Virus record (IMG/VR): IMGVR_UViG_3300002835_000123
From: an uncultured virus (IMG/VR IMGVR_UViG_3300002835_000123)
Lineage: Duplodnaviria; Heunggongvirae; Uroviricota; Caudoviricetes
Strand: one strand, 5' to 3'
Length of the DNA stretch: 64,000 bases
In this document: one piece after another, positions 1 to 64,000 of the stretch
How the letters are laid out: every line of letters begins with the position of its first letter
Numbering within the stretch: the stretch's first letter is position 1
Position numbers and translations under genes: made by a program
The notes under the pieces: model-generated
What the model was told of the DNA's origin: nothing
The model's database searches: none
The model's input: the letters and a program-made list of their open reading frames with translations, nothing else

Positions 1-820
1 TAACAGACAGAGGCGGAGAGCAGAAGTTCTATTCGGAGCGAAGCGGAGAAGAATCTCATGTTCATTCGATTTTTTTTGTTGTTTAAGAAGAAGTTGAAAA
101 AAAGAAAAAAAAGAAAAAGAAAAAGGGTGTGGTGTGTTCTGAATACCCCCAAAAAAATAAATTATGGGGATAAATAAAAAGAATGAGCCTTATAGAAAAA
201 AAAGTAGTATAGGAAATAGAATACAAATAGAATACAAATAGAATAGAAATAGAATAGATAACACGTAGATTAAAAAAAAGGTATAATAGATAACACATAG
301 CATGAGTATAGCATGAGAGTAACAGGAATCAAATAGTTATACCCTAAAAACCTGTATAAACACCTCTGTAACTTTTTTGACCCCCAAAAAATCGAAAAAT
401 TTGGTTGAATGATTAAATGGTTGATGGGTGAAACAGGCGTAAAATTTTGGCTGTGGCGAATTAAAGGGTAATGTTAAGGGTGATTGTAAGGGTTGTGGAG
501 AGAAAATGCGTTACAGGGGAGAAAAAAGGGGTATTTTTTTTGGTGTGTTGATAATGTAAGGTGCTGTGGGTCGGTTCGAGAGGGGTGTTATTAAGAAGAG
601 AAGAAAAAAAATCCGAAAACGAATGAGGTAAAAAAGGTGTTCAGGCTGTGTTTTGTGAAAAAAAAGAAAAAAAGAGAGATAATCTTGAATTTTAGTTGTT
701 ATAAAAAAAAGGAATTATTATCTCTCTCTAAAATAATTTACTACAAAAATATATTTCTAAAGTAATAATAATTTTTGTCTTTTATTAGATTTTATTTATT
801 AAAAAGAATAATTAATTAGT

Positions 821-828
821 TATATTTG
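821..828 (+). promoter_or_regulatory. Bacteroidota-type -7 promoter box (TATATTTG) upstream of cysC
   Basis: Matches TAnnTTTG, 27 bp before ATG at 856. Confidence 0.6.
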
Positions 829-855
829 CTTCTTAATTTAAGAAAAATAATAGAA

Positions 856-1380
856 ATGTATAAATTTTATTGGTTTACAGGACAGGCAGGTGCAGGAAAA
901 ACAGAATTAGCAAATGCACTAAAACAACAATTAAACAGAGAACAAACAATTCTTCAGCAGAACTTAGTTCCTAAAGATATTAGGATTGGAAATAACTTCA
1001 CAAATCAAAAATTTGTAATTATAGATGGTGATGATATTCGTGAAATATATCAAAATACGGATTATTCGCTTGAAGGAAGAAAAAAGAATGTGGATTTCGT
1101 GCAGAAATTATGCTTGTTTCTAATAAAAAACGACATTGTTCCAATAGTTTGTATGGTTAGTCCTTTTAAAGAGCAGAGAAGTCAATTTGTGAAAGAAAAT
1201 AATGGTGTTGAAATATATGTTTATTGTTCAGAAATTAGAGGTAGAGAGAATTTTCATGTAGATTATTATGAAAAGCCTATAATTGATGAAAAATACGCTT
1301 ATGAAATAGATACCACAGGTAAATCAGTAAATGAATCGTTTAATCAAATAGCAAAACAATTAGTATGGAAAAATATTTAG
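856..1380 (+). CDS. cysC: adenylyl-sulfate (APS) kinase
   Basis: WFTGQAGAGKT P-loop, IDGDDIR, VSPFKEQR, YEKP motifs; ATG 856 preferred over TTG 826, which lies inside the promoter box. Confidence 0.85.
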   Translation: MYKFYWFTGQAGAGKTELANALKQQLNREQTILQQNLVPKDIRIGNNFTNQKFVIIDGDDIREIYQNTDYSLEGRKKNVDFVQKLCLFLIKNDIVPIVCMVSPFKEQRSQFVKENNGVEIYVYCSEIRGRENFHVDYYEKPIIDEKYAYEIDTTGKSVNESFNQIAKQLVWKNI

Positions 1381-1778
1381 TAAAATCAGATTGTAAGACA
1401 AGTAGCGATAATAAGTATGCTTTTTACATAGGTAGATGGCAACCTTTTCATGAAGGTCATCAATGGTTAATTAATCAGAAATTAAATCAAGGTCAAAAGG
1501 TTTGTATTGCTATTCGTGATGTTGAGCAAGATGAAACGAATTGGTGGAGTTCACAGGAAATTCAAGAAATGCTTGAAAATAGATTCAAAAATGAAATAAG
1601 TAAAGGTTTAATTAAAGTTGTTCAAATACCTGATATTGAAAGTATTAATATTGGTAGAGGTGTTGGGTATGATATAATTGAGCATATTCCACCAACAGAA
1701 GTTAAAGAAATTTCAGCAACAAAAATTAGAAGAAAGATTGGTAATAAAGATGGTTTAAAAGACAATTTAGATATATGA
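1365..1778 (+). CDS. HxGH-family (cytidylyltransferase-like) nucleotidyltransferase
   Basis: IGRWQPFHEGH and ISATKIR motifs. Confidence 0.8.
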   Translation: MEKYLVKSDCKTSSDNKYAFYIGRWQPFHEGHQWLINQKLNQGQKVCIAIRDVEQDETNWWSSQEIQEMLENRFKNEISKGLIKVVQIPDIESINIGRGVGYDIIEHIPPTEVKEISATKIRRKIGNKDGLKDNLDI

Positions 1779-2197
1779 AAGAGCAAACATTCCAAATAAG
1801 ATATAACACAAAATCAACTAATGATTCAGAAAGATGGAGATTAATTTGTGATGGCGAAGAAATATTAGTTTCAAACATTGTAATTAACTCAAAAACAATT
1901 ACTTCAAAGGACTTTATTAAAGAATTAGATGAATACAAATACCACATAAGTTGTATTGGTTATTTGTCTATAATTAATAATGTAGCTTATATAGAGAAGA
2001 AAAATAACTCTCTAAAAAGACATCTTTTAAAAACTATATCGTACAGGCTAATTGCAACAGCAACAACGATTTCTACGGCTTATTGCTTAGGATTTCCATT
2101 AGAAATATCTGCATTGTTAGGAATTGGAGAAGTGGCATTAAAACCAATAATATATTTTATTCATGAAAGACTTTGGTATAGCATCAAAATTGACTAA
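1775..2197 (+). CDS. protein with C-terminal DUF2061-like membrane domain
   Basis: RHLLKTISYRLIAT...YFIHERLW pattern with hydrophobic segments. Confidence 0.6.
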   Translation: MKEQTFQIRYNTKSTNDSERWRLICDGEEILVSNIVINSKTITSKDFIKELDEYKYHISCIGYLSIINNVAYIEKKNNSLKRHLLKTISYRLIATATTISTAYCLGFPLEISALLGIGEVALKPIIYFIHERLWYSIKID

Positions 2198-2256
2198 AAA
2201 AAATCCTATTTTTGTGATACTGACGAAAAATAGGATTTATCACAAAAATAGGAAAA

Positions 2257-2484
2257 ATGAAAATATTTTTTAAATTAATTACGCACATATTTATAGCTAT
2301 AACCTTTATTGTATATAGGTTTATTGATAAGTATTTTTTATCATTTTTTAGATATTTAGTATGTAGGCATGATTGGAATTATTCACAAGTTTCAAAAGAG
2401 GACAATTCTCAAATAAAATTTTGCAAAAAATGTAGACGCATGAAATTATATAGACCTGAAAAAAACAAGTGGATTAAAATATAA
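2257..2484 (+). CDS. small hypothetical membrane protein with CxH..CxxC
   Basis: Hydrophobic N-terminus; CRHDW...CKKC; TAnnTTTG box at 2207-2214. Confidence 0.5.
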   Translation: MKIFFKLITHIFIAITFIVYRFIDKYFLSFFRYLVCRHDWNYSQVSKEDNSQIKFCKKCRRMKLYRPEKNKWIKI

Positions 2485-2494
2485 AAATACGATT

Positions 2495-2803
2495 ATGAAA
2501 GATTTAATTAAAATGAATGAAAGCCTTGTAAATAAAGACTTTAAGGAACATACAAATGATTATTTTGGTTGGGTAGATACTGATAAAAATTCATGCTATT
2601 TACACTTAGGAAAGATGAAAAAAGCTGTAATAATTAGAAAGTCAATTACAGGAATATGGTTCATTTCTGAGGGTAGTTTTTTCCCTTTTAACAATGAAAT
2701 ATATACTGAAAAATTCAAAGATAAATTATTAGCCAAAAAAGTAGCTTCAGACTACATTAGAGGTTGGTTAGAACACCTTAATTATTCACTAAAAATTAAC
2801 TAA
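2495..2803 (+). CDS. hypothetical protein
   Basis: Tightly packed ORF in operon. Confidence 0.5.
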   Translation: MKDLIKMNESLVNKDFKEHTNDYFGWVDTDKNSCYLHLGKMKKAVIIRKSITGIWFISEGSFFPFNNEIYTEKFKDKLLAKKVASDYIRGWLEHLNYSLKIN

Positions 2804-2810
2804 AAAATAT

Positions 2811-3065
2811 ATGAAAAATAAGGGTAATATTCAAGAAAAAGTATACAATTATAAAACCAAGCATCAAGAAGGCTTTACTCAATCTGAATTAGAAAACTTA
2901 TTATTAAACTATCCTAATATAAACATGGATAAGTTTGATGATGCTATGAGGGGATGTACCTGTATGTTAAAAGATAATGAGATTATTATGTATCATTGTG
3001 ATATAGCAAGGGCAATAACTTGTGGAATAGAAAATAGGAATTTAAGGTCTTACGAATTTGACTGA
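2811..3065 (+). CDS. hypothetical protein
   Basis: Tightly packed ORF in operon. Confidence 0.5.
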   Translation: MKNKGNIQEKVYNYKTKHQEGFTQSELENLLLNYPNINMDKFDDAMRGCTCMLKDNEIIMYHCDIARAITCGIENRNLRSYEFD

Positions 3066-3145
3066 TTTACGATGTAAATTATTTTTATTAACAATAACCA
3101 AGTATTTTTAGAAATAATACTATATTTATGAAAATAATTTAAATT

Positions 3146-3394
3146 ATGCGTAATAATACTTTTTTTGGTATATGCTCAAGGTGTAAACATGAGGTAAAGT
3201 ATATAGAAATAGGTTTACTTTCTGATATAAAAAGTCATGAAAATAATATGTATTTTGACGATATAATTTTATATTGTAAAAAATGCTTGAAACCAAGAAT
3301 GGATGAACTTTATAGCTTACAAAAAATTATAAAAAATAACAGCTTAAATTATGAAATAAATTTGTTAAATAAATCTATTGAAAGAACAAATTAA
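3146..3394 (+). CDS. putative zinc-binding protein
   Basis: CSRC...CKKC. Confidence 0.45.
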   Translation: MRNNTFFGICSRCKHEVKYIEIGLLSDIKSHENNMYFDDIILYCKKCLKPRMDELYSLQKIIKNNSLNYEINLLNKSIERTN

Positions 3395-3406
3395 AATATC
3401 CTAAAA

Positions 3407-3622
3407 ATGAAAGTAATAGATATAAAAAAAGGAGAAAAATATTATCATAAGGACTTAGAAAAAAATATTATAATAACTGAATTTATAAGATATGATGGAA
3501 CAGGTGAATATGTTATAATGTTTAATCATGGTTTTGGAGTAAATGAAAATATGAGTAGAATTGTATTAAAACCTTATGAATATATTGATTTTTTACAAAA
3601 AATAGAACCTAAACTCAAGTAA
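3407..3622 (+). CDS. hypothetical protein
   Basis: ORF with A-rich start context. Confidence 0.45.
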   Translation: MKVIDIKKGEKYYHKDLEKNIIITEFIRYDGTGEYVIMFNHGFGVNENMSRIVLKPYEYIDFLQKIEPKLK

Positions 3623-3638
3623 AACTTGTATAAATTTT

Positions 3639-3646
3639 TATCTTTG
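3639..3646 (+). promoter_or_regulatory. -7 promoter box (TATCTTTG) upstream of ssb
   Basis: TAnnTTTG 21 bp before ATG 3668. Confidence 0.55.
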
Positions 3647-3667
3647 TTGATAAACAAATATTAAATT

Positions 3668-4027
3668 ATGGATGGAGTTAATTCAGTAACACTTATAGGA
3701 AACGTAGGTAATATTTCAGAAATTTACCAAACAAATAAAAATAACAAGATAATAACCTTATCACTTGCTACAACAGAGAGGTATTACGATTCAGAAAACA
3801 ACAAAAAAAACGAAACGCAATGGCATCATGTCGTTTTTTGGAATAATTTAGCTGATATATGTTCAAAAATGATTCAAAAAGGCTCAACTATTTATGTTGA
3901 AGGAAAATTGAACTACAAAAAGAAAGCAGACAATAGTGTTATTACCGAAGTTATAGCAAAAAGCGTAAGAGTTTTATTCAAAAATAAATTACGTAGTTTA
4001 GAGGATTTAGAGGAAGAAGGATTTTAG
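3668..4027 (+). CDS. ssb: single-stranded DNA-binding protein
   Basis: NSVTLIGNVG, LSLATTE, TQWHHVV, KGSTIYVEGKL and acidic C-tail ending in F. Confidence 0.9.
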   Translation: MDGVNSVTLIGNVGNISEIYQTNKNNKIITLSLATTERYYDSENNKKNETQWHHVVFWNNLADICSKMIQKGSTIYVEGKLNYKKKADNSVITEVIAKSVRVLFKNKLRSLEDLEEEGF

Positions 4028-4047
4028 TAACATTTAAATAAAAAAAA

Positions 4048-4329
4048 ATGAATGTTTTAAGTCTTATAAAGAAAAATCTTGCAAATTGTATTTCAGATGG
4101 TAAAGTGTTTATTTACGATAGCGAAACATTAAGTGCGGTAGCTTTTTTAAATGGATTGAAACACGAAAAACTTGATGATGTTAAAAAAATTATCAAGGAT
4201 AATGGTTTTAGATATGATAATCATTATGAGTGTTACATTTTTGATAAAAACAATCAAATACAAAATACAATAGACAGAACAGAACGAAATAAATTCATTA
4301 GTGATTTAATTCATTGGAAAGTTTCATAA
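4048..4329 (+). CDS. hypothetical protein
   Basis: Abutting ORF in operon. Confidence 0.5.
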   Translation: MNVLSLIKKNLANCISDGKVFIYDSETLSAVAFLNGLKHEKLDDVKKIIKDNGFRYDNHYECYIFDKNNQIQNTIDRTERNKFISDLIHWKVS

Positions 4330-4569
4330 ATGAGCAGATACGTTTTAAAACAAGGAACACTTCATTTTCATTATGGTTACGATGAAAATAACCAAGAACA
4401 TTTTTATGAAGTTTATGATTCTTCAAGAATGTGGATGAATAATGGTTTAATAGATTCAGGAGGAACAAGAAGAACTTTACTGCCACCAATCGTACTTGCA
4501 GAAAAAATGAAAAAATTTCAAGCACCTGTTGAACACATACAAAAAGTTTTGTGGATGCGAAAAATATAA
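4330..4569 (+). CDS. hypothetical protein
   Basis: Stop/start abutting neighbours. Confidence 0.5.
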   Translation: MSRYVLKQGTLHFHYGYDENNQEHFYEVYDSSRMWMNNGLIDSGGTRRTLLPPIVLAEKMKKFQAPVEHIQKVLWMRKI

Positions 4570-4818
4570 ATGGTTAGAATTATGAAAAATAAAAAAGACA
4601 GAGAATATTTTTTTCTTTTATGGTTAGTTAGAATATCTTTCATAGTTATGCTTAATTTGGCTATAACTATTCCTTTTTTTGGTTTATTGATATTATTTAA
4701 TAAAATATTTATTTTATCGCCAAATTTTGAATGGAATTATCTTGTTAAATATTTCTTTTCAATCAATATTTTCTTGTTTTTATATTGGTTTTATATTCTT
4801 TTTATAAAAAATGAATAA
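4570..4818 (+). CDS. small membrane protein
   Basis: Two hydrophobic segments. Confidence 0.5.
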   Translation: MVRIMKNKKDREYFFLLWLVRISFIVMLNLAITIPFFGLLILFNKIFILSPNFEWNYLVKYFFSINIFLFLYWFYILFIKNE

Positions 4819-4882
4819 ATACTGAAAAGCAGATAAAATAAGGAATTATATAAAAATTAAATTATTTATAGAAATAAAATAT

Positions 4883-4890
4883 TATATTTG
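4883..4890 (+). promoter_or_regulatory. -7 promoter box (TATATTTG)
   Basis: TAnnTTTG in the intergenic gap, flanked by a direct repeat AAATTATTTATAGAAATAAAA. Confidence 0.55.
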
Positions 4891-4939
4891 TAAATTATTT
4901 ATAGAAATAAAACATAAATTATTAAAATAAATAACGTAT

Positions 4940-5251
4940 ATGCAATACATAACAGGTAGAATAGTTTACATAGGTAAGCCTGAAATAATATCCAAAAATG
5001 GTTATAGTTTCCCTGTAATTGTGTTTGCTATAAAGAAAAGAATGGATGGAGCAAAGCGATATATTTCCTTCGAATGTGTTGGTAAATTAGCTGAAAAAAT
5101 ATCAAAACTTCAAAAAGACGAAAAAATAGAAGTTAAATATTTAATTAATTCATCTTTACGAAATGAAAAATGGTATACTACTTTAAATGCAAAAGAAGTA
5201 GAAGTATTAAATGGAATAGATAAAAAGTATACTCAACAATTAATTTTATAA
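4940..5251 (+). CDS. DUF3127-like OB-fold (SSB-like) protein
   Basis: ITGRIVYIG...ISFECVG...IEVKYLINS..NEKWYTTLNA resembles Bacteroidota DUF3127. Confidence 0.6.
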   Translation: MQYITGRIVYIGKPEIISKNGYSFPVIVFAIKKRMDGAKRYISFECVGKLAEKISKLQKDEKIEVKYLINSSLRNEKWYTTLNAKEVEVLNGIDKKYTQQLIL

Positions 5252-5253
5252 AT

Positions 5254-5454
5254 ATGTCTACACGTTTGAAAAAAATCCTTTACTCTAAAGGAATGACCCA
5301 AAAAGAACTAAGTATTTTGACTGAAGTTCAACAATACAAAATATCTCAATTATGTTCAGGTAAAAGACAAAATATTCATCTATCTACTGCCAAAAGAATT
5401 TGTGAAGTTCTTAATTGTAGTTTAGATGAAATATTTGGAGAATCAGATAAATAA
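5254..5454 (+). CDS. XRE/Cro-family HTH regulator
   Basis: RLKKIL..KGMTQKELS...ISQL...ICEVLNCSLDEIF. Confidence 0.9.
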   Translation: MSTRLKKILYSKGMTQKELSILTEVQQYKISQLCSGKRQNIHLSTAKRICEVLNCSLDEIFGESDK

Positions 5455-5528
5455 ATTACTTAATTAATTAATGTTTCTTTTAGTATAGTTACATTACATA
5501 TTTATTTAGATAATTTAAGAATTTTAGT

Positions 5529-6734
5529 ATGAAAGAAATATATGACATTTATAAAAAAATAACAGAACCCGAATATTTTGAAGTTCAGTTTAAGCAAATT
5601 CATTGGAATAAGAATGTTTTATTTATAAACCCACAATTAAATGGTAGGCATTTTTATAAATATATACTACCATATATTTCCATGTATGAATTGGATGCTT
5701 GGGGTACTGCTATTACAAGTATGGATAAATATAAACCAAATAGAGAGTATGAAAGCATTAAAATTCCTTTAAATTCAAGACAAATACTATGGGCGGATTA
5801 TATTGTATTTCCTTTTACAACAGATTTTTTGAAAGAAGGATATGATAAAATACGACAAATTAATCCAAATGTAAACATTGTATTTCATGTTGATTTTAAT
5901 TACTATTTGCTAAGTAAAAATCATCCTCTTTTTTCTCAATTTTCTGATGAAAAAAATATATCAAATATAGAGGACAATATTTTTTATTCTGATTTAACAC
6001 TTGTAACAAATGCCAAACTATCTGAATTTTTAGTAAATAAGTTCAAAAATGAATTAAATAATAATAAATACAAAAATATTCAAAGCAGAGTTCAAATTTC
6101 TTCTTTTCCAATGTTAATTGATGATGAATTAATACTTGAAAATGTAGAGTTAGAATATGAAAAATTACCCCATGATTCTCCTTTAAGAATAGGTATAGTA
6201 GCAACAAATTACACATGGGAGGATTTACTTTCTTATAAAGAATTATTTAAAGAAGTAAAAGAAAAAATGGGAGATAAATTAAAATTCATTGTAATGGGAT
6301 TTGATGGTATAGACCACAAAACACAAAAAAATTGTTTTCCTGATGATTTTGAATTTGAATATATCAAGCCATCAACAATAGTACATTATTTTAAGCAATT
6401 AAGAAATTTACAACTTGATATTATGTTTGTTCCACTTAGAGTAACAGAATTTAATGAAACAAGTGAAAATTATAATAAATTTTTAGAGGCAGGATTATTT
6501 AAAGTTCCCTTAATGGTTTATGACATTTTTCCATATAATCAAATAATTAAAAATGGTCAAAATGGTATTTTGCTACAAAAGAAAGGAGATTTTGTTGAAC
6601 GAATAGATTTCTTTGAAAAAAATAGGGATGAATTAAAAAGAATGGGTAATGGTGCTTATGAAATGATTATTGAAAACTTTTTAATTACAAGTGAACAAAA
6701 TGTTCAAATTATTGATGATATTTATAGTGATTAA
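5529..6734 (+). CDS. GT-B fold glycosyltransferase
   Basis: DIMFVPL..TEFN...NKFLEAG..KVP.....PYNQIIKNGQNGIL C-terminal GT1/GT4-like motif. Confidence 0.75.
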   Translation: MKEIYDIYKKITEPEYFEVQFKQIHWNKNVLFINPQLNGRHFYKYILPYISMYELDAWGTAITSMDKYKPNREYESIKIPLNSRQILWADYIVFPFTTDFLKEGYDKIRQINPNVNIVFHVDFNYYLLSKNHPLFSQFSDEKNISNIEDNIFYSDLTLVTNAKLSEFLVNKFKNELNNNKYKNIQSRVQISSFPMLIDDELILENVELEYEKLPHDSPLRIGIVATNYTWEDLLSYKELFKEVKEKMGDKLKFIVMGFDGIDHKTQKNCFPDDFEFEYIKPSTIVHYFKQLRNLQLDIMFVPLRVTEFNETSENYNKFLEAGLFKVPLMVYDIFPYNQIIKNGQNGILLQKKGDFVERIDFFEKNRDELKRMGNGAYEMIIENFLITSEQNVQIIDDIYSD

Positions 6735-6736
6735 AA

Positions 6737-7063
6737 ATGATGGTATACAAAGATTTTTATGATTTTGTTTCTCTTTCTGAAAATTCAGATGATTTTTTAG
6801 GAAGAATACATCTTTTTTATGGTATTATGGTTACTGAATTTCAGATAAGAGTTAGAACCGAAAGAATTTTACCACATCATATTGTAAAAATTGTAGAAGA
6901 AATTAATTCAGAAGTGGTTAAAAATATTTTCAAAATAAATCATCTAAAAATAGTAGAAAACCAACCTAAAATTGATTCTAAAATATTTTTGAAAGTAATA
7001 AAAATTAATTTTCCTTCATTATATTCTGAATATTACTACCAAAAGAAAATAATAAACAATTAA
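6737..7063 (+). CDS. hypothetical protein
   Basis: ORF in operon. Confidence 0.45.
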   Translation: MMVYKDFYDFVSLSENSDDFLGRIHLFYGIMVTEFQIRVRTERILPHHIVKIVEEINSEVVKNIFKINHLKIVENQPKIDSKIFLKVIKINFPSLYSEYYYQKKIINN

Positions 7064-7072
7064 TTAAAATAT

Positions 7073-7321
7073 ATGAGCATGATAGACGCTATTTTAGAAA
7101 AATATGAAGAAGAAACATTTTTAAAAGCTGATGGATTTGATAAAGCAATTATTGGCGTTGATGAAACATCCATGCGACTAATATATTCAGTAAAAAAATG
7201 TATAGAAATATTAATGTCTGAAATGTCAGAAGAAGATGCTTTAGAGTATTTTAATTTTAATGTAAATAGTGCTTATGTAAGTGAAAAAACCCCTATATGG
7301 TGTCAAGATTATAACTATTAA
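7073..7321 (+). CDS. conserved phage-type hypothetical protein
   Basis: ADGFDKAIIGV...YSVKKCIEILM...EEDALEYFNFNV..AYV...TPI pattern that I recall from aquatic phages. Confidence 0.65.
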   Translation: MSMIDAILEKYEEETFLKADGFDKAIIGVDETSMRLIYSVKKCIEILMSEMSEEDALEYFNFNVNSAYVSEKTPIWCQDYNY

Positions 7322-7334
7322 TAAACTAATTAAA

Positions 7335-8006
7335 TTATACCCATTGAGATTTTTTTAATTCATTTATAGGATAAAATGTGTCTGCATACTTATCATAACC
7401 TGAACCAAAGAATTTTCCTTTATTAATTTTATCCTGCCAACTATTATATTGTGCTGTGTATTCCCATAATTTATCATTGTTTGTAATTATATTATTCTTT
7501 TTAAGATAACCACCTACCATTCCACCTGTTCTATCTGCTCCATGAGTACAATGAATAAGAGTATTACCTCTTTTAAGTAGAGCATTTATTTTTTCTAAAC
7601 TTTGAATATAACCTAAACCTTCTTTATATCCTTCATGTGGATTTACAAAGTAGTAATTACAACCTAAATTTTCACACATTTCTTTTTCTTCTTTTCTTGA
7701 TGTTTCAGGGTATGTAGACCTATGTTTTGAATCATTACCATCACCATTCAACCTTATAATATTTTTTATGTTATATTTTTTAACTATTTCAGGAAAAACA
7801 TCCATAGTAAATTGTGCTGACCTATAATTATTTTTACCATCGGGAATCAAATGAAAATTGAATTTTTTACTTAATTCAGGGTCAGATTCTTCAGGAATAA
7901 GTGATTTTGAATTTGTTATACTACGCTTTCTTAAATAAAGTATAATTAAACCAATAACAACTACTGATGACAAAGACACTAATATAATTGTTTGTTTTTT
8001 GTTCAT
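7335..8006 (-). CDS. N-terminally membrane-anchored CX5R (tyrosine/dual-specificity) phosphatase
   Basis: IHCTHGADRTG catalytic loop, YRSAQ motif, N-terminal TM segment. Confidence 0.85.
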   Translation of the reverse strand: MNKKQTIILVSLSSVVVIGLIILYLRKRSITNSKSLIPEESDPELSKKFNFHLIPDGKNNYRSAQFTMDVFPEIVKKYNIKNIIRLNGDGNDSKHRSTYPETSRKEEKEMCENLGCNYYFVNPHEGYKEGLGYIQSLEKINALLKRGNTLIHCTHGADRTGGMVGGYLKKNNIITNNDKLWEYTAQYNSWQDKINKGKFFGSGYDKYADTFYPINELKKSQWV

Positions 8007-8069
8007 GATATTTAAATTGTAATGAACTAAATTAATTATAATTATTGATAATTTTTATCCTTTTGTAGC

Positions 8070-8100
8070 AACTCGGAACTCGGAACTCGGAACTCCGAGT
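8070..8100. repeat. (AACTCGG)x3 followed by inverted copy TCCGAGT
   Basis: aactcggaactcggaactcggaactccgagt read directly. Confidence 0.85.
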
Positions 8101-8152
8101 AATAATTATTTATAAAAATATATATAAAACTAAAAATTGATTTAAAAAAGCA

Positions 8153-8179
8153 TAAAAAAATCCCCAAGAAGGGGATTTT
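8153..8179 (-). terminator. intrinsic terminator downstream of 9120-8224 gene
   Basis: AAAATCCCC-AAGAA-GGGGATTTT stem-loop with U-tract on the minus strand. Confidence 0.75.
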
Positions 8180-8223
8180 ATTAACGGAAGTAATTAAAAG
8201 AACGATTGAACAAAGCCATTCTA

Positions 8224-9120
8224 CTATCCGTTAATTTCTAACCAATCATTTTTATCTTCACTTGGTAATCTTACTTTATTTGCTCCATTTGTAAAATGTA
8301 TTTCTATAAGATTGTTATTGTCTTTATTTCTACCTATAACATGAGAAAAAGGGTAAGTATCTCTATTAAGCATTTCAACTACCTCATTGTAGGTGTTTTT
8401 TCTCCAAAAACCTCTTATAGTTCCTACAAAAATATCTCTATAACCTTCCAATTCCTTTATTCCTACATTCAAATTCATTCCTTGAGAATGATTAATAAGA
8501 TGACTTGGGGTTTGTTGAACAGGAAAATGAGAAATTACAGGTGCTTGAACAGGATTATTATTGGTAGCAGGAATTGTTTGAGAAGGTGCTATGTTTGATA
8601 TTGCATTTGCATTAGCAGTATTTAATTCAAAACTACCTGAAGAAACACTTTTAACAGCATTTACTATTTGTTGTAAGTCTGTTTCTGTATGCTTTTCAGA
8701 GTAAGCAATTCCAAGATTTTCACATTCTTTTCTAAGTTCAGAAAGTTTATCAATTACATTATTTTCAGAAATAACATTAATATTTTCAGAAATAACTTCT
8801 ATATTATCAGATAAAATAACATTTTCATCATTTTTCACTTCAATATTAGATTTAATTGAAGTTTCATTATCTTCTGATATAGAAATAGTTACGGAATTAT
8901 CAACATTTTCAGAATTATTTTCTAAAAACATATTCAATTTATCACAAACGGCTTGTTTTAAATCGTCAAGTTTTACAATTTTATCATCAACTCCTATTTT
9001 TTCTGCTACCTTTTCTACTAAATAACGAACAGGACTTTCTTGAAGCCAAATAATACCATGCTCCGAAGCTATTTTTTGCCAATCAGTTTTTTTTAAATTT
9101 TTCACTTTTGTTGTTGCCAT
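8224..9120 (-). CDS. hypothetical protein with two short helix-extended-helix-like (Rho-N/HeH-like) segments
   Basis: DWQKIASEHGI... and LSELRKECENLGIAY...DLQQIV separated by low-complexity linker. Confidence 0.5.
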   Translation of the reverse strand: MATTKVKNLKKTDWQKIASEHGIIWLQESPVRYLVEKVAEKIGVDDKIVKLDDLKQAVCDKLNMFLENNSENVDNSVTISISEDNETSIKSNIEVKNDENVILSDNIEVISENINVISENNVIDKLSELRKECENLGIAYSEKHTETDLQQIVNAVKSVSSGSFELNTANANAISNIAPSQTIPATNNNPVQAPVISHFPVQQTPSHLINHSQGMNLNVGIKELEGYRDIFVGTIRGFWRKNTYNEVVEMLNRDTYPFSHVIGRNKDNNNLIEIHFTNGANKVRLPSEDKNDWLEING

Positions 9121-9145
9121 AAATCAAAATTTTAGTTTATATGCT

Positions 9146-9170
9146 TATTTTTGTTTAAGTTACAAATATA
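9146..9170. promoter_or_regulatory. overlapping opposed -7 boxes (TATTTTTG + at 9146-9153; TATATTTG - at 9170-9163)
   Basis: Both match TAnnTTTG in the 76-bp gap between divergent genes. Confidence 0.55.
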
Positions 9171-9196
9171 ATTTATTCTATTAAATAAGAAATAAA

Positions 9197-12100
9197 ATGT
9201 CGGAATATTTAGCACCCAACGGAAAACCAAGTAACCTTAATCCCGAACAATATAAATTGGTTCGCACAAAAGCGTTCAAGGATTGGTTTGGTGATTGGGA
9301 GAACGACCCTGCAAACGCAAGTAAAGTAGTTGATGAAAATGGTGAGCCTTTGGTTTGTAGGCATTATAGTCAAAAGCCAATTAGGTTTAATGAATTTACA
9401 AAACAAAAACCAAACGATACAATAAATTTTATCTCTTTCGCCAAAGAGGGATATTACTTTTCATCTACTGATAAAAAAAGTATTGAAAAAATTTACAATA
9501 GAAGTAAGAAAGGTTTACTTTACGAAGTTTTTTTGAATGTCAAAAACATTTTAGATTTAGGAAAGTATAATGCCTATGATTTTACAACAAAAAAAGCAGT
9601 TAATTGGAAAGAATTTACTTTTGAAATGCTACAAAAATATGTGATAAAGGGGAGGATAGGTAGTTTTGATGATTATACTGAATACAATGAAAATGTCAAT
9701 GCTTTTTGGATGGATGAAATAGATGAAAAAGCAAAAAATCAAATTTTGAAATTAGGATATAATGGAGTTTGGGGGGATAGAGATAAATATGCTGATTCAA
9801 TTACGGATGAATTTTATGGAACTGACCAAATCGTTGTTTTTGAACCTACACAAATAAAACTTGCAGATGGAACGAACACTACATTCGATGCAAATAATCC
9901 CGACATTCGTTTTGATGATGGGGGAAATATTTATGAAGATGAAAAATCACTTAAAATCATTATTCAAAATGTGAATAAAGAAAATAAGTATAAAGGTGCA
10001 TACAAACGTATATTTGAAATTTTAGAAGAAAGTATTGTATTTTACAATCCTTATGGAACAATATATGAAGAATTAAAAGGTACTGATTTTGAAATAGAAA
10101 TTACACCAATGCCTGAAAACAATAAAATTGAACAAATTAAAAAATTACCTAATGTTCAAATTGTAGATAGTTTTGAAACAGGCGGTGAAATACGTTTATC
10201 AGTAAATAAAATAGAAAATCAACAAGTTAGTAAATTTCTATCAAGAAATACACAACACAATGGACAATTCGTTGCAAAAAACGGAAAATTATTTTATATC
10301 ACTTTTGATTTAAGACAAAATACTTGCAAAGTATATAATGCAGAATTGTTTGTTGAAGCATTTAAAAACGGATATTTTACAGGAAATGAAGAAGTTGCGG
10401 TTGCAGTATTCAGTATTGATTATGAAAATAAAACATTTAGTGGATATTCAGAAAATCAATCAATTCAAGTAAAAGAAGAATATCGTAGAATAGGTATTGC
10501 AACAGCAATTACTGATTTTGTTGAAGATGTTTTAAAAATGAAATACAAACCTTCAAAATTGTTATCAAAAGAAATGCAAGGTTTTGTAGAAAATAGATTC
10601 AAGTTTCTTAAAGGTGGTCGCACCTTAGCACAAACACCTGCACCTAAAAAAGAAAGAATTTACGGAAGCGAAAAAAATAAACCCGAAAGTTCAAAAGATA
10701 CTAAAAGTGCAAAAAAAATTAAATTCAGCGAAAAAACATTAGAAACAATTAAAAATAAGGTCGCTGAACACAATGAAAAGCATCCAAGCAAGAAAGTAAA
10801 TCTTGCAAGTGCAAAAGCAGTTGTTCGTAGGGGTATGGGTGCATATTCTTCAACACACAGACCAACAATTAGTGGCGGTAAACCAAATAGTCGTGTTGCG
10901 TGGGGATTAGCACGATTAAATGCCTTTTTCTATAAAATCATAAATGGTAAAAGCAAATCGGGTAAATACAATCAAGATGATGATTTAATAAATGAATTAG
11001 GTTACAAGGTTAAGAAATATTCAGATGGTGGAGAAATAAGTATCAATATGAGAAATGAAATTATTGATATTTTGTCTAAAAATGCAAGATATGGAAAACA
11101 AATACTTTCCGTTCAAGAAGTTGGTAATGAAGTTATTCAAAGTTGTATTGAATCAAATACATATTTTGGTAATACAATTAGACAAGCCAATGAAAATTAC
11201 ATAATGATACCTGTTAGTTACGAGGACAAATTGTGGGCGGTTGATAAAAAGGTAGGATATATTTATTTTGCTAAACCGAATGAAAATACAAAAATAAGAG
11301 TGGAGTATAAGTACGATATGCAGGATTATCCTGTGCCTATCTTATTCGATTCTGAAATAAAGAATAATCAAGAATTTTACGATGTTAATGATTATGATGA
11401 AATTAAATCATCCAAATTTGATTCTGAATTTCTTTATCGTGGAATTAATAACGATGAAATGCTTTCAATAATTGAAAATGGTTTCATAAAAAGTAATGCT
11501 TTTTTGAATATCGGTAAGCAACAAGAAGAAACTACTTCATTTGCCCAACATATTAGTCAAGCGAGTGCTTATGCCGTTGGATTTAATGCTTGGTTTGATG
11601 AAGTAACATTTGCTAAACCAAAATACATTTTAAAAGTTAAAAAAGAAGGAGTAAATTATAAACCCACAATAGAAACAGATATTGAAAATGAAGTTGATGT
11701 ATTTGGAGAAATTCCAATTCAACAAATAGAATCAATTTATGAATTTCGATTAGGCGAATGTCAAATGGGTCAAGTAGAAATTAATGTTGGTTATAATAAT
11801 GACTTTTCTGATGGTTCAAGAAGTCCAATGTTTAAAAAAGTATTTGTCAGAAAAACTGATATAAACTCAATAATAGAAAGAAATAAAATTCAAAAATCAG
11901 ATGGTGGAGATATTCAAGCGTATGAAGAATCGATGGGTATTTCTGAATTTGATGAAGGTGGCGAAAGTGGTGGCGATGTAAATTATAAAAATCAACCGAG
12001 AGATTTATCGCAAATTGAAAATTATGAAAATATCTATAAGGGTGCTGAATTTTATAGTTTTTCTGATAGTTCTGAAAAACAAGAAAAATCAGATAGATGG

Positions 12101-12766
12101 TTTGAATTATTTAGAATAAATCAAAAAGAAAGGCAATTAACTACAAGTGAGTTTATAGAATTTATGCAATTATCAAATGAATTAAGTTGGGAAGAATTTG
12201 CTGATGGTGGGCAAATAGAAATACCTTCTGAATTTTGGGGAAATGAAGCAGGAGGTGTTTTAATATATTGTCGAAAAACTAAAAGATATTTGTTACTTGA
12301 AAGAAGTAAATATGTAAATGAACCGAACACATGGAATTTAATTAGTGGTAAAATAGAAGAATATGAAAGTGTAAAGGAAGCTGTAATTAGAGAGTGTTTT
12401 GAAGAAATAGGTTTTCATATAAGTGATTTAATTCCAATTTATGAATATGAAACAAATGACTTCATTTTCCATAATTTTTTATCGGTAGTTGATGATGAAT
12501 TTCATGTTGATTTTAATTGGGAAAGTTCTGACTATGGTTGGTTTAATTTAAAAGATTTTCCAAAAAAATTACATTTTGGTCTAAAAATTCTTTTAGAAAG
12601 TGTAAATTTGATAGATATTGTAAATTCAAATAAAGAATATTACCAACGAAGAAATATAGGTGGTGGTCTTGAATATTACAAAAGAAAAGGTATAGAACAT
12701 TGGGTATTTACAACAAAAGAGGATTTTGAAAAAAATGCTCAAGAAGATAATACCATAGAATTTTAA
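9197..12766 (+). CDS. modular polyvalent protein: ART-PolyVal-like ADP-ribosyltransferase, GNAT, DUF5824-like basic domain, second R-S-E ART, Nudix
   Basis: FKDWFGDW..SKVVDENGEPLV/GYYFS/QIVVFEPTQIK; VKEEYRRIGIAT; VVRRGMGAYSSTHRP..WGLARLNAF; LYRG..TSF..ENEV; GKIEEYESVKEAVIRECFEEIG; domains separated by xxGG linkers. Confidence 0.75.
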   Translation: MSEYLAPNGKPSNLNPEQYKLVRTKAFKDWFGDWENDPANASKVVDENGEPLVCRHYSQKPIRFNEFTKQKPNDTINFISFAKEGYYFSSTDKKSIEKIYNRSKKGLLYEVFLNVKNILDLGKYNAYDFTTKKAVNWKEFTFEMLQKYVIKGRIGSFDDYTEYNENVNAFWMDEIDEKAKNQILKLGYNGVWGDRDKYADSITDEFYGTDQIVVFEPTQIKLADGTNTTFDANNPDIRFDDGGNIYEDEKSLKIIIQNVNKENKYKGAYKRIFEILEESIVFYNPYGTIYEELKGTDFEIEITPMPENNKIEQIKKLPNVQIVDSFETGGEIRLSVNKIENQQVSKFLSRNTQHNGQFVAKNGKLFYITFDLRQNTCKVYNAELFVEAFKNGYFTGNEEVAVAVFSIDYENKTFSGYSENQSIQVKEEYRRIGIATAITDFVEDVLKMKYKPSKLLSKEMQGFVENRFKFLKGGRTLAQTPAPKKERIYGSEKNKPESSKDTKSAKKIKFSEKTLETIKNKVAEHNEKHPSKKVNLASAKAVVRRGMGAYSSTHRPTISGGKPNSRVAWGLARLNAFFYKIINGKSKSGKYNQDDDLINELGYKVKKYSDGGEISINMRNEIIDILSKNARYGKQILSVQEVGNEVIQSCIESNTYFGNTIRQANENYIMIPVSYEDKLWAVDKKVGYIYFAKPNENTKIRVEYKYDMQDYPVPILFDSEIKNNQEFYDVNDYDEIKSSKFDSEFLYRGINNDEMLSIIENGFIKSNAFLNIGKQQEETTSFAQHISQASAYAVGFNAWFDEVTFAKPKYILKVKKEGVNYKPTIETDIENEVDVFGEIPIQQIESIYEFRLGECQMGQVEINVGYNNDFSDGSRSPMFKKVFVRKTDINSIIERNKIQKSDGGDIQAYEESMGISEFDEGGESGGDVNYKNQPRDLSQIENYENIYKGAEFYSFSDSSEKQEKSDRWFELFRINQKERQLTTSEFIEFMQLSNELSWEEFADGGQIEIPSEFWGNEAGGVLIYCRKTKRYLLLERSKYVNEPNTWNLISGKIEEYESVKEAVIRECFEEIGFHISDLIPIYEYETNDFIFHNFLSVVDDEFHVDFNWESSDYGWFNLKDFPKKLHFGLKILLESVNLIDIVNSNKEYYQRRNIGGGLEYYKRKGIEHWVFTTKEDFEKNAQEDNTIEF

Positions 12767-12776
12767 TATAAAAAAA

Positions 12777-14420
12777 ATGGACAAAAGAGATATAATTTCA
12801 ATGGATGTACCATTGTTCATTCGTATGCTTGAATTGGCAAGAGAAGATATTAAATCTGATGCCGAACTGCATAAAGTAGTAGACAGAGTTATTGACAAAA
12901 AAAACAAAGTCCTTACGATGGATGATTATGATTATTTTGTTCAGAATATGTCTTTTAGTAATGGAGGTGAGTTACAAAAAGGTATAAAAACCGAAATGGA
13001 AAGTAAATTAAATAATGGAGGTCAAACACCTGCACAACAAGAAAAAATTGCTAAAGTCATGCGTGAATTTAAAGAAGGAAAATTGAAAACTTCTTATGGT
13101 GAAAAAGTAACGGATGATAAACAAGCTATTGCTATTGCTTTAAGTGAAGCAGGTATTAGTCGTAAAGCAGAAGGTGGTTATGTTATTAATGAAGAAATTG
13201 CTAATAATAGCATACAAAACCCTGTTATCGGAATGGCAGTAATGAATAAAGAATCAGGTCAATTTGATAGCGTAAAATATGTTCTTGATGTTTTTGATAA
13301 CGGAAATGGAGTTAGAGTTGGCGATGATGGATATAATGAAGGAATGGAAATAGCAAACTTTAAAAAGAAATATAGACCTGCAACACAAGAAGAAGTTAAT
13401 AGGTCAAAACAAATGAGTAAATCTTTGTTGGAACTAATATTTAAAAATGGAGGTCAAATATTAAGAAATGAAAAAGGATTAGTTCAGTCTATTCCTTACA
13501 ACGATGGAAATATTAAATTAAACTTAGAATCTTATTGGTTAGACGAAGATACGGATGTCGAATTAGTGCCTGTAAGCGAATTGATAAAATTTAGAGAATT
13601 TGATAGAAATGTTGAACCAAAATGGAACAAAATAGATAGTGATAGTAATATTTTGAAATTAAAAAATTCTATTTTACAATCAGGAATTACAGAACCATTA
13701 ATTGTAGAATATTCTATTGACGATAATGCGGTTTTATTAATCGAAGGAAATCATAGGCTAAATTCAGCAATACTTTTAGGATTGGAGTATTTTCCTGTAA
13801 GAGTAGTTAAAAAAACTAAAAAATTTAATCCAAAACAACTTGAAAAAGCAATGAAAGTATCAGGAGTAAAACCAAACGAACATGGTTATATTCCGAGTAA
13901 CATGAAACCTTCTAAGGTAGGTATTAACTCAATTTCAATAATGAAAGAAGGTGGTATAATCGAAGGACAACTACATTCTGAATGTAATGACGAAACAGGA
14001 TGTGGTAGAAAGTTTCAAGTTGGTAATGGCGGTCATATAATTGAAGCAGAAAGGGATGAAGCTGTTATTGTAGCAAAGACTTTTGAAGATGAAAAAATTT
14101 ATACTATCAAAGGAACACCTTCTCAAATTGCAAGTGGATTAAATGTCATAGGTGGTGGTAAAAATTTTGATGTTGGTGCTGAAATATTAGATGAAAAAAA
14201 TGAAAAAATGAAAATACCTGAACTATCAAAAAAAGCAGAAAATACAGATGTTGATGATGTAATAGATAGTGGTTCAATTATTATTAACAGAAGGTCTATG
14301 GCTGATGGTAATAAATATGAAGTTACAGGAACAACAAAACAAATTGCAAGTGCCATAAATTCAGTTGATGGAAATGGAGTTATAATAGAGAATGGTGCAG
14401 AAATAACGAAATTAAAATAA
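12777..14420 (+). CDS. modular protein with DUF6496-like and ParB/Srx-like domains
   Basis: KIAKVMREFKEGKLK...KQAIAIALSEAG; LKNSILQSGITEPLIV...LIEGNHRL; internally duplicated C-terminus (GTPSQIAS/GTTKQIAS); five xxGG linkers. Confidence 0.7.
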   Translation: MDKRDIISMDVPLFIRMLELAREDIKSDAELHKVVDRVIDKKNKVLTMDDYDYFVQNMSFSNGGELQKGIKTEMESKLNNGGQTPAQQEKIAKVMREFKEGKLKTSYGEKVTDDKQAIAIALSEAGISRKAEGGYVINEEIANNSIQNPVIGMAVMNKESGQFDSVKYVLDVFDNGNGVRVGDDGYNEGMEIANFKKKYRPATQEEVNRSKQMSKSLLELIFKNGGQILRNEKGLVQSIPYNDGNIKLNLESYWLDEDTDVELVPVSELIKFREFDRNVEPKWNKIDSDSNILKLKNSILQSGITEPLIVEYSIDDNAVLLIEGNHRLNSAILLGLEYFPVRVVKKTKKFNPKQLEKAMKVSGVKPNEHGYIPSNMKPSKVGINSISIMKEGGIIEGQLHSECNDETGCGRKFQVGNGGHIIEAERDEAVIVAKTFEDEKIYTIKGTPSQIASGLNVIGGGKNFDVGAEILDEKNEKMKIPELSKKAENTDVDDVIDSGSIIINRRSMADGNKYEVTGTTKQIASAINSVDGNGVIIENGAEITKLK

Positions 14421-14425
14421 ATTTT

Positions 14426-17400
14426 ATGCAATTAAAAAAATTCGCTAAAGGAGGAAAAATAATCGTTCAGGAAAAAGATTATTTAAAATTTTCTAAGTTA
14501 GGAATAGTAAACAAGTATGAAATTGAAGCTATAAACGATATAGGTTTAGCTAATGTAAAATTTGATAAAGAATCTGTTTTAAAATTAGTAGAGGATAAAT
14601 TTCAAGAACTTTTAGATAAATATGAAGAAAATTTAATAAATGAAGATAGTGAAATAATAACTAAACAAATTCAATATGAAATTGAAACTCTAAAGACAGA
14701 GGGTGCAAGTTTGCAAAGTATTGAGGAAAAAGAAAAAAATATTACTGACAATGAATATAGAAAAAAATTAATTGATGAATATAGACAAACTCAAAAAGAT
14801 ACCGCTAAAACATGGGTTGATTATTTAAAACAAAGTGATTATAATACATCTTTCAAATATTTAATTTTAAAAGCAGTATTGAATTTTAATTATGACTTAA
14901 AACAGGATAAATTATTTTCAAGAAATGAAAAGACAATAAGAAATATAACACCATTTGACGCAAGTGCTTTGGCTGAATTATACACTAAAAATAGTGATTT
15001 TCTTCTAAGAGATTATATTAATATTCAATCAGAAAACTCATTAAAAGTAATAAATTCAAAAGGCACTATTGCAACAAATAAAAATGGAAGGTGGATTAAA
15101 TTTGATGGAGGTGAAAAAACTTCTGACGCACAAATAAATATAAATGCTCAAGAACTATCAAGACTTGTTCAAAATACTTTTTGGTGTACTAAATCTAATG
15201 CTTCGGGTCAACTTAAAGGAGGAGATTTTTATGTTTATGTAACTACTGAAAACAATAACGTACAACCAAGAATTGCTGTTAGAATGAATGAAGATGAAGT
15301 TGGTGAAGTTAGAGGTAACAGAAGTGATAAACAGGATTTGGAAGATGAAATGTTACCGATAGCAGAGGATTTCTTAATAAAAAATATTCCTAACAATAGT
15401 GGTGTAAAATGGCTTGATTCAATAAAATACAATGAAAAAGCATTGTATCTAAGAAAAAAAATAAAAGAAGCAGAATTTTTGACTGAAGATATATTTTCAG
15501 AAGCGAATAAAATTATTGCTCAAAAAGATAAATATAATGTTGATTATGGAGAAAATGGAAATGTAACAATATTAATTTCTGAATTAAAAAATAAAATAGA
15601 TACTTTACCTTCTTATGACAATAAGAAAAATAAATTATATTATGAAGAAGTAATATCTGCTTACAAAATACTAAATGAAATAGAACCAAGTGCATACAAC
15701 GATAATGTTATTGAATCGTATCAAATATTAATAGATTTAGATGATAGTAATAATGAGAATATTGTTTTTAAGGAACAAGTAACTACCAATATAAGCGAAA
15801 TAACATCTAAAACAAAATATTTACTTATTTTCAATACTTCATACATAAATAATGATTGGTCAAATGAAATGTATTCAAGTCTTGAATATATATATGTTAA
15901 AAAAGCTAAATTCCTTTCTATACCTAAAAAATTAAAATTTATTAGTGGCGATGCTGATTTTGAAAATTCAAAAATAACAGACTTAGGTAATTTAACTACT
16001 ATTGGTGGTGATGCTTATTTTGGAAATTCAAAAATAACAGACTTAGGTAATTTAACTACTATTGGTGGTAGTGCTTATTTCGATGATTATTCACAAATAA
16101 CAGACTTAGGTAATTTAACTACTATTGGTGGTAATGCTGATTTTGAAAATTCAAAAATAACAGACTTAGGTAATTTAACTACTATTGGTGGTAGTGCTTA
16201 TTTCGATGATTATTCACAAATAACAGACTTAGGTAATTTAACTACTATTGGTGGTAATGCTTTTTTTGAAAATTCAAAAATAACAGACTTAGGTAATTTA
16301 ACTACTATTGGTGGTGATGTTTATTTTGGAAATTCAAAAATAACAGACTTAGGTAATTTAACTACTATTGGTAGTAATGTTTATTTTGAAAATTCAAAAA
16401 TAACAGACTTAGGTAATTTAACTACTATTGGTGGTGATGCTTTTTTTGAAAATTCAAAAATAACAGACTTAGGTAATTTAACTACTATTGGTGGTGATGC
16501 TAATTTCAATATTTCACAAATAACAAAATTAGGTAATTTAACTACTATTGGTGGTGATGCTGATTTTGAAAATTCAAAAATAACAGACTTAGGTAATTTA
16601 ACTACCATTGGTGGTATTGCTAATTTTCCAAATTCAAAAATAACAGACTTAGGTAATTTAACTACTATTGGTGGTGATGCTTATTTTGGAAATTCAAAAA
16701 TAACAGACTTAGGTAATTTAACTACTATTGGTGGTTATGTTTTTTTCCATAATTCACAAATAACAGATTTAGGAAAATTAAAAGAAGTTGGAGAAATAAA
16801 ATCTTACAATACTATTTTGTATGAAAAACCAAATAATATAAAAACAATAAAATTGGTAAATTTCGAAGATTTGCCCTTGTTAAAAACAATCAAAAAAATA
16901 GAAAAAATAGAAATCAAAGAAATACGACAAGAAAAAATAGATGAAATTTTTAATTATGGCGGAAAGGAAATTTTACAAAAAATAGAAATTGAAAAAATAA
17001 ATCTATATAATTCAGAGGCTTCAGCCATATTGAACATTTTTACAGAAATTAATTCTCATGTCGAAATAAAAGATTGTTATGCTCTTGATTTAACGAATGT
17101 CAAAAAAATTAAATCATTATCAATTATACGTACAGATATTTTAAATTTTTCAGTTGAAGAAATTACAGAATCTTTTTATTATAATATTGGAAATTTTTCA
17201 GTTGGAGATTTAAAAAAGATAGGTAGTTTAGAAATACGAAATACGTTAAACAACTATTCATTAAACAACATAACTGAAATAAGAGGAGAGGCAATTATAT
17301 CAGAAAAAGCATTAGATTTAGGAAAAATAGAAAAGATAGAAGGAGATTTTGAATCTAAAAATTCTATAAAAAATAACCAATATCTTAAATATGTTGGAGG

Positions 17401-18352
17401 TAATTTATATTGGAAAGGAAATGATTTAGGGGTTTTAGAATATGTAGGCGAAACCTTACATTTAGAAACAGGACTTGTAAATTTAAACAATTTAAAATTC
17501 TGTAAATCAATTCAACCTAATGGTGCTTCTATTGAAAGTTTTGGTAATCTTACATCTGTTACAATCGAAGATAGATTTATAGGTTTGTACTATTTAAAAA
17601 CATTTGGAAATGTTAAAAGAATAACATCTACATTTGAAGATTTTAGTATATCAATAGAAGAAAATATACATTTAGAAAGTCTTGGTAATTTGGAATTTAT
17701 AGGCGGACAATTAGTATTTGGTTCAAAATTAAGAGATACAGGAAATCTAAAAAAAGTAAAATCATTAGTGGTTCAAAATAATGAAAACATAAATTTCAAA
17801 TCAATAGAAATCATTGAAAAACATTTCAATTTACAACGCTGTAAATTAAATAATTTTGGTAGTATAAATTATGTTGGGGAAATTAACATTGAATCATGTG
17901 AAATTGATTCATTTGACAATTTAAAAGAATGTGATAGTTTGAATGTTAAAAATTCTCTCATAAATTCTTTGTCTACTTTAACCACAATAAATAATTCTTG
18001 CAATATTTTAAAAAGTATAGTAAAAAGCACAGGTAAATTGAGTAGAATAGGAGGTGATTTAATTTTGCAGGAAACAGAAGTTGTTGATTTCAATGTAGAA
18101 ATTATTGAAGGAAATGCTTCATTTAGAAATTCAAATGTTGTTTCAGCAAATAAATTAGAAACTATAAAAGGTGATGCTTGGTTTGGAAATTCTAATTTAA
18201 TTAATATGGATAGCATAAAACGTATCTTAGGAAGTATTAGTTATGGAGATAATACAGCATTAAAAATCAAAATAGAACCAATATTAAAGCAAGAAATGAT
18301 AAAAAGAGGTATATTCAGAAATGGCGGTAATATACTTTTAAAAAAAAAATAA
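14426..18352 (+). CDS. large protein with PcfJ-like domain and long leucine-rich-repeat solenoid
   Basis: LVQNTFWCT...PRIAVRM...EVRG; ITDLGNLTTIGG repeats followed by degenerate LRRs; FAKGG at N-terminus and FRNGG at C-terminus. Confidence 0.75.
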   Translation: MQLKKFAKGGKIIVQEKDYLKFSKLGIVNKYEIEAINDIGLANVKFDKESVLKLVEDKFQELLDKYEENLINEDSEIITKQIQYEIETLKTEGASLQSIEEKEKNITDNEYRKKLIDEYRQTQKDTAKTWVDYLKQSDYNTSFKYLILKAVLNFNYDLKQDKLFSRNEKTIRNITPFDASALAELYTKNSDFLLRDYINIQSENSLKVINSKGTIATNKNGRWIKFDGGEKTSDAQININAQELSRLVQNTFWCTKSNASGQLKGGDFYVYVTTENNNVQPRIAVRMNEDEVGEVRGNRSDKQDLEDEMLPIAEDFLIKNIPNNSGVKWLDSIKYNEKALYLRKKIKEAEFLTEDIFSEANKIIAQKDKYNVDYGENGNVTILISELKNKIDTLPSYDNKKNKLYYEEVISAYKILNEIEPSAYNDNVIESYQILIDLDDSNNENIVFKEQVTTNISEITSKTKYLLIFNTSYINNDWSNEMYSSLEYIYVKKAKFLSIPKKLKFISGDADFENSKITDLGNLTTIGGDAYFGNSKITDLGNLTTIGGSAYFDDYSQITDLGNLTTIGGNADFENSKITDLGNLTTIGGSAYFDDYSQITDLGNLTTIGGNAFFENSKITDLGNLTTIGGDVYFGNSKITDLGNLTTIGSNVYFENSKITDLGNLTTIGGDAFFENSKITDLGNLTTIGGDANFNISQITKLGNLTTIGGDADFENSKITDLGNLTTIGGIANFPNSKITDLGNLTTIGGDAYFGNSKITDLGNLTTIGGYVFFHNSQITDLGKLKEVGEIKSYNTILYEKPNNIKTIKLVNFEDLPLLKTIKKIEKIEIKEIRQEKIDEIFNYGGKEILQKIEIEKINLYNSEASAILNIFTEINSHVEIKDCYALDLTNVKKIKSLSIIRTDILNFSVEEITESFYYNIGNFSVGDLKKIGSLEIRNTLNNYSLNNITEIRGEAIISEKALDLGKIEKIEGDFESKNSIKNNQYLKYVGGNLYWKGNDLGVLEYVGETLHLETGLVNLNNLKFCKSIQPNGASIESFGNLTSVTIEDRFIGLYYLKTFGNVKRITSTFEDFSISIEENIHLESLGNLEFIGGQLVFGSKLRDTGNLKKVKSLVVQNNENINFKSIEIIEKHFNLQRCKLNNFGSINYVGEINIESCEIDSFDNLKECDSLNVKNSLINSLSTLTTINNSCNILKSIVKSTGKLSRIGGDLILQETEVVDFNVEIIEGNASFRNSNVVSANKLETIKGDAWFGNSNLINMDSIKRILGSISYGDNTALKIKIEPILKQEMIKRGIFRNGGNILLKKK
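15948..16775 (+). repeat. coding tandem repeat, 13 full plus 1 partial units of 60/63 bp (20/21-aa LRR)
   Basis: Core AATAACAGACTTAGGTAATTTAACTACTATTGGTGGT recurs every 60 bp (63 bp in two units). Confidence 0.95.
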
Positions 18353-18354
18353 CT

Positions 18355-21225
18355 ATGAAAAAAGATAATTTGTCTATTCTTTTAGCACCCAACGGAAAAC
18401 CAACTAATCTAACCCCCGAACAATATAAATTGGTTCGCACAAAAGCGTTCAAAGATTGGTTTGGTGATTGGGAGAACGACCCTGAAAATGCAAGTAAGGT
18501 AGTTGATTCTAATGGAGAGCCGTTAGTTTGCTATCACGGAACAACATTTGATTTTAATACATTTGAAAAAACGATTTTCGGCAAATTTGGGAAGGGTATG
18601 TATTTTACTTCTTATATTGATTTTGCTAAAAAATACGCTAAAAATTACGATGAAAGTAGAATTATACCTGTTTTCTTGAAATCAATAAATTTAGTAAAAA
18701 CAGAAGAATTGTTTTTAGACCAAATAAAAAATATACCAAAAAATTACGATGGTATATGGTCAAGTTTAGTTTGGACAAACGATTATGATTATAATGAAAT
18801 TTCAGAAGATGAAATAATAGTTTATTCACCCGAACAAATCAAAATTGCCGATGGAACTAACACTACATTCGATGGTAACAATCCCGATATTCGTTTTGAA
18901 GATGGTGGAGAAGTAGAAGATTTGATAAGCAAAGGAATTGTTGAATTAAAAATGTTTGACACTAAACCCGAACACGCAAAGGAATATGGATTCGATGTAA
19001 AAAAACCATTGTATGTTAAATCTATATGTATAAGTGAAAATGAAAGATTAAAGGGAATAGGAAAGAAAGTTTTAGATTATATTGATGAATATGCAGTTAA
19101 GAACGGACACGATTTGATATTTGGACATATTACTCAAAAAGCAAACTTTACAAAAGATTCAAGACATACCGATTTATGTGATATTGATTTGATTAAAGAA
19201 TTTTTAATAAAAGGTGGATATAGCACAATAAAAGGGAATAATGATTTTTACAAAGTAATTAAAACTAATCCCAATATTCGATTTGATGGAGGAGGAGATA
19301 TTAAAAACCAAGAGTTTAAGTTTGAAAGAAAAAATGTAGCCAACGAAATATATTCTTCAAATAAAAAAAAGTATGGTAGATTTTCTACATTAAGATTAGC
19401 AGAAATTAATACAGACGAAATATTGATTCTTATTATTTCAGAAGATGAAGATGGAAAGGAAAATTTAGTATACGAAAAGGTACACAAAAGACCTGCTAAT
19501 AGTATGTTTTATGATAATTTAATTAAACGAATAAAACAAAAGACTGAAGTTGAAGAAAAATTAAGAAATGCACAATCGTATAGAATATACCCAATATATT
19601 TTAATGATAAGTACACAGATGAAAAAGTAAAAAAATACTTTGAATTAAAAAACTTATCTGAATTATACAATGATTATGTAAATGAGAAAAAAATAGAAAA
19701 AGAACAAAACAAAATAGAAAAAGAAAAAGAATATCCGATTGACGAAAAATTGAAAAGAGGAAATTATTACATGATTTACTTTTCAACGAGAGGAGATAAA
19801 TCAAAATCAAAATCTTACTTAAAAATGAGATTTGACAACCTAATTATTTCTGAAAGTTCTTACCTATTGTCTAAAAATCCAATTTACTATCTTTTTAGTA
19901 CAGATGCAACTACTCACAAAGTTCCATTTAATGAATTAAATCAAGATTTTATAAATCAAAATATTATGACTATTGATGATTTTGAAGAAAAATTCGGAGC
20001 ATCTAATAGCCAAAGTAATATTGAAAATTACATTGATGGAATAGAAAAAGAAAGAAAAAATTATGATAACAATAAAGACAAATTTACACGCAATAGATTA
20101 AGTAAAAATATTCAAGATTTATTGAGTTTTGTGTTTCAAGAACCTGAATATTCTGATTTTGAATTTACCGATAGTCAAAAAGCAAATGTATTAATATATT
20201 GCACGAAACTATACAAAAATTATTTTCCTGCCGAATCTCTAATTGGTTACATTATTTCTTCAGCAAAAGATTTTGAATATGAATACAATTCTAAAATTTC
20301 TTATTGGGATATATTGAAAGAAAATAATTTAATAAAACCCTATTTTGTTAATTCAGTAAAATACAAAATAAACCCTGAAAATAGAGAATTAAAAAAAATA
20401 TTTGAAGATATAACAAGTAAGGATTCTTTAAGACCTATAATGATGGGTGTTAATTTTGTTGGAAATCAAGCCATAGGAACAGATGCACATAAGTTAGTCC
20501 ATGTCATAGGAACAAAAGAAGGTGATTTTGAAGATGGTGTTTATCCTTTGAGTAAAAAAGCAATAGATGATAATGGAAATGGTTTAATAAGTGGTATATA
20601 TCCTAATTGGAAAGCAATACTACCTAATGATTGTACGATTAGGAAATCATTAAGTTTACCATTCATTTATTCTATTTTAGAAAACCTAAAAAAGAACCTT
20701 GTTTTATCTAAAACTACATTTTATGTTCAATTTATTTTGAAAGATGATAACAATGAGGAATTTAAAATAACATTTAATCATGAAATATTACAAGATTTAT
20801 TAAATTCTTTGCTTTTAGTAGGTTTAAATCATGTAGACGCTTGTTTTTATTCATCATCACGATATATGCTTATTATTCCAAGACAAGAAAAAATAGGTTA
20901 TAATGAAGATTTACATAAAATCAATTTTGGTTTGATTATGCCATTTAAAGATGCAGAAACACAAGAGCCAATAAAAATAGAAATTGTAAATGAAGATGAA
21001 CTTAACTTAACAATAGGTAAAACGGCAACTAAAAAATTATATAAATCAGATGTTTTTGATTATTTGAAAAAACAAGAAAAAAAGCCTGAAGAAAACACTA
21101 AAGTTTATTATCAAGAAATAATTGACACCTACAATACTTTGTTAGAAATAGAAACTGATAAAAATAAAAAAGAATATTTTAAAGAAATAATTGATTCTTA
21201 TAAAAATTTATTAGAACTTCTTTAA
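18355..21225 (+). CDS. modular protein: ART-PolyVal-like domain, GNAT, unknown domain, beta-sliding-clamp-like domain
   Basis: YHGT/GMYFT/EIIVYSPEQIK; ERLKGIGKKVL; SKDSLRPIMMGV..IGTDAHKL..GIYPNWKAILP..FNHEIL..LIMP. Confidence 0.7.
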   Translation: MKKDNLSILLAPNGKPTNLTPEQYKLVRTKAFKDWFGDWENDPENASKVVDSNGEPLVCYHGTTFDFNTFEKTIFGKFGKGMYFTSYIDFAKKYAKNYDESRIIPVFLKSINLVKTEELFLDQIKNIPKNYDGIWSSLVWTNDYDYNEISEDEIIVYSPEQIKIADGTNTTFDGNNPDIRFEDGGEVEDLISKGIVELKMFDTKPEHAKEYGFDVKKPLYVKSICISENERLKGIGKKVLDYIDEYAVKNGHDLIFGHITQKANFTKDSRHTDLCDIDLIKEFLIKGGYSTIKGNNDFYKVIKTNPNIRFDGGGDIKNQEFKFERKNVANEIYSSNKKKYGRFSTLRLAEINTDEILILIISEDEDGKENLVYEKVHKRPANSMFYDNLIKRIKQKTEVEEKLRNAQSYRIYPIYFNDKYTDEKVKKYFELKNLSELYNDYVNEKKIEKEQNKIEKEKEYPIDEKLKRGNYYMIYFSTRGDKSKSKSYLKMRFDNLIISESSYLLSKNPIYYLFSTDATTHKVPFNELNQDFINQNIMTIDDFEEKFGASNSQSNIENYIDGIEKERKNYDNNKDKFTRNRLSKNIQDLLSFVFQEPEYSDFEFTDSQKANVLIYCTKLYKNYFPAESLIGYIISSAKDFEYEYNSKISYWDILKENNLIKPYFVNSVKYKINPENRELKKIFEDITSKDSLRPIMMGVNFVGNQAIGTDAHKLVHVIGTKEGDFEDGVYPLSKKAIDDNGNGLISGIYPNWKAILPNDCTIRKSLSLPFIYSILENLKKNLVLSKTTFYVQFILKDDNNEEFKITFNHEILQDLLNSLLLVGLNHVDACFYSSSRYMLIIPRQEKIGYNEDLHKINFGLIMPFKDAETQEPIKIEIVNEDELNLTIGKTATKKLYKSDVFDYLKKQEKKPEENTKVYYQEIIDTYNTLLEIETDKNKKEYFKEIIDSYKNLLELL

Positions 21226-21285
21226 TTCTTTAGTAATAAAGTTTACATGAAAAAAATATAATGTAAACAATATTAGTACGAAAAC

Positions 21286-21306
21286 TCCTTTCTACAAAAG
21301 AAAGGA
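21286..21306 (+). terminator. stem-loop after 18355-21225 gene (possible terminator)
   Basis: TCCTTTCT-ACAAA-AGAAAGGA; weak U-tract. Confidence 0.4.
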
Positions 21307-21371
21307 AATTGTAGTGTTGCGAATAAAACGTAAACAATAAAATACAAATAAAATTATAGATATTTTTATAG

Positions 21372-21379
21372 TATATTTG
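21372..21379 (+). promoter_or_regulatory. -7 promoter box (TATATTTG)
   Basis: TAnnTTTG in intergenic gap. Confidence 0.55.
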
Positions 21380-21432
21380 GAAATTAATTAGAAATAATTT
21401 CTGACTTTATTATTTTTCAAAAAACAAAAAAT

Positions 21433-21642
21433 ATGTATAGTGAAAAAGATTTAGATGCACTTATTAGACAAAAGATAAATGAGTGTAAAATGCCATATAC
21501 TTGTCAATTTTCAAAAACGGAACAAGGGTTTAAAAGAATTTTCGATAGAATAAAACAACACATATTTGTGAGAGGAATTGCTAACGTAGATACTGCAATA
21601 TCCCTTGTAGAGAATGAATTATCTGAACCTAATCACGATTAA
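21433..21642 (+). CDS. hypothetical protein
   Basis: ORF after promoter box, A-rich start. Confidence 0.55.
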   Translation: MYSEKDLDALIRQKINECKMPYTCQFSKTEQGFKRIFDRIKQHIFVRGIANVDTAISLVENELSEPNHD

Positions 21643-21653
21643 AAAAAAATAAA

Positions 21654-24600
21654 ATGAAAGATTTAAAATTATACAATAATCTTGTAAATGAGGATGTTAC
21701 GGCTCAAACAAAACAAGAATTAATCAATAGAGTTTTCGAAAACACTTTTCGTTCTGATTTCAAAAAAATGGCAGAAGGCGGAGGTGTAGATGATTCGGAA
21801 GTATATAGTCCTTATGAATTTCTTTATGAATTAATGCCAAAAGTATATGGTAGAGATTATGTAGTTTCTGATGATGTAGCAATAGAAATGTCCAAAAAGG
21901 TAGAGGAAAAGAAAAAGTACATTGATGAAAAGGTATTGGTAGAACTTCAAAAAGAAGGAGCATCTTCTCTTTATGAACTTTCTAATGAAAAATTTATTGA
22001 AGAAATAGAAATAGAAAGAAGAAAAATAAATACAGATAAATGTTTTATTTCTGAAAGTGAATTACAAGCATATATATTTTGCCACCCTGAATTAAATGCT
22101 TCTGATTATGTAAAAGAAATTAAATCAGATAAGGAAGAATTTATTAAAAAAGGTTTGGTAATGGTTGATTATGATGTTACCGATGGAGTTCAATATGTCT
22201 ATAAGTATGATTATTTAAGCGGTGATGTTTATAAAAAGATAAGTGCATTACGAATGTACTCACAAAGATTAATTGATGGTGGGTATTGTAATCAAGACCA
22301 AATAGATTTTCAAATTCAAATGTTGAACTCTGTTAAACCTTTACAGGCGGAGATTACAACTTCTAATTTTAATGCAATTTATATTCATCCAAAATCTAAA
22401 TTTTCTGAAAAAATATTTAAAGTAGAACCAACTGATTTAATAAACATTCAATTAAGAGGAAGAACCTCTTTAATGGAAGCATTTAAATATTGGATTAGTA
22501 ATGAAATGGATAATTCACTATTAAAAAATGCAGATTCTAAAAGAGCATTAATTAGATTTTATGTTGATTTAGAAAGACCTTCTGAAAATCAAATGGATGC
22601 AAGAACATTCATCAATGCAAGGAGAAGGGCATTTTTGGATGGTGATAGAATTTTCAATGTGTTTTTAAATACAGAGTTGAATGAAAATTGTAAAATGAGA
22701 TTGCAAATTCAATGGAATGAATTATATAACAATTTTGTTCAGCAACAATTTAATAAAGTTCCTATTGCTTTAAGATGTGCAAAAACATGGAAAACAGGTT
22801 CTCCTTTCATTCCAAATGAAAGTCAAGTTCAGTCTGTTCAGTATATCAAAAATGCAGGGAGCGGACTATTAGCTTATGGAGTTGGAGTTGGAAAAACAGC
22901 ATCTTCAATTTTAAATGTTTCTTATGCTATTGATAATAATTTTGCAAAAAAACCAATTTTCGTAGTTCCAAATGCGACTTATGAAAAATGGAAAAATGAA
23001 ATTGTAGGAGGACAAGAGGTAACATATATTGTAAAATACAAAGAAAATGGTGAAGAATTAGAATCTGTATTTACTGAAAATTCAAAAGCTAAAAAATTTG
23101 CTAAAGAAGTTGGTGGAGAAATTACAGAGAAAAAAATAACTATCGGAGGTATATTACCACATTTAAAAAAATATGTTGGACTATACAATTTGAATGAAGA
23201 AATTGTAATGTCAATTAAAACCTATACACAGGAAGAAAAAAATCAAATTAAAAACATGGATTTGTTGTTGGAATTACTTGAAACAATAAATCCTAAGTAT
23301 ACTTTTAATGATGAATCAATTAATAGAAAAATTAAAACATATTACGATGATTTTGAATTAATTGATTTGATTCGTGATTATAATGAAATTGTAAATGAAG
23401 CATATAGAAAAGCAACTAAGAAAAAATATATTGAATTTGATAAGTTTAAAAATGAATTTAAGCCTACGATATTCGAATATTTTTCAAAATTGATGAAAAA
23501 ATATAGAAATGAATTACCATACATTTTAGGAACTTTAAAGGAATTTGAAGATAATACTATATTCCTTTTGACTTTTGAAGGATTAGAAAGATTAGGATTA
23601 AAAAGAAATAATGTTGAATTAAATTACAGAGATAATGATACCTTATTCGGAAAATTATTTAACGAATTTACGCAAGGCGAATCAATCAGTAATTTCATAA
23701 ATCAAGGTAAGGAATCAGTAGCCTTAGAAACATTTGAAGAAGTAGTTTATGGTGTAAATGATAAAAGAAAATTATCTATTGAAGAATTTAAATTTGATTT
23801 TGGAGTATTTGATGAATCTCATAATTTCAAAAAAGTATTTCTTGAAAGTAAAGGAGAGCCTAAAATGGGATGGAATAATAACTTTGCCGTTACAGGTAGA
23901 GGTACTATTGATAGAGATGACAGAAAGTATACTATTGGTTCAGGTGAAAGACCAACACCAAGAGCATTGAGTGGTTGGTTCTTAACAAGATATATTCAAG
24001 AAACAAATTCAGGCAACAATACAATTCAATTAACTGCAACACCATTTACAAACAAACCTGCTGAAATATACTCAATGTTAGCCTTAACTAATTACAAAAG
24101 GTTAGTAGCAGGTGGGTATAGATATATGCAAGACTTTTTTGATTTGTTTATGTCTATTTCATTTGAAATGACACTAACTCCATCACAAAAAATTGTTCGT
24201 AGAGAGGTATTAGTAGGTTTTAATAATCTCCCACAAATGAGAAATTTAATCTATAATATAATGGATTATAAAAGTGGAGAAGATGCAAATATTAAAAGAC
24301 CTAAGAAAGTATTATATCCAAGCGAAGCAGAAAATCGTAATACAATATTACCTGCAACTGCTCAACAAGAAGAATTATTCAAGGATATAAAAAGATACAT
24401 TAAAGGAGAGATAGCTTATGAAGAACTTTGTTCAGAATTTGTTGAAGATGTGAACATAGAAGAATTAAGTACAGAAGAACTATTAGAATATATTGAAAAC
24501 TATGGTAGTGAAACTCAAAAAGAGAGATTTGCTAACATGGAAAAAGATAATGAAGAAGAACTGATTTCATTGAAACAAGCTGTTTCTAAATTAATCGAAC

Positions 24601-26516
24601 AAGAGAAGAAAGATGTAGTAGATATAAATGTATTAGGTGATGATAATACAGGAAAAAATGACAAAGCATTTGTTAGAATTTTGAAAGGAATTTCAATAAT
24701 GAAACAAGTAACATTAAGTCCTTATTTATCTACTTGTTCTAAATTGTTGGGTGTTGAGCCTACTGCAAAAGAATATGTTGAAAGTTCACCGAAATTACTT
24801 TATACAGCACAATCTATAAAGTCTATCCATGATTACGAAAATGAAAATGGAACAGCTTCAGGTAAAAAACATTCAGGGATAGTTATTTACATGAATATTG
24901 GAGTTCATCCAAGCGTTAAAGGTAAAAAATGGTCAGAAGGAGGATTTGAAAAAATAAAAAAATATTTTGTTGAACAATTAGGTTATAAAGATTCAGATAT
25001 TTCTATTGTTTCAGGAAAATCAAGTCAAGCATCTAAAGAAAAAGAAAAAAATAGATTTTTGGCAGGTCAAAGTATTATATTAATAGGTTCTTCTACAATT
25101 TCCACAGGTGTTGATTTACAGAATAATGCTTCTGCCTTATTTTTATGTTCTTTTGATTGGAATCCAACAGATAATGAACAAATAGCAGGTAGAGTACATA
25201 GACAAGGAAATCCGTATGCTTTTGTCAGAATAGTTTACCCAATGATTATGAACTCTGCTGATGTAGTAATTTTTGGACTTCTTCAAGAAAAAACAAATCG
25301 TGTAAAAAGCATTTGGGATAAAGATGAAAAAGGAACTACTCTTGATTTAAAAGATTTTGACCCTAAAAAATTAATGAAGGAATTGCTTGATGACCCTGAA
25401 GATATGACTAATCTTACTATTGAAGAAATGAAAACCGAATTAGAGGATGAAAAAATCATTTTAGAAAATAGACTTGATAGTTTAAGAAATATTGCAGATG
25501 ATTATTCAACATTCTCTGAATTAAAACCAATAATGTTGGCAATGCTTACTATTTGGGATTCATACAAAAAAGAAAAAACAAGGAACGAAGGTTTAAGTAA
25601 ATATGAAGAAAAAAGAAGGGAAATACAAGATGATGATTCATTGGAAGAAGAAGTTCAATTAAGAAAATTGAAAGATTTGAAAAATAGCACCTATGATTAT
25701 AAAAATGACCCTGAAGGTCGTTATGTTATAGAGGACTTTAAAAATCTTAATGACGATGAATTACTTGTAAAAATAAATACTCAATTTAGAAATAGCGATT
25801 CTTCTTATCAAAACGCAAAAAGTCAAAACCAAAGAATTGGTAGCGATGTAGCAAGTTTTATGAGTTCAAAATTTCCTGATTATGCAGAAGGTATATTTTC
25901 TGAAGAAGATAGAGCAAAATATTCTTACAGCAGAAATAAAATAGATTGGGATTATGATTACAGATTCAATAATCTAATTGATAGATGGAAAGGTGCTAAA
26001 TCAAATTTGAAAAAAACTGCTGACAAATTAGCTGTTTTAGGTATTCCATTTGAAGGAATTGATGAAGCTAAACAATTAATAGTAGATAGAATAGAAAAAT
26101 TGGCAGAAGAAATAACTCAAGTTAAAGACAAGAAAAATGAATTATTTGAAAGATTTACATTAGAGTATTTGCAAAAAAGAAGGGAAATGCCTACGATAAA
26201 GCAAAAGGTAGATGAATTTTCTGAAATGAATTTTGTTCTGAACAAACCATTGAATGTATTTAAAATAGATACAGCTAAAATAGTGGAAGTTCCTGAACAA
26301 TTAAAAGAAATGCCAAAAGAACCGACAACTATTGTAAAACCTAAAACAAAAGTAGTTGATGTAAAAGTCGAAGAAGAAAAACAAACTGATGCTGAATATT
26401 ATGAGGAAGTAATTAGTTCTTATGAAACTTTGAAAGAACTTGAGGAAAATGAAGAAACAATAAAATACTATGATGAAGTTATTGAATCATATAAAATATT
26501 GTTAGAACTTGTTTAA
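21654..26516 (+). CDS. large SNF2/SF2 helicase (DarB-like helicase type)
   Basis: AYGVGVGKT (I), VVPNAT (Ia), DESHNFK (II), TATPFTN (III), STGVDLQ (V), QIAGRVHRQGN (VI). Confidence 0.9.
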   Translation: MKDLKLYNNLVNEDVTAQTKQELINRVFENTFRSDFKKMAEGGGVDDSEVYSPYEFLYELMPKVYGRDYVVSDDVAIEMSKKVEEKKKYIDEKVLVELQKEGASSLYELSNEKFIEEIEIERRKINTDKCFISESELQAYIFCHPELNASDYVKEIKSDKEEFIKKGLVMVDYDVTDGVQYVYKYDYLSGDVYKKISALRMYSQRLIDGGYCNQDQIDFQIQMLNSVKPLQAEITTSNFNAIYIHPKSKFSEKIFKVEPTDLINIQLRGRTSLMEAFKYWISNEMDNSLLKNADSKRALIRFYVDLERPSENQMDARTFINARRRAFLDGDRIFNVFLNTELNENCKMRLQIQWNELYNNFVQQQFNKVPIALRCAKTWKTGSPFIPNESQVQSVQYIKNAGSGLLAYGVGVGKTASSILNVSYAIDNNFAKKPIFVVPNATYEKWKNEIVGGQEVTYIVKYKENGEELESVFTENSKAKKFAKEVGGEITEKKITIGGILPHLKKYVGLYNLNEEIVMSIKTYTQEEKNQIKNMDLLLELLETINPKYTFNDESINRKIKTYYDDFELIDLIRDYNEIVNEAYRKATKKKYIEFDKFKNEFKPTIFEYFSKLMKKYRNELPYILGTLKEFEDNTIFLLTFEGLERLGLKRNNVELNYRDNDTLFGKLFNEFTQGESISNFINQGKESVALETFEEVVYGVNDKRKLSIEEFKFDFGVFDESHNFKKVFLESKGEPKMGWNNNFAVTGRGTIDRDDRKYTIGSGERPTPRALSGWFLTRYIQETNSGNNTIQLTATPFTNKPAEIYSMLALTNYKRLVAGGYRYMQDFFDLFMSISFEMTLTPSQKIVRREVLVGFNNLPQMRNLIYNIMDYKSGEDANIKRPKKVLYPSEAENRNTILPATAQQEELFKDIKRYIKGEIAYEELCSEFVEDVNIEELSTEELLEYIENYGSETQKERFANMEKDNEEELISLKQAVSKLIEQEKKDVVDINVLGDDNTGKNDKAFVRILKGISIMKQVTLSPYLSTCSKLLGVEPTAKEYVESSPKLLYTAQSIKSIHDYENENGTASGKKHSGIVIYMNIGVHPSVKGKKWSEGGFEKIKKYFVEQLGYKDSDISIVSGKSSQASKEKEKNRFLAGQSIILIGSSTISTGVDLQNNASALFLCSFDWNPTDNEQIAGRVHRQGNPYAFVRIVYPMIMNSADVVIFGLLQEKTNRVKSIWDKDEKGTTLDLKDFDPKKLMKELLDDPEDMTNLTIEEMKTELEDEKIILENRLDSLRNIADDYSTFSELKPIMLAMLTIWDSYKKEKTRNEGLSKYEEKRREIQDDDSLEEEVQLRKLKDLKNSTYDYKNDPEGRYVIEDFKNLNDDELLVKINTQFRNSDSSYQNAKSQNQRIGSDVASFMSSKFPDYAEGIFSEEDRAKYSYSRNKIDWDYDYRFNNLIDRWKGAKSNLKKTADKLAVLGIPFEGIDEAKQLIVDRIEKLAEEITQVKDKKNELFERFTLEYLQKRREMPTIKQKVDEFSEMNFVLNKPLNVFKIDTAKIVEVPEQLKEMPKEPTTIVKPKTKVVDVKVEEEKQTDAEYYEEVISSYETLKELEENEETIKYYDEVIESYKILLELV

Positions 26517-26548
26517 TTAATAAATTGTATAACCTTAAATAAAATAAA

Positions 26549-27343
26549 ATGAATAATTACAACAGAAAATTCAATGATGGAGGAGAAATCCAAACAAAAA
26601 TTGATAGAATGAGAAGGGTAATTGATAATCCCAACACAGATGCCAAAATGAAAGCAGATTTAGAAGCAGGGATTAAAAAATTAGAAGCACTTTTGAAAAA
26701 AGATGAACCTGCAAAAAAGGATGAACCTGCAAAAAAAGATGAACCTGCAAAGAAGGATGAACCTGCAAAGAAGGATGAAGAAAAAAAACCTATGGTTAAA
26801 AGAGGTCGCCCTGCAAAAAAGGATGAATCTAAGAAGGATGAAGAAAAAAAACCTATGGTTCGGAGAGGTCGCCCTGCAAAAAAGGATGAACCTAAGAAGG
26901 ATGAACCTGTAAAAAAAGATAAAGGTTTAAAAGTATTATCTACAAAAAGAGTTACCATTGATGGTAAAGAGGTAGATATGAATAGCAAAGAATTTTGTGA
27001 TTATTTACTTGCTGAATTTAGAGCAAGAAGGCAAAAAGCAGAAGAAAACAAAGGTAAACGCAAAAAAACTAAGTCTGTGATGGCAAAAGTTGTTTCTAAT
27101 GTTGCCACAGGACTTTCTACTGCAATTAAATCAGGAATAAAAGAAAACAAAGTTGCTATAAATAAAAATCCTCAAGTATTTATTGGTAAAGTTGAAAAAC
27201 TTGAAACTGCCACAAAATCATTTTTTACAAGTTTGAAAGAAGTGTTAGGAGAAGAATACGATGCTAAAGATGTTAAAATTGCTACTGATGTAATTAGCGA
27301 ATTGGTTTCAGAACTAAAGAAAAAAGTAGCTGATAAGAAATAA
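26549..27343 (+). CDS. lysine-rich histone-like protein with two AT-hook-like motifs
   Basis: KKDEPA repeats; KRGRPAK and RRGRPAK; N-terminal KFNDGGEI. Confidence 0.6.
   Translation: MNNYNRKFNDGGEIQTKIDRMRRVIDNPNTDAKMKADLEAGIKKLEALLKKDEPAKKDEPAKKDEPAKKDEPAKKDEEKKPMVKRGRPAKKDESKKDEEKKPMVRRGRPAKKDEPKKDEPVKKDKGLKVLSTKRVTIDGKEVDMNSKEFCDYLLAEFRARRQKAEENKGKRKKTKSVMAKVVSNVATGLSTAIKSGIKENKVAINKNPQVFIGKVEKLETATKSFFTSLKEVLGEEYDAKDVKIATDVISELVSELKKKVADKK
26696..26920 (+). repeat. coding 18-bp (KKDEPA) and 63-bp tandem repeats
   Basis: aaaaaggatgaacctgca units; duplicated KKDEEKKPMVxRGRPAKKDE block. Confidence 0.9.
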
Positions 27344-27355
27344 TTTGTAGTTACT

Positions 27356-27928
27356 ATGCAAGAACATTGGGAAATTAATCATATACCTTTTGATGGTGAT
27401 TTGACAAACGATAAAGTAATTTGTAAAAATTGTGGTTGGTTTTGGAATTATCAAGATGGAGGAAATGACCCTTATGTTTGTCATTCTTGTGGTTTTGACA
27501 ATATTTTAGAATATGAATATAAGTCTAATTTTGTTGATGTTGCAGGATTGGTTAAGGCAGGTACTCAAGTAGTAAGTTCAACTGCTTCTGCGGTTTCATC
27601 AGGCAAACAATCAAAGGCAAAAATAGAATCGTCTAAAACAGATGTTCAAAGAGAAGTGGAACTTTCATGTGGAGGTAAAAGAAGAAGGAGTTGGAGCAAA
27701 AAAAGAAAAGCCGAATATGATGCTTGTGCTAATAAAGTTTTAGAGGAAAATAAATTGCTTAAAAATCAAACAGCAGAGCAATTAAAAAACACACAAGAAT
27801 TTAATCAAAAATTAGCTTTAGAAAAACTAAAAGACATTAAAGAAGAAAAGCAAAGAAACTCATATCTTATCATTGGAGGTCTTGTATTAGTTTTAGGTGT
27901 TATTGTTTATTTGAGAATAAAAAAATAA
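27356..27928 (+). CDS. Zn-ribbon protein with C-terminal membrane anchor
   Basis: CKNC...CHSC; LIIGGLVLVLGVIVYLRIKK. Confidence 0.65.
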   Translation: MQEHWEINHIPFDGDLTNDKVICKNCGWFWNYQDGGNDPYVCHSCGFDNILEYEYKSNFVDVAGLVKAGTQVVSSTASAVSSGKQSKAKIESSKTDVQREVELSCGGKRRRSWSKKRKAEYDACANKVLEENKLLKNQTAEQLKNTQEFNQKLALEKLKDIKEEKQRNSYLIIGGLVLVLGVIVYLRIKK

Positions 27929-27934
27929 ATTCAA

Positions 27935-30250
27935 ATGGAAAAAAAATTACCAATTAGTAAGAATAAAAAATTCATTTATTCAATTACATATCAACATTCA
28001 GATGAAGAAAGTAGTGAATTAGGTGAATTTAAAGAAATAGGGTTTGAATTTGAAAAAAGTACAGATACCATTGGAAAAATATTGAAATTAGCAAATGAGA
28101 ATTACAATATTTATTATCCAATAAGTGTAGGTAATTGGGAATCAACAAGTCCTGTGGAGGATAGAGATTATTGGGAAAAAGGTATTCATAAATTTTATGT
28201 TTTACACATAAATAATGAAGATGGAACTTCTATTTCAGAAGAAGAAAATAATTTTATTACTTACCTGTTATCTAATGGTCAATATAATTCAGATGAATTT
28301 GAAGAATTTTATTTAGGTGGTCTTATAATTGGCGGTTTGATTGGAGGTTATATTGGGTATTATTATGGTAAAAATCCAAGAAAAAAATACGATTTTGGAG
28401 GGGAAGTGGTAGGAAATCAAGTAACATACAACTACTATGGAGAAGAACAAAAAGGTGATATTTTAGAAGTTTTAGATGATACGGCTCTTGTAGTTCAAAC
28501 AGGAACTAATAAGCGTTTAGTTGATGGCTCTGATGTTATAAAAATATATTACAATTCTTATGATGCAGGTGGTAAAATTCAAGAAGAAATAACATACTTA
28601 GAAAATAGAATTTACAATTTAGAGCAATTAAGAGATGTTGCAGGAGAAGAAGAAATAGAATATTACAATAAAATAATTAAAGATTTAGAAAAAGAAAAAT
28701 CTAAATTAATTAGCGGAGAAGTTGAAAAAGAACCTAAAAAAAAGAAGTTTTTCTTTTTCGCTGATGGAGGTAAAATAGATGAATTTGACTTTGATGAAAA
28801 AATGGCACTTATCAATCTTGATATGTGTTATGAATATTCAGTTAAGTTAGACAAAATGGTTTCAGAAGATACTAAATTAGAAGATTGGGTAAAAATGAAA
28901 CTTACCATAGTTGAACAAAATATTGCAGATGTAAAACACGCACTTGAAGGATGGGAAAAATTCGGAGAGGGAGGAATGATTTTCAAAAAGCAACTTTTAC
29001 ATATAGCTAAATATTCTAAAGAATTAATAGAAATGATTCAAAAAGGTTCACGATTGATGTCGTGGCAAGAAAATAAATTAGCTGTATCTTCCGCTATGAT
29101 AGATGCAATTTATCATCATTTGGATTATGAATTTGGTAATAGAGCAAGTAAACTAAATAAAGAAAAATACGCTCATGGCGGTGGAGTTTCAGATGAAATA
29201 AACGACTTAATTTATGAAGTAATGTATCCATTAGATGTAACATCTCAAACTTGGGGAGCATTAAAAATGGCATATTACGATGCAGAAACAATAGAAGAAA
29301 AATTAGAATATATTGAAGATGCTCGTTTTTACACAAACATTGACGACCCATTGTATTACAAATTACTTGATTTAGAAAGAAATATAGAAAGAATACAATC
29401 GGAAGAAACAGACGAAGATGAATACGCTGAAGGCGGTGGGGTTAGCACATTCAAAGAAGGAGATAAAGTTACTAACAGAAAAGGCAAAAATCGTGGAGTT
29501 GGATTTATAGTAACTATTCACGGAAATGTATCTGCATTAGTTGATTTTGTAGAAGAAGGAAAGTCAGAATGGGTATCGTTGAGTGATTTGAAAAAAGTAA
29601 ATAAATACGCCAATGGCGGTGGGGTTGGTCAAAAAACTTACGGAATAATTGAAAGGATAAATCATAAAGGATGGGAAGTTAAACACTTTATAGATAAATC
29701 ATACGATGAGGATTATTGGTATTTTGTATATGATAGCACACCTTTTGAATTTAAGACTAAAGATGAAGCAATAAAAAGTTTAGACAACCTAATAAAAAAA
29801 AGAAAATACGCTAAAGGAGGTGGGGTTGGAGAAATAAAACACTATTATAATGGTATGTCAAAAGAAGAAATACTTTCAAAAACCATTGTTTATGATAATC
29901 AAGGTGAAACATTAGATAGATACACTATTTTTACACCCGATGGAAGTGTTTTTGGAATGAGTGAAAATGCAAGTGGATTTAATCAATATATCGGTGATGA
30001 AACTGAAATAGAAAAAGGAAAACATCTTGGAAAAAAATTAACTTCTGTTCCAAAAGATATTCAATGGGCAGTTCTTGACAGAATGATAGAAGAATATGCT
30101 GATGGAGGTTTTATGGAAGAAGTTGTTACAAAACCAAAAGTTGCTCCTACACCTGTAAAAACACCTAAACCAAATACAGATAATCCTTATAAACCAAAAA
30201 CAAAAACACCACCAAAAGCTAAATATGATTTTTTATTATTAAATAAATAA
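27935..30250 (+). CDS. modular protein of about 11 small domains separated by xxGG linkers (includes SH3/KOW-like units)
   Basis: YDFGG, YDAGG, FADGG, FGEGG, YAHGGG, YAEGGG, YANGGG, YAKGGG, YADGG; FKEGDKV...SDLKKV. Confidence 0.65.
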   Translation: MEKKLPISKNKKFIYSITYQHSDEESSELGEFKEIGFEFEKSTDTIGKILKLANENYNIYYPISVGNWESTSPVEDRDYWEKGIHKFYVLHINNEDGTSISEEENNFITYLLSNGQYNSDEFEEFYLGGLIIGGLIGGYIGYYYGKNPRKKYDFGGEVVGNQVTYNYYGEEQKGDILEVLDDTALVVQTGTNKRLVDGSDVIKIYYNSYDAGGKIQEEITYLENRIYNLEQLRDVAGEEEIEYYNKIIKDLEKEKSKLISGEVEKEPKKKKFFFFADGGKIDEFDFDEKMALINLDMCYEYSVKLDKMVSEDTKLEDWVKMKLTIVEQNIADVKHALEGWEKFGEGGMIFKKQLLHIAKYSKELIEMIQKGSRLMSWQENKLAVSSAMIDAIYHHLDYEFGNRASKLNKEKYAHGGGVSDEINDLIYEVMYPLDVTSQTWGALKMAYYDAETIEEKLEYIEDARFYTNIDDPLYYKLLDLERNIERIQSEETDEDEYAEGGGVSTFKEGDKVTNRKGKNRGVGFIVTIHGNVSALVDFVEEGKSEWVSLSDLKKVNKYANGGGVGQKTYGIIERINHKGWEVKHFIDKSYDEDYWYFVYDSTPFEFKTKDEAIKSLDNLIKKRKYAKGGGVGEIKHYYNGMSKEEILSKTIVYDNQGETLDRYTIFTPDGSVFGMSENASGFNQYIGDETEIEKGKHLGKKLTSVPKDIQWAVLDRMIEEYADGGFMEEVVTKPKVAPTPVKTPKPNTDNPYKPKTKTPPKAKYDFLLLNK

Positions 30251-30253
30251 TTT

Positions 30254-31441
30254 ATGCAAGAGTTCAAAATACAATATTATCAAGGAATAAACAGGATGAA
30301 TCCTGAATTAGAGCGAAAAATAAAATTGAATCAAACTTCTCTTTCAGAAAATCCTGCATTTCCTAATATTGGTGGTGAAAGTAATTATCTTGAATTAATT
30401 TCGTACAAAAGGTTTTTAGATTGTTGTGAAAGAGTTAAAAGATATACAGGAATTGATAATATTTCAAGCCAAAATAATCTAATGATTCTTCAGAATATTC
30501 TTTTGCAATCCGTAACAGAACTATTTGAAATAGAAAAAAATTATAAAGAACAACTTGAAAAATTAGCAGTAGAGGTAGTAACTAAAGAAATGGAAATACC
30601 GAAGGGTGTTTTTGATTTTGATGTGAAATTAGTTCAAATGGGAGAGATAAGCAGTCAAGGTTTTCAAAAATCAAGTAAAGAGCCTACTCAACAAGAAATA
30701 GAAAATCAATTTACAACTGATAATATTCCTGCTCAAGAAAATTTTAAATTAGAAAAAGATAAACGCAGATTTATTAATTGCTTAGTTCAAGGTTCTTCAA
30801 AAAAAGGACATTATATGTTTGAACTAATAAGAGATAAACTAACTTCAATAAATTCAAAACTTCCTGATTTATATGGTAAAGTAATGTCAATTAATGATTT
30901 AATGTATTGGCTTTTGTCAGATGCTCAAATAAATCAAATGGCATCAAATACTTCATCAATAACAGGAAAAGAAGAAATAGAATCAGAATCAGAAACACCT
31001 AAACTAAAAATAGAAGGTTTATTTCACCCTGTTTTAGTACACGAAATTATTAAAGCAGTTATGGAAGTATTTGGAACACATGGATTACCCGATGACCCAA
31101 CATCACAAAAGATGATTTTAGAAAGTACAGATACTTTATCTAATGAAATATGGGATTTAAGATTAGGAGTTGTAATTTGGGAAAAATATTTACGCTCTTT
31201 GCCATTGGAAATTTTAGAGGAAGGAAACAGAAATATTCAACATTATTTATTTGCAAAATTTTGTCAATTAAATAAAGATGAATTTTTTAATTTATCATCA
31301 AATATTTTGTCCGAAAAAAAAGATGGACAAAAAATAATACAAGATATGATTAATGAAATTAAATCAGATTTGAAGAAACAAGAATATCAAAAAACTTTGA
31401 ATGAAGATGATGATGAATATTTTTCTTTCGATGACCTTTAA
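30254..31441 (+). CDS. hypothetical protein with HExxK motif
   Basis: 395-aa ORF; KRRFINCLVQGSSKKGHYMF, PVLVHEIIKAVME, EIWDLRLG. Confidence 0.6.
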   Translation: MQEFKIQYYQGINRMNPELERKIKLNQTSLSENPAFPNIGGESNYLELISYKRFLDCCERVKRYTGIDNISSQNNLMILQNILLQSVTELFEIEKNYKEQLEKLAVEVVTKEMEIPKGVFDFDVKLVQMGEISSQGFQKSSKEPTQQEIENQFTTDNIPAQENFKLEKDKRRFINCLVQGSSKKGHYMFELIRDKLTSINSKLPDLYGKVMSINDLMYWLLSDAQINQMASNTSSITGKEEIESESETPKLKIEGLFHPVLVHEIIKAVMEVFGTHGLPDDPTSQKMILESTDTLSNEIWDLRLGVVIWEKYLRSLPLEILEEGNRNIQHYLFAKFCQLNKDEFFNLSSNILSEKKDGQKIIQDMINEIKSDLKKQEYQKTLNEDDDEYFSFDDL

Positions 31442-31479
31442 AATGTAAAGAAAAACAATAATTTTATAAAAAAATAAAG

Positions 31480-34400
31480 ATGAAAAAAATAGTTAAAAAA
31501 GCAGTAAAAAGAAAAAAACAACAACCAAAAATTGTAAGATACTATTTTGAAGATGCTCCACAATCATATTCAAATGGAGGAAATGTAAAAAATGAGTATA
31601 ATCAGCTTGTAGGTCGTGTTGATGATGAATATTACTTTTTGAATTATATTTTTCATCATTCAGATGGTTTCAAAGGTGCAACAGGTGATGTAATTATGCC
31701 TGTATCTAAAAGTTATTATGACTATGCCATGAGTAGAGAAGGTATTATTGAAAGATATATTGATTCTATGGGAGAAGATGAATGGATAGATGTTATAGGA
31801 ATAGATAGAGAAGAATATGAAGATGAAGATAAATTAATTGAAGCTATTGAAGATGGTATTTATGATTTGTTTTTAGCAGGTCAATTACATCCATTTGAAG
31901 AAGTAGATTATTATGCAGAAAGCGAAATGAGAAAACTTCCTCAATTTCAAGATAGCGATGAATTTCCAATATTTGAAGTAGTAGGTGGAGGTAGAATTTT
32001 TAGTGATGATATTGCTTTTGATGATATTTATAATCAAGAACTTTACGATAAAATTAAAGAAGTAGAAGGGTTTAAAGAAGGTGGAGAATTAAACAAAATG
32101 GTAAAAATATATTACAACAGCCAAATTCCTTTTTACAAAAAAGATAAAAATAAATATGAGATATATGAAAACACACCATTTATAGTAGTTCCTAAATCAC
32201 AAGTAAATGAAGTTATTCATGACCATTATGTAGAAGGAGATTGGAAGAACTATTTAGTTCCTGAACTTATGAGAACTGAAGATAAAACTAAATACTCCAA
32301 TGGTGGTGGGGTTAAACAATCTAATGTTTACGAAATAAATGGAATAGAATATCTTGTTTCAGAGCCAACTATGTATAATGGCAAATACACAGGTTGGAAT
32401 TGTTACAAAGCAGTTTTTGAAATGAAAGATGGAGAAAGGCATTTGAATTATGATAAAACAAAAACTTTTGGAAATAGAGAATGGTTTAAAAATGAAGATA
32501 TTTTAAAAGGTAAAATAGTTGAAGATTATTTTGCAGATTATTTTGCTAAAGGCGGTGGGGTTGGAATGGACAATAATACATTTGCAAATGTTCTTTTAGA
32601 TTATGGTTTTTTTGAAACAAGAGGTCATTATAGTATCAGAAATTTTATAAATAAATCAAAAGGATATTTTGCATTTATTGATATGAGAAATAGAAATGTA
32701 GAAGTATTCAAAGAGGCTATTGAAGGAACAAATTATCAAGGATTTTCAGTTACATCACTTATTGAATTTTTGAATAAAAATGGTTTTGAAAGCGGACATA
32801 AATACTCCAATGGTGGTGGGATAATGGCAGATGGTCGTATTATATTACGAACATTTAATGGTGTTGGTGGTAACAAAAACAAAACTTACAAACTTATTAA
32901 AGACGATAGGGATTCCGATGGAAAGCCATACTATACTTTAATTGAAGAACCAAGTGGAAATATTATGGCACAAGGGGATAGTTTTGAAGAAGTTAATGGA
33001 TATGCCAATTTAATGAGTGGCAAATTTAGTAAAGGCGGTGGGGTAAGACAATATGCAGGTGGTGGTATAATAAAAGTTGGAGATAATGTTGTTATAACAG
33101 ATGATTCAAACGAAAATTATTACGATTACCTTGATAGGAACTTAATTGTAACTAACATAAGAAAGGATAGAGATGGGGATTATTTGTATGATTTAGAAGA
33201 TGAAGATAGTGGGGAGGAGTTACCATTTTCTTTTAATGAAAATGAAATAGAACTTTTTGCTAAAGGCGGTGGAGTTGGTAAAATACCAAAAAGCATATTA
33301 GTTAATGTAAAAAAATTGGCATTAAGAGATGGGTATGATTATGGAATTTACTTTAACAAAAAAACAAATGAATTTTCATTTTCAAGATTATCAATGTCTG
33401 ATTTTTATGATAAAAATATAGAGCAATTAGTGGCTAAAGTAATTACGTATAAAGAAAATGGGATATTAAAAGTTAAAGTTGAAAACATCTACGCAGGTGG
33501 TGGTGGAGTTGGGAAAAAGTATTATTGGATAACAATGGATAGGGATTACATTGATGAATATATTGATTATGCAAGTCATATGAATAATATGTTTGAAGGT
33601 GAAATTTATACCCAAGCACCGAATAAAGTAGCATTTGATACTGAAAATGATATGTTTGCTTTTACAAGTATGATTGAAAATCATAATATAGATAATGATT
33701 TGGAAGAAGGGGATGAAGAATATATCCATTATGAAGAATTATTTAATGGAGAGCCAAGAGAAAATATATTTGATAAAATTTCTTCAAAAAACTACGCAGG
33801 TGGTGGAGAAATTTATAGTTTAGGTAATAGTGAAAATACAGGACACTTTGGCGATTTATATGAAGATGATTTTTTAAGGTTTGAAGAAGAAGGAAAGATT
33901 ATTAACCTAAACAGCGATTTATCCGCAGACGAAAAAGGTGGTTGGCACGATTATTTTATATCAGATGATAAATATGCTAACGAGATTTCAAAAAAACTTA
34001 TCTCAAAAAGTGGTTCTACCTACGCAGAAGGTGGTTATACGGCAAATGGCAATTTGAGAAAGAGGTTTGAGGGTTACACCGATGAAGAACTACAAATATT
34101 CAATGGCGATAATGAGGAAACATTAAAAAATTGGAATAGAGAGGATGCCATTGAGGAGGCAATCCACTCCGTTCTTGAAGAAAGCGATGAATATGCCAAA
34201 GGTGGTAAATTAGGTGAAGATTTACAAAATTATTCTGATTATAATGAGTTTTATGATGTTGTTTTTGAATACATAAAAAGAGAAGAAAATTTAACTGAAG
34301 CAGAAACAAAAAATATTTGTATTGTTAATGAGTCTATAATTGAAGCAGAGTTTGATAGTGGAAGTAGTCCAAGATTTACAGGTGATGTAATTTTAGGTTA

Positions 34401-35286
34401 TCTTTCAAATGAAAGGGGATATATGGCAAAAGGTGGTGAAGCAGGTATTCCCGAATGGTCTGTAACTATAACAAGCGTAGACAACGATACTTATGATTGG
34501 ATAGGTTTTGCTAAAGATGAAGATGAAGCATTATATTTAGCAGAACAAGAAGCAGGATTTGATAGTGTGGAAACAGGAATAAATATGATTACCGATGAAA
34601 AAGGAAATAAAATTGAATACGCAGGTGGTGGTGAAGTAGAAGATTGGATGGAAGAAGCGTTAGAATCTTTGATTGAAGAAACAGGTTATGATGATTTAAA
34701 AATTACTTACGTTCATTCAAAAGAATTTTATTGCGAAGGTAGTGATGCTGAATATCGTGTTTTCGAAACAGAGGAAGATGCAGAGGAAACGGCAATAGAA
34801 AGAGTTCGTGAAGATTTGGAAGAAATACCTGAAGCATTTAATCAAGAATGGTTGAGTAATTTTTTGGAAGCAGATAATTTTTTCAGAGAAATATTAGAAG
34901 AACAAAACTATGGCTATGCTACCGATATTATGACAGAAGATGATGACCTTTATGCTAACCGATTAATTAGAGAAATGGTTGATTGGGGAATAATGACAGA
35001 AGAAGAAGCCATGAGGTCTGATGCAGAACAAATAGCATCTGATAATATTCAGGATTTTGTAAATTTGTTGACTGATGACCAATGTACTAATGGTGCATTT
35101 GAATATTATGCCAATGAATTTGGAAAAGAAGAAGCATATAATCTTGCTTTACAAAATAATCTTATAGATTTTAAAGAAGCAAGTGAAAATGCAGTTATGT
35201 TAGATGGTATCGGACACTTCTTATCGTCATTTGATGGACAAACTATATATTTATCTAAAAATGCTGTCGCTTACAGAACTAATTAA
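31480..35286 (+). CDS. acidic modular protein of about 15 units separated by 14 xxGG linkers
   Basis: YSNGG, FKEGG, YSNGGG, FAKGGG, YSNGGG, FSKGGG, YAGGG, FAKGGG, YAGGGG, YAGGG, YAEGG, YAKGG, MAKGG, YAGGG. Confidence 0.7.
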   Translation: MKKIVKKAVKRKKQQPKIVRYYFEDAPQSYSNGGNVKNEYNQLVGRVDDEYYFLNYIFHHSDGFKGATGDVIMPVSKSYYDYAMSREGIIERYIDSMGEDEWIDVIGIDREEYEDEDKLIEAIEDGIYDLFLAGQLHPFEEVDYYAESEMRKLPQFQDSDEFPIFEVVGGGRIFSDDIAFDDIYNQELYDKIKEVEGFKEGGELNKMVKIYYNSQIPFYKKDKNKYEIYENTPFIVVPKSQVNEVIHDHYVEGDWKNYLVPELMRTEDKTKYSNGGGVKQSNVYEINGIEYLVSEPTMYNGKYTGWNCYKAVFEMKDGERHLNYDKTKTFGNREWFKNEDILKGKIVEDYFADYFAKGGGVGMDNNTFANVLLDYGFFETRGHYSIRNFINKSKGYFAFIDMRNRNVEVFKEAIEGTNYQGFSVTSLIEFLNKNGFESGHKYSNGGGIMADGRIILRTFNGVGGNKNKTYKLIKDDRDSDGKPYYTLIEEPSGNIMAQGDSFEEVNGYANLMSGKFSKGGGVRQYAGGGIIKVGDNVVITDDSNENYYDYLDRNLIVTNIRKDRDGDYLYDLEDEDSGEELPFSFNENEIELFAKGGGVGKIPKSILVNVKKLALRDGYDYGIYFNKKTNEFSFSRLSMSDFYDKNIEQLVAKVITYKENGILKVKVENIYAGGGGVGKKYYWITMDRDYIDEYIDYASHMNNMFEGEIYTQAPNKVAFDTENDMFAFTSMIENHNIDNDLEEGDEEYIHYEELFNGEPRENIFDKISSKNYAGGGEIYSLGNSENTGHFGDLYEDDFLRFEEEGKIINLNSDLSADEKGGWHDYFISDDKYANEISKKLISKSGSTYAEGGYTANGNLRKRFEGYTDEELQIFNGDNEETLKNWNREDAIEEAIHSVLEESDEYAKGGKLGEDLQNYSDYNEFYDVVFEYIKREENLTEAETKNICIVNESIIEAEFDSGSSPRFTGDVILGYLSNERGYMAKGGEAGIPEWSVTITSVDNDTYDWIGFAKDEDEALYLAEQEAGFDSVETGINMITDEKGNKIEYAGGGEVEDWMEEALESLIEETGYDDLKITYVHSKEFYCEGSDAEYRVFETEEDAEETAIERVREDLEEIPEAFNQEWLSNFLEADNFFREILEEQNYGYATDIMTEDDDLYANRLIREMVDWGIMTEEEAMRSDAEQIASDNIQDFVNLLTDDQCTNGAFEYYANEFGKEEAYNLALQNNLIDFKEASENAVMLDGIGHFLSSFDGQTIYLSKNAVAYRTN

Positions 35287-35296
35287 AAATAAAAAA

Positions 35297-38200
35297 ATGG
35301 CAATTACAACTAATAATAATTATAAATCACCTAAAAAAAATATGCCTGTCATAAAAATGTCAAGAGGTGGTGAAGTATCTTCTATGGATTATTCTGAAAG
35401 GATGGAGTATATAAAAAATGAAATTTTACCAAAAGTTTCAAATACTATTAAAACCTTCAATATTTATAGTAGTGGTTTTTCTTATGATATGAACCAAGAT
35501 TATAAAAAAACGTATGAAGAAATACGCAATAAATATAAAAGTCTTTCAGATTATGATGAAAATAGTCTTGATGAAAATACAATATATCGTGTAGATGGTT
35601 GGGAAATATTAAGAAAAGAAATAGACCCTGATACAAATGATGTAATTGACACACAAGAATTAGAAATGGTTGAAAGTGGAAATACTTACAATCATAGTTA
35701 TTTAGGTTTAGTTGATGTAAATTTTCGTATTTACCAAGACGAAGAATATGGTAAATATATTTTAATAATGCACACGCACATTGGAGGTGATATTCGTGGA
35801 AATTATGATAATGCACTAATCTTAATAGGTGATGATAAAGACGAATTACTATATAAGTTTTACGAAGAATTTTTGAATGGAGTATGTTTTCTTATTTTAA
35901 ATTTTAAAGATGGTAGTTCATTGACTTTCGATAGCACCCAAGATAGTGATATTTTCTATTTTGAATATATTGATGAAGATGAATTAGAAGAAGGTTCAAC
36001 AGCACACCATGTACTACAAGATTTTGAATCATTAAGTGATTATGATGCAGATGAATTTATTGAAAATATCAATAATGAATTTCATAAATCATCGAATAAA
36101 ATGGCAAGTGGCGGTGAAATAAATGATAGACCAAAGGCTTATATTCAAATATTAGGTTATCCCGAAGGTAAATGGTTGGATTTAACTGAATTTTCTAATG
36201 GAAGTGAAGTAATTGATTATATCACTCAATGGATGAATAATTTGAATGAAAAAACAGGAGGAAATAGAGAAGAATATGAAGTTGCTGATTATGAAGGATT
36301 CGGAAATATTTTATTTTCTCAATACATGGGAGAAACTGATTTTGACGAAATTCTTGAGGCTTACAAAGAATTTGAAAATACAGATTTTCCAAATGAAGTA
36401 GTAGAACAATATTTTAAAGATTTAGGTTTTAAAGAACTTACAGATGTTATTGGTTCTATGGAATCTAATTACTATGGAAGATTTGATTCTTATTCTGATT
36501 TTGCCTATGAAATGGTGGAAAATGAATCTTATGTGGCTTCAGAAAGAGATATGTTCGTTACAGACACAGACAAAAGAATTATTGCAGGTGAAGAAGCAGA
36601 TAACTTTACTGATTACATGGATTTTGAAGAATTATTAGAAAATGCACCAAATACTAAAGAAAAATATGAAGAAGAAAAAGATGTATTAGAATATGCTTTA
36701 GATAATGCAAATGAAGATGAACATGATAAAATTATTGAAGAAATAGAAAATTTAGAAGAAAAATATCAAAGTTTAGCTTATGAAGAAGTGCATGACAATC
36801 ATTACGAATATGTGTATAACAAATTAGAGAATGATTTACAAGGCTACCTTGAAGAAATGGGAATGAATCCTAATGATGCAAGTTTTGTAAGAATTGACTA
36901 TGATGCAGTTGCAGATGAATTAATGAATGATTTCCATGTAATTGAAAATAATGGTGATTATTACTTTTTTTACGTTTATAACAATGGAGGTAAAGTAAGT
37001 TATATTAACAAGCCTTCTAAAAATAATACTCATTATGTTGTAGAACTAAGTTTAGGTAAAATAGTTTCAGGATGGGAAAATAGAGATAGTGCAGAAGAAG
37101 ATAGAAAATCGTTAGTATTAAAATATCCAAAACATAAATTTGGTATTTACAAAAAAGACAAATTAAAAGAAAAATACAACTTAGATACTGAAACATACAA
37201 TGACTATGTTGATTTATCAAAAAATATAGAAGAAAAAAAAGTTTCAATAAAAAAACAAGCAGATAAAAAAGAAGTAAATAAAGAAATTGAAGAACTAAAT
37301 GAAAAAATAAATTCTAAATTAAAAGAATTAACAGGAAGCAGTTCAAAAGATGAAGATAAAATAGAAAAACTATTTCAGGAAATAAAAGAATTAACAAAGA
37401 AAAAAGACAGGTTGGCACTTTCTCATTTTCATAGTACAGGATATATGTATGCAAGAGGAGGAAGAACGAGAAAACTAAAAAAATATTTCAAAAAAGCTAA
37501 AACAGGAGTAAATAAAGCATTAGATTATTCAAGAGAAAAATACTATCAAGCATCTGATTATGCTGAAAAGAAAGATTTGAAGGGAAAAATAAAAAGAGGT
37601 GCTACTAAAGTTTGGGATAAAACTAAACAAGGTGCATCTTGGTTTAAAAGACAATGGGAAGAAGCCGACTTTGGTGATGGTAAAGGAAAAGCAAAATTCT
37701 TCAATGATGGTGGTGTGGTTGAAAAATTAGCAGATTTGATGTCTTACACCGACTATCTTGTTGAAGGTTGGGATGACCCACGAAAAAAAGAATTAGAAAA
37801 ATCATTTTTTGGAAAAAATATAGATGTAAAATTTAAGTTGATAACAGGAGGGGATTTAGATTTAGATTTAAAGACTGAACTTGAAAAAATAAAATTACTA
37901 TCTGATATTGTTGATTTCGATAAAGTAACAGGAAGAATCAATTATGAAGAATTAAAAGATAATACTAATTTAATGTTTTATAAAAATGGTGAATTAGTGA
38001 TGTCTTTGAAAGGAGATTTTAATGAGGATAGTCAAGAATTAGATACTACAATTACTTTGGGTAATGAAAAAACAAATGTTTTTAATTATCACCCTTTTGA
38101 TGGTATGGGCGGTGTAGATTATTCAGAACTTAATTTGTTATTAGATAATGAATTAAAAGAATTAAATACATATAGTGCCGTTGTTTCAATCGAAGGGTAC

Positions 38201-38842
38201 GAAGAATATGCCGAAGATGTTGAAGGATTAGAAAATGCAAAATCTTTAATTCAAGATATTAAGGCAAGTACAAGATTTCAAGTTTTGAAAGGTTCAAGTG
38301 TAGGTATTGGTAAACGAGTAGATAATGATAAAGTTGTTGCAGAATATGAAAAAGGAGGTCGTATTGATTTATTTGAGGATTATACAAATATTCCATCAAG
38401 AGTTAATGAAGTTTTAGAGAGATATTCAGAAGATTTAGAAGATGGAAATTATGAAGGTATGACTAATGCTTTAAAAGAAATTGAAGCGTTAGGATATACT
38501 TTTAACTATTATGTTGATGGAGGTGCTTATGGTTTAAGACCTATTGGAGTTAATTTAAATGAATTAGAAGGTTACGAAGATGAAGAAGATGATGATAAAA
38601 TGGCAAGGGGTGGTCATGTAAGTAAAGGTGAATTAGTTTGGAAAAAATTAAGAGATAGTGAAAAAAGCACATTTTTATATGAAAATTTTACGCCTGAAAT
38701 AACACCAAGAGGACAAGAAATTTTGATTGGAAAAAGTTATAATTTTCTTCCGAAGAACGTAAAAATAGCATTGGAATCAAAATATGCTAATGTTGATGAA
38801 TATGCAGATGGTGGACAATCATCAAAAAAAAAAACTATCTAA
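35297..38842 (+). CDS. modular protein containing ArdA-like antirestriction domain; likely continues via frameshift to 41031
   Basis: EGKWLDL...EEYEVADYEGF...YYGRFDSYSDFAYEMVE...IDYDAVADEL..D...NGDYYFF (~36120-36975); ATG 35297 preferred over 35204, which overlaps the previous gene. Confidence 0.7.
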   Translation: MAITTNNNYKSPKKNMPVIKMSRGGEVSSMDYSERMEYIKNEILPKVSNTIKTFNIYSSGFSYDMNQDYKKTYEEIRNKYKSLSDYDENSLDENTIYRVDGWEILRKEIDPDTNDVIDTQELEMVESGNTYNHSYLGLVDVNFRIYQDEEYGKYILIMHTHIGGDIRGNYDNALILIGDDKDELLYKFYEEFLNGVCFLILNFKDGSSLTFDSTQDSDIFYFEYIDEDELEEGSTAHHVLQDFESLSDYDADEFIENINNEFHKSSNKMASGGEINDRPKAYIQILGYPEGKWLDLTEFSNGSEVIDYITQWMNNLNEKTGGNREEYEVADYEGFGNILFSQYMGETDFDEILEAYKEFENTDFPNEVVEQYFKDLGFKELTDVIGSMESNYYGRFDSYSDFAYEMVENESYVASERDMFVTDTDKRIIAGEEADNFTDYMDFEELLENAPNTKEKYEEEKDVLEYALDNANEDEHDKIIEEIENLEEKYQSLAYEEVHDNHYEYVYNKLENDLQGYLEEMGMNPNDASFVRIDYDAVADELMNDFHVIENNGDYYFFYVYNNGGKVSYINKPSKNNTHYVVELSLGKIVSGWENRDSAEEDRKSLVLKYPKHKFGIYKKDKLKEKYNLDTETYNDYVDLSKNIEEKKVSIKKQADKKEVNKEIEELNEKINSKLKELTGSSSKDEDKIEKLFQEIKELTKKKDRLALSHFHSTGYMYARGGRTRKLKKYFKKAKTGVNKALDYSREKYYQASDYAEKKDLKGKIKRGATKVWDKTKQGASWFKRQWEEADFGDGKGKAKFFNDGGVVEKLADLMSYTDYLVEGWDDPRKKELEKSFFGKNIDVKFKLITGGDLDLDLKTELEKIKLLSDIVDFDKVTGRINYEELKDNTNLMFYKNGELVMSLKGDFNEDSQELDTTITLGNEKTNVFNYHPFDGMGGVDYSELNLLLDNELKELNTYSAVVSIEGYEEYAEDVEGLENAKSLIQDIKASTRFQVLKGSSVGIGKRVDNDKVVAEYEKGGRIDLFEDYTNIPSRVNEVLERYSEDLEDGNYEGMTNALKEIEALGYTFNYYVDGGAYGLRPIGVNLNELEGYEDEEDDDKMARGGHVSKGELVWKKLRDSEKSTFLYENFTPEITPRGQEILIGKSYNFLPKNVKIALESKYANVDEYADGGQSSKKKTI

Positions 38843-41031
38843 GTGAATACTATGATAGATTTGATGATGGAGGACAGGTTTTTTCGGGTGATGTTGTAAA
38901 ATTTAAATATGAAGGTAACGATTTCATAAGAAAAGTAGAAAGCATAGATAATGAGGATAATATTGTTGTAAACATTGCTAAAAATCAAAAAGTTACAATA
39001 AAACCATCTGACATTATTGAAATAAAAAAAGAAATTGATAACAAATACATTATCACAAAAAAAATAGGTTTAAATGAAGAAAACGCTGATTTTTTACTTT
39101 CATTAAGTCCTACTTTTGCCGTTTGGTTGGCAGATGCTCTTGTTGATGCAGATGCTAAAGTTTTTAGTCCATTTATGGAAAATAGAACAAGAGAACAATC
39201 AATAAAATTTATAAATGAAAACCCAAGAACAATAACTCAATTACGAGAAAGAATTAGGGGTATATTAGATTGGTTACAACATCCTACAACACGGAAACAA
39301 AACCTTCGTGAATTATCATTCGAAGAAGCAGAGAGAAAAGCTAAAGAATGGCATGAAGAATTAAAAACAACAGGAGGAGATATAAATTATCAAGAACCTA
39401 CCGACAATATAATTTTAAAAGAGTACCCAAAAAATGATTTTGGAATAGAATATTATTGGGTACTTATCCCTTCTCATTATTGTGATATTGAAAGTGCAAG
39501 AATGGGTCATTGTGGTAGAACTAATGTAGGAAATGTGTTGATTTCACTACGTTCCAAAAGACCATATTCTAAAAATGATACAATTACTGATTCTCATGTA
39601 ACTATTGCCTACGGAAAAGATGATAGTATATTCTATCAAGTAAAAGGAAAGAAAAATCAAAAACCTTCCGAAAAATACTTCCCTTATATTTATGATTTGG
39701 TATTCTCTTTAACTGATGAAAATAGCGAATTAAAAAATAAATTTAAAAAGCAGATAGAAAAATTAAAAGAATCAAGAGAATATATAATTAATAAAATAAA
39801 AGATGTTTATGAAAAATTGAACAAGTATTTGAAAATGACAATGCAATTAGGAGAAGAATATATTTATATTAATTACTATTCTAAAGATAGAAGTAAGCCT
39901 ATTCAAGACCTTAAAAATTTATTTATTGCTGAATATGATTTGTACGATTTAAGTTTCAAGTTAGAGAAATTAAAATTTATAGATTGGCAATCCGAATACC
40001 TTTTCCTATTTCAAAACAATGATAGAAACATATTTAAATTAAAGGAAAAACTATATGAAGTAAGAAATATTAGAGAATATGAAGAAGTAGAAAATGAGAT
40101 TAAAAGATTAGAATATGAACCTATAAAAATTTTTAAAGAAATTGAACCTTTAGTCATAGAAATAGAAAAGTTGATGAATGAATATCTTAATATACAGATA
40201 CCTAATTATCTGAATTTGGATTTTGAAGGTTTTGGTAGCGAATATTCTACTTCAGACGATTATGGTTGGGAAGAAATGACAAAAGAAGAAATAGAAAAAA
40301 TAAAAAATATAAAACCTGAATTATTTAACAACTTTAAAGGTTCTCTTATTTTATATGAAAAAGGAATAATTACTGAAAAACCAAATACAACCATAGAAAT
40401 AAATTATGATACAAGTAAATATTATCAATTAAATGAAATAATAGACCATGATGATTATAGTCAGAGTTTCATTTCAGATATTTTGTCAGGTAATCCGTAT
40501 GATTTTATAAGTGGAAATTTTGAATACTTTTTTGAAGAAGCAAGTCAATATGTAAGCGATTTAAATAATCAACAAAAAAATGATATAATTGATAAAATAG
40601 TTGAAATAACTAACTATCCTAAATCAGAAGTAGAGCAAAATGGTATTGAATATTATTTAGATGGAGAAGATGAAAACTTTGATAGAGATGATTTTGAAGA
40701 AATAAGGAGGTCAATAGCAATAGCAGGTGAAAATGCAGAGGTTGATGGCTACCAAGAAATATATTATAACGAACTAAAAAGTGCTTTATTAGAATTAGGT
40801 GAAATATCTGAAATGAATGATGAAAGATTAGTTATGAAAATAGATTTAGCAAATCATTTAAGTATTGAAAGTATTGTAGAATATTTACAAGAATTAGAAA
40901 CTAATGATTTAGAAGAAGTTTTTCTTAGAGCATTAGCAAATGGAGATATTGAAAAACCTAAATTTAGAATAGATGATAGAACTTCTCCATATATTGACAT
41001 TAGTGATTATTTTGACATATATAATTATTAA
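38833..41031 (+). CDS. -1 frame continuation: SH3-like unit, PcfJ-like domain, acidic C-terminal region
   Basis: Frame open from the A11 run through TTG 39127 with no ATG; EWHEEL..ESARMGHCG..ISLR..HVTI..YQVKGKKNQKP PcfJ-like motifs. Confidence 0.65.
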   Translation, partial: NYLSEYYDRFDDGGQVFSGDVVKFKYEGNDFIRKVESIDNEDNIVVNIAKNQKVTIKPSDIIEIKKEIDNKYIITKKIGLNEENADFLLSLSPTFAVWLADALVDADAKVFSPFMENRTREQSIKFINENPRTITQLRERIRGILDWLQHPTTRKQNLRELSFEEAERKAKEWHEELKTTGGDINYQEPTDNIILKEYPKNDFGIEYYWVLIPSHYCDIESARMGHCGRTNVGNVLISLRSKRPYSKNDTITDSHVTIAYGKDDSIFYQVKGKKNQKPSEKYFPYIYDLVFSLTDENSELKNKFKKQIEKLKESREYIINKIKDVYEKLNKYLKMTMQLGEEYIYINYYSKDRSKPIQDLKNLFIAEYDLYDLSFKLEKLKFIDWQSEYLFLFQNNDRNIFKLKEKLYEVRNIREYEEVENEIKRLEYEPIKIFKEIEPLVIEIEKLMNEYLNIQIPNYLNLDFEGFGSEYSTSDDYGWEEMTKEEIEKIKNIKPELFNNFKGSLILYEKGIITEKPNTTIEINYDTSKYYQLNEIIDHDDYSQSFISDILSGNPYDFISGNFEYFFEEASQYVSDLNNQQKNDIIDKIVEITNYPKSEVEQNGIEYYLDGEDENFDRDDFEEIRRSIAIAGENAEVDGYQEIYYNELKSALLELGEISEMNDERLVMKIDLANHLSIESIVEYLQELETNDLEEVFLRALANGDIEKPKFRIDDRTSPYIDISDYFDIYNY

Positions 41032-41040
41032 CTTAGTATT

Positions 41041-41880
41041 ATGAATAAAAAGAATTTCAAATTACCAAAAAGTAAATTTAAGCGTTCTTCTTATGAACTT
41101 GCTATCGAAGAAGGAAAAAGAATGTCTGACCAAAATAAGTCATACACAGAAATTAGGGAAACACTTGACGAAAAATACCCTTCAGAACAATTTTATATGC
41201 AAGATATTATGGCAAGTATTTTACAATACGCCATAAAAAATAAAATGAAAGATAAAAATATGTTCAAAAAAATGGAAGATGGAGGTGGAGTACCCAATAC
41301 TGAAAATTCATTTAAGTTACCTTTAGAGATTGCAGTATATGTGCCTTCAACTAAAAATGTAAATGAAGTGATTTCGGTTGATGAAATGAACGAAAGAGAA
41401 AATCAAGTAAAAACATTTCTTGCAGAAAGATTTGGAGGATATACCATGTCAGATAAGTTAGGAGGATATGTTGACAATAGTGGTAATCTCGTAAATGAAG
41501 AAATAACACAAGTTGTATCTTTCGCTACAATAGAAGCATGGGAAAAATACAAAAATGAATTAGTTGCTAAAATATCAGAATGGGCAGATAAATGGGGTCA
41601 AGAAGCAATAGGTTTAGAATTTGAAGGTGATATGTTCTATATTGAAAAAGAACCTGCAATGGTTATGAAAAATGGAGGACAACTATGGATTCAAAATGCC
41701 GTAGAAAAAATGAAACAAAAAGGAACTATTGGAGCATTTACAAAACAAGCTAAAAGAGAAGGATTATCAACTACTGAATTTGCTAAAAAAGTAATGCAAA
41801 ACCCTAAAAAATATACTTTAAAAACAAAAAGGAGAGCGATATTTTTTAAAAATACAAACCCTGAAAAATTTAGAAAATGA
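41041..41880 (+). CDS. three-module protein with xxGG linkers (middle DUF3574/PII-like unit; basic C-terminal unit)
   Basis: KMEDGGG, MKNGG; AVYVPST..FGGYT..GGYV..WGQEAI; GAFTKQAKREG...KRRAIF. Confidence 0.6.
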   Translation: MNKKNFKLPKSKFKRSSYELAIEEGKRMSDQNKSYTEIRETLDEKYPSEQFYMQDIMASILQYAIKNKMKDKNMFKKMEDGGGVPNTENSFKLPLEIAVYVPSTKNVNEVISVDEMNERENQVKTFLAERFGGYTMSDKLGGYVDNSGNLVNEEITQVVSFATIEAWEKYKNELVAKISEWADKWGQEAIGLEFEGDMFYIEKEPAMVMKNGGQLWIQNAVEKMKQKGTIGAFTKQAKREGLSTTEFAKKVMQNPKKYTLKTKRRAIFFKNTNPEKFRK

Positions 41881-42062
41881 AAATAACAGAAAATCAATTT
41901 AGAAATATACAAGTTCTTTTTACAATTTTGTTTGCTGTAAATATAGGTTTCACAATTTGGAACATATATGAAACACATCAAAGTCGTGTTATGGAAAGGC
42001 AAATACTTGAAGAAAAACTCAATCAACTAAGAAACGGAAAAAAAGAAGAAGAAGAAAATTAA
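41877..42062 (+). CDS. small single-TM protein with coiled tail
   Basis: IQVLFTILFAVNIGFTIW; overlaps previous stop (ATGA). Confidence 0.55.
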   Translation: MKITENQFRNIQVLFTILFAVNIGFTIWNIYETHQSRVMERQILEEKLNQLRNGKKEEEEN

Positions 42063-42105
42063 AAAAAAGTTGACAAAATAAATATTGTTGACAAAAAATC
42101 TTTAT

Positions 42106-42137
42106 TATATTTGTCGGTAATGATTCTGTTGCCGACA
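42106..42137 (+). promoter_or_regulatory. -7 box (TATATTTG) overlapped by hairpin TGTCGGTAA/TTGCCGACA
   Basis: TAnnTTTG 42106-42113; inverted repeat 42112-42137; two GTTGACAAAA direct repeats just upstream. Confidence 0.55.
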
Positions 42138-42253
42138 TTTTCATTTTAATTAGTGTATAATATTCTAAAAAACATCTATGGTGTAAGAAGAATAATTTGC
42201 CTTTATTAATTTGATATTGTTTCGCAACAATAATTTTAACTAAAAAAAATATT

Positions 42254-42801
<548 letters not shown>

Positions 42802-42802
<1 letters not shown>

Positions 42803-43257
42803 TGAAAAGCGAATTAGAAGTTATTGAGTTTTTTAGGCAAATACATAAACTCATTCAAAAAAATGGACTTGAAAAAGTTCTCAACCAACTAAAACAAATA
42901 AATGTTTTGAATGGAGATAAGTTTGAAAGGGATGTTTGCGATTATATTGTAAGTATTACTGCAAATAATTACTTTATAGAAAAAGGATTAATTCTCAATT
43001 CTTCTAAAAGAGGTAAGGTAAGTGAAGCAAGAAGAATGTGTTTTGCCCTAATAAAAGAACATTTAACTTTTTCTGATGAAGAAATAGGTGTTTATTTTGG
43101 TGGTCGTTCAAGGCAATATATAAACAGAGAATTAACAAACTTACCTTTGAATCAAGACAGATTATCTAAAGTAGAATCGAAATTTGTAAATGACTTTATG
43201 GAATTAACAAAAAAGGTGGTAGAATATAAAAATACATATTCATTACAAAAAACATAG
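42802..43257 (+). CDS. DnaA domain IV-like (C-terminal HTH) DNA-binding protein
   Basis: SSKRGKVSEARRMCFALIKEHLTFSDEEIGVYFGGRS matches the DnaA-C pattern; no AAA+ domain. Confidence 0.7.
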
Positions 43258-43262
43258 TAAAT

Positions 43263-44519
43263 ATGAAATATCCATTTTTTAACAAAAAAGGTAGACCTAC
43301 ACAATATGAGCAAGGAATATGTAAGAAAATAAATGAAATGCTTAGTGATAAAAAAATATCACAAAATGAAATAGATGAATTTATTAGTAATTATGGACAT
43401 CCTCAATCTACCGAAGAATTAGAAAATTTTTATTCAATTTTAACAGGTGAAGATGCTGAATCTGAAAATTCTGTTAAATATGAAGAAGAATATGAAGAAA
43501 TTGAAGATAGTATAAGTGAAAAAACAAATGAACCTACCATGACAAATAATGATAATCAAAATGAAAGTGGAGTAAATTTTAATCCATTTAGTGAACCTGT
43601 TGTAGAAAGAGAATATACAAAAGGAGCATTTCAATCGCAAGAAGAACAACTTGCAGAAGATGATTTTGGTTTTACTGAAGAAGAAACTCAAAAACCGATA
43701 GATGATATTGAAGATGCAAAAATAGAAGAAGAAATAGAACAAGATATTCCTGAACCACAATTTAATAATACCCAAAGTCAATCAAATTATGGTGGAGAAG
43801 GAGAAGAAGAAGGTGAATTAGGAGAAGGAGAGGAAGATTTAGGTTCTGAAAAGTTAGGAGGAGATAATTTACAAGATTTATCACCTGCACAAAAAAGAAA
43901 ATCAGCAGAAAAAACTGCTGAAGCAATACTAAATATGTATTGTAATTTTGCACCTCTACCATTTAAAAAGTGGGCATCTTTTAATCCAAATCATATTCAA
44001 AAATTAGTTTTCGAAAAGAAAATTGATATGGATATGCAAGTTGAACAAGGTGTTACTATCAGAGATTATATCAATGGAGTTAATGAACAGGTAGAAGAAA
44101 TATTTAAAGTAAGTCAAGAAACAAGAGAAGAAATAAAAGACCCTCTTATTGATGTTTTAATGGAGCAAGAGTTAGCTTTAACGCCTACTCAAAGACTTCT
44201 CATAGCTGTTGGCGGTCATGTTATAACAATGGGTTTTTCTGCATTTCAATTATCACAGAATAATAAACAGGCACTTGAAACATTTGAAAGATTTCAACAA
44301 AATGCAAGTGGAAAAACACAAACATCTAATGATAATACAGAAAAGAGAACAAGACCTACACCTTCTTCACCACAATCAGAACCAATGTCAAAAATGGATA
44401 GACAATCTGTTGAAGAATTAATAAGGCAAATGGAAGGAGATAATGATGATGATGATGATGTTTTGGATAGTATAAATGACCCAAATGTAAGCGTAGATGA
44501 AACTTATGATGAAGAATAA
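43263..44519 (+). CDS. acidic protein with hydrophobic C-proximal segment, directly upstream of ATPase
   Basis: E/D-rich; LLIAVGGHVITMGFSAF. Confidence 0.55.
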   Translation: MKYPFFNKKGRPTQYEQGICKKINEMLSDKKISQNEIDEFISNYGHPQSTEELENFYSILTGEDAESENSVKYEEEYEEIEDSISEKTNEPTMTNNDNQNESGVNFNPFSEPVVEREYTKGAFQSQEEQLAEDDFGFTEEETQKPIDDIEDAKIEEEIEQDIPEPQFNNTQSQSNYGGEGEEEGELGEGEEDLGSEKLGGDNLQDLSPAQKRKSAEKTAEAILNMYCNFAPLPFKKWASFNPNHIQKLVFEKKIDMDMQVEQGVTIRDYINGVNEQVEEIFKVSQETREEIKDPLIDVLMEQELALTPTQRLLIAVGGHVITMGFSAFQLSQNNKQALETFERFQQNASGKTQTSNDNTEKRTRPTPSSPQSEPMSKMDRQSVEELIRQMEGDNDDDDDVLDSINDPNVSVDETYDEE

Positions 44520-44530
44520 ATTCAATTAGA

Positions 44531-45343
44531 ATGAGTTTAAGAGAGCCGATATTGATGTGTGTAACAGGAAAAAAAGGAGTAGGTAAAACTTACACTACCT
44601 TGAAGCACATTGATGATTACACAAAAAACAATAAAAAAACAGGTAAAAAAGCAAGAAAAGTTTTAATTTACGATATTAACATGGAATACACCATGTTTAA
44701 AGCAATTTCAGTAGAGGACATTCCAAGATTCACAAATCAATCAAAAATAGAAGTAAGAAGGGTATTGCCTATATTATCTAATGGTAGAATGGCAGGTCTT
44801 TCAGATATGTTAGAAATATTAAGCACAATAATTGAAAATTACAGAGGTGGTATGTTAATTTTAGAGGATATTAATAGATATTTAATTCAATCTAAAACAA
44901 CAGATGTAATTGGACTTTTAGCAACCAACCGACACAGAGATTTAGATATTATCTGTCATTTTCAATCATTATCAGCACTCGACCCAAGAATGTGGCAAAA
45001 TACAAGTTTTGTTAGATTTCATGCTCAAATAGATGATATAAAAAGATATTCTCAAAGGATTCCTAATTTTGAAATGTTTAAAATAGCACAATGTCTTGTG
45101 GAGTATAAATACTTAAAATTAGGAGATAAAAGATTTTATTGTTTTATTGCTTGTGATGAAAACTATATTGCAGGTAATTTTTCAAAAAAAGACTTTCATG
45201 AGGCTTGTTTAAATTATTTACAACAATATCCAAAAGGAATAAATGAAATACAAAAAAAATTTGGAAGTGGTTTAGATGCAAGGAATAAAGCAATAAAATC
45301 AGTAATTCAAGAGTTTTTTCAAAAATATTATAGAGGAATTTAA
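44531..45343 (+). CDS. FtsK/HerA/A32-type genome-packaging ATPase
   Basis: GKKGVGKT Walker A, LIYD, LILED Walker B, NRHRDLDIICHFQS arginine-finger/Gln sensor; stand-alone 270 aa. Confidence 0.8.
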   Translation: MSLREPILMCVTGKKGVGKTYTTLKHIDDYTKNNKKTGKKARKVLIYDINMEYTMFKAISVEDIPRFTNQSKIEVRRVLPILSNGRMAGLSDMLEILSTIIENYRGGMLILEDINRYLIQSKTTDVIGLLATNRHRDLDIICHFQSLSALDPRMWQNTSFVRFHAQIDDIKRYSQRIPNFEMFKIAQCLVEYKYLKLGDKRFYCFIACDENYIAGNFSKKDFHEACLNYLQQYPKGINEIQKKFGSGLDARNKAIKSVIQEFFQKYYRGI

Positions 45344-45344
45344 A

Positions 45345-46040
45345 ATGGAAAAATATAAAATACTTATAAAATTTGCTTCACGTTCAAGAGAACAAAAATT
45401 CTTTAGTTGCTTAGACAACATATTAAATTATGTTGTGGATAAAGAAAATTTTTGTGTTTTAGTTTCTTTGGACATTGATGATGTGTCTATGTATAATCAA
45501 AACACGTTGAATAAATTATCTACGTATTTGAATAACCATCCAAATAATTTGATTATAAAATTTGCAACAAGTAAAAACAAAATAGATGCAATCAATCGTG
45601 ATGTAAATGAAATTAAGGAAAGATTCAATTTTGATATACTAATTAACTTTTCAGATGATATGCTTTGGACAAAACATGGATTTGATGAAGTAATAAGAGA
45701 AAAATTCAAATTACATTTTCCTGATACAAATGGAAATTTGCATTTCAATGATGGTTATACTAAAGAAAGATTATGCACCATGAGTATAATTGGAAGAAAA
45801 TATTACGACAAATACAACTATATTTATCATCCAAGTTATATTTCGCTTTGGTGTGATAATGAATATACAATAGTTGCAAAAAATCAACAAAAAATGATTT
45901 ATTTTGAAGAAATAATATTTGTTCACAATCATCCATCAAATGTTGGTGGAATAGTAGATGAACAACTTAAAAAAACAGAATCTTTTGCAGAAATAGATTA
46001 TAATAACTTTATGAACAGACAAAAAAATAATTTTCAATGA
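45345..46040 (+). CDS. GT-A fold glycosyltransferase
   Basis: FASRSR, LDIDD, KIDAINRD, NFSDDM, SLWCDNE. Confidence 0.7.
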   Translation: MEKYKILIKFASRSREQKFFSCLDNILNYVVDKENFCVLVSLDIDDVSMYNQNTLNKLSTYLNNHPNNLIIKFATSKNKIDAINRDVNEIKERFNFDILINFSDDMLWTKHGFDEVIREKFKLHFPDTNGNLHFNDGYTKERLCTMSIIGRKYYDKYNYIYHPSYISLWCDNEYTIVAKNQQKMIYFEEIIFVHNHPSNVGGIVDEQLKKTESFAEIDYNNFMNRQKNNFQ

Positions 46041-46681
46041 ATTTTCAAGGACAAAATAGAGAAGATGAATTTGTTTATCAATATTTTAAAAACAAATTTG
46101 GTGAAGAATTTAAAGGAAGCGTTTTAGATATTGGTGCTAATGATGGGGTAACTCTAAGTAATTCATATTTTTTGATTACTCAAGGATGGAAAGGGTATTT
46201 GGTTGAAGCAGGTAAAAATCCATTTTATAAATTAGCTTCTCTGTATCAAAACACTTCAAAAGAAATAGTAAAATGTTATAATTTGGCTTTAGGTCATAAA
46301 AACGAAATTGTTACATTTTATGAAAGTAAAAATTTAATAAATCCAAATGATATAGGTTTAGTATCATCGGCAATTTCAGAAGAAACAAAAAGATGGAGAA
46401 ATGCAGGTGTTGAATATGAAGAATATTCTGTTTTAATGCAAACATTTGATGTTTTTTGTAATCAAAATGAATTGTCTGAAAAAATATTTGATTTTATAAG
46501 TATAGATATTGAAGGATTGGATTGGGAAGTATTGAATCAAATAGATTTAGGTAAATTTGGATGTAAATGTTTGTGTGTAGAATTTAATGGAAAAGAAAAA
46601 GAAAAATACGTTGAATATGCTCTTAAATATGATTTATACCTGTCGGTTCAAAATGCAGAAAATTTAATATTTGTAAAATAA
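46037..46681 (+). CDS. FkbM-family methyltransferase
   Basis: LDIGANDG..SNS, GWKGYLVE, FISIDIEGLD. Confidence 0.88.
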   Translation: MNFQGQNREDEFVYQYFKNKFGEEFKGSVLDIGANDGVTLSNSYFLITQGWKGYLVEAGKNPFYKLASLYQNTSKEIVKCYNLALGHKNEIVTFYESKNLINPNDIGLVSSAISEETKRWRNAGVEYEEYSVLMQTFDVFCNQNELSEKIFDFISIDIEGLDWEVLNQIDLGKFGCKCLCVEFNGKEKEKYVEYALKYDLYLSVQNAENLIFVK

Positions 46682-47358
46682 TGAAACATTGCATAGTTAA
46701 TTTTTCAGATTATAAATTTGCTTTAGGACAGAATAGATTAAGAGAATCTTTAATTCAACAAGGTTATCAAGGTGATATAATTACTTTTAATGAATTTCAT
46801 CAGGTCGGTTCAAAATCACATTTGGAAGTGCCATACCAATTCAAAGTTTTTGCTATTGAAAAAGCAAGACAAATGGGTTATGATGTAATCCTATATTGTG
46901 ATGCTTCTCTATGGGCAATAAAAAATGTAATGCCTGTTATACATTATATTATTGAAAATGGATATTTGTTAGAAAAATGTGGATTTTCTGTTGGTCATTT
47001 TTCAACTGATTTATGTTTAAGTGAATTTGATATTTCAAGAGAAATTGCTTTTTCTATTCCTTTACATTCAGCAGGATTTACAGGATTAAATTTTAGAAAC
47101 GAAATAGCAAATATTTTTTTTGAAAAATGGTTACAACGAGCAAGAGAAGAAAAAACATTCATTGGAGATTGGAATAATAATAGTAGGCAATGTTCGAAAG
47201 ATGAAAGATGTTTGGGTCATAGACATGACCAAACTACTGCTTCTATTATTGCTCATGAGTTACAAATGAACAGAATAAATCCACATTTTATGCAATATAA
47301 TTATGATGGAGTAATTACAAAACAAGAAACAATATTTAATTGCAGGGGAATATGTTAA
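46681..47358 (+). CDS. nucleotide-diphospho-sugar transferase-like protein
   Basis: FKVFAI, ILYCDASLW, HRHDQT motifs. Confidence 0.6.
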   Translation: MKHCIVNFSDYKFALGQNRLRESLIQQGYQGDIITFNEFHQVGSKSHLEVPYQFKVFAIEKARQMGYDVILYCDASLWAIKNVMPVIHYIIENGYLLEKCGFSVGHFSTDLCLSEFDISREIAFSIPLHSAGFTGLNFRNEIANIFFEKWLQRAREEKTFIGDWNNNSRQCSKDERCLGHRHDQTTASIIAHELQMNRINPHFMQYNYDGVITKQETIFNCRGIC

Positions 47359-47367
47359 TAAATTTAT

Positions 47368-47982
47368 ATGAAAAATAAAAAAAATTATTCAAAAGAAGAA
47401 TATATCAAATTTTGGGGAGAAAATGGATATATTGAAACATGGGATGGTCATAAGTATAATTGGTCAGAAGAAATAAAAAATTTAGTATTGAATCAAATTG
47501 GATTTAAAAAAGACAAAGAAGTTTTAGAAATAGGTTGTGGTGCAGGATATTGGACTAAATTTCTTTGTGAAAACTCAAAATATGTTACGGCAATAGACTT
47601 AATACCGAACCCACCTTTGAATGAAAAAAACTTTAGATATATAGAAAATGAAAATTTACAATTCGATTGTAATAAAATAGATAATGAATCTATTGATTTT
47701 GCTTTCTCTTTTGGAGTTTTTTGCCATTTGTCAAAAAGTGCTTGTGAATCTTATTTAAAAGATACTCTTAGAGTTTTAAAAAAAGGAGGAACTGCAATAT
47801 TTATGTATTCAGATGATAAAGGTTTAAAAGAATTTTATAAAGATGAAAATTTTGTTGCATCAAGAATTTATGGTCAATACAATGACTATTCTGACTTTAT
47901 GCCAATTTTAAAAAAATATGATTCTGAATGTAAGAAAATATTAGAATTTAGAGATTTATTAGTTTTAATAACAAAAAAATAA
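47368..47982 (+). CDS. class I SAM-dependent methyltransferase
   Basis: VLEIGCGAG, DFAFSFGVFCHL, RVLKKGG. Confidence 0.88.
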   Translation: MKNKKNYSKEEYIKFWGENGYIETWDGHKYNWSEEIKNLVLNQIGFKKDKEVLEIGCGAGYWTKFLCENSKYVTAIDLIPNPPLNEKNFRYIENENLQFDCNKIDNESIDFAFSFGVFCHLSKSACESYLKDTLRVLKKGGTAIFMYSDDKGLKEFYKDENFVASRIYGQYNDYSDFMPILKKYDSECKKILEFRDLLVLITKK

Positions 47983-48000
47983 ACAAAAAATAAACAAAAA

Positions 48001-48675
48001 ATGAACAACTCACAACTATTGGATATAATAGCAGGTGCTTTATATTCCACAAAAGAAACTCAAATGAATAGTTATAATTTGGGTAAATATGTAGTAGAAA
48101 AAAATATAGAAGGAGATATTATTGAATGTGGAATTGCTATGGCAGGTAATTTTGCATCTATGATTTTAGGTGCTACTTCTTTTCCACAAGGACAGAGCCG
48201 TAAATTTTGGGGTTTTGATAGTTTTGTTGGAATCCAATTAGCAGGTAAAAAAGATACTCAACAAGCAGGTATAGGTGCAATAACACACAATACAGATGTT
48301 CCTTATGAAGATTTGTTGATTAGTAGTGGTATTACATCACATTCAAAACAACAAGTTTTAAATAATTTAAATGCTTGGGGTTTATCAAAATATCAAATTG
48401 AACTTGTTGAGGGATGGGTTCAAAATACTATACCATTAGTTAATGATAGAATAAATAAAATATCTATTTTAAGATTGGATATGGATGTTTACCATCCTAC
48501 AAAATATACCTTAGATATGTGGTGGGATAAAATATCAAATGGCGGAGTTATAATTATTGATGATTGGGCATTAGATGGAGTAAGAACTGCGTGTTACGAA
48601 TTTTTTGAAGAAAAAAATATTTCTCCTGAAATACATACGATACCAAATTCAACACCAACGTATTTTTTCAAGTAA
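48001..48675 (+). CDS. TylF/MycF-family sugar O-methyltransferase
   Basis: EGDIIECG, GFDSFVG, GWVQNT, LRLDMDVY, GGVIIIDD. Confidence 0.88.
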   Translation: MNNSQLLDIIAGALYSTKETQMNSYNLGKYVVEKNIEGDIIECGIAMAGNFASMILGATSFPQGQSRKFWGFDSFVGIQLAGKKDTQQAGIGAITHNTDVPYEDLLISSGITSHSKQQVLNNLNAWGLSKYQIELVEGWVQNTIPLVNDRINKISILRLDMDVYHPTKYTLDMWWDKISNGGVIIIDDWALDGVRTACYEFFEEKNISPEIHTIPNSTPTYFFK

Positions 48676-48685
48676 TTTAAAATTT

Positions 48686-49267
48686 ATGAAATTATCTATA
48701 ACAATAGCATCTGTTAGCATAAGAAAAGATATGCTTGATAATCTTTTAGCTGAATTAAATAAACAAATAGAAGAAAATAATTTAAAAAATGAAGTTGAAA
48801 TATTGGTAGATGATGATGATTCTCGATATTTAGGCACAAAAAGAAAAATGATGTTAGAAAAAGCAAAAGGTTTATTTACTTGTGCTATTGATGATGATGA
48901 TTTTATAAGTTCAGACTATGTTAAATTAATTGTGGAAGCTATAAACAAAGACGAATCAGTTGATTGTTTAGCAATTAATGGAGTTATTACTTTCAATGGT
49001 TTAAATCCTAAAAAATGGTTTATTTCCTGTCATTACGAAGATTGGTATGAGGAAAATGAAATATATTATCGCACACCTAACCATATTTGTCCTATAAAAA
49101 CAGAGTTAGCAAGATTAGGAAATTTTGATGATGTAGCATGGGGAGAAGATTATCCATTTTCGCAAAGAATGAAATCTATTCTGAAAACAGAAACAATAAT
49201 TGAAGAACCTTTGTATTATTATCAATATAGTACAGAAAATTCATTACACGATTACCAAAATAAGTAA
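48686..49267 (+). CDS. GT2-family glycosyltransferase
   Basis: KLSITI, GTKR, IDDDD, NHICP, GEDYPF; ATG 48686 preferred. Confidence 0.8.
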   Translation: MKLSITIASVSIRKDMLDNLLAELNKQIEENNLKNEVEILVDDDDSRYLGTKRKMMLEKAKGLFTCAIDDDDFISSDYVKLIVEAINKDESVDCLAINGVITFNGLNPKKWFISCHYEDWYEENEIYYRTPNHICPIKTELARLGNFDDVAWGEDYPFSQRMKSILKTETIIEEPLYYYQYSTENSLHDYQNK

Positions 49268-49269
49268 AT

Positions 49270-49917
49270 ATGAGTGATAGTAACATTTTTTATGTAGGTG
49301 TTTCAAGGTCAGGAAGTCATTGGCTAAGAATAGTTCTTGAAGAATATATGCAGGGTAAAAGTCCTGTATCTAATTTTATAGCTTGTAAAGATGATATTAA
49401 TGTACTTATGAGCCATTTAAATGATTTTAAAGGAACACATGATATGACACTTGACTTTGAGGCAGAAAATGTTATATACCTTTATAGAAATCCAATAGAT
49501 TGTATTTTTTCTAATTTGAAATACGACCAAACAACTATTGACAATATAGAATTAATAGATAAATATTTAAATATTTGGAATAAACACATTCAAAAATGGG
49601 TGTTCGATGAAAAATTTACAAAAAGAAAAGTAATTCTTTCCTATGAAAATCTAAAAAAAGATTTTGTAAAAGAATTTTCGAAACTCTTAGTGTATCTGAA
49701 TTTAGAAGTAGATGAAAAAAGAATTATTTTGGCAAAGGAAACATATACAAAGAATAAAATAAGAGAAATAGTACACGATAAGAAAGTAATAAATAATGAA
49801 ACAGATTATGAATTACAAAGAGAAAGATTTGTTGATTTGTTTGGTAAATATATTTTTGATAAACTACCTTTAACACATAAAGATATTTGTATATTTCCTG
49901 AAAAAATATTTGGTTAA
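49270..49917 (+). CDS. PAPS-dependent sulfotransferase
   Basis: GVSRSGSHWL (5'-PSB loop), IYLYRNPIDCIFS (3'-PB), LSYENL. Confidence 0.82.
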   Translation: MSDSNIFYVGVSRSGSHWLRIVLEEYMQGKSPVSNFIACKDDINVLMSHLNDFKGTHDMTLDFEAENVIYLYRNPIDCIFSNLKYDQTTIDNIELIDKYLNIWNKHIQKWVFDEKFTKRKVILSYENLKKDFVKEFSKLLVYLNLEVDEKRIILAKETYTKNKIREIVHDKKVINNETDYELQRERFVDLFGKYIFDKLPLTHKDICIFPEKIFG

Positions 49918-49918
49918 A

Positions 49919-50512
49919 ATGAAACATTTGTCTATTTTGATTCCTACTTTACCTTTGAGAATTGATAGTTATGCTTCTTTAATTAAAAATATTTCAAATC
50001 AAATTAAAAAAAACAACTTAGAGGATAAAGTTCAAATATTAACTTTTTTAGATACAAAAGAATTATCTGTTGGTGAAAAAAGAAATATATTATTGAGAAG
50101 TAGTATAGGAAAGTATATTTGTTTTATAGACGATGATGATATAATATCAGAGGACTACCTTCAAGAAATATTTAATGCTATTCCTCATGATGCAGATTGT
50201 ATAACATTTTTGGGAGAATACATAGAACAGGGTTTTAAAAAAGATTTTGTTATAAGCACAATGAATAGAGATAACTACAATGAACCTAATTGTTTTTATA
50301 GATTGCCTAATCATTTGTGTCCTGTAAAAAGAGAAATAGCTTTAAGTAGTTTATTTTCAAATAAAAACTATGGAGAAGATTCTGATTATGCGTCAAAAAT
50401 TAATAAATATATTAAGAATGAGTATCATATTCGAAAAAAACTTTATTTCTATATGTATGACGATGCTAAAAGTCAAACATCACCTACTAATGCTAACAAA
50501 AAAATATACTAA
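49919..50512 (+). CDS. GT2-family glycosyltransferase
   Basis: LSILIPT, GEKRN, CFIDDDD, NHLCP, GEDSDY. Confidence 0.82.
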   Translation: MKHLSILIPTLPLRIDSYASLIKNISNQIKKNNLEDKVQILTFLDTKELSVGEKRNILLRSSIGKYICFIDDDDIISEDYLQEIFNAIPHDADCITFLGEYIEQGFKKDFVISTMNRDNYNEPNCFYRLPNHLCPVKREIALSSLFSNKNYGEDSDYASKINKYIKNEYHIRKKLYFYMYDDAKSQTSPTNANKKIY

Positions 50513-50760
50513 TGGAAAAAATTGAATATATAAAAGTAATGGGTATTGGGTTTGAAGGTTTAAGCGAAATTGGTAATTACATAGTAATTTGGAATGAATC
50601 TAATGACACTAAAAAATTAGATAAAAAGGAAAAAAAGTTTGTTAGTTTGAACGAAGCAAAAATATTTTTTGAATCCTTGTGTTACGATAAGGCAATATTA
50701 AATGAAAATATGCCTGAAGATAATAATGTATTAGATTGTTATGTAAAAACAAAATGTTAA
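50512..50760 (+). CDS. hypothetical protein
   Basis: Overlapping stop/start with neighbour. Confidence 0.5.
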   Translation: MEKIEYIKVMGIGFEGLSEIGNYIVIWNESNDTKKLDKKEKKFVSLNEAKIFFESLCYDKAILNENMPEDNNVLDCYVKTKC

Positions 50761-50779
50761 ATTTGAAAAAATAATTATT

Positions 50780-51277
50780 ATGAAAAACGAGCATCAACAA
50801 CAAGTTGCAATGGCAACCGAAGTAGGTAAATTGTTACCTGAAACAAAAGAGAAAGTAGAATACTACAAAGAAATCATAAAAGCAGAAGCAGAACTAATTG
50901 ATAGTTATGAAAAAAGGCAATCTAAATGGTGGATTTCATCAGTAAATAAAGCAAAAGAAAAATCAGAAATAATTAAGTTAAGAAATTCAATCATTCAAAA
51001 AAAGAAAGTATTTGAATCATATTTAAAAAGAAAAAATCAGTACGAGAAATGGTTGGATGAAATGGCTATTGAAGTAAATGATAAATTTGATAATGTAATT
51101 GCTATTGCTAAAGAAATACCATTTTCTTCTAATCCAAGACTTCACGATGGTATTGCAAAATGGGAAGAATTGTCAGAACAAAATTCTTTGCAAGACAAGG
51201 TGGAAATGTATTTGTTTATGAAGAATGAAATAAAAAACTACGAGAAATTCAATAAGAAAAGACTTTTTGTTGACTAA
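50780..51277 (+). CDS. hypothetical coiled-coil protein
   Basis: Helical, K/E-rich ORF. Confidence 0.5.
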   Translation: MKNEHQQQVAMATEVGKLLPETKEKVEYYKEIIKAEAELIDSYEKRQSKWWISSVNKAKEKSEIIKLRNSIIQKKKVFESYLKRKNQYEKWLDEMAIEVNDKFDNVIAIAKEIPFSSNPRLHDGIAKWEELSEQNSLQDKVEMYLFMKNEIKNYEKFNKKRLFVD

Positions 51278-51287
51278 CTTTATATTT

Positions 51288-51881
51288 ATGCTGAATGAAT
51301 TTAATCAAATATATTTTAAAGAAATTTCCAATAGAATAGAAAAACAACAAATACAATTTGATTTAGCAAGAATACATTCTCATAGACACATATCAAGGTG
51401 TTTAGTATACAGCGAATGGATATTAAAATGCTTAAAACACGAATTGGATTATGAAAATAATTTAGATTTATTATTCGCAATTTCATTTCATGACATAGGT
51501 AGAATACAAGAAGGTATTGATAATACTAATTATCAGTCATCTTTAATTGCCCAAGAAGAAATGACAAAAATGAATGTAGATACAAGAATCATAGAATCAA
51601 CAAAAAAATTAATTCAGGAAAAAGATAATTCTGATAATTACGATATTAAAAGAATGATTTTACATGATGTTGATTGTTTTGATATTATGCGACCAAGTAC
51701 AGGTAGAGGTGGTATAATTGGATTCAACAAAGATTTTTTATGTTTATTTAAATCTAATCAAAACAATTATCAAAATGAACTTATTAGTAAGTGTTTTAAC
51801 CTAATCAACATAACTGAAAATGAATCATTTGAAAATGTTGATTGTTTAAAAAATATTTTGAAATCAAAATTAAATGAGTAG
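51288..51881 (+). CDS. HD-domain phosphohydrolase
   Basis: HSHRHISR...FHDIGR...HDVDCFDIMR. Confidence 0.75.
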   Translation: MLNEFNQIYFKEISNRIEKQQIQFDLARIHSHRHISRCLVYSEWILKCLKHELDYENNLDLLFAISFHDIGRIQEGIDNTNYQSSLIAQEEMTKMNVDTRIIESTKKLIQEKDNSDNYDIKRMILHDVDCFDIMRPSTGRGGIIGFNKDFLCLFKSNQNNYQNELISKCFNLINITENESFENVDCLKNILKSKLNE

Positions 51882-52446
51882 TTTGTCAATATGTATTTGT
51901 CATTATGATAACGAACAAAGAAATCATAATCTAATTACAATTTGGAATAAGTTAAATTTTCAGATTAGAGAAAATAATTTAAAAGAAAATGTTGAAATAC
52001 TTATAGATACAGATACAGGTCAATCTTATGTTGGAGAAAAAAGAAATAGACTATTAGATAAATGTTCTAAAGAGTATGTGTGCTTTATTGACGATGATGA
52101 TGATATATCAGATAATTATTTAAAGGATATATTTGATAACTTAGAAAACAATGATATACTTTTTTTAAGAATAAAACACATTGTAAACGGAGAGTATAAA
52201 AAAACAATAGTTCCTTCTTTACATATTGAAAATGAAATAGGAGAATATTACTTTGTTAAAAATCATTTTCACCTATGCCCACATAAATTATATTTAGCAA
52301 AAGAAATTTACTTTCCAATTTCTTCATTTGCAGAGGATTTAGAATATTCTATAAACCTATCAAAAAAAATATATTTACATAAATATTTAGAAAATCCAAT
52401 TTACATTTATCTTGATAATATAAATACAAGTCTTACAAGGAAATGA
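51874..52446 (+). CDS. GT2-family glycosyltransferase
   Basis: GEKRN, CFIDDDD, HLCP, AED; paralog of 48686 and 49919 genes. Confidence 0.8.
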   Translation: MSSLSICICHYDNEQRNHNLITIWNKLNFQIRENNLKENVEILIDTDTGQSYVGEKRNRLLDKCSKEYVCFIDDDDDISDNYLKDIFDNLENNDILFLRIKHIVNGEYKKTIVPSLHIENEIGEYYFVKNHFHLCPHKLYLAKEIYFPISSFAEDLEYSINLSKKIYLHKYLENPIYIYLDNINTSLTRK

Positions 52447-52931
52447 ATCCTTTGAATAATCAAAATTTTACAAAGTGGTTTGATAAAAGTGTTACTATTG
52501 ATGAATACAATAATCCATTAGTATTTTATCATAAGAGTAGAAGTAAGGAATTATTTTATTTTTTTGAATTAGAAGGTAATATCGAAAAAAATCCATTTAA
52601 TACTGACTATGGAGTTTATTTTGTTAAAAAAGAGTATGCTCATTATGTTCAGCATTTAGGAGAAGGTTTAGATTTTTTATGTTATTTGAAAATACTAAAT
52701 CCTTTTATTATTCATGATGTAAATGGTAAATCACATGATATGAATGGAAATAATTATGAATATATTTCCTTACATAAAGAATTTTGCTTGGACAAAATAA
52801 ACAAAGGGTTTGATGCAATAATCATCACTAATATTGCTTACACACAATATATCGTTTTTAGTTCCTACCAAATAAAACACATTAATAATGTAGGTTCTTT
52901 TTCTGAAGAATCAAAAAATATATTCGTTTAA
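52443..52931 (+). CDS. stand-alone ART-PolyVal-like ADP-ribosyltransferase
   Basis: NFTKWF.KS...NNPLVFYH, GVYF, YLKILNP, GFDAII, QYIVFSSYQIK. Confidence 0.65.
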   Translation: MNPLNNQNFTKWFDKSVTIDEYNNPLVFYHKSRSKELFYFFELEGNIEKNPFNTDYGVYFVKKEYAHYVQHLGEGLDFLCYLKILNPFIIHDVNGKSHDMNGNNYEYISLHKEFCLDKINKGFDAIIITNIAYTQYIVFSSYQIKHINNVGSFSEESKNIFV

Positions 52932-53549
52932 CTACATATCTAAAATATTAGGTATGTGGCATATTATGTACGAAGCACCATATACTTTGTCGTAGTTTTT
53001 AGACCATTTCACAAGTTTTTGAACAAATTTGAAATCATGTCCATAACCATTACACTTATCCCAATTAATAGATTTTAAATTTTTATGGAAAATACTTGAA
53101 GTACCAATACTATGTTCAACACATTCAACATTTTTAACTTGAAGTCCGTTAGGTGTGTATATATAATCATTGTAATATCCCCAATCTAAATTTGATATTT
53201 GAGAAACTACTGATTTAATATGATTTTTACCAAACATATCATCTGTATCAAGATACATAATGTAATCTCCTGAAGCGTATTTTAAACCTACTGAACGAAT
53301 ATTTCCTGAAAATGTACTTTCCTTTTTTACAAAAAAATATTTTATTATTCCTTCTTTTAAAGGTTCTGAAAAATTATTACAAAGTAAAGATTGGGTTAAT
53401 TCACAACCATCACAAACTATAATTAGTTCCTTATTATCATAGTCATTCTGTAAAAAAGAATTTACTGAACGCATGAATTTTTCTTCTCTATTTGATGCAC
53501 AACCTTCGTACTCACCAAGAAAAGAAGGCATTATAACACTTATTTTCAT
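52932..53549 (-). CDS. GT2-family glycosyltransferase
   Basis: KISVIMPS, ELIIVCDG, GDYIMYLDTDD, GHDFKF. Confidence 0.85.
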   Translation of the reverse strand: MKISVIMPSFLGEYEGCASNREEKFMRSVNSFLQNDYDNKELIIVCDGCELTQSLLCNNFSEPLKEGIIKYFFVKKESTFSGNIRSVGLKYASGDYIMYLDTDDMFGKNHIKSVVSQISNLDWGYYNDYIYTPNGLQVKNVECVEHSIGTSSIFHKNLKSINWDKCNGYGHDFKFVQKLVKWSKNYDKVYGASYIICHIPNILDM

Positions 53550-53550
53550 T

Positions 53551-54249
53551 TTAAAATCTTATTGTTGTTTGATTCTTATGTTCACAATATATTGAAGTAT
53601 CTACATATACAGGTATTTTTTTGGCATCTAAATCATAAAATAAAAAGCTATCAGGGTGAACAGGAGAGCCTTCTTCATATCTAAAACAAAATTCTTTTAA
53701 AACAGAACGATGTATTAAAATGCAACCAATACCACAGCTAAAAACTTGTTTTATTTGACCATCTACAAATGATAAATCGGTTTCATCAAGATTATATGAT
53801 TCTCTAATATCTTCACCAAAATCTTCTAATTGCTGAATCATCAATTTACTTCTTTCCCCAACTTCGATATGATACATTGCACCTATTACTTTTTTCTTAG
53901 CATCCAATAATCTCTCAATTACATTTGCAGGAGGAAAAATATCAGTTTCAAGGTGTAATAAATAATCAAAATCTTCATCTAAAGCCTTCAATCTACATTG
54001 TTCATGAGATTTTGCTAATGCCCATTTGAAATCAGGAAATTGAGAAGGAGTAACTCTACCCATATTGAAAAAACTACCCAAGTGTTTGTATTTTTCTTTT
54101 GTTTCAATATAATAATCTCTTACTTCAGAATTATCACACAAAAACAACTTAGCATTTTTATAAGTAAATGATGAAACATTTTTCATCCATTCATTAAAAC
54201 AATAATCTTTTAAATCAGCAGTAGGACTTGCTATCAATACTTTTTTCAT
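53551..54249 (-). CDS. GT-A fold glycosyltransferase
   Basis: DYLLHLETDI, GIGCILIHRSVL, HPDSF, VDTSIYCEH. Confidence 0.7.
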   Translation of the reverse strand: MKKVLIASPTADLKDYCFNEWMKNVSSFTYKNAKLFLCDNSEVRDYYIETKEKYKHLGSFFNMGRVTPSQFPDFKWALAKSHEQCRLKALDEDFDYLLHLETDIFPPANVIERLLDAKKKVIGAMYHIEVGERSKLMIQQLEDFGEDIRESYNLDETDLSFVDGQIKQVFSCGIGCILIHRSVLKEFCFRYEEGSPVHPDSFLFYDLDAKKIPVYVDTSIYCEHKNQTTIRF

Positions 54250-54262
54250 ACATTAATTTTTA

Positions 54263-54391
54263 CAAATATAAAAAATATTATTGACATAAAAAACCTAATA
54301 ATATCAATACATACAAAATAAAGTTTACAAAAAATAGCAACAATAAACTTTTTAAAAAATATTTGTCAATAGTTTTTATGATTTACATTTG
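54263..54391. promoter_or_regulatory. divergent promoters: TATATTTG (- strand, 54270-54263) and TTTG-N18-TACATTTG (+ strand, 54362-54391)
   Basis: Match to Bacteroidota -33 TTTG / -7 TAnnTTTG consensus. Confidence 0.65.
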
Positions 54392-54417
54392 AACTTGTCA
54401 TTTTAAAATTTAAGAAA

Positions 54418-54525
54418 ATGTTTTCTAAAGAGATGTTAATTAATGCAGGAGTTACTTTAGCGGTTGTTATGGTAGCATTGTATGTTCATGACACTTATGT
54501 TAAACCGACAGGTACAGCAGAGTAA
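54418..54525 (+). CDS. 35-aa single-TM protein not in the ORF track (MFSKEMLINAGVTLAVVMVALYVHDTYVKPTGTAE)
   Basis: Translated by hand; first ORF after promoter; one hydrophobic helix. Confidence 0.65.
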   Translation: MFSKEMLINAGVTLAVVMVALYVHDTYVKPTGTAE

Positions 54526-54605
54526 TTGAAACAAAATTGCCAAGTGGTAGGCAGTTTTACCACAGAAATAGATTTAATTTAGTATTTAATAACAAAAAAA
54601 AGTAA

Positions 54606-55370
54606 ATGATGAAAAATAGTTTCAACATTGACCGATACCTAAACGAAGCTGAAGAAAGATTTAGTGGCTTCTATGGTGATGATTATGACGATTTCGAAGG
54701 AATGGATGATTTTGACCTTTTCGAAGGTGAAATCTATGATGATTTTTCAATGGCTGAAGGGCAACCTGCACCTGCTAAATCACCATCCCCTTACCAAGTA
54801 AACGTAACTAACACTACGGCAGGTTCTTTGACATTAGTATTGTTTGGTAAAAACCAATTCTTATTGTCAACTAACTTTGGTTCGTCTGTTGGTCTTATCG
54901 TTGCACCTGCTCAAACAAACGTGTCTTACTTGCAGTTGTTACAACAATCTGCTGACCAACCATTCGAAACTTCATTGATTCGTATTCAGTCAGCTTCTTC
55001 TACGCAAGTTACACAAATCTTGACAATTAGCGTTACTGATGCTAACGGACAAAGTGCAACATTGCCTTTAATCACTCAAAGTTACTTCTCTGCTTACCAA
55101 CAACAAAGTGGAATTTTGGATGTGCCTTACCAATTAAAAATTGATGGCAACACTTCAATTACTACTACAATTTTGGCTAACACATCTGTAACTTATACTT
55201 TCTTCCCTGCTGAAAAAGTAAATGTTTCTAAAGGTCTTACAGGTTCAAGTGCAGTACAAGTTTATGGAAACCCACAAGTTAATCTTGGTGGTATGACTTT
55301 CCCTAAGCGACCTTCTCTTGCTAAACCAAGACCACGCAGAAGATTAGGCATGAGAGGTGATAGAAGATAA
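54606..55370 (+). CDS. candidate major capsid protein (beta-rich, single jelly-roll-like) with acidic N-terminal and basic C-terminal extensions
   Basis: T/S/V/Q-rich beta-strand pattern; visibly more C-ending codons (TTC, AAC, TAC) than neighbours; own promoter, 5' hairpin 54544-54563, terminator; paralog at 61043. Confidence 0.6.
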   Translation: MMKNSFNIDRYLNEAEERFSGFYGDDYDDFEGMDDFDLFEGEIYDDFSMAEGQPAPAKSPSPYQVNVTNTTAGSLTLVLFGKNQFLLSTNFGSSVGLIVAPAQTNVSYLQLLQQSADQPFETSLIRIQSASSTQVTQILTISVTDANGQSATLPLITQSYFSAYQQQSGILDVPYQLKIDGNTSITTTILANTSVTYTFFPAEKVNVSKGLTGSSAVQVYGNPQVNLGGMTFPKRPSLAKPRPRRRLGMRGDRR

Positions 55371-55403
55371 TAACATCACATACCGAGAAAAATAATATAT
55401 AGG

Positions 55404-55433
55404 AAAGGCAAACCATAATGTTTGCCTTTTCTT
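55404..55433 (+). terminator. intrinsic terminator after candidate capsid gene
   Basis: AAAGGCAAAC-CATAAT-GTTTGCCTTT-TCTT. Confidence 0.8.
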
Positions 55434-55450
55434 ATTTAAAAATTAACTAT

Positions 55451-55906
55451 ATGAAAGATAGAATATCATTACAAGAATTAATTGCTTTAAATAACACGCC
55501 AAAAGCAAAAGCATTGGTAGTAAAATATGGTTATTCACCTGCAAGAAATTATGATGATTTGACTTATAAGTTAATGAGATTTACAAAAGACTTTCAAGAG
55601 GAGGCTTTAAAAGAATTGGCTAATATTCATCCACACAAAGATTTAATACTAAATTATAATCAATTTGAATTGCCAAAAAAAATAGAAGAAAATGAAAAAA
55701 GTAATGATGATATGTGTCAATGTAGATTATGTCGTCAGAAAAGATTACAAAACCAAATGAATTATGCAAATTTTGAAGGTGAAGTAACGCAAACAAATGA
55801 TAAAAACGAAAAAACAAGCAATCCGTTAAAGGATTTTGCTCCCACAATATTAATTGCTACAATGACCTCATTTATTGTAGTTGGATTATTAGTAAATGTA
55901 AAATGA
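55451..55906 (+). CDS. C-terminally anchored membrane protein (putative virion)
   Basis: HPHKDLIL, CQCRLC, YANFEG, C-terminal TM; ATG 55451 preferred since 55418 is inside the terminator. Confidence 0.65.
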   Translation: MKDRISLQELIALNNTPKAKALVVKYGYSPARNYDDLTYKLMRFTKDFQEEALKELANIHPHKDLILNYNQFELPKKIEENEKSNDDMCQCRLCRQKRLQNQMNYANFEGEVTQTNDKNEKTSNPLKDFAPTILIATMTSFIVVGLLVNVK

Positions 55907-56400
55907 AAGGAAGCGGTATAGACATATCACATCAATTTATTTTATTAGAGGATTCTCCTATATTAAATATTCAAGGAAATAATGTAGAAGAAAGCGATAA
56001 AAAATTAGTAAAAGGAACTATTGTTGAAGGTTCTCTAAAAACAAGGATTGTAAAATTAGGAGATTTAAAAAGACCATATAAATTTGTTGAACTAAAAAAT
56101 AAAAAAGGTTATTTATCTCCAAGAGTTGTGAATATTTATATTGGAAAATTTGCTAATTTAGAGGGTGAATTAACCAATTCAGAAAATAATGGTGCTGATG
56201 TGAGTTTAAATATGTATCAAAAGCCACCAAAAAAGAAAAGAGTAAAAGATATTTTTATAAATTATGGACTTCCAATAGCAGGAGGTTTTATAGGATATAA
56301 AATAGCTAAAAGAATGGAAGCAGATGATAAAAAAACATTAGGTTTTGTAGTGTTTTTTGCATTAATTGGTTTGATTCCAAGATATATGTTAAACAAATAA
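55903..56400 (+). CDS. membrane protein, SH3-like N-terminal region, two C-terminal TMs
   Basis: KGTIVEG...FVELKNKKGYL; FANLEG; two hydrophobic segments. Confidence 0.6.
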   Translation: MKGSGIDISHQFILLEDSPILNIQGNNVEESDKKLVKGTIVEGSLKTRIVKLGDLKRPYKFVELKNKKGYLSPRVVNIYIGKFANLEGELTNSENNGADVSLNMYQKPPKKKRVKDIFINYGLPIAGGFIGYKIAKRMEADDKKTLGFVVFFALIGLIPRYMLNK

Positions 56401-56410
56401 AAAATAAATT

Positions 56411-57088
56411 ATGATTTACGTGGAAAATGATTTTTATTCGAATTTCAACGCAGTAAGCAAGTCAAATGATGAAATGGCTATGCAGTCAATTTTAGTAGAC
56501 CAAATATCAAATTTGATTGCATACAACAGAGAAGAAGTATTAGATTTACTTAGGAAATCAGAAATAAAACTACCTCCTAAACCAAAAAATAAAGATATTG
56601 TAAAAGCAATAGTTCAAAATCTAAAAACTAACAAGAAATTGGTTATTGGACTTGCTTATTTAATTGCAAAAAACAATGATTTACTTCAAGAACAAACGAA
56701 AAGAGGTAGACCGCAAGAAATGAAATCATCTTTTGAAGATAAAACAAAAACTACAACGGATAAAAAAGAAAAAAAACCTGTTGATTGGAACAGAACTCTT
56801 GATGCAGTTAATGTAGTTGGTGGTTCAATTTCAGTATTTGCAGATACTCTAACAGGAGTTAAGCAAAGTAGTTTAGAACAGCAATTAAATTCTGCAACTC
56901 AAAGCAAATCACCTGAAGATTTAGCAAGGGAACAAGCAGAAAAATTAGAAGCAGACAAAAAGGCAAGAAGAAAAAGAAATACTAAAATAGCAGTAGGGGT
57001 TCTTTTACTTGCAGGTGTAGGAGTTGGAGTTTATTTTGCATGGAAAAAAGGATGGTTTGCTAAAAAATCAGCACCCATAGAAGCGTAA
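56411..57088 (+). CDS. C-terminally anchored membrane protein (putative virion)
   Basis: IAVGVLLLAGVGVGVYFAWKK. Confidence 0.65.
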   Translation: MIYVENDFYSNFNAVSKSNDEMAMQSILVDQISNLIAYNREEVLDLLRKSEIKLPPKPKNKDIVKAIVQNLKTNKKLVIGLAYLIAKNNDLLQEQTKRGRPQEMKSSFEDKTKTTTDKKEKKPVDWNRTLDAVNVVGGSISVFADTLTGVKQSSLEQQLNSATQSKSPEDLAREQAEKLEADKKARRKRNTKIAVGVLLLAGVGVGVYFAWKKGWFAKKSAPIEA

Positions 57089-57143
57089 TTATATAGTTTA
57101 TACCTTAAAATAATTAAAATAAAAACAAACAAAACAAAAAAAA

Positions 57144-57704
57144 ATGGAAGATTTAAACCTTGTTGATGATAGTTTTGAATTATGGCACAATTCAGAAGGA
57201 GAAAGAGCCTTGTATAACAAAATCGTTAAAACATATCCAAGTGAGGATAATATGTTTGATGTATTAAATTTTGAAGGTGAAGAAAATTCTTCAACCGAAC
57301 AAAAGACTACTGAAAAACAAAAATTAGATTTAGATAAGTTAGGAGAATCAATAGTTACAACGGCAGGTGCAGTTGGTTCTGTTTCAACTACAATTCAAGC
57401 CTTTAAAGGTGATGGAACTAAAAAGGCACAGCGATTAGCGGTTAAAGATGTATGTGGTAAAAAACCAACAGCATTTAGCAAAAAAGCAAGAAAAGAGGAA
57501 TACAAAAAATGTATTACAGACTATCAAGCAAAAAAAATGGCAATGTTAGATGCACAAACAAAAAAATCAGAAGAAGTTGTAATCAAATCAGATGAAACAA
57601 AAACAGGTATGAGTACAACTACAAAAGTTTTAATAGGAGTTGGTGTACTTGCTTTAATTGGAGGTGTAATTTATTTTGTTCGTAGAGGTGCGTCTGCAAA
57701 ATAA
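57144..57704 (+). CDS. C-terminally anchored membrane protein (putative virion)
   Basis: HNSEG, LNFEG, CGKKP...YKKC, VLIGVGVLALIGGVIYFVRR. Confidence 0.65.
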   Translation: MEDLNLVDDSFELWHNSEGERALYNKIVKTYPSEDNMFDVLNFEGEENSSTEQKTTEKQKLDLDKLGESIVTTAGAVGSVSTTIQAFKGDGTKKAQRLAVKDVCGKKPTAFSKKARKEEYKKCITDYQAKKMAMLDAQTKKSEEVVIKSDETKTGMSTTTKVLIGVGVLALIGGVIYFVRRGASAK

Positions 57705-58240
57705 TGGCAAAAAAAGGTGTTTACAGATTACTATTTTCTATTGAAGCACCCGATTTAACAAAATCGGAAGTTGCAGGTAAATTAATTACCCAACTTTTCA
57801 ATGAAGATGAAATAGTGATGGGTGAATATTACAAAAAGGAAAATATACTTGTAGATGGTCGTTATGTAATACCATTAGCGTATGTAGAAAAGGAAGATAA
57901 ACTTCCATATTTAAAAAAAGATAGTTCGTTTGACGAAACGATAGATAGATTAAAACAACAATCACTTATTTTAAGTGAAAAAGAAAAGGAAAGACTAAAT
58001 GATATTGGAAATAGTATCAAAAGTCAAATAGAAGGAAAAAAAGCACAACAAATCAAAGCTGAAACAAAGGCAATGAAAAATGGTGCATTATTAGGACTTG
58101 GTATTGGTATTATTACGGCTTTGTACTTAAAAAGAAACATTTGGCTAATTTCATTAATAGGTTTATCTGTTGGTGGATATGTAGCACACAAGATAGTTAA
58201 AGCAAAACAGGGAAATAACGAAGTAGAACCAATAGCTTAA
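57704..58240 (+). CDS. membrane protein with two C-terminal glycine-rich TMs
   Basis: GALLGLGIGIITALYL; LISLIGLSVGGYVA. Confidence 0.65.
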   Translation: MAKKGVYRLLFSIEAPDLTKSEVAGKLITQLFNEDEIVMGEYYKKENILVDGRYVIPLAYVEKEDKLPYLKKDSSFDETIDRLKQQSLILSEKEKERLNDIGNSIKSQIEGKKAQQIKAETKAMKNGALLGLGIGIITALYLKRNIWLISLIGLSVGGYVAHKIVKAKQGNNEVEPIA

Positions 58241-58242
58241 AA

Positions 58243-58554
58243 ATGAAAGAATTTGATTTAGATGTTTATAGTGGATTTCAAGATGAAATTACTACGACTG
58301 AAAATAAAAATGTAAAAAAAAATACAACCTCAAGTGAACCTCCAAAATGGCAGGAGAGTTTAGGTAAACTAACAGATTTTGTAAAAGAATATGGAGGAGC
58401 ATATTCAGAACAGAAAGCACCTGTTTATTCTGAAGGTAAAAAAGTGCGTAAGTTTGGTATGCACCCATTAGTATTTGTTGCTGTATCTTTAGGACTTGTA
58501 ATAGCAGGTTCTATAACTTTAGTATATTTAGGTAGAAAAAAAACTATTAAATAA
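58243..58554 (+). CDS. small C-terminally anchored membrane protein
   Basis: FGMHPLVFVAVSLGLVIAGSITLVYLGRKK. Confidence 0.65.
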   Translation: MKEFDLDVYSGFQDEITTTENKNVKKNTTSSEPPKWQESLGKLTDFVKEYGGAYSEQKAPVYSEGKKVRKFGMHPLVFVAVSLGLVIAGSITLVYLGRKKTIK

Positions 58555-58555
58555 C

Positions 58556-60220
58556 ATGGAAACAAAAAAAATATCAAAAGATACCATGTTGCGTGAAATG
58601 AAAAAACGCAAAAGTGCCGTTCAGAAAAAAATGATGAAAACTGCTGATAGGATTCGTCTTATTGAAGATTTCAAAAAACAGACTATTGGTAAAGATGTAA
58701 CTTTCAAAGAGTATTTGAAAGCAAAAAATATTGATATAAATAAGTTTTTTGCACCAATGGGATATTATACAGGTGCAGAAAAAGTAGTAAGTAATGATAA
58801 AGAAAATTTACTTCTTGTTTATTGTCAAGGAATGGAGTTTAATCCAAAGGCAGGTTATCATACCCCATCAAGAAAAATAGTTTCTGAAAAAGACCACAAT
58901 GATGTCATACAAAGTAATTTAGGAATGACATGGAATCCAAAATTAAGTCAATATTTTCCAACTACAATTTTTGATACAAATGCCTATTCAAGTGCAGAAG
59001 GTTCAGGAGATACAGGAATTGATATTATGGGCGGTTTAAGGGTAGAAGATTTTTCTAACTTGAACAATAAATCTTATGATGGTGAGGATTACACTTGTTT
59101 TGTCCAAGATTTACTAATTGAAGAATATGATAATTTAGAGGGAGAATTAGATTTGATTGAGGGTTCTATTGGTTCTCTTTATTCTGATTTTGAGGGAGAA
59201 GAAGAAAAAAGTCAAGGAGGAAAAAATTTAAGATGTAGAACAATATGTACTTCTAAACACGCATTTAATAAAAACAAAAGACAAGAATGTTTTGATGAAT
59301 GTGATAAGAAATTTAAACCTTCTGAAAAACAAGAAGAACGTAGAGCAGAGAGAGAAGAAAGAAAAGAATCAAGAAAAGAATTTCGTGAGGATAAAAAGAA
59401 TTGTAAAGAAAGACTACGCAAAGGAGAGATAAATCAAAAACAATATAGAGATTGTCTTAAAGCAGAGAGAAAAGAAAAGAAAAAAGGAGTAAAAGAAGCA
59501 GGAGGAACATTTTTTGTTCGTGCATGGAGAAGCACAGCTAAAGTATTTCCTATTACACTTGTAGGAAGAAATGGAGCATTGTTTATGATAGGTGAAAATG
59601 CTTTCGGTTTTGGAACAAGAGTAGCACCTGCATTACTTTCTGATGAAGAAGCTAAAAAAATATTTAAACCTGAATCAATCAAAAAATCTAAACAAAGTTG
59701 GTTGAAATTACAAAAAGCATGGAAGAATTTAGGTGGTGATGTTGATGCTCTTAAAAAATCTATTCTTAAAGGCTATAAGAAAAAAGCTATGAAAATAGAA
59801 AAAAAATCAAATTTTGAAGGTTCTGAATATACTTATTCATATCAAATAGATTCTGATTATTCTAATTTCTTTGAGCCTGTATCAACAGGAACTTTAGTAA
59901 TAGCAGGAACAAGTGTAGTTACAAGTTTAATTCCTTTAATTGGTAATAATGATAAAGACCCATTCGTTGAAGGACAAACGCCTACTGATTATAAAGAATC
60001 TTTGAGAAGTGGTGATGTAGATAACATACCAACACAAGGAGAAAATACACCAATAGTAGACCCAAATACAGGTGATTGGATTGACCCAAATACAGGTAAA
60101 AAAATAGACCCAACAACAGGTAAATATGATGATAACATATTAGGAATGAACAAATGGGTAGCGATAGGATTAGGAGTAGGTGCATTAGTAGGAGTATATT
60201 ATTTAACGAAGAAAAAATAG
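58556..60220 (+). CDS. large C-terminally anchored membrane protein with several S/N-F-E-G motifs
   Basis: YSSAEG, YDNLEG, YSDFEG, KSNFEG; Cys/basic region; DPNTG x3; ILGMNKWVAIGLGVGALVGVYYLTKKK. Confidence 0.65.
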   Translation: METKKISKDTMLREMKKRKSAVQKKMMKTADRIRLIEDFKKQTIGKDVTFKEYLKAKNIDINKFFAPMGYYTGAEKVVSNDKENLLLVYCQGMEFNPKAGYHTPSRKIVSEKDHNDVIQSNLGMTWNPKLSQYFPTTIFDTNAYSSAEGSGDTGIDIMGGLRVEDFSNLNNKSYDGEDYTCFVQDLLIEEYDNLEGELDLIEGSIGSLYSDFEGEEEKSQGGKNLRCRTICTSKHAFNKNKRQECFDECDKKFKPSEKQEERRAEREERKESRKEFREDKKNCKERLRKGEINQKQYRDCLKAERKEKKKGVKEAGGTFFVRAWRSTAKVFPITLVGRNGALFMIGENAFGFGTRVAPALLSDEEAKKIFKPESIKKSKQSWLKLQKAWKNLGGDVDALKKSILKGYKKKAMKIEKKSNFEGSEYTYSYQIDSDYSNFFEPVSTGTLVIAGTSVVTSLIPLIGNNDKDPFVEGQTPTDYKESLRSGDVDNIPTQGENTPIVDPNTGDWIDPNTGKKIDPTTGKYDDNILGMNKWVAIGLGVGALVGVYYLTKKK

Positions 60221-60226
60221 AAAATA

Positions 60227-61042
60227 ATGGTTATTGAAATACCATCAAATTATTATCCATTTCAACTCAATATGTTTGTTGAATCTAAAGACTTAATTAA
60301 ATTAAGAATAGTAGCGTATGACCCAAACAAACCTTCAACAAAATATTTGGATAGGGTAAGTAAATTAAATGGTAAAAGAAAATACGAATTAAAATTTCCT
60401 GTTGCACCACAAAGATTAAAGATAGCCGTATTTAATGTAGCTAATGGAAGTTTACCTTATGGTGAGGATAGTTCATTTGAATTAGCAGATTTAAAAGTAG
60501 ATAGAATAAAAGAGTATGATGTTTGGTGGAACGCAGATACTCGAAACTTCTACAAATTTGCAGTAGAATTTAGTCAAAATGCAAGTATTCTTTCAGCAGG
60601 AGAATCAAAACCACATATTTACAGAAGTGATGATGGTAAATTTACTATTGATTATTATAACAATATAATTGATAAAAAAAGTAATAAAAAACTAACAACA
60701 CCTGCAAGGATAGGACACAATACAGGAATTATTGAGGTAAGTAAATCAAAGTTCATGAATTATAGTGTGCCTATGCGTATCTTAATTTTAATGCACGAAT
60801 ACGCACACAAATACCTTAATCCAAAAATAGGTAGGGAAATATCTTATGAAACAGGTGCAGATATTCAAGCACTTTATGTTTATTTAGGTAAAGGATGGTC
60901 GCCTTATGAAGCACATAAAACATATTTACAAGTATTTAGAAATGCCAATAATAAATCAAATCATAAGAGATATAAAATAATTGATGATTTCATTAAAAAA
61001 TATGAAAATGGACAAGTTTCAAATGAAATAAAAATGAAATAA
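60227..61042 (+). CDS. zincin-type metallopeptidase
   Basis: ILMHEYAHKY (HExxH) with downstream ETGAD. Confidence 0.75.
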   Translation: MVIEIPSNYYPFQLNMFVESKDLIKLRIVAYDPNKPSTKYLDRVSKLNGKRKYELKFPVAPQRLKIAVFNVANGSLPYGEDSSFELADLKVDRIKEYDVWWNADTRNFYKFAVEFSQNASILSAGESKPHIYRSDDGKFTIDYYNNIIDKKSNKKLTTPARIGHNTGIIEVSKSKFMNYSVPMRILILMHEYAHKYLNPKIGREISYETGADIQALYVYLGKGWSPYEAHKTYLQVFRNANNKSNHKRYKIIDDFIKKYENGQVSNEIKMK

Positions 61043-63631
61043 ATGTCTGAACCAATAAATATAATAGACATAAACGAAAATGAAAGTGTTGCACAATTCA
61101 ATTTTGAAAACAACACATCTTCTCCTATTGCTATAAATTTATTTGATACCGCATCTTTACAGACAATTCCGACAAGTGGTAGCACTCAAACTTCCTATAC
61201 ATCTTCAGGTGATTTGTTACCATCTTTACCACCAAGTTTATTGGAATTTAATCCAACAAATAATGTAATTTTATCAGCAGACCCACTTACTGATTCATAT
61301 AGAGTAATTAACACACTCACAAATACAACTAACAATTCGTTTGATAACTCTATTGGTTTTAATGCCCAAGTTAATGCAATAGTCATACAAACAGATGGTA
61401 AAATCCTTGTAGGCGGTGCATTTGTAGGATATAAAGGACTAACAGAAAATCGTATTATACGATTAAACAGCGATGGCACAAAAGACCTAACTTTTGATAA
61501 CTCTATTGGTTTTAATGCCCAAGTTAATGCAATAGTCATACAAACAGATGGTAAAATTCTTGTAGGCGGTGCATTTACAACATATAAAGGACTAACAGAA
61601 AATCGTATTATACGATTAAACAGCGATGGCACAAAAGACCTAACTTTTGATAACTCTATTGGTTTTAATAATCAAGTTTTTTCAATAGCCATTCAAACAG
61701 ATGGTAAAATACTTTTAGGCGGTGCATTTATAACATATAAAGGACTTGCAGAAGTTCGCATCATACGATTAAACAGCAATGGCACAAAAGACCTAACTTT
61801 TGATAACTCTATTGGATTTGATAATGTTACTCGTAAATTAGCCATACAAACAGATGGTAAAATCCTTGTAGGTGGTCAATTTACATTATACAAAGGACTA
61901 ACAGAAAATCGTATCATACGATTAAACAGCGATGGCACAAAAGACCTAACTTTTGATAACTCTATTGGTTTTAATAGTTTTGTTAATAGAAACGCAATAG
62001 CCATACAAAACGATGGTAAAATCCTTGTAGGCGGTGCATTTGTAGGATATAAAGGACTAACAGAAAATCGTATTATACGATTAAACAGCGATGGCACAAA
62101 AGACCTAACTTTTGATAACTCTATTGGTTTTGATGATGAAGTAAATTTAATATCAATACAAAATGATGGTAAAATCCTTGTAGGCGGTGCATTTACAACA
62201 TATAAAGGGGTATCGGAAAATCGTATAATACGATTAAACAGCAATGGCACAAAAGACCTAAGTTTTGATAACTCTATTGGTTTTAATAATGATTTAATTG
62301 ATTTAGCCATACAAACAGATGGTAAAATCCTTGTAGGCGGTTCATTTACAACATACAAAGGTTATACTAACAATTTTATAATTAATTTAGATACGAATGG
62401 TAATACTAATTCAGTATTACAAGTAGGAAATAATTCTTCTGATTTAGCATATTGTAGCATCAACAATACTTTTTACACCTGTCCAATAGCAGGTATAAAT
62501 AATGATATTAGTGAAATAAGTGGGGATGGTCAAATTAAATTAACTAATATAATATTGCCTTCGCCTACACAAGTTTGTGAGCAAGTAGAATACAATGTTT
62601 CTAATAATTCTATGTATTATTTAGTGGCAAATACATTTCCAACACCACATGATATTTTAGTATTAGATTGCAGTACAAACACATTTACAGCAACTATTAA
62701 TATGCCTTCAGCGTTGATTAGTGGTTTGTCAAATGTTACCGCAACTAATGATATGTATTTTTTTGATGGTACATCAGGATTGTTACAAAAAATAAATTGC
62801 ACATCAAATACCATAGTTTTAGTAAATATTACACTACCAAACATAAGTGTATCGGTAAGTTCTATTCAATACAACGCATCAACTAATTTAATATATGTAA
62901 TGAGTTCTGCTACAAATATTGTAGATGTTGTTGATGCAAGTACAGACACATATTTAACATCAATTACAATACCTGCTATATATAACTTTAGTCCATTTTT
63001 ATCTTCAATAAATACAACTACAAATCAGTTATTTATTTCAGATAGTAATGCACTAAACCAAAAGCAGTTTGCAGTTATTGATTGTCAGAGTAATACATTT
63101 AATGCAGTACAATCTTTAGGAATAGGAGTAGGAGCAACGTATGGAGTTATGTACAATTCCTACAATCAGCAAATGTATGTTAGTGGTTCATTATTTTCAA
63201 TCGTTACCTTTATAGCAACACCATTCTTTATTGGAGGTACAAATTACAACTATTTTGTAAATAGTTTAACCAACGAACCTATATCAGTAGACAAAATACG
63301 GATTATTACAATAAGCCAAATACAATTATATAACCAAGTACAATTCACGAAAATAGATTCAAATGGTAATCAAATATTCTTCCCTGAATTTCCAATTACT
63401 AAAGTTGATTCATACCAAGAACAAGGTAATATATCTATATTAAAATTGAATGGTTTAATATTCGATGGAAGAACTTACATAAATGGTTATGTAATCAACC
63501 CAAATCAAGTAGTAAGTTTTGAAGTATATTATAGGCAATTAGACAGAGATAATATTAAAAGTTTGTTTGAAAAACTAACCTTTAAAAAACAATTATTGAA
63601 AGGTCTTTTTGATGATGCAGTTGAGTTATAA
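61043..63631 (+). CDS. capsid-protein paralog with inserted delta-60-type and second beta-propellers (candidate vertex/spike protein)
   Basis: IQTDGKILVGG.F...RIIRLNSDG..D.TF repeats; N- and C-terminal segments align by eye with 54606-55370. Confidence 0.7.
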   Translation: MSEPINIIDINENESVAQFNFENNTSSPIAINLFDTASLQTIPTSGSTQTSYTSSGDLLPSLPPSLLEFNPTNNVILSADPLTDSYRVINTLTNTTNNSFDNSIGFNAQVNAIVIQTDGKILVGGAFVGYKGLTENRIIRLNSDGTKDLTFDNSIGFNAQVNAIVIQTDGKILVGGAFTTYKGLTENRIIRLNSDGTKDLTFDNSIGFNNQVFSIAIQTDGKILLGGAFITYKGLAEVRIIRLNSNGTKDLTFDNSIGFDNVTRKLAIQTDGKILVGGQFTLYKGLTENRIIRLNSDGTKDLTFDNSIGFNSFVNRNAIAIQNDGKILVGGAFVGYKGLTENRIIRLNSDGTKDLTFDNSIGFDDEVNLISIQNDGKILVGGAFTTYKGVSENRIIRLNSNGTKDLSFDNSIGFNNDLIDLAIQTDGKILVGGSFTTYKGYTNNFIINLDTNGNTNSVLQVGNNSSDLAYCSINNTFYTCPIAGINNDISEISGDGQIKLTNIILPSPTQVCEQVEYNVSNNSMYYLVANTFPTPHDILVLDCSTNTFTATINMPSALISGLSNVTATNDMYFFDGTSGLLQKINCTSNTIVLVNITLPNISVSVSSIQYNASTNLIYVMSSATNIVDVVDASTDTYLTSITIPAIYNFSPFLSSINTTTNQLFISDSNALNQKQFAVIDCQSNTFNAVQSLGIGVGATYGVMYNSYNQQMYVSGSLFSIVTFIATPFFIGGTNYNYFVNSLTNEPISVDKIRIITISQIQLYNQVQFTKIDSNGNQIFFPEFPITKVDSYQEQGNISILKLNGLIFDGRTYINGYVINPNQVVSFEVYYRQLDRDNIKSLFEKLTFKKQLLKGLFDDAVEL
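61340..62405 (+). repeat. coding tandem repeat, 7 units of about 153 bp (51-aa delta-60-type repeat)
   Basis: TTTGATAACTCTATTGG at 61340, 61493, 61646, 61799, 61952, 62111, 62264. Confidence 0.95.
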
Positions 63632-63643
63632 AAGAAAAAAAAT

Positions 63644-63838
63644 ATGATAAAAAACATTTTTATTGAAAAAAGTAGTACATTTGATACTGAACAAATACAT
63701 TCTACTGAACATAATTGGTTTTCAACACGTATAAATCCTTTGTTATCAATGGAATATACGAATGAATTATTGAAAAATAGATTCAATTACCATTATGTTA
63801 AAAACAAAAAAAATATTGTTAAACCAAAACAATCGTAA
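63644..63838 (+). CDS. hypothetical protein
   Basis: Short ORF with A-rich start after spike gene. Confidence 0.4.
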   Translation: MIKNIFIEKSSTFDTEQIHSTEHNWFSTRINPLLSMEYTNELLKNRFNYHYVKNKKNIVKPKQS

Positions 63839-64000
63839 AGGTTGTATTAGATATTTGCTATAATGAAAAATTGGCAGTTGAATTTAATTGTTTTCGGAAC
63901 ATTGAGTGTTGTTGTTGCAGTTATTGTAAAAAAGCAATATGAATTGATACGAAAAGACTTAAAACAAAATTGGGATGTGTAAATCATTGACCAAGTATAT

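Follow-up and report, generated by a model that had tools for sequence, protein, structure and literature searches.

Gene content suggests a virion-assembly module of a large, non-tailed bacterial virus

The question raised by this locus is what kind of particle would be built by a conserved block of genes that brings together a packaging-type ATPase, a jelly-roll-type protein and a run of membrane proteins. The window, i.e. the whole stretch of DNA that was analysed, is 64 kb long, and the module studied here occupies its 42.8–63.6 kb section (~20 kb). We consider it likely that this section encodes virion assembly in a large, non-tailed dsDNA bacterial virus operating by the mechanism set out below, with the host setting probably being Bacteroidota from lakes; the tailless shape is one that we infer from the genes. 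The features of the module are as follows:

42802–43257, + strand: HTH protein, DnaA C-terminal-like, 151 aa (PF08299, E = 4.6e-9), heading the conserved block
43263–44519, + strand: acidic protein, 418 aa, net charge -58, adjoining the ATPase gene on its upstream side
44531–45343, + strand: stand-alone FtsK/HerA-superfamily ATPase, 270 aa, Walker A GKKGVGKT; B204/A32-like candidate genome-packaging motor
45345–52931, + strand: transferase island (Pfam and PHROG matches) separating the ATPase gene from the capsid-candidate operon
52932–54249, - strand: two glycosyltransferase-like genes divergent from the jelly-roll operon (PF00535, E = 3e-11; phrog_1574, phrog_34859)
54362–54391, + strand: candidate Bacteroidota-type promoter, TTTG (54362–54365), 18 nt, TAnnTTTG (54384–54391)
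54418–54525, + strand: single-pass membrane protein, 35 aa, first gene of the operon
54606–55370, + strand: single jelly-roll-type protein, 254 aa, candidate major capsid (or penton) protein
55418–60220, + strand: seven tail-anchored membrane proteins in a row (162, 165, 225, 186, 178, 103 and 554 aa)
60227–61042, + strand: HExxH protein, candidate zincin-type metallopeptidase, 271 aa, conserved in orthologs
61043–63631, + strand: spike-like protein, 862 aa, with seven DUF5122 beta-propeller repeats followed by a beta-rich region

Relatives are represented by contigs of 68, 97, 101, 102 and 148.5 kb, all open-ended and none closed, and CheckV completeness of the contigs is 53–84%. Genomes of the lineage are thus at least 97–148.5 kb long, and its contigs reach ~150 kb, more than threefold the size of any tailless phage of jelly-roll build known in culture. 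IMG/VR holds three contigs of the lineage only and GenBank phages none: searches of GenBank phages with the 418-aa ORF and the ATPase region (blastn and tblastn) or with three hallmark proteins (tblastn) gave no match, IMG/VR scans with three distant or tandem-core jelly-roll members recovered no relative, and a tighter jelly-roll alignment used as IMG/VR query returned two already-known contigs only. A metagenome contig 100% identical to the window stops ~440 bases beyond the 271-aa gene. The giant acidic ORFs at 27935–41031 show no RNA-polymerase, P-loop or zinc motif and matched no family.

The packaging ATPase and the jelly-roll protein

The stand-alone A32/HerA-type ATPase claimed in the preliminary description of this DNA is present at 44531–45343, not in the ORF at 43263–44519 with which that description began. 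We place it with the A32/P9/B204 type of FtsK/HerA-superfamily packaging ATPases, as evidenced by a predicted structure for which B204, a packaging NTPase of known structure from the membrane-containing viruses STIV and STIV2, is closest among the matches listed, and by a structural comparison in which the B204/HerA-like fold spans its whole length. The 50 structural matches listed include VirB4 (chains of 661–783 aa) and HerA and no terminase. Against the PDB, a single-sequence search found no match and a profile search found HerA only (E = 0.05), while the PHROG family 'terminase large subunit' is matched weakly (E = 9.2e-6, profile positions 324–483 of 555). No fused form of 474–2000 aa was found, which is weak evidence by the search's own measure. 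The ATPase family was not found in two relatives, G001 (102-kb contig) and G002, which could reflect incompleteness or a different motor. The 418-aa acidic protein, possibly a packaging accessory, has no P-loop and matched no Pfam, PHROG or NCBIfam family; in G003 (42% over 251 aa) and G004 (24% over 187 aa) an ortholog likewise immediately precedes the ATPase gene, and an IPEP and SPxQKRKxAEKTA region is conserved. The HTH protein also has an ortholog in the same position in G003 (34% over 151 aa).

The 254-aa protein consists of an acidic disordered N-arm, a beta core (residues 60–220) and a basic C-tail. Its AlphaFold model (mean pLDDT 86, ~98 over residues 60–220) forms one beta-sandwich of jelly-roll type and the conserved core of the family covers ~residues 55–210, in agreement with the beta-rich candidate with a single ~145-aa core described earlier, for which a check of the fold of 54606–55370 had been proposed. 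Sequence and profile comparison with the PDB returned nothing usable, and no sphaerolipovirus capsid chain is among the structural matches listed. Searches with PF09018 and PF04451 gave no match, with controls also silent or under the cut-off. The structural list obtained from the Atlas was disregarded because the Atlas model of this protein is poor (pLDDT 0.35).

We regard the protein as a candidate major capsid protein, the alternative being a penton or other virion protein. No other protein is conserved so well between the window and G003 (66% identity versus 51% for the next), and its gene adjoins that of the ATPase in G004. Within the 20-kb module this gene alone is represented by real RNA contigs, which come from two metatranscriptome studies and are a weak pointer only; parts of the module that have no RNA contigs do not count as evidence of silence. 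G001–G003 encode, besides the ~255–280-aa protein, a second jelly-roll paralog of ~205 aa (E = 1e-15 to 1e-17), which sits far from the first jelly-roll gene and is absent from the window. More broadly, the jelly-roll family is abundant, comprises 666 clusters at 50% identity and includes sequence-detectable tandem double- and triple-core members. The idea that a ~327-aa ORF following the spike gene in relatives encodes a hidden double jelly-roll capsid protein was dismissed, since its product starts with a TM helix and continues as a helical body rich in Lys/Arg.

Operon head, membrane proteins, spike and transferases

The structural operon is preceded by a box, TAnnTTTG with TTTG, that we take to be the Bacteroidota promoter consensus. 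TAnnTTTG is invariant in all seven aligned relatives, and the window and G001–G004 each have one such box 34–113 nt upstream of a small TM ORF. Enrichment of TAnnTTTG upstream of genes generally is weak in the window (14% vs 6%) and lacking in G001 and G002, and only the conserved operon-head box serves as evidence. Together with the absence of Shine-Dalgarno sites it supports the earlier assignment to a Bacteroidota virus, and the sequence signals thus suggest that the host is probably a member of the Bacteroidota. The 35-aa ORF behind the box is kept with third-position changes in seven of seven relatives, and a TM ORF of 30–45 aa occupies the equivalent place in G001–G004.

A C-terminal hydrophobic segment characterises all seven ORFs in 55418–60220 and 4 of the 58 other ORFs of the window (Fisher p = 4.7e-7), and the corresponding block in 12 relatives is likewise rich in TM proteins. 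With the 35-aa ORF at 54418–54525 this makes eight, the minimum number of TM proteins that had been reported. We infer an internal lipid membrane, for which these eight predicted TM proteins beside the jelly-roll gene serve as a proxy.

The peptidase of the preliminary description corresponds to the 271-aa protein, in which the HExxH motif and the downstream E and D (H190, E191, H194, E208 and D212) are invariant in five of five orthologs. Identity is 47–50% in G001–G003 and 31% in G004. No Pfam, PHROG or NCBIfam family was matched; the Atlas points to a DUF4344 metallopeptidase (0.87), which we treat as a lead only. The spike-like protein carries a beta-propeller (PF17164, E = 1.7e-90, 7 stretches) and varies among relatives (23–58% identity). 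At the end of its beta-rich region the jelly-roll core recurs (residues 731–832, nt 63233–63538); this segment is matched by A1, the profile of the 254-aa family, at E = 1.1e-10, consistent with the paralogous spike noticed earlier.

The island between the ATPase and the jelly-roll gene contains glycosyltransferases, three methyltransferases, a sulfotransferase, an ART-PolyVal protein and unknowns; it is present in G003 and close relatives and absent from this position in G004. As for the divergent pair, the gene at 53551–54249 is kept beside the jelly-roll gene in G001–G003 and in eight of eight close relatives, and that at 52932–53549 occurs in G002, G003 and eight close relatives and not in G001.

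Tailed-phage hallmarks and rival explanations

Pfam and PHROG scans of 53 ORFs revealed no terminase, portal or tail gene in the window, in accordance with the preliminary description, and the wider check it had proposed for HK97, terminase, portal and tail genes found none in the window, in the contigs of three relatives or in the downstream flanks of close relatives. Of the relatives, the contigs of 68, 97 and 148.5 kb (G002, G003:C131 and G004) were annotated with PHROG, and G001 was covered by Pfam hallmarks and BLAST only. Six-frame searches with PF03237, PF03354, PF05065 and PF04860 gave 0 matches in G001, G002, G004 and C131, with responsive controls. No tail tube, sheath, tape measure or baseplate genes were found, the 'tail'-labelled families covering lytic transglycosylase or peptidase domains only; in G004, a single C-terminal domain has a match to a family labelled 'virion structural protein'. 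Hallmark labels in the window are a weak 'terminase large subunit' on the ATPase and a 'portal' on a NUDIX domain (E = 6e-5). These negatives come from sequence-level screens of incomplete contigs.

It is very unlikely, in our view, that the lineage is one of tailed phages (Caudoviricetes) with hallmarks too diverged or outside the sequences seen, and with the ATPase and jelly-roll protein as accessories. The open ends and CheckV completeness of the contigs, the G001 contig without PHROG annotation, the automatic Uroviricota label, the weak terminase label of the ATPase and the lytic domains that match tail- or baseplate-labelled families would all fit such a reading. Against it stand 0 hallmark matches in ~480 kb from five genomes, obtained with responsive search controls, and the finding that genomes with jelly-roll proteins 53–66% identical share no conserved protein whose length would suit TerL, a portal or a capsid. 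The B204/HerA-like fold over the whole ATPase, with no terminase among the matches listed, and the restriction of the 'tail' labels to enzymatic domains point the same way. Still less credible is a large plasmid or conjugative-type element in which the ATPase acts as a HerA/VirB4-like transfer or defence protein and the jelly-roll and membrane proteins are surface or secretion parts. Polyvalent proteins, ParB and SSB are found in conjugative elements too (PMC5512222), the structural matches of the ATPase include VirB4 and HerA, and the evidence consists of genes with no particle seen; however, scanning with Pfam and PHROG turned up neither a relaxase nor any further T4SS family, the 270-aa ATPase has about one third the length of the matched VirB4 chains, relatives carry endolysin, holin-like and spanin-like genes, three of them are in IMG/VR, and many homing endonucleases are present.

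A non-tailed virus in which the 254-aa protein is instead a penton base, vertex or receptor-binding subunit is unlikely, if less so. This would make the protein comparable to PRD1 P31, which has a paralog in the spike P5, and the shell would consist of some different jelly-roll paralog or of a protein that escaped recognition, or else the particle would not be icosahedral. The 254-aa protein is, however, the most conserved of the module while the spike is only 23–58% identical, its gene opens the structural operon and alone has RNA contigs (a weak argument), and no second protein was seen that is conserved, beta-rich and of a size fit for a capsid, the ~327-aa ORF behind the spike gene of relatives encoding a basic membrane protein.

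Proposed assembly and comparison with known systems

In the preferred reading of a non-tailed virus with a jelly-roll shell, a Bacteroidota-type promoter would drive an operon whose products are a very small membrane protein, the jelly-roll protein and the tail-anchored membrane proteins. The membrane proteins would mark a patch of host membrane, around which jelly-roll subunits and the ~205-aa paralog encoded elsewhere in relatives may build the shell. The spike would sit at the vertices via or beside its jelly-roll domain, with the beta-propeller binding the host, and at one vertex the ATPase, together with the acidic protein encoded upstream, would pump the DNA into a particle that has already formed. 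The HExxH protein could act in maturation or cell-wall penetration, and the transferase island may add glycans to virion proteins.

B204 of STIV and STIV2 (Turriviridae), a solved A32/P9-type packaging ATPase, is nearest to the ATPase in predicted fold among the matches listed; the ATPase here has an extra C-terminal helical region (residues 219–270), and its host is bacterial whereas those of STIV and STIV2 are archaeal. The STIV genome is several times smaller than the genome here. Salisaeta, the host of the phage SSIP-1, belongs to the Bacteroidota. SSIP-1 is recorded as tailless and membrane-containing, with a 'single jelly roll?' and two MCP types, in two sources (PMC6260650, PMC6356626), and at 44 kbp it is the largest bacterial example of this build in the table of a 2018 review (PMC6260650). 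Its 43,788 bp compare with at least 64 kb here and 97–148.5 kb in relatives, and its GC content of 57% with 27.5%; among its ORFs, profiles A1, A2 and A3 gave best E values of 0.97–4.2 and BLASTP no match at E <= 1e-3. The same table gives ~9–44 kb as the range of known prokaryotic tailless membrane-containing viruses (PMC6260650), which the window and its relatives exceed, and the earlier claim of a large lineage is borne out by 64 kb in the window and up to 148.5 kb in relatives versus 44 kbp. That description had also proposed jumbo-phage-like cargo, of which polyvalent proteins are present and no jumbo-phage marker was seen.

Other systems share parts of this build. PRD1/PR772 (Tectiviridae, 15 kbp) and PM2 (Corticoviridae, 10 kbp) appear in the same table (PMC6260650); their major capsid proteins are double jelly-rolls, whereas the candidate here is single. 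Sphaerolipovirus-type viruses (P23-77, HCIV-1) combine two small single jelly-roll shell proteins, an A32-type ATPase and an internal membrane, as described in PMC12643093 and PMC12642351. The ~255–280-aa and ~205-aa paralogs of G001–G003, encoded far apart, may correspond to that pair. Sphaerolipovirus-type genomes are smaller (16–31 kb). Chloroviruses such as PBCV-1 are large and have a jelly-roll capsid, a membrane and their own glycosylation enzymes. Here a ~9-kb transferase island abuts the capsid-candidate gene, a likeness that is one of analogy only.

We put forward a wider reading tentatively, as possible and short of probable. These would be the first large (100–150 kb or more), non-tailed, membrane-lined bacterial viruses, a lineage of Bacteroidota phages, widespread in lakes and the ocean and of at least family rank, that virus-detection pipelines mostly miss, with big capsids made from small single jelly-rolls, tandem forms as living intermediates of the single-to-double transition, and a chlorovirus-like toolkit of their own for glycans, sulfation and methylation. 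No description of a large non-tailed phage was found in the literature covered, which mostly excludes subscription journals. The family's 666 clusters at 50% identity, set against three IMG/VR contigs and no GenBank phages, would mark a blind spot. In its tandem-core members the family gives an unusual glimpse, at the level of sequence, of a route by which double jelly-roll capsid proteins may originate. If the wider reading is true, the question of large prokaryotic capsids becomes testable. Gigantism of jelly-roll-capsid viruses is treated as a feature of eukaryotic viruses in a 2026 PNAS review, in which a search found no large prokaryotic example (PMC13598248); a bacterial lineage of 100–150 kb from lakes and ocean would fill this gap and imply that large jelly-roll capsids evolved on prokaryotic hosts too.

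Layout of the module, its relatives and its surroundings

The last 20 kb of the window are likely to encode virion assembly in a large Bacteroidota virus that is non-tailed and probably lined by a membrane, its packaging ATPase being of B204 type and its virion proteins jelly-rolls. Every element that the preliminary description had listed for this module is present in the window. The remaining 43 kb, upstream, hold replication and conflict cargo. G+C content over the 64 kb is 27.5%, nearly all genes lie on the plus strand, and there are no tRNA genes.

Main features of the window (window coordinates; + is the plus strand)
Within the first 43 kb: SSB; cytidylyltransferase
Within 826-2197: APS kinase (PF01583, E 1e-13)
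9197-26516 and 52443-52931: three ART-PolyVal ADP-ribosyltransferase domains (proteins of 1189, 956 and 162 aa)
9197-26516 (cargo region): NUDIX domain and ParB_N-like domain; SNF2 helicase/DarB-like protein, 1620 aa
27935-41031: five large acidic ORFs (771, 395, 1268, 1212 and 634 aa; net charge -18 to -130)
45345-54249: glycosyl-, methyl- and sulfotransferase island (Pfam and PHROG)
49270-49917: sulfotransferase
54418-54525, +: 35-aa membrane ORF, upstream of the jelly-roll gene
54606-55370, +: jelly-roll protein, 254 aa, beta-rich
Downstream of the jelly-roll gene, in order: seven ORFs, HExxH protein (271 aa), spike (862 aa)

The regions 9197-26516 and 52443-52931 are polyvalent-protein cargo, of a kind known from phages and conjugative elements (PMC5512222). 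The five large acidic ORFs had no match in Pfam, PHROG or NCBIfam. In the related contigs G003 and G004 the corresponding place upstream of the ATPase is likewise taken up by giant ORFs, of 1160 and 1350 aa and of 706 and 1774 aa respectively, with barely any conservation of sequence.

Relatives were drawn from three collections and include the IMG/VR contigs G001 (102 kb), G002 (97 kb) and G004 (68 kb) and the MAG-binned G003:C131 (148.5 kb), each read over its full length. The three IMG/VR contigs (CheckV completeness 53–84%) were the only ones of the lineage found in that database, and no contig has terminal repeats. G003 is syntenic with window positions 42254-63631, and a metagenome scan with the HExxH protein returned 29 loci, with gene order kept in all eight long ones examined. 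Since the ATPase adjoins the jelly-roll gene in G004, we take the transferase island to have been inserted into a core module of ATPase and jelly-roll genes. The island encodes several GT2-type glycosyltransferases and three methyltransferases, one a TylF-type O-methyltransferase, and its gene content together with that of 826-2197 appears to constitute a virus-encoded toolkit for a sulfated, methylated glycan; G002 also has homologs of the APS kinase, the cytidylyltransferase and a sulfotransferase. Next to the jelly-roll gene stand two GT-like genes, of which the one at 53551-54249 is kept there in G001–G003 and in 8/8 close relatives. Homing endonucleases of the GIY-YIG and HNH types are numerous in G002 and G004, which also encode thymidylate synthase, RNase H, a primase-helicase and RecT. 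PHROGs recognised no DNA polymerase family in G002, G003 or G004.

Candidate packaging ATPase and the search for tailed-phage genes

The ATPase of the preliminary description is present: the 270-aa ORF 44531-45343 carries the Walker P-loop, GKKGVGKT. The ORF at the first coordinate given for the module in that description, 43263-44519, encodes a 418-aa acidic protein, which G003 and G004 keep as the immediate upstream neighbour of the ATPase. In structural comparison the ATPase scored highest with B204 of STIV2 (18.7; rmsd 2.6 Å over 187/208 residues) and STIV (17.5), followed by the DndH C-domain and HerA (16.0), VirB4 (14.6) and FtsK (12.3), with no terminase among the best 50 matches listed. 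It also matches a PHROG family labelled 'terminase large subunit' (E 9.2e-6), which we read as a P-loop-level match because it runs through profile positions 324–483/555 only.

A tailed phage would be expected to encode HK97 capsid, terminase and portal proteins, and in agreement with the preliminary description none was found in the window or the related contigs by PHROG or six-frame Pfam searches. The PHROG scans, covering 53 ORFs of the window, 126 of G002, 147/183 of G003:C131, 85 of G004 and 30 located 3' of the spike in close relatives, detected no terminase, portal, HK97 capsid, sheath, tube or baseplate family. PHROG 'tail' labels were rejected as tail genes, spanning lytic transglycosylase or peptidase domains only. 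G001 (covered by six-frame Pfam searches and BLAST), G002, G004 and C131 were likewise negative in six-frame searches with Terminase_6N, TerL_ATPase, Phage_capsid and Phage_portal. The same searches did respond elsewhere: other contigs of the G003 MAG yielded an HK97 capsid at 307 bits and a weak match to terminase, and 3–5 of 14 control genomes gave hits. The sole conserved protein above 350 aa in the all-against-all comparison of G001–G004 is a helicase. At 53–66% identity between the jelly-roll proteins, any terminase, portal or capsid that these genomes share would be expected to show up in this comparison if it were of normal size. These negatives apply to open-ended contigs, those from IMG/VR being incomplete by CheckV.

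Jelly-roll proteins, membrane proteins and spike

The jelly-roll protein has 349 homologs in a word-indexed search, at least 120 of them 66–82% identical, and an exhaustive search expanded the family to 666 clusters at 50% identity. A model from 106 sequences (mean pLDDT 86; ~98 across residues 60–220) predicts one beta-sandwich, preceded by an acidic, disordered N-arm and followed by a C-tail that is basic, consistent with the fold proposed for this candidate. Foldseek matches were weak, both to the PDB (best E = 3e-3) and to BFVD (17 at E <= 1e-3, mostly capsid proteins). In a Foldseek-independent search 12 of the 20 top rows were proteins that form the capsid or its vertices in icosahedral viruses (GFLV, PR772, HFTV1 turret, FLiP, CPMV, phiCjT23, PBCV-1, AYVV, EhV-201, BPMV, STIV A223 and Banna virus); equal scores went to sandwiches of the CBM, TNF-like, nucleoplasmin and peptidase-associated kinds, so the comparison shows the class of fold and no specific kinship.

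Given a non-tailed virus, we lean slightly towards the jelly-roll protein being the major capsid protein. The main alternative is a penton or vertex protein: several structural matches are penton-base proteins, and such a role is therefore possible. The protein is the most conserved between window and G003 (66% versus 51% for the next). In both G001 and G002 there is one more small paralog, ~205 aa long (E 1e-15 to 1e-16), fitting the two-capsid-protein scheme of sphaerolipovirus-type viruses, and G003 has six proteins bearing the core beta domain. The 'paralogous spike' of the preliminary description is real, as the family profile matches residues 731–832 of the 862-aa protein (E 1.1e-10). 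Such multiplicity implies that the core serves more than one virion role. Among the 150 best family representatives, nine (317–488 aa) have two back-to-back cores and one has three; tandem-core proteins, including P0128, P0134, P0135, P0149, P0179, P0182 and P0235, appear to be natural double or triple jelly-roll forms with the duplication still visible in sequence.

A hydrophobic C-terminal segment is present in 7/7 ORFs between the jelly-roll and HExxH genes versus 4/58 other window ORFs (Fisher p 4.7e-7), and each of the 12 relatives examined has many TM proteins encoded in the corresponding block. Orthologs of the HExxH protein (5/5) keep the motif residues without variation, together with an E and a D further downstream. 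The spike has seven DUF5122 propeller repeats (PF17164, E 1.7e-90) and varies among relatives (23–58% identity); two long minus-strand ORFs within its gene (61195-61632, 61876-62358) are repetitive shadows of this region and very unlikely to be genes. Directly after the spike, past the window end, close relatives encode a ~327-aa protein (L037:14215-15198 and orthologs) that starts with a TM helix and has an extended helical part rich in Lys and Arg; it may be a membrane-to-DNA link or a length-determining protein.

Expression, host and comparison with known systems

Shine-Dalgarno sequences precede 1–4% of genes in all five genomes, not above the internal control. A TAnnTTTG box, which we take to be the Bacteroidota -7 promoter element, is found in the 356-nt region 5' of the jelly-roll gene and is invariant in 7/7 aligned relatives; the window and G001–G004 have one 34–113 nt upstream of the small TM ORF, with TTTG 18 nt further upstream in the window. 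Between that ORF and the jelly-roll gene lies an inverted repeat (GTGGTA..TACCAC, 54542-54563), a possible attenuator or RNA-stability element. MAG labels conflict (G003, Parvularculaceae; an 8-kb contig, Bacteroidia) and were unused for host assignment. Fifteen lake-water DNA runs each contain at least 94% of the words sampled from this stretch. Two metatranscriptomes, each from a separate study, contain real pieces (219–492 nt, 0 mismatches) only in 54638-55383, the jelly-roll gene, the remainder being 17–25 nt each; these pieces are contigs and may include DNA carry-over, and they give a weak hint that this gene is the module's most abundant transcript.

The three hallmark proteins had no matches among 50,697 GenBank phage records. 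Our literature search found no description of a large non-tailed phage, nor do the passages searched in a 2026 virus-gigantism review (PMC13598248) mention one. The table of a 2018 review (PMC6260650) gives genome sizes of 15 kbp for PRD1, 10 kbp for PM2 and 9 kb for FLiP, and includes SSIP-1 at 44 kbp (record length 43,788 bp) with T=49 and the entry 'single jelly roll?'; by three profiles and BLAST, SSIP-1 shows no similarity to the present lineage.

Follow-up and report, generated by a model that had tools for sequence, protein, structure and literature searches.

A viral protein with two nested β-propellers in a loop of a jelly-roll domain, and its uninterrupted paralogue

Introduction

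The question raised by this locus is what sort of protein results when two β-propellers are nested in one another and placed in a loop of a small jelly-roll domain, a domain which the same viral DNA also encodes in uninterrupted form, and where such a protein would act. The window, that is, the whole stretch of 64,000 nucleotides analysed, contains an open reading frame of 862 residues whose ATG comes immediately after the stop codon of the preceding ORF. A sequence-only reading of the window had taken its product to be the paralogue of a capsid protein, split by ~690 residues of β-propellers, and to display a receptor-binding head. The features concerned are the following.

61043..63631, plus strand: split jelly-roll ORF (P0121), 862 residues, two nested β-propellers in a jelly-roll domain
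61085..61198, plus strand: N-terminal piece of the jelly-roll domain, residues 15–52, first two strands (HMM of uninterrupted homologues)
61247..61327, plus strand: putative first YVTN-type blade signature, residues 69–95, 5′ of the delta-60 array (regular expression and alignment with relatives, which are soft evidence)
61340..62377, plus strand: seven delta-60/DUF5122 repeats, residues ~100–445 (PF17164, TIGR02608, DNA tandem array)
62378..63196, plus strand: predicted remainder of the YVTN/YncE-type propeller, residues 446–718 (family profile against PDB sequences)
63197..63553, plus strand: C-terminal piece of the jelly-roll domain, residues 719–837 (HMM, and hhalign with the 254-residue family)
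54606..55370, plus strand: 254-residue paralogue with the uninterrupted domain, core residues 62–200 at nucleotides 54789–55205 (HMM, hhalign)

Results

One domain in two pieces

A reference HMM was built solely from ten uninterrupted homologues of 180–255 residues. It matches the 862-residue protein in two places, at residues 15–52 (HMM positions 4–40, i-E 2e-5) and residues 719–837 (HMM positions 30–149, i-E 5e-29), and the 254-residue protein in one, at residues 62–200 (HMM positions 5–141, i-E 3e-19). The first piece, with the motif VAQFNFENNT..INLFDT..IPT, reaches 9e-10 against a broader HMM in which members of the split family are included. From the positions of the two pieces the insert measures ~666 residues; the split of the domain claimed earlier is thus confirmed by the two-piece match, and the size of ~690 residues given for the insert has to be revised.

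Comparison of the split family with the 254-residue family by hhalign, the check proposed with the original claim of paralogy, gives a probability of 98.4% (E 6e-15, 168 columns), and a second comparison, covering the C-terminal piece (residues 719–837), gives 96.6% (E 5.5e-10). All of the motif pairs that had been matched by eye between the two proteins are aligned by hhalign, and in alignment A3 the paralogue motifs line up, column for column, in 80 sequences. All inserts fall at a single site of this alignment, which in P0225, an uninterrupted member, follows residue 51. Direct comparison by BLASTP reaches E 0.002 in the C-terminal part, with the N-terminal motif at E 7.6, and an HMM of the 254-residue family alone misses the 862-residue ORF among the 190 ORFs of the window (E > 10), so that the link between the two proteins is made through intermediates and profile–profile comparison. 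These direct scores, and the abundance of N, T, S and Q in both proteins, would speak for a likeness due to chance or composition. That idea is refuted and its likelihood negligible: an independent, third-party HMM matches both proteins (3e-19 and 5e-29), the hhalign probabilities are those given above and the motifs stay in register throughout the 80 sequences. The evidence therefore supports the view that the two proteins are paralogues, sharing one domain that in the longer protein is interrupted in a loop.

The two-piece match is found in 60 of 113 representatives of the split-domain family (counted at the 50% identity level), with inserts of 272–644 residues and a median of 301.5. The others comprise 25 with whole copies only, 26 with the C-terminal part only and two false positives; P0162 and P0234 were rejected as members because their matches were to SpaA repeats. 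Some relatives of the 862-residue protein carry the domain in 2–4 copies.

Fold of the shared domain

The AlphaFold2 model of P0225 has a pLDDT of 80.9, with blocks over residues 21–160 averaging 86–97, and contains nine strands. As modelled in this homologue, the domain is, at the level of fold, a nine-strand jelly-roll sandwich of the viral type. In a Foldseek search of the PDB with the model, single-jelly-roll capsid proteins lead the matches (E 2.8e-4 to 1e-3, probability 0.99–1.0, TM scores of just 0.28–0.37), with four matches at E ≤ 0.001 and tomato aspermy virus the best at 2.8e-4. VIA-align gives a joint best Z of 6.7 for grapevine fanleaf virus and for a 124-residue chain of PR772 (rmsd 3.1 over 99 residues), and lower scores for the triple-jelly-roll turret protein of STIV (Z 6.0) and for PRD1 P3 (Z 5.9). 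The PR772 chain is probably P5, since 124 residues is the modelled length of the P5 base in the available part of PMC6750898. Every VIA-align match has a Z below 8, a range that according to the tool may mean merely a common arrangement, and TNF-like proteins, carbohydrate-binding modules, nucleoplasmin and parts of phage tails lie within 1–2 Z units of the capsid proteins. The earlier interpretation as a capsid protein thus holds as far as the viral-type fold of the homologue's model is concerned; it does not extend to capsid identity, as no match exceeds Z 6.7 and jelly rolls are also found in lectins, TNF-like proteins and tail parts. To speak of a capsid paralogue is to assume that the 254-residue protein is the shell protein.

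By homology with P0225, the two termini of the 862-residue protein would fold together into one sandwich. With its first strand taken as B, the loop that is interrupted would be the C–D connection, and that end of the domain may face inward in upright penton jelly rolls of the PRD1 type. The 254-residue protein itself modelled poorly when AlphaFold was given a shallow alignment (pLDDT 49.6), and the fold search made with this first model serves as a lead only; its ESM Atlas model (pLDDT 0.35, TM ≤ 0.36) is uninformative. Of the profiles of the shared-domain families run against PDB sequences, A2 had no matches and A1 had three noise matches to acidic tracts.

The propeller insert

PF17164 (DUF5122) matches the 862-residue protein in seven stretches with an E value of 1.7e-90 and 297.4 bits (cut-off 27), and NCBIfam TIGR02608, also in seven stretches, reaches 181.2 bits against a cut-off of 76.5. 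Both curated cut-offs are exceeded and the insert is a member of the delta-60/DUF5122 family, with the seven repeats that had been recognised by eye. The repeat cores are at residues 118, 169, 220, 271, 324, 375 and 426, and the DNA has a tandem array at 61340–62361 with a 153-nucleotide unit in 6.6 copies (85% matches). The seven repeats presumably form one seven-bladed propeller.

The insert profile of the split family (alignment A3, positions ~100–330), compared with PDB sequences, matches the YVTN propeller 1l0q (E 7e-53) and YncE 3vgz (E 7.6e-21), and at the level of sequence the family insert is of the YVTN/YncE propeller type. The 862-residue protein alone matches NCBIfam NF052280 (YncE) over residues 539–644 with E 0.0029 and 16.5 bits, for a cut-off of 400. 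Our own regular expression finds four YVTN blade signatures in it (at residues 69, 517, 610 and 656), and seven blades were counted by eye. Since one signature precedes the delta-60 array and the others follow it, nesting of the delta-60 propeller within a second propeller, as suggested earlier, is supported, the second being of YVTN type. The type of insert differs across the split family, being YVTN/YncE, BNR or delta-60.

Surface proteins of bacteria and archaea with delta-60 and YVTN/YncE-type propellers usually have signal peptides and sorting domains. The inserts of the 862-residue protein belong to the same delta-60/DUF5122 and YVTN/YncE repeat families; here, in contrast, the propellers are nested in each other inside a jelly-roll loop, and signal peptide and sorting domain are missing, the N terminus having no hydrophobic signal-like stretch on reading the sequence and a Pfam scan finding no secretion-sorting or anchor domain. 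The family has no Pfam model, and its sole PHROG match is unnamed and falls on the repeat region.

A conserved module ending in the split gene

Three further features of the window belong to the argument.

44531..45343, plus strand: P-loop ATPase, 270 residues, Walker A GKKGVGKT near the N terminus, Walker B LILED
55418..60220, plus strand: seven consecutive tail-anchored membrane ORFs of 103–554 residues, syntenic, between the two jelly-roll genes
60227..61042, plus strand: 271-residue protein with the HExxH motif HEYAH, always directly 5′ of the split gene

The N-terminal helix of the 254-residue protein is conserved; the protein also has an acidic tract, and its C-terminal tail is rich in Arg. 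There are at least 349 cluster representatives of it. Its gene is the most conserved of the module (66–80% identity) and the split gene is the least (26–58%). Each of the seven membrane ORFs ends in a hydrophobic helix, as read from the sequence, followed by basic residues. In 14 of the 16 loci that extend 8.5 kb or more downstream, the split gene lies 5.6–6.3 kb past the 254-residue gene. It is farther off in the distant record G001, yet still directly follows the homologue of the 271-residue gene, whose product is 47% identical there and 58–75% identical in 16 closer relatives. The 271-residue protein, for which neither Pfam nor the PHROGs gave a family match, is a candidate partner of the split protein. 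The CheckV completeness of the relatives' records is 84% and 53%.

When inserts were compared among relatives, the C-terminal frame proved 53–78% identical and the YVTN part 22–47%. The length of the split protein varies from 480 to 871 residues across loci, most members having ~500; one locus (L025) has two adjacent copies of the gene, and in others it is fused with additional complete copies of the domain. A conserved frame holding a variable propeller insert fits the displayed binding head that the sequence-only reading had proposed.

The 270-residue ATPase is a candidate genome-packaging ATPase. It matches phrog_2666 (E 9e-6) and lies below every Pfam cut-off (AAA_22, E 0.051). The nearest Atlas clusters carry Zot (14%) and DUF87 (17–20%), with labels that are mostly Uroviricota, and homologues 39–54% identical are found on three MAG contigs. 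Searches with phmmer of this protein and of a 418-residue ORF against PDB sequences gave no match. The window has no tRNA gene.

Tailed-phage hallmarks and wider searches

Five contigs with a homologue of the 254-residue protein, including one of 375 kb, had no matches to PF17289, PF03237, PF03354, PF05065, PF04860, PF07068 or PF12236, in a search in which the PF07068 controls gave no match either and which divergent forms could escape, the records being incomplete. The hallmark-family matches of G003 fall on contigs other than the one with the 254-residue homologue. A PHROG scan of 44 ORFs of G001 and 27 of the window found no terminase, portal or HK97/Gp23 capsid protein with two exceptions, a weak terminase-family match of the 270-residue ATPase and a match to phrog_15528 ('portal protein', E 6e-5) that sits on the NUDIX region of a 1189-residue polyvalent protein. 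In neither the window nor its relatives was any known type of major capsid protein, double jelly roll included, identified.

Searching 50,697 phage records by tblastn with the 254-residue protein, the 418-residue ORF and the C-terminal domain gave no match, and of eight pattern matches in a scan of viral contigs for the C-terminal domain none was confirmed. The A2 profile found eight proteins in a set of 5.8 billion, in a search limited by shared words.

Discussion

On balance we think it probable that the 862-residue protein is a virion-anchored protein of host recognition or binding. Its small jelly-roll domain, homologous to the 254-residue protein, would be incorporated in or on the particle as an anchor. 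The loop between the second and third strands would face outward and carry a seven-bladed YVTN/YncE-type propeller, in which the delta-60 propeller would be nested, the two together forming a distal head that would bind the receptor. The likeliest place for the anchor would be a vertex, as in PRD1/PR772, where the spike P5 and the penton protein P31 have their base domain in common. The more specific assignment as the vertex spike of a jelly-roll capsid is tentative, and we hold it to be possible rather than probable.

In PRD1 the structural module contains a small ATPase and numerous small membrane proteins, as does the module described here, which would agree with a particle whose jelly-roll capsid contains a membrane. 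In the available part of PMC6750898, the penton of PRD1/PR772 consists of the short P31 and of P5, which bears the host-recognition part, the two being paralogues with a common small base domain, and the propeller-like protein P2 is the receptor binder. As far as that account goes, the likeness lies in short and head-bearing paralogues with a common base and in a propeller-like receptor binder. The differences are that the head is here inserted in a loop of the base domain and does not follow it, that the propeller is in the same chain, that no double-jelly-roll capsid protein was found and that there is no detectable sequence similarity; the genomes are of ~100–375 kb, compared with 15 kb in PRD1. 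STIV infects archaea and has a genome of 17 kb. Its turret proteins A223 and C381 build the vertex turret from two or three jelly rolls per chain (PDB titles 4ind, 4il7 and 6bo3). The P0225 model matches these turrets with Z 6.0 (4ind_A) and 4.8 (4il7_A and 6bo3_A), and the first, poor model of the 254-residue protein matched A223 with Z 6.2–6.6. The likeness to the turrets is in the number of jelly rolls per chain, relatives of the window protein having 2–4 domain copies, whereas the STIV jelly rolls are without propeller inserts and have no sequence similarity to the family.

The same layout is found in the tail hubs of podoviruses, and the 862-residue protein might be a relative or analogue of a hub or nozzle such as T7 gp12 or Pa223 gp59, with the jelly roll built from its termini as the adaptor-binding platform, the propeller as tail channel or as host-recognition part and the whole element a very divergent tailed phage; this we consider a serious rival, though an unlikely one. 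Gene order favours it, as the conserved 271-residue gene directly precedes the split gene just as gp11 directly precedes gp12 in T7, and so do the mostly Uroviricota labels of the Atlas clusters nearest the ATPase and the whole-chain VIA matches (Pa223 9nwi_Y, Z 6.4; VP1 8zkm_E, Z 5.5–5.6; T7 6r21_a, Z 5.4; phicrAss001 7qok_A, Z 5.2). The arrangement of one jelly roll formed by both termini with a propeller between them is present here as in the hubs. In the available part of PMC6702177, T7 gp12 combines a seven-bladed propeller with a C-terminal jelly-roll platform of nine strands, three of them supplied by the 45-residue N terminus. In that of bioRxiv 10.1101/2025.06.11.659172, the apical domain of Pa223 gp59 (513 residues) comprises residues 2–46 and 403–512 with the propeller between, a layout and size equal to those of the ~500-residue split-family members. 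From these accounts, ~45 N-terminal and ~110 C-terminal residues of the hubs form the jelly roll, and the propeller between them has six or seven blades. However, the hub and capsid Z scores are tied, with unrelated sandwiches scoring similarly, and terminase, portal and HK97/Gp23 capsid were found neither on the five relatives' contigs nor, with the two exceptions given, among the ORFs scanned against PHROGs. A hub is expected as a single, well-conserved gene per genome, whereas the split gene, at 26–58% identity against 66–80% for the 254-residue gene, has the lowest conservation in its module, varies from 480 to 871 residues, is duplicated in L025 and is fused elsewhere. Within the module the same domain makes up the small protein that is best conserved, and seven tail-anchored membrane proteins are also encoded there. 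Unlike in the hubs, the domain occurs in tandem arrays and as a free, highly conserved protein. Sequence similarity to the hubs is absent, and no nozzle-tip or fibre-dock domains were seen. If the protein were a tail hub after all, the split jelly-roll and propeller design would reach far beyond the known podoviruses, with a platform domain that also exists as a free protein.

The protein might also be an accessory of lectin or adhesin type and not a part of the virion; its target would be the host surface or other cells, and its sandwich would serve in sugar binding or oligomerisation. The sandwiches of carbohydrate-binding modules, TNF-like lectins and PirA do lie within 1–2 Z units of the capsid matches, bacterial surface proteins commonly have delta-60 and YncE-type propellers, to judge by the family names, and immediately upstream there is a large cluster of glycosyl-, methyl- and sulfotransferase genes. 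We nevertheless rate such a role as very improbable, given an N terminus with nothing signal-like, the lack of a secretion-sorting or anchor domain, the fixed place of the gene at the end of a conserved module beside the most conserved small proteins of the element, and the capsid proteins that are the best Foldseek matches (probability 0.99–1.0).

Returning to the virion-anchored binding protein, its widest version would assign the shell to the 254-residue protein and the vertex spike to the split protein, in an undescribed lineage of bacterial viruses having jelly-roll capsids, an internal membrane, an ATPase of FtsK/HerA type and genomes of ~100 to at least 375 kb, with heads swapped as propeller cassettes in one loop of a capsid protein. 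To our knowledge, genomes of 100–375 kb are unprecedented for non-tailed bacterial viruses, which lowers the prior for a jelly-roll capsid, and we regard the complete proposal as doubtful. If it were true, these genomes would be ten times the size of those of any known non-tailed bacterial virus. A literature search, made without full texts, found no description of the split jelly-roll family or of the virus group.

The shared sandwich defines an abundant family that has no Pfam model, named PHROG or sequence relative in the PDB. As a marker gene it could serve to trace the large, low-GC virus-like elements of aquatic habitats that make up this uncultured group, and it allows a direct test of whether any large bacterial virus genomes lie beyond the tailed HK97 lineage. 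The split protein is a clear candidate for the determinant of host range in the group, one fixed site taking YVTN, BNR or delta-60 propellers. The proposed lineage is widespread in both freshwater and marine settings. The 375-kb contig is unlikely to be an integrated prophage, none of the 33 ABC-transporter matches of its genome being located on it, and five 20-kb samples taken from it have phage-type genes and a uniform GC content of 30–33%.

The split protein and its predicted nested propellers

GC content is low throughout the window (24–31%) and nearly all of its genes, including that of the split protein, lie on the + strand.

61043–63631, + strand: 862-aa split protein, a jelly-roll sandwich (the frame) interrupted by propellers; its ATG immediately follows the stop codon of the upstream 271-aa ORF

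The protein contains seven DUF5122 repeats according to Pfam (E 1.7e-90) and seven delta-60 repeats according to NCBIfam (181 bits against a cut-off of 76.5), and the DNA carries a tandem array at 61340–62361 (153-nt unit, 6.6 copies, 85% matches). The only PHROGs match, to the unnamed family phrog_5490, falls on the same repeat region. One YVTN-type blade signature (aa 69–95) precedes the delta-60 array and the rest come after it, and for this reason the delta-60 propeller is predicted to be nested inside a YVTN propeller, itself nested inside the sandwich. The seven repeats found by both databases and the blade signatures flanking them agree with the sequence-only reading, which had placed delta-60 repeats within a second propeller-like region.

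Using the protein's C-terminal 173 residues as the query against 1.84 billion representatives, we found 113 proteins at E <= 0.001 (33 at E <= 1e-30), some of only 180–255 aa. In these short homologues an N-terminal VQFNLVNNT..LSLFDT..IPT is followed within ~10 residues by YISG..NYN.FV...DANG...LDG.T.I..Y.I.AN..V.F..YY. A hidden Markov model of 151 positions, built from ten uninterrupted proteins and run against the family, matches the 862-aa protein in two pieces, aa 15–52 (positions 4–40, i-E 2e-5) and aa 719–837 (positions 30–149, i-E 5e-29). By our own thresholds, 60 of the 113 representatives give such a two-piece match, with inserts of 272–644 aa (median 301.5), 25 have whole copies only, and 26 show the C-terminal part only, being fragments or having an N-terminal piece below threshold. 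The remaining two were rejected as SpaA-repeat false positives. An alignment of 80 sequences places the insert at a single site, after residue 51 of P0225, an uninterrupted member of 212 aa.

What is inserted varies. The profile of the common insert of ~300 aa matches the YVTN propeller 1l0q (E 7e-53) and YncE (E 7.6e-21) in the PDB; weak Pfam matches to propellers of the lactonase, YNCE and NHL types occur in some members, and a BNR propeller in one. The delta-60 array is an additional feature of four proteins of 847–871 aa, the window's included; a 588-aa member has about two of the repeats and members of ~500 aa have none.

Relation to the 254-aa protein

The paralogue, the uninterrupted 254-aa protein encoded at 54606–55370, is matched by the same model at aa 62–200 (positions 5–141, i-E 3e-19). 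Profile–profile comparison of its family with the uninterrupted forms gave a probability of 98.4% (E 6e-15) over 168 columns, covering the N-terminal strands, and comparison with the 57 split forms alone gave 96.6% (E 5.5e-10), aligning aa 105–203 with aa 732–832. Across these two comparisons, all of the motif pairs by which the two proteins had been aligned by eye fall into register. Two results count against the link: a BLASTP comparison of one protein directly with the other is weak (C-terminal part E 0.002, N-terminal motif E 7.6), and a model of the highly uniform 254-aa family did not recover the 862-aa ORF among 190 window ORFs.

Predicted fold of the shared domain

Modelling the 254-aa protein from a shallow alignment gave a poor result (pLDDT 49.6). 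A second model, of P0225 with the 80-sequence alignment, was confident, with a mean pLDDT of 80.9 and blocks averaging 86–97 over residues 21–160. It has nine strands, with short helices behind the third and fourth, and the insertion site falls in the loop that joins the second strand to the third. Against the PDB, Foldseek placed single-jelly-roll capsid proteins on top, led by tomato aspermy virus (E 2.8e-4) with CCMV, PLRV, STMV and BMV among the other leading matches; four had E <= 0.001, with a TM of only ~0.3. In BFVD, 55 matches had E <= 0.001, most of them unnamed and several of them capsid proteins. An independent structural search put two matches first at Z 6.7, a 124-residue chain of PR772 (99 residues superposed with rmsd 3.1) and grapevine fanleaf virus, followed by the tail hub of Pa223 (Z 6.4), the STIV triple-jelly-roll protein (Z 6.0) and, lower, geminivirus, STMV and PRD1 P3; a repeat search gave a similar picture. 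No match in this search attained Z 8, and we therefore regard the shared domain, as modelled, as a viral-type jelly roll at the level of fold, its function being left unsettled by structure. Family profiles run against the PDB gave no sequence relative among solved structures.

The module and its conservation

The stretch from the 254-aa gene through the split gene includes the following:

55418–60220: seven consecutive ORFs between the two jelly-roll genes, each ending in one hydrophobic helix and basic residues
60227–61042: 271-aa HExxH protein with a HEYAH motif, invariably immediately upstream of the split gene

Homologues of the 254-aa protein number 349 at E <= 0.001 out of 808 candidates; among the 120 matches listed, identity ranges from 66 to 100% and the longest contig measures 137 kb. 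An alignment of 27 sequences averages 71% identity per column, and the protein runs from a conserved N-terminal helix through an acidic tract and the sandwich to an Arg-rich tail. In 16 related metagenomic loci the module is syntenic throughout; the 254-aa protein (66–80%) and the 271-aa protein (58–75%) are best conserved there and the split protein least (26–58%). Within the latter, identity to relatives is 53–78% over the C-terminal frame but falls to 22–47% over the YVTN part. In a set of 16 loci with at least 8.5 kb downstream, 14 have a split gene that starts 5.6–6.3 kb past the 254-aa gene; the other two, both distant IMG/VR relatives, depart from this spacing. G001, one of this pair, has the split gene 11 kb downstream, still immediately behind the 271-aa homologue (47% identical), and a third, uninterrupted paralogue of 204 aa follows farther on. 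The 271-aa protein is without a family match and may be a zinc peptidase or a spike partner.

In the distant relative L002, the equivalents of the seven ORFs end in a common ILGMPK-helix motif. The 279-aa homologue of the 254-aa protein there (10001–10840) ends in ~35 residues, QQQVY..PV..AVPMF.P.QSVG..GQ.M.DPANR, that reappear at the C-terminal end of a 208-aa membrane protein of the same module (14271–14897); this could be a shared tail signal.

Vertex protein or tail hub

Podovirus tail hubs have exactly the layout of the 862-aa protein. The N-terminal 45 residues of T7 gp12 are described as supplying three of the nine strands of the platform jelly roll, with a seven-bladed propeller between (PMC6702177), and residues 2–46 and 403–512 of Pa223 gp59 as building its apical domain (bioRxiv 10.1101/2025.06.11.659172). 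The P0225 model also aligns with tail hubs along whole chains (Z 5.2–6.4). We nevertheless consider it unlikely that the protein is a hub of this type, given that the split gene is variable and in places duplicated, that its jelly roll is also found on its own, as a highly conserved protein, and in tandemly repeated form, and that the module is filled with membrane proteins. Portal, terminase and HK97 genes were, moreover, not detected in the relatives' contigs, G001 or the window ORFs scanned. Seven Pfam families of tailed-phage hallmarks had zero matches on the contigs of five relatives, which are incomplete records and could hold divergent forms. PHROGs found none in 44 of the 117 ORFs of G001, likewise an incomplete record, with all ORFs of at least 400 aa covered. 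In 27 window ORFs PHROGs gave only a weak terminase-family match of the 270-aa ATPase and one portal-family match, which falls on the NUDIX region of a 1189-aa polyvalent protein.

The nearest functional model for the 862-aa protein is instead the vertex of PRD1/PR772, where the penton protein P31 is described as paralogous to the base domain of the spike P5, with which it shares the penton, and a propeller protein as binding the receptor (PMC6750898). In the proposed mechanism, the sandwich would anchor the 862-aa protein in or on the particle through contacts identical to those of its 254-aa paralogue, and the propellers would stick out from one sandwich loop and bind the host surface. The head may be swapped like a cassette, because the delta-60 repeats are near-identical and differing propeller types occupy the same site.

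Other genes of the element

9197–27343 and 52443–52931: polyvalent set with three ART-PolyVal domains, one ParB-like domain, one NUDIX domain and a 1620-aa SNF2/DarB-like protein
44531–45343: P-loop ATPase, 270 aa, Walker A at residues 13–20
826–2197 and 45345–54249: sugar-modification cluster, just upstream of the 254-aa gene

Polyvalent proteins of this kind, here carrying ART, ParB, NUDIX and SNF2/DarB-like domains, are described as thought to enter along with the DNA (PMC5512222). The sugar-modification cluster resembles a biosynthetic route to a sulfated or methylated glycan; it encodes an APS kinase, a cytidylyltransferase-like protein, several family-2 glycosyltransferases, a sulfotransferase, and methyltransferases of the FkbM/TylF type and of other types.

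Atlas neighbours of the ATPase include Zot or DUF87 in 13–20% of members. Three MAG contigs bearing a 254-aa homologue also carry a version of this ATPase that is 39–54% identical; their titles are Parvularculaceae (148 kb), Bacteroidota (375 kb) and Bacteroidales (109 kb), an association by binning only. The contig G004:C16 (375,071 bases; loci L060, L063 and L067–L071) encodes homologues of the 254-aa protein (56% identical) and of the ATPase (54%), as well as a 699-aa protein in which the jelly-roll domain is repeated about four times in tandem. None of its genome's 33 ABC-transporter matches falls on it. Five sampled 20-kb stretches have a uniform GC content (30–33%) and phage-type genes (RNA ligases, RtcB, ThyA, topoisomerase IB and homing endonucleases), and the contig may be a jumbo representative of the group.

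The polyvalent and large unknown proteins of 9185–41877 contain [YFM]-[ASDNEG]-x-G-G (for example YAKGGGV, YSNGGGV, FADGGKI) every 60–100 aa, in ORFs starting at 9197, 12777, 14426, 18355, 21654, 26549, 27935, 31480, 35204, 39127 and 41041. Against shuffles it occurs 13 times (0.73 expected) in a 1274-aa frame and 9 times (0.31 expected) in a 773-aa frame. The motif resembles an inter-module linker or a signal for protease cleavage between modules, and is reminiscent of the GG-X sites that adenain-type proteases cut. The two largest unknown ORFs, 31480–35286 (1268 aa) and 35204–38842 (1212 aa), overlap by 83 nt as counted from their first start codons, and the second may in fact begin farther downstream.
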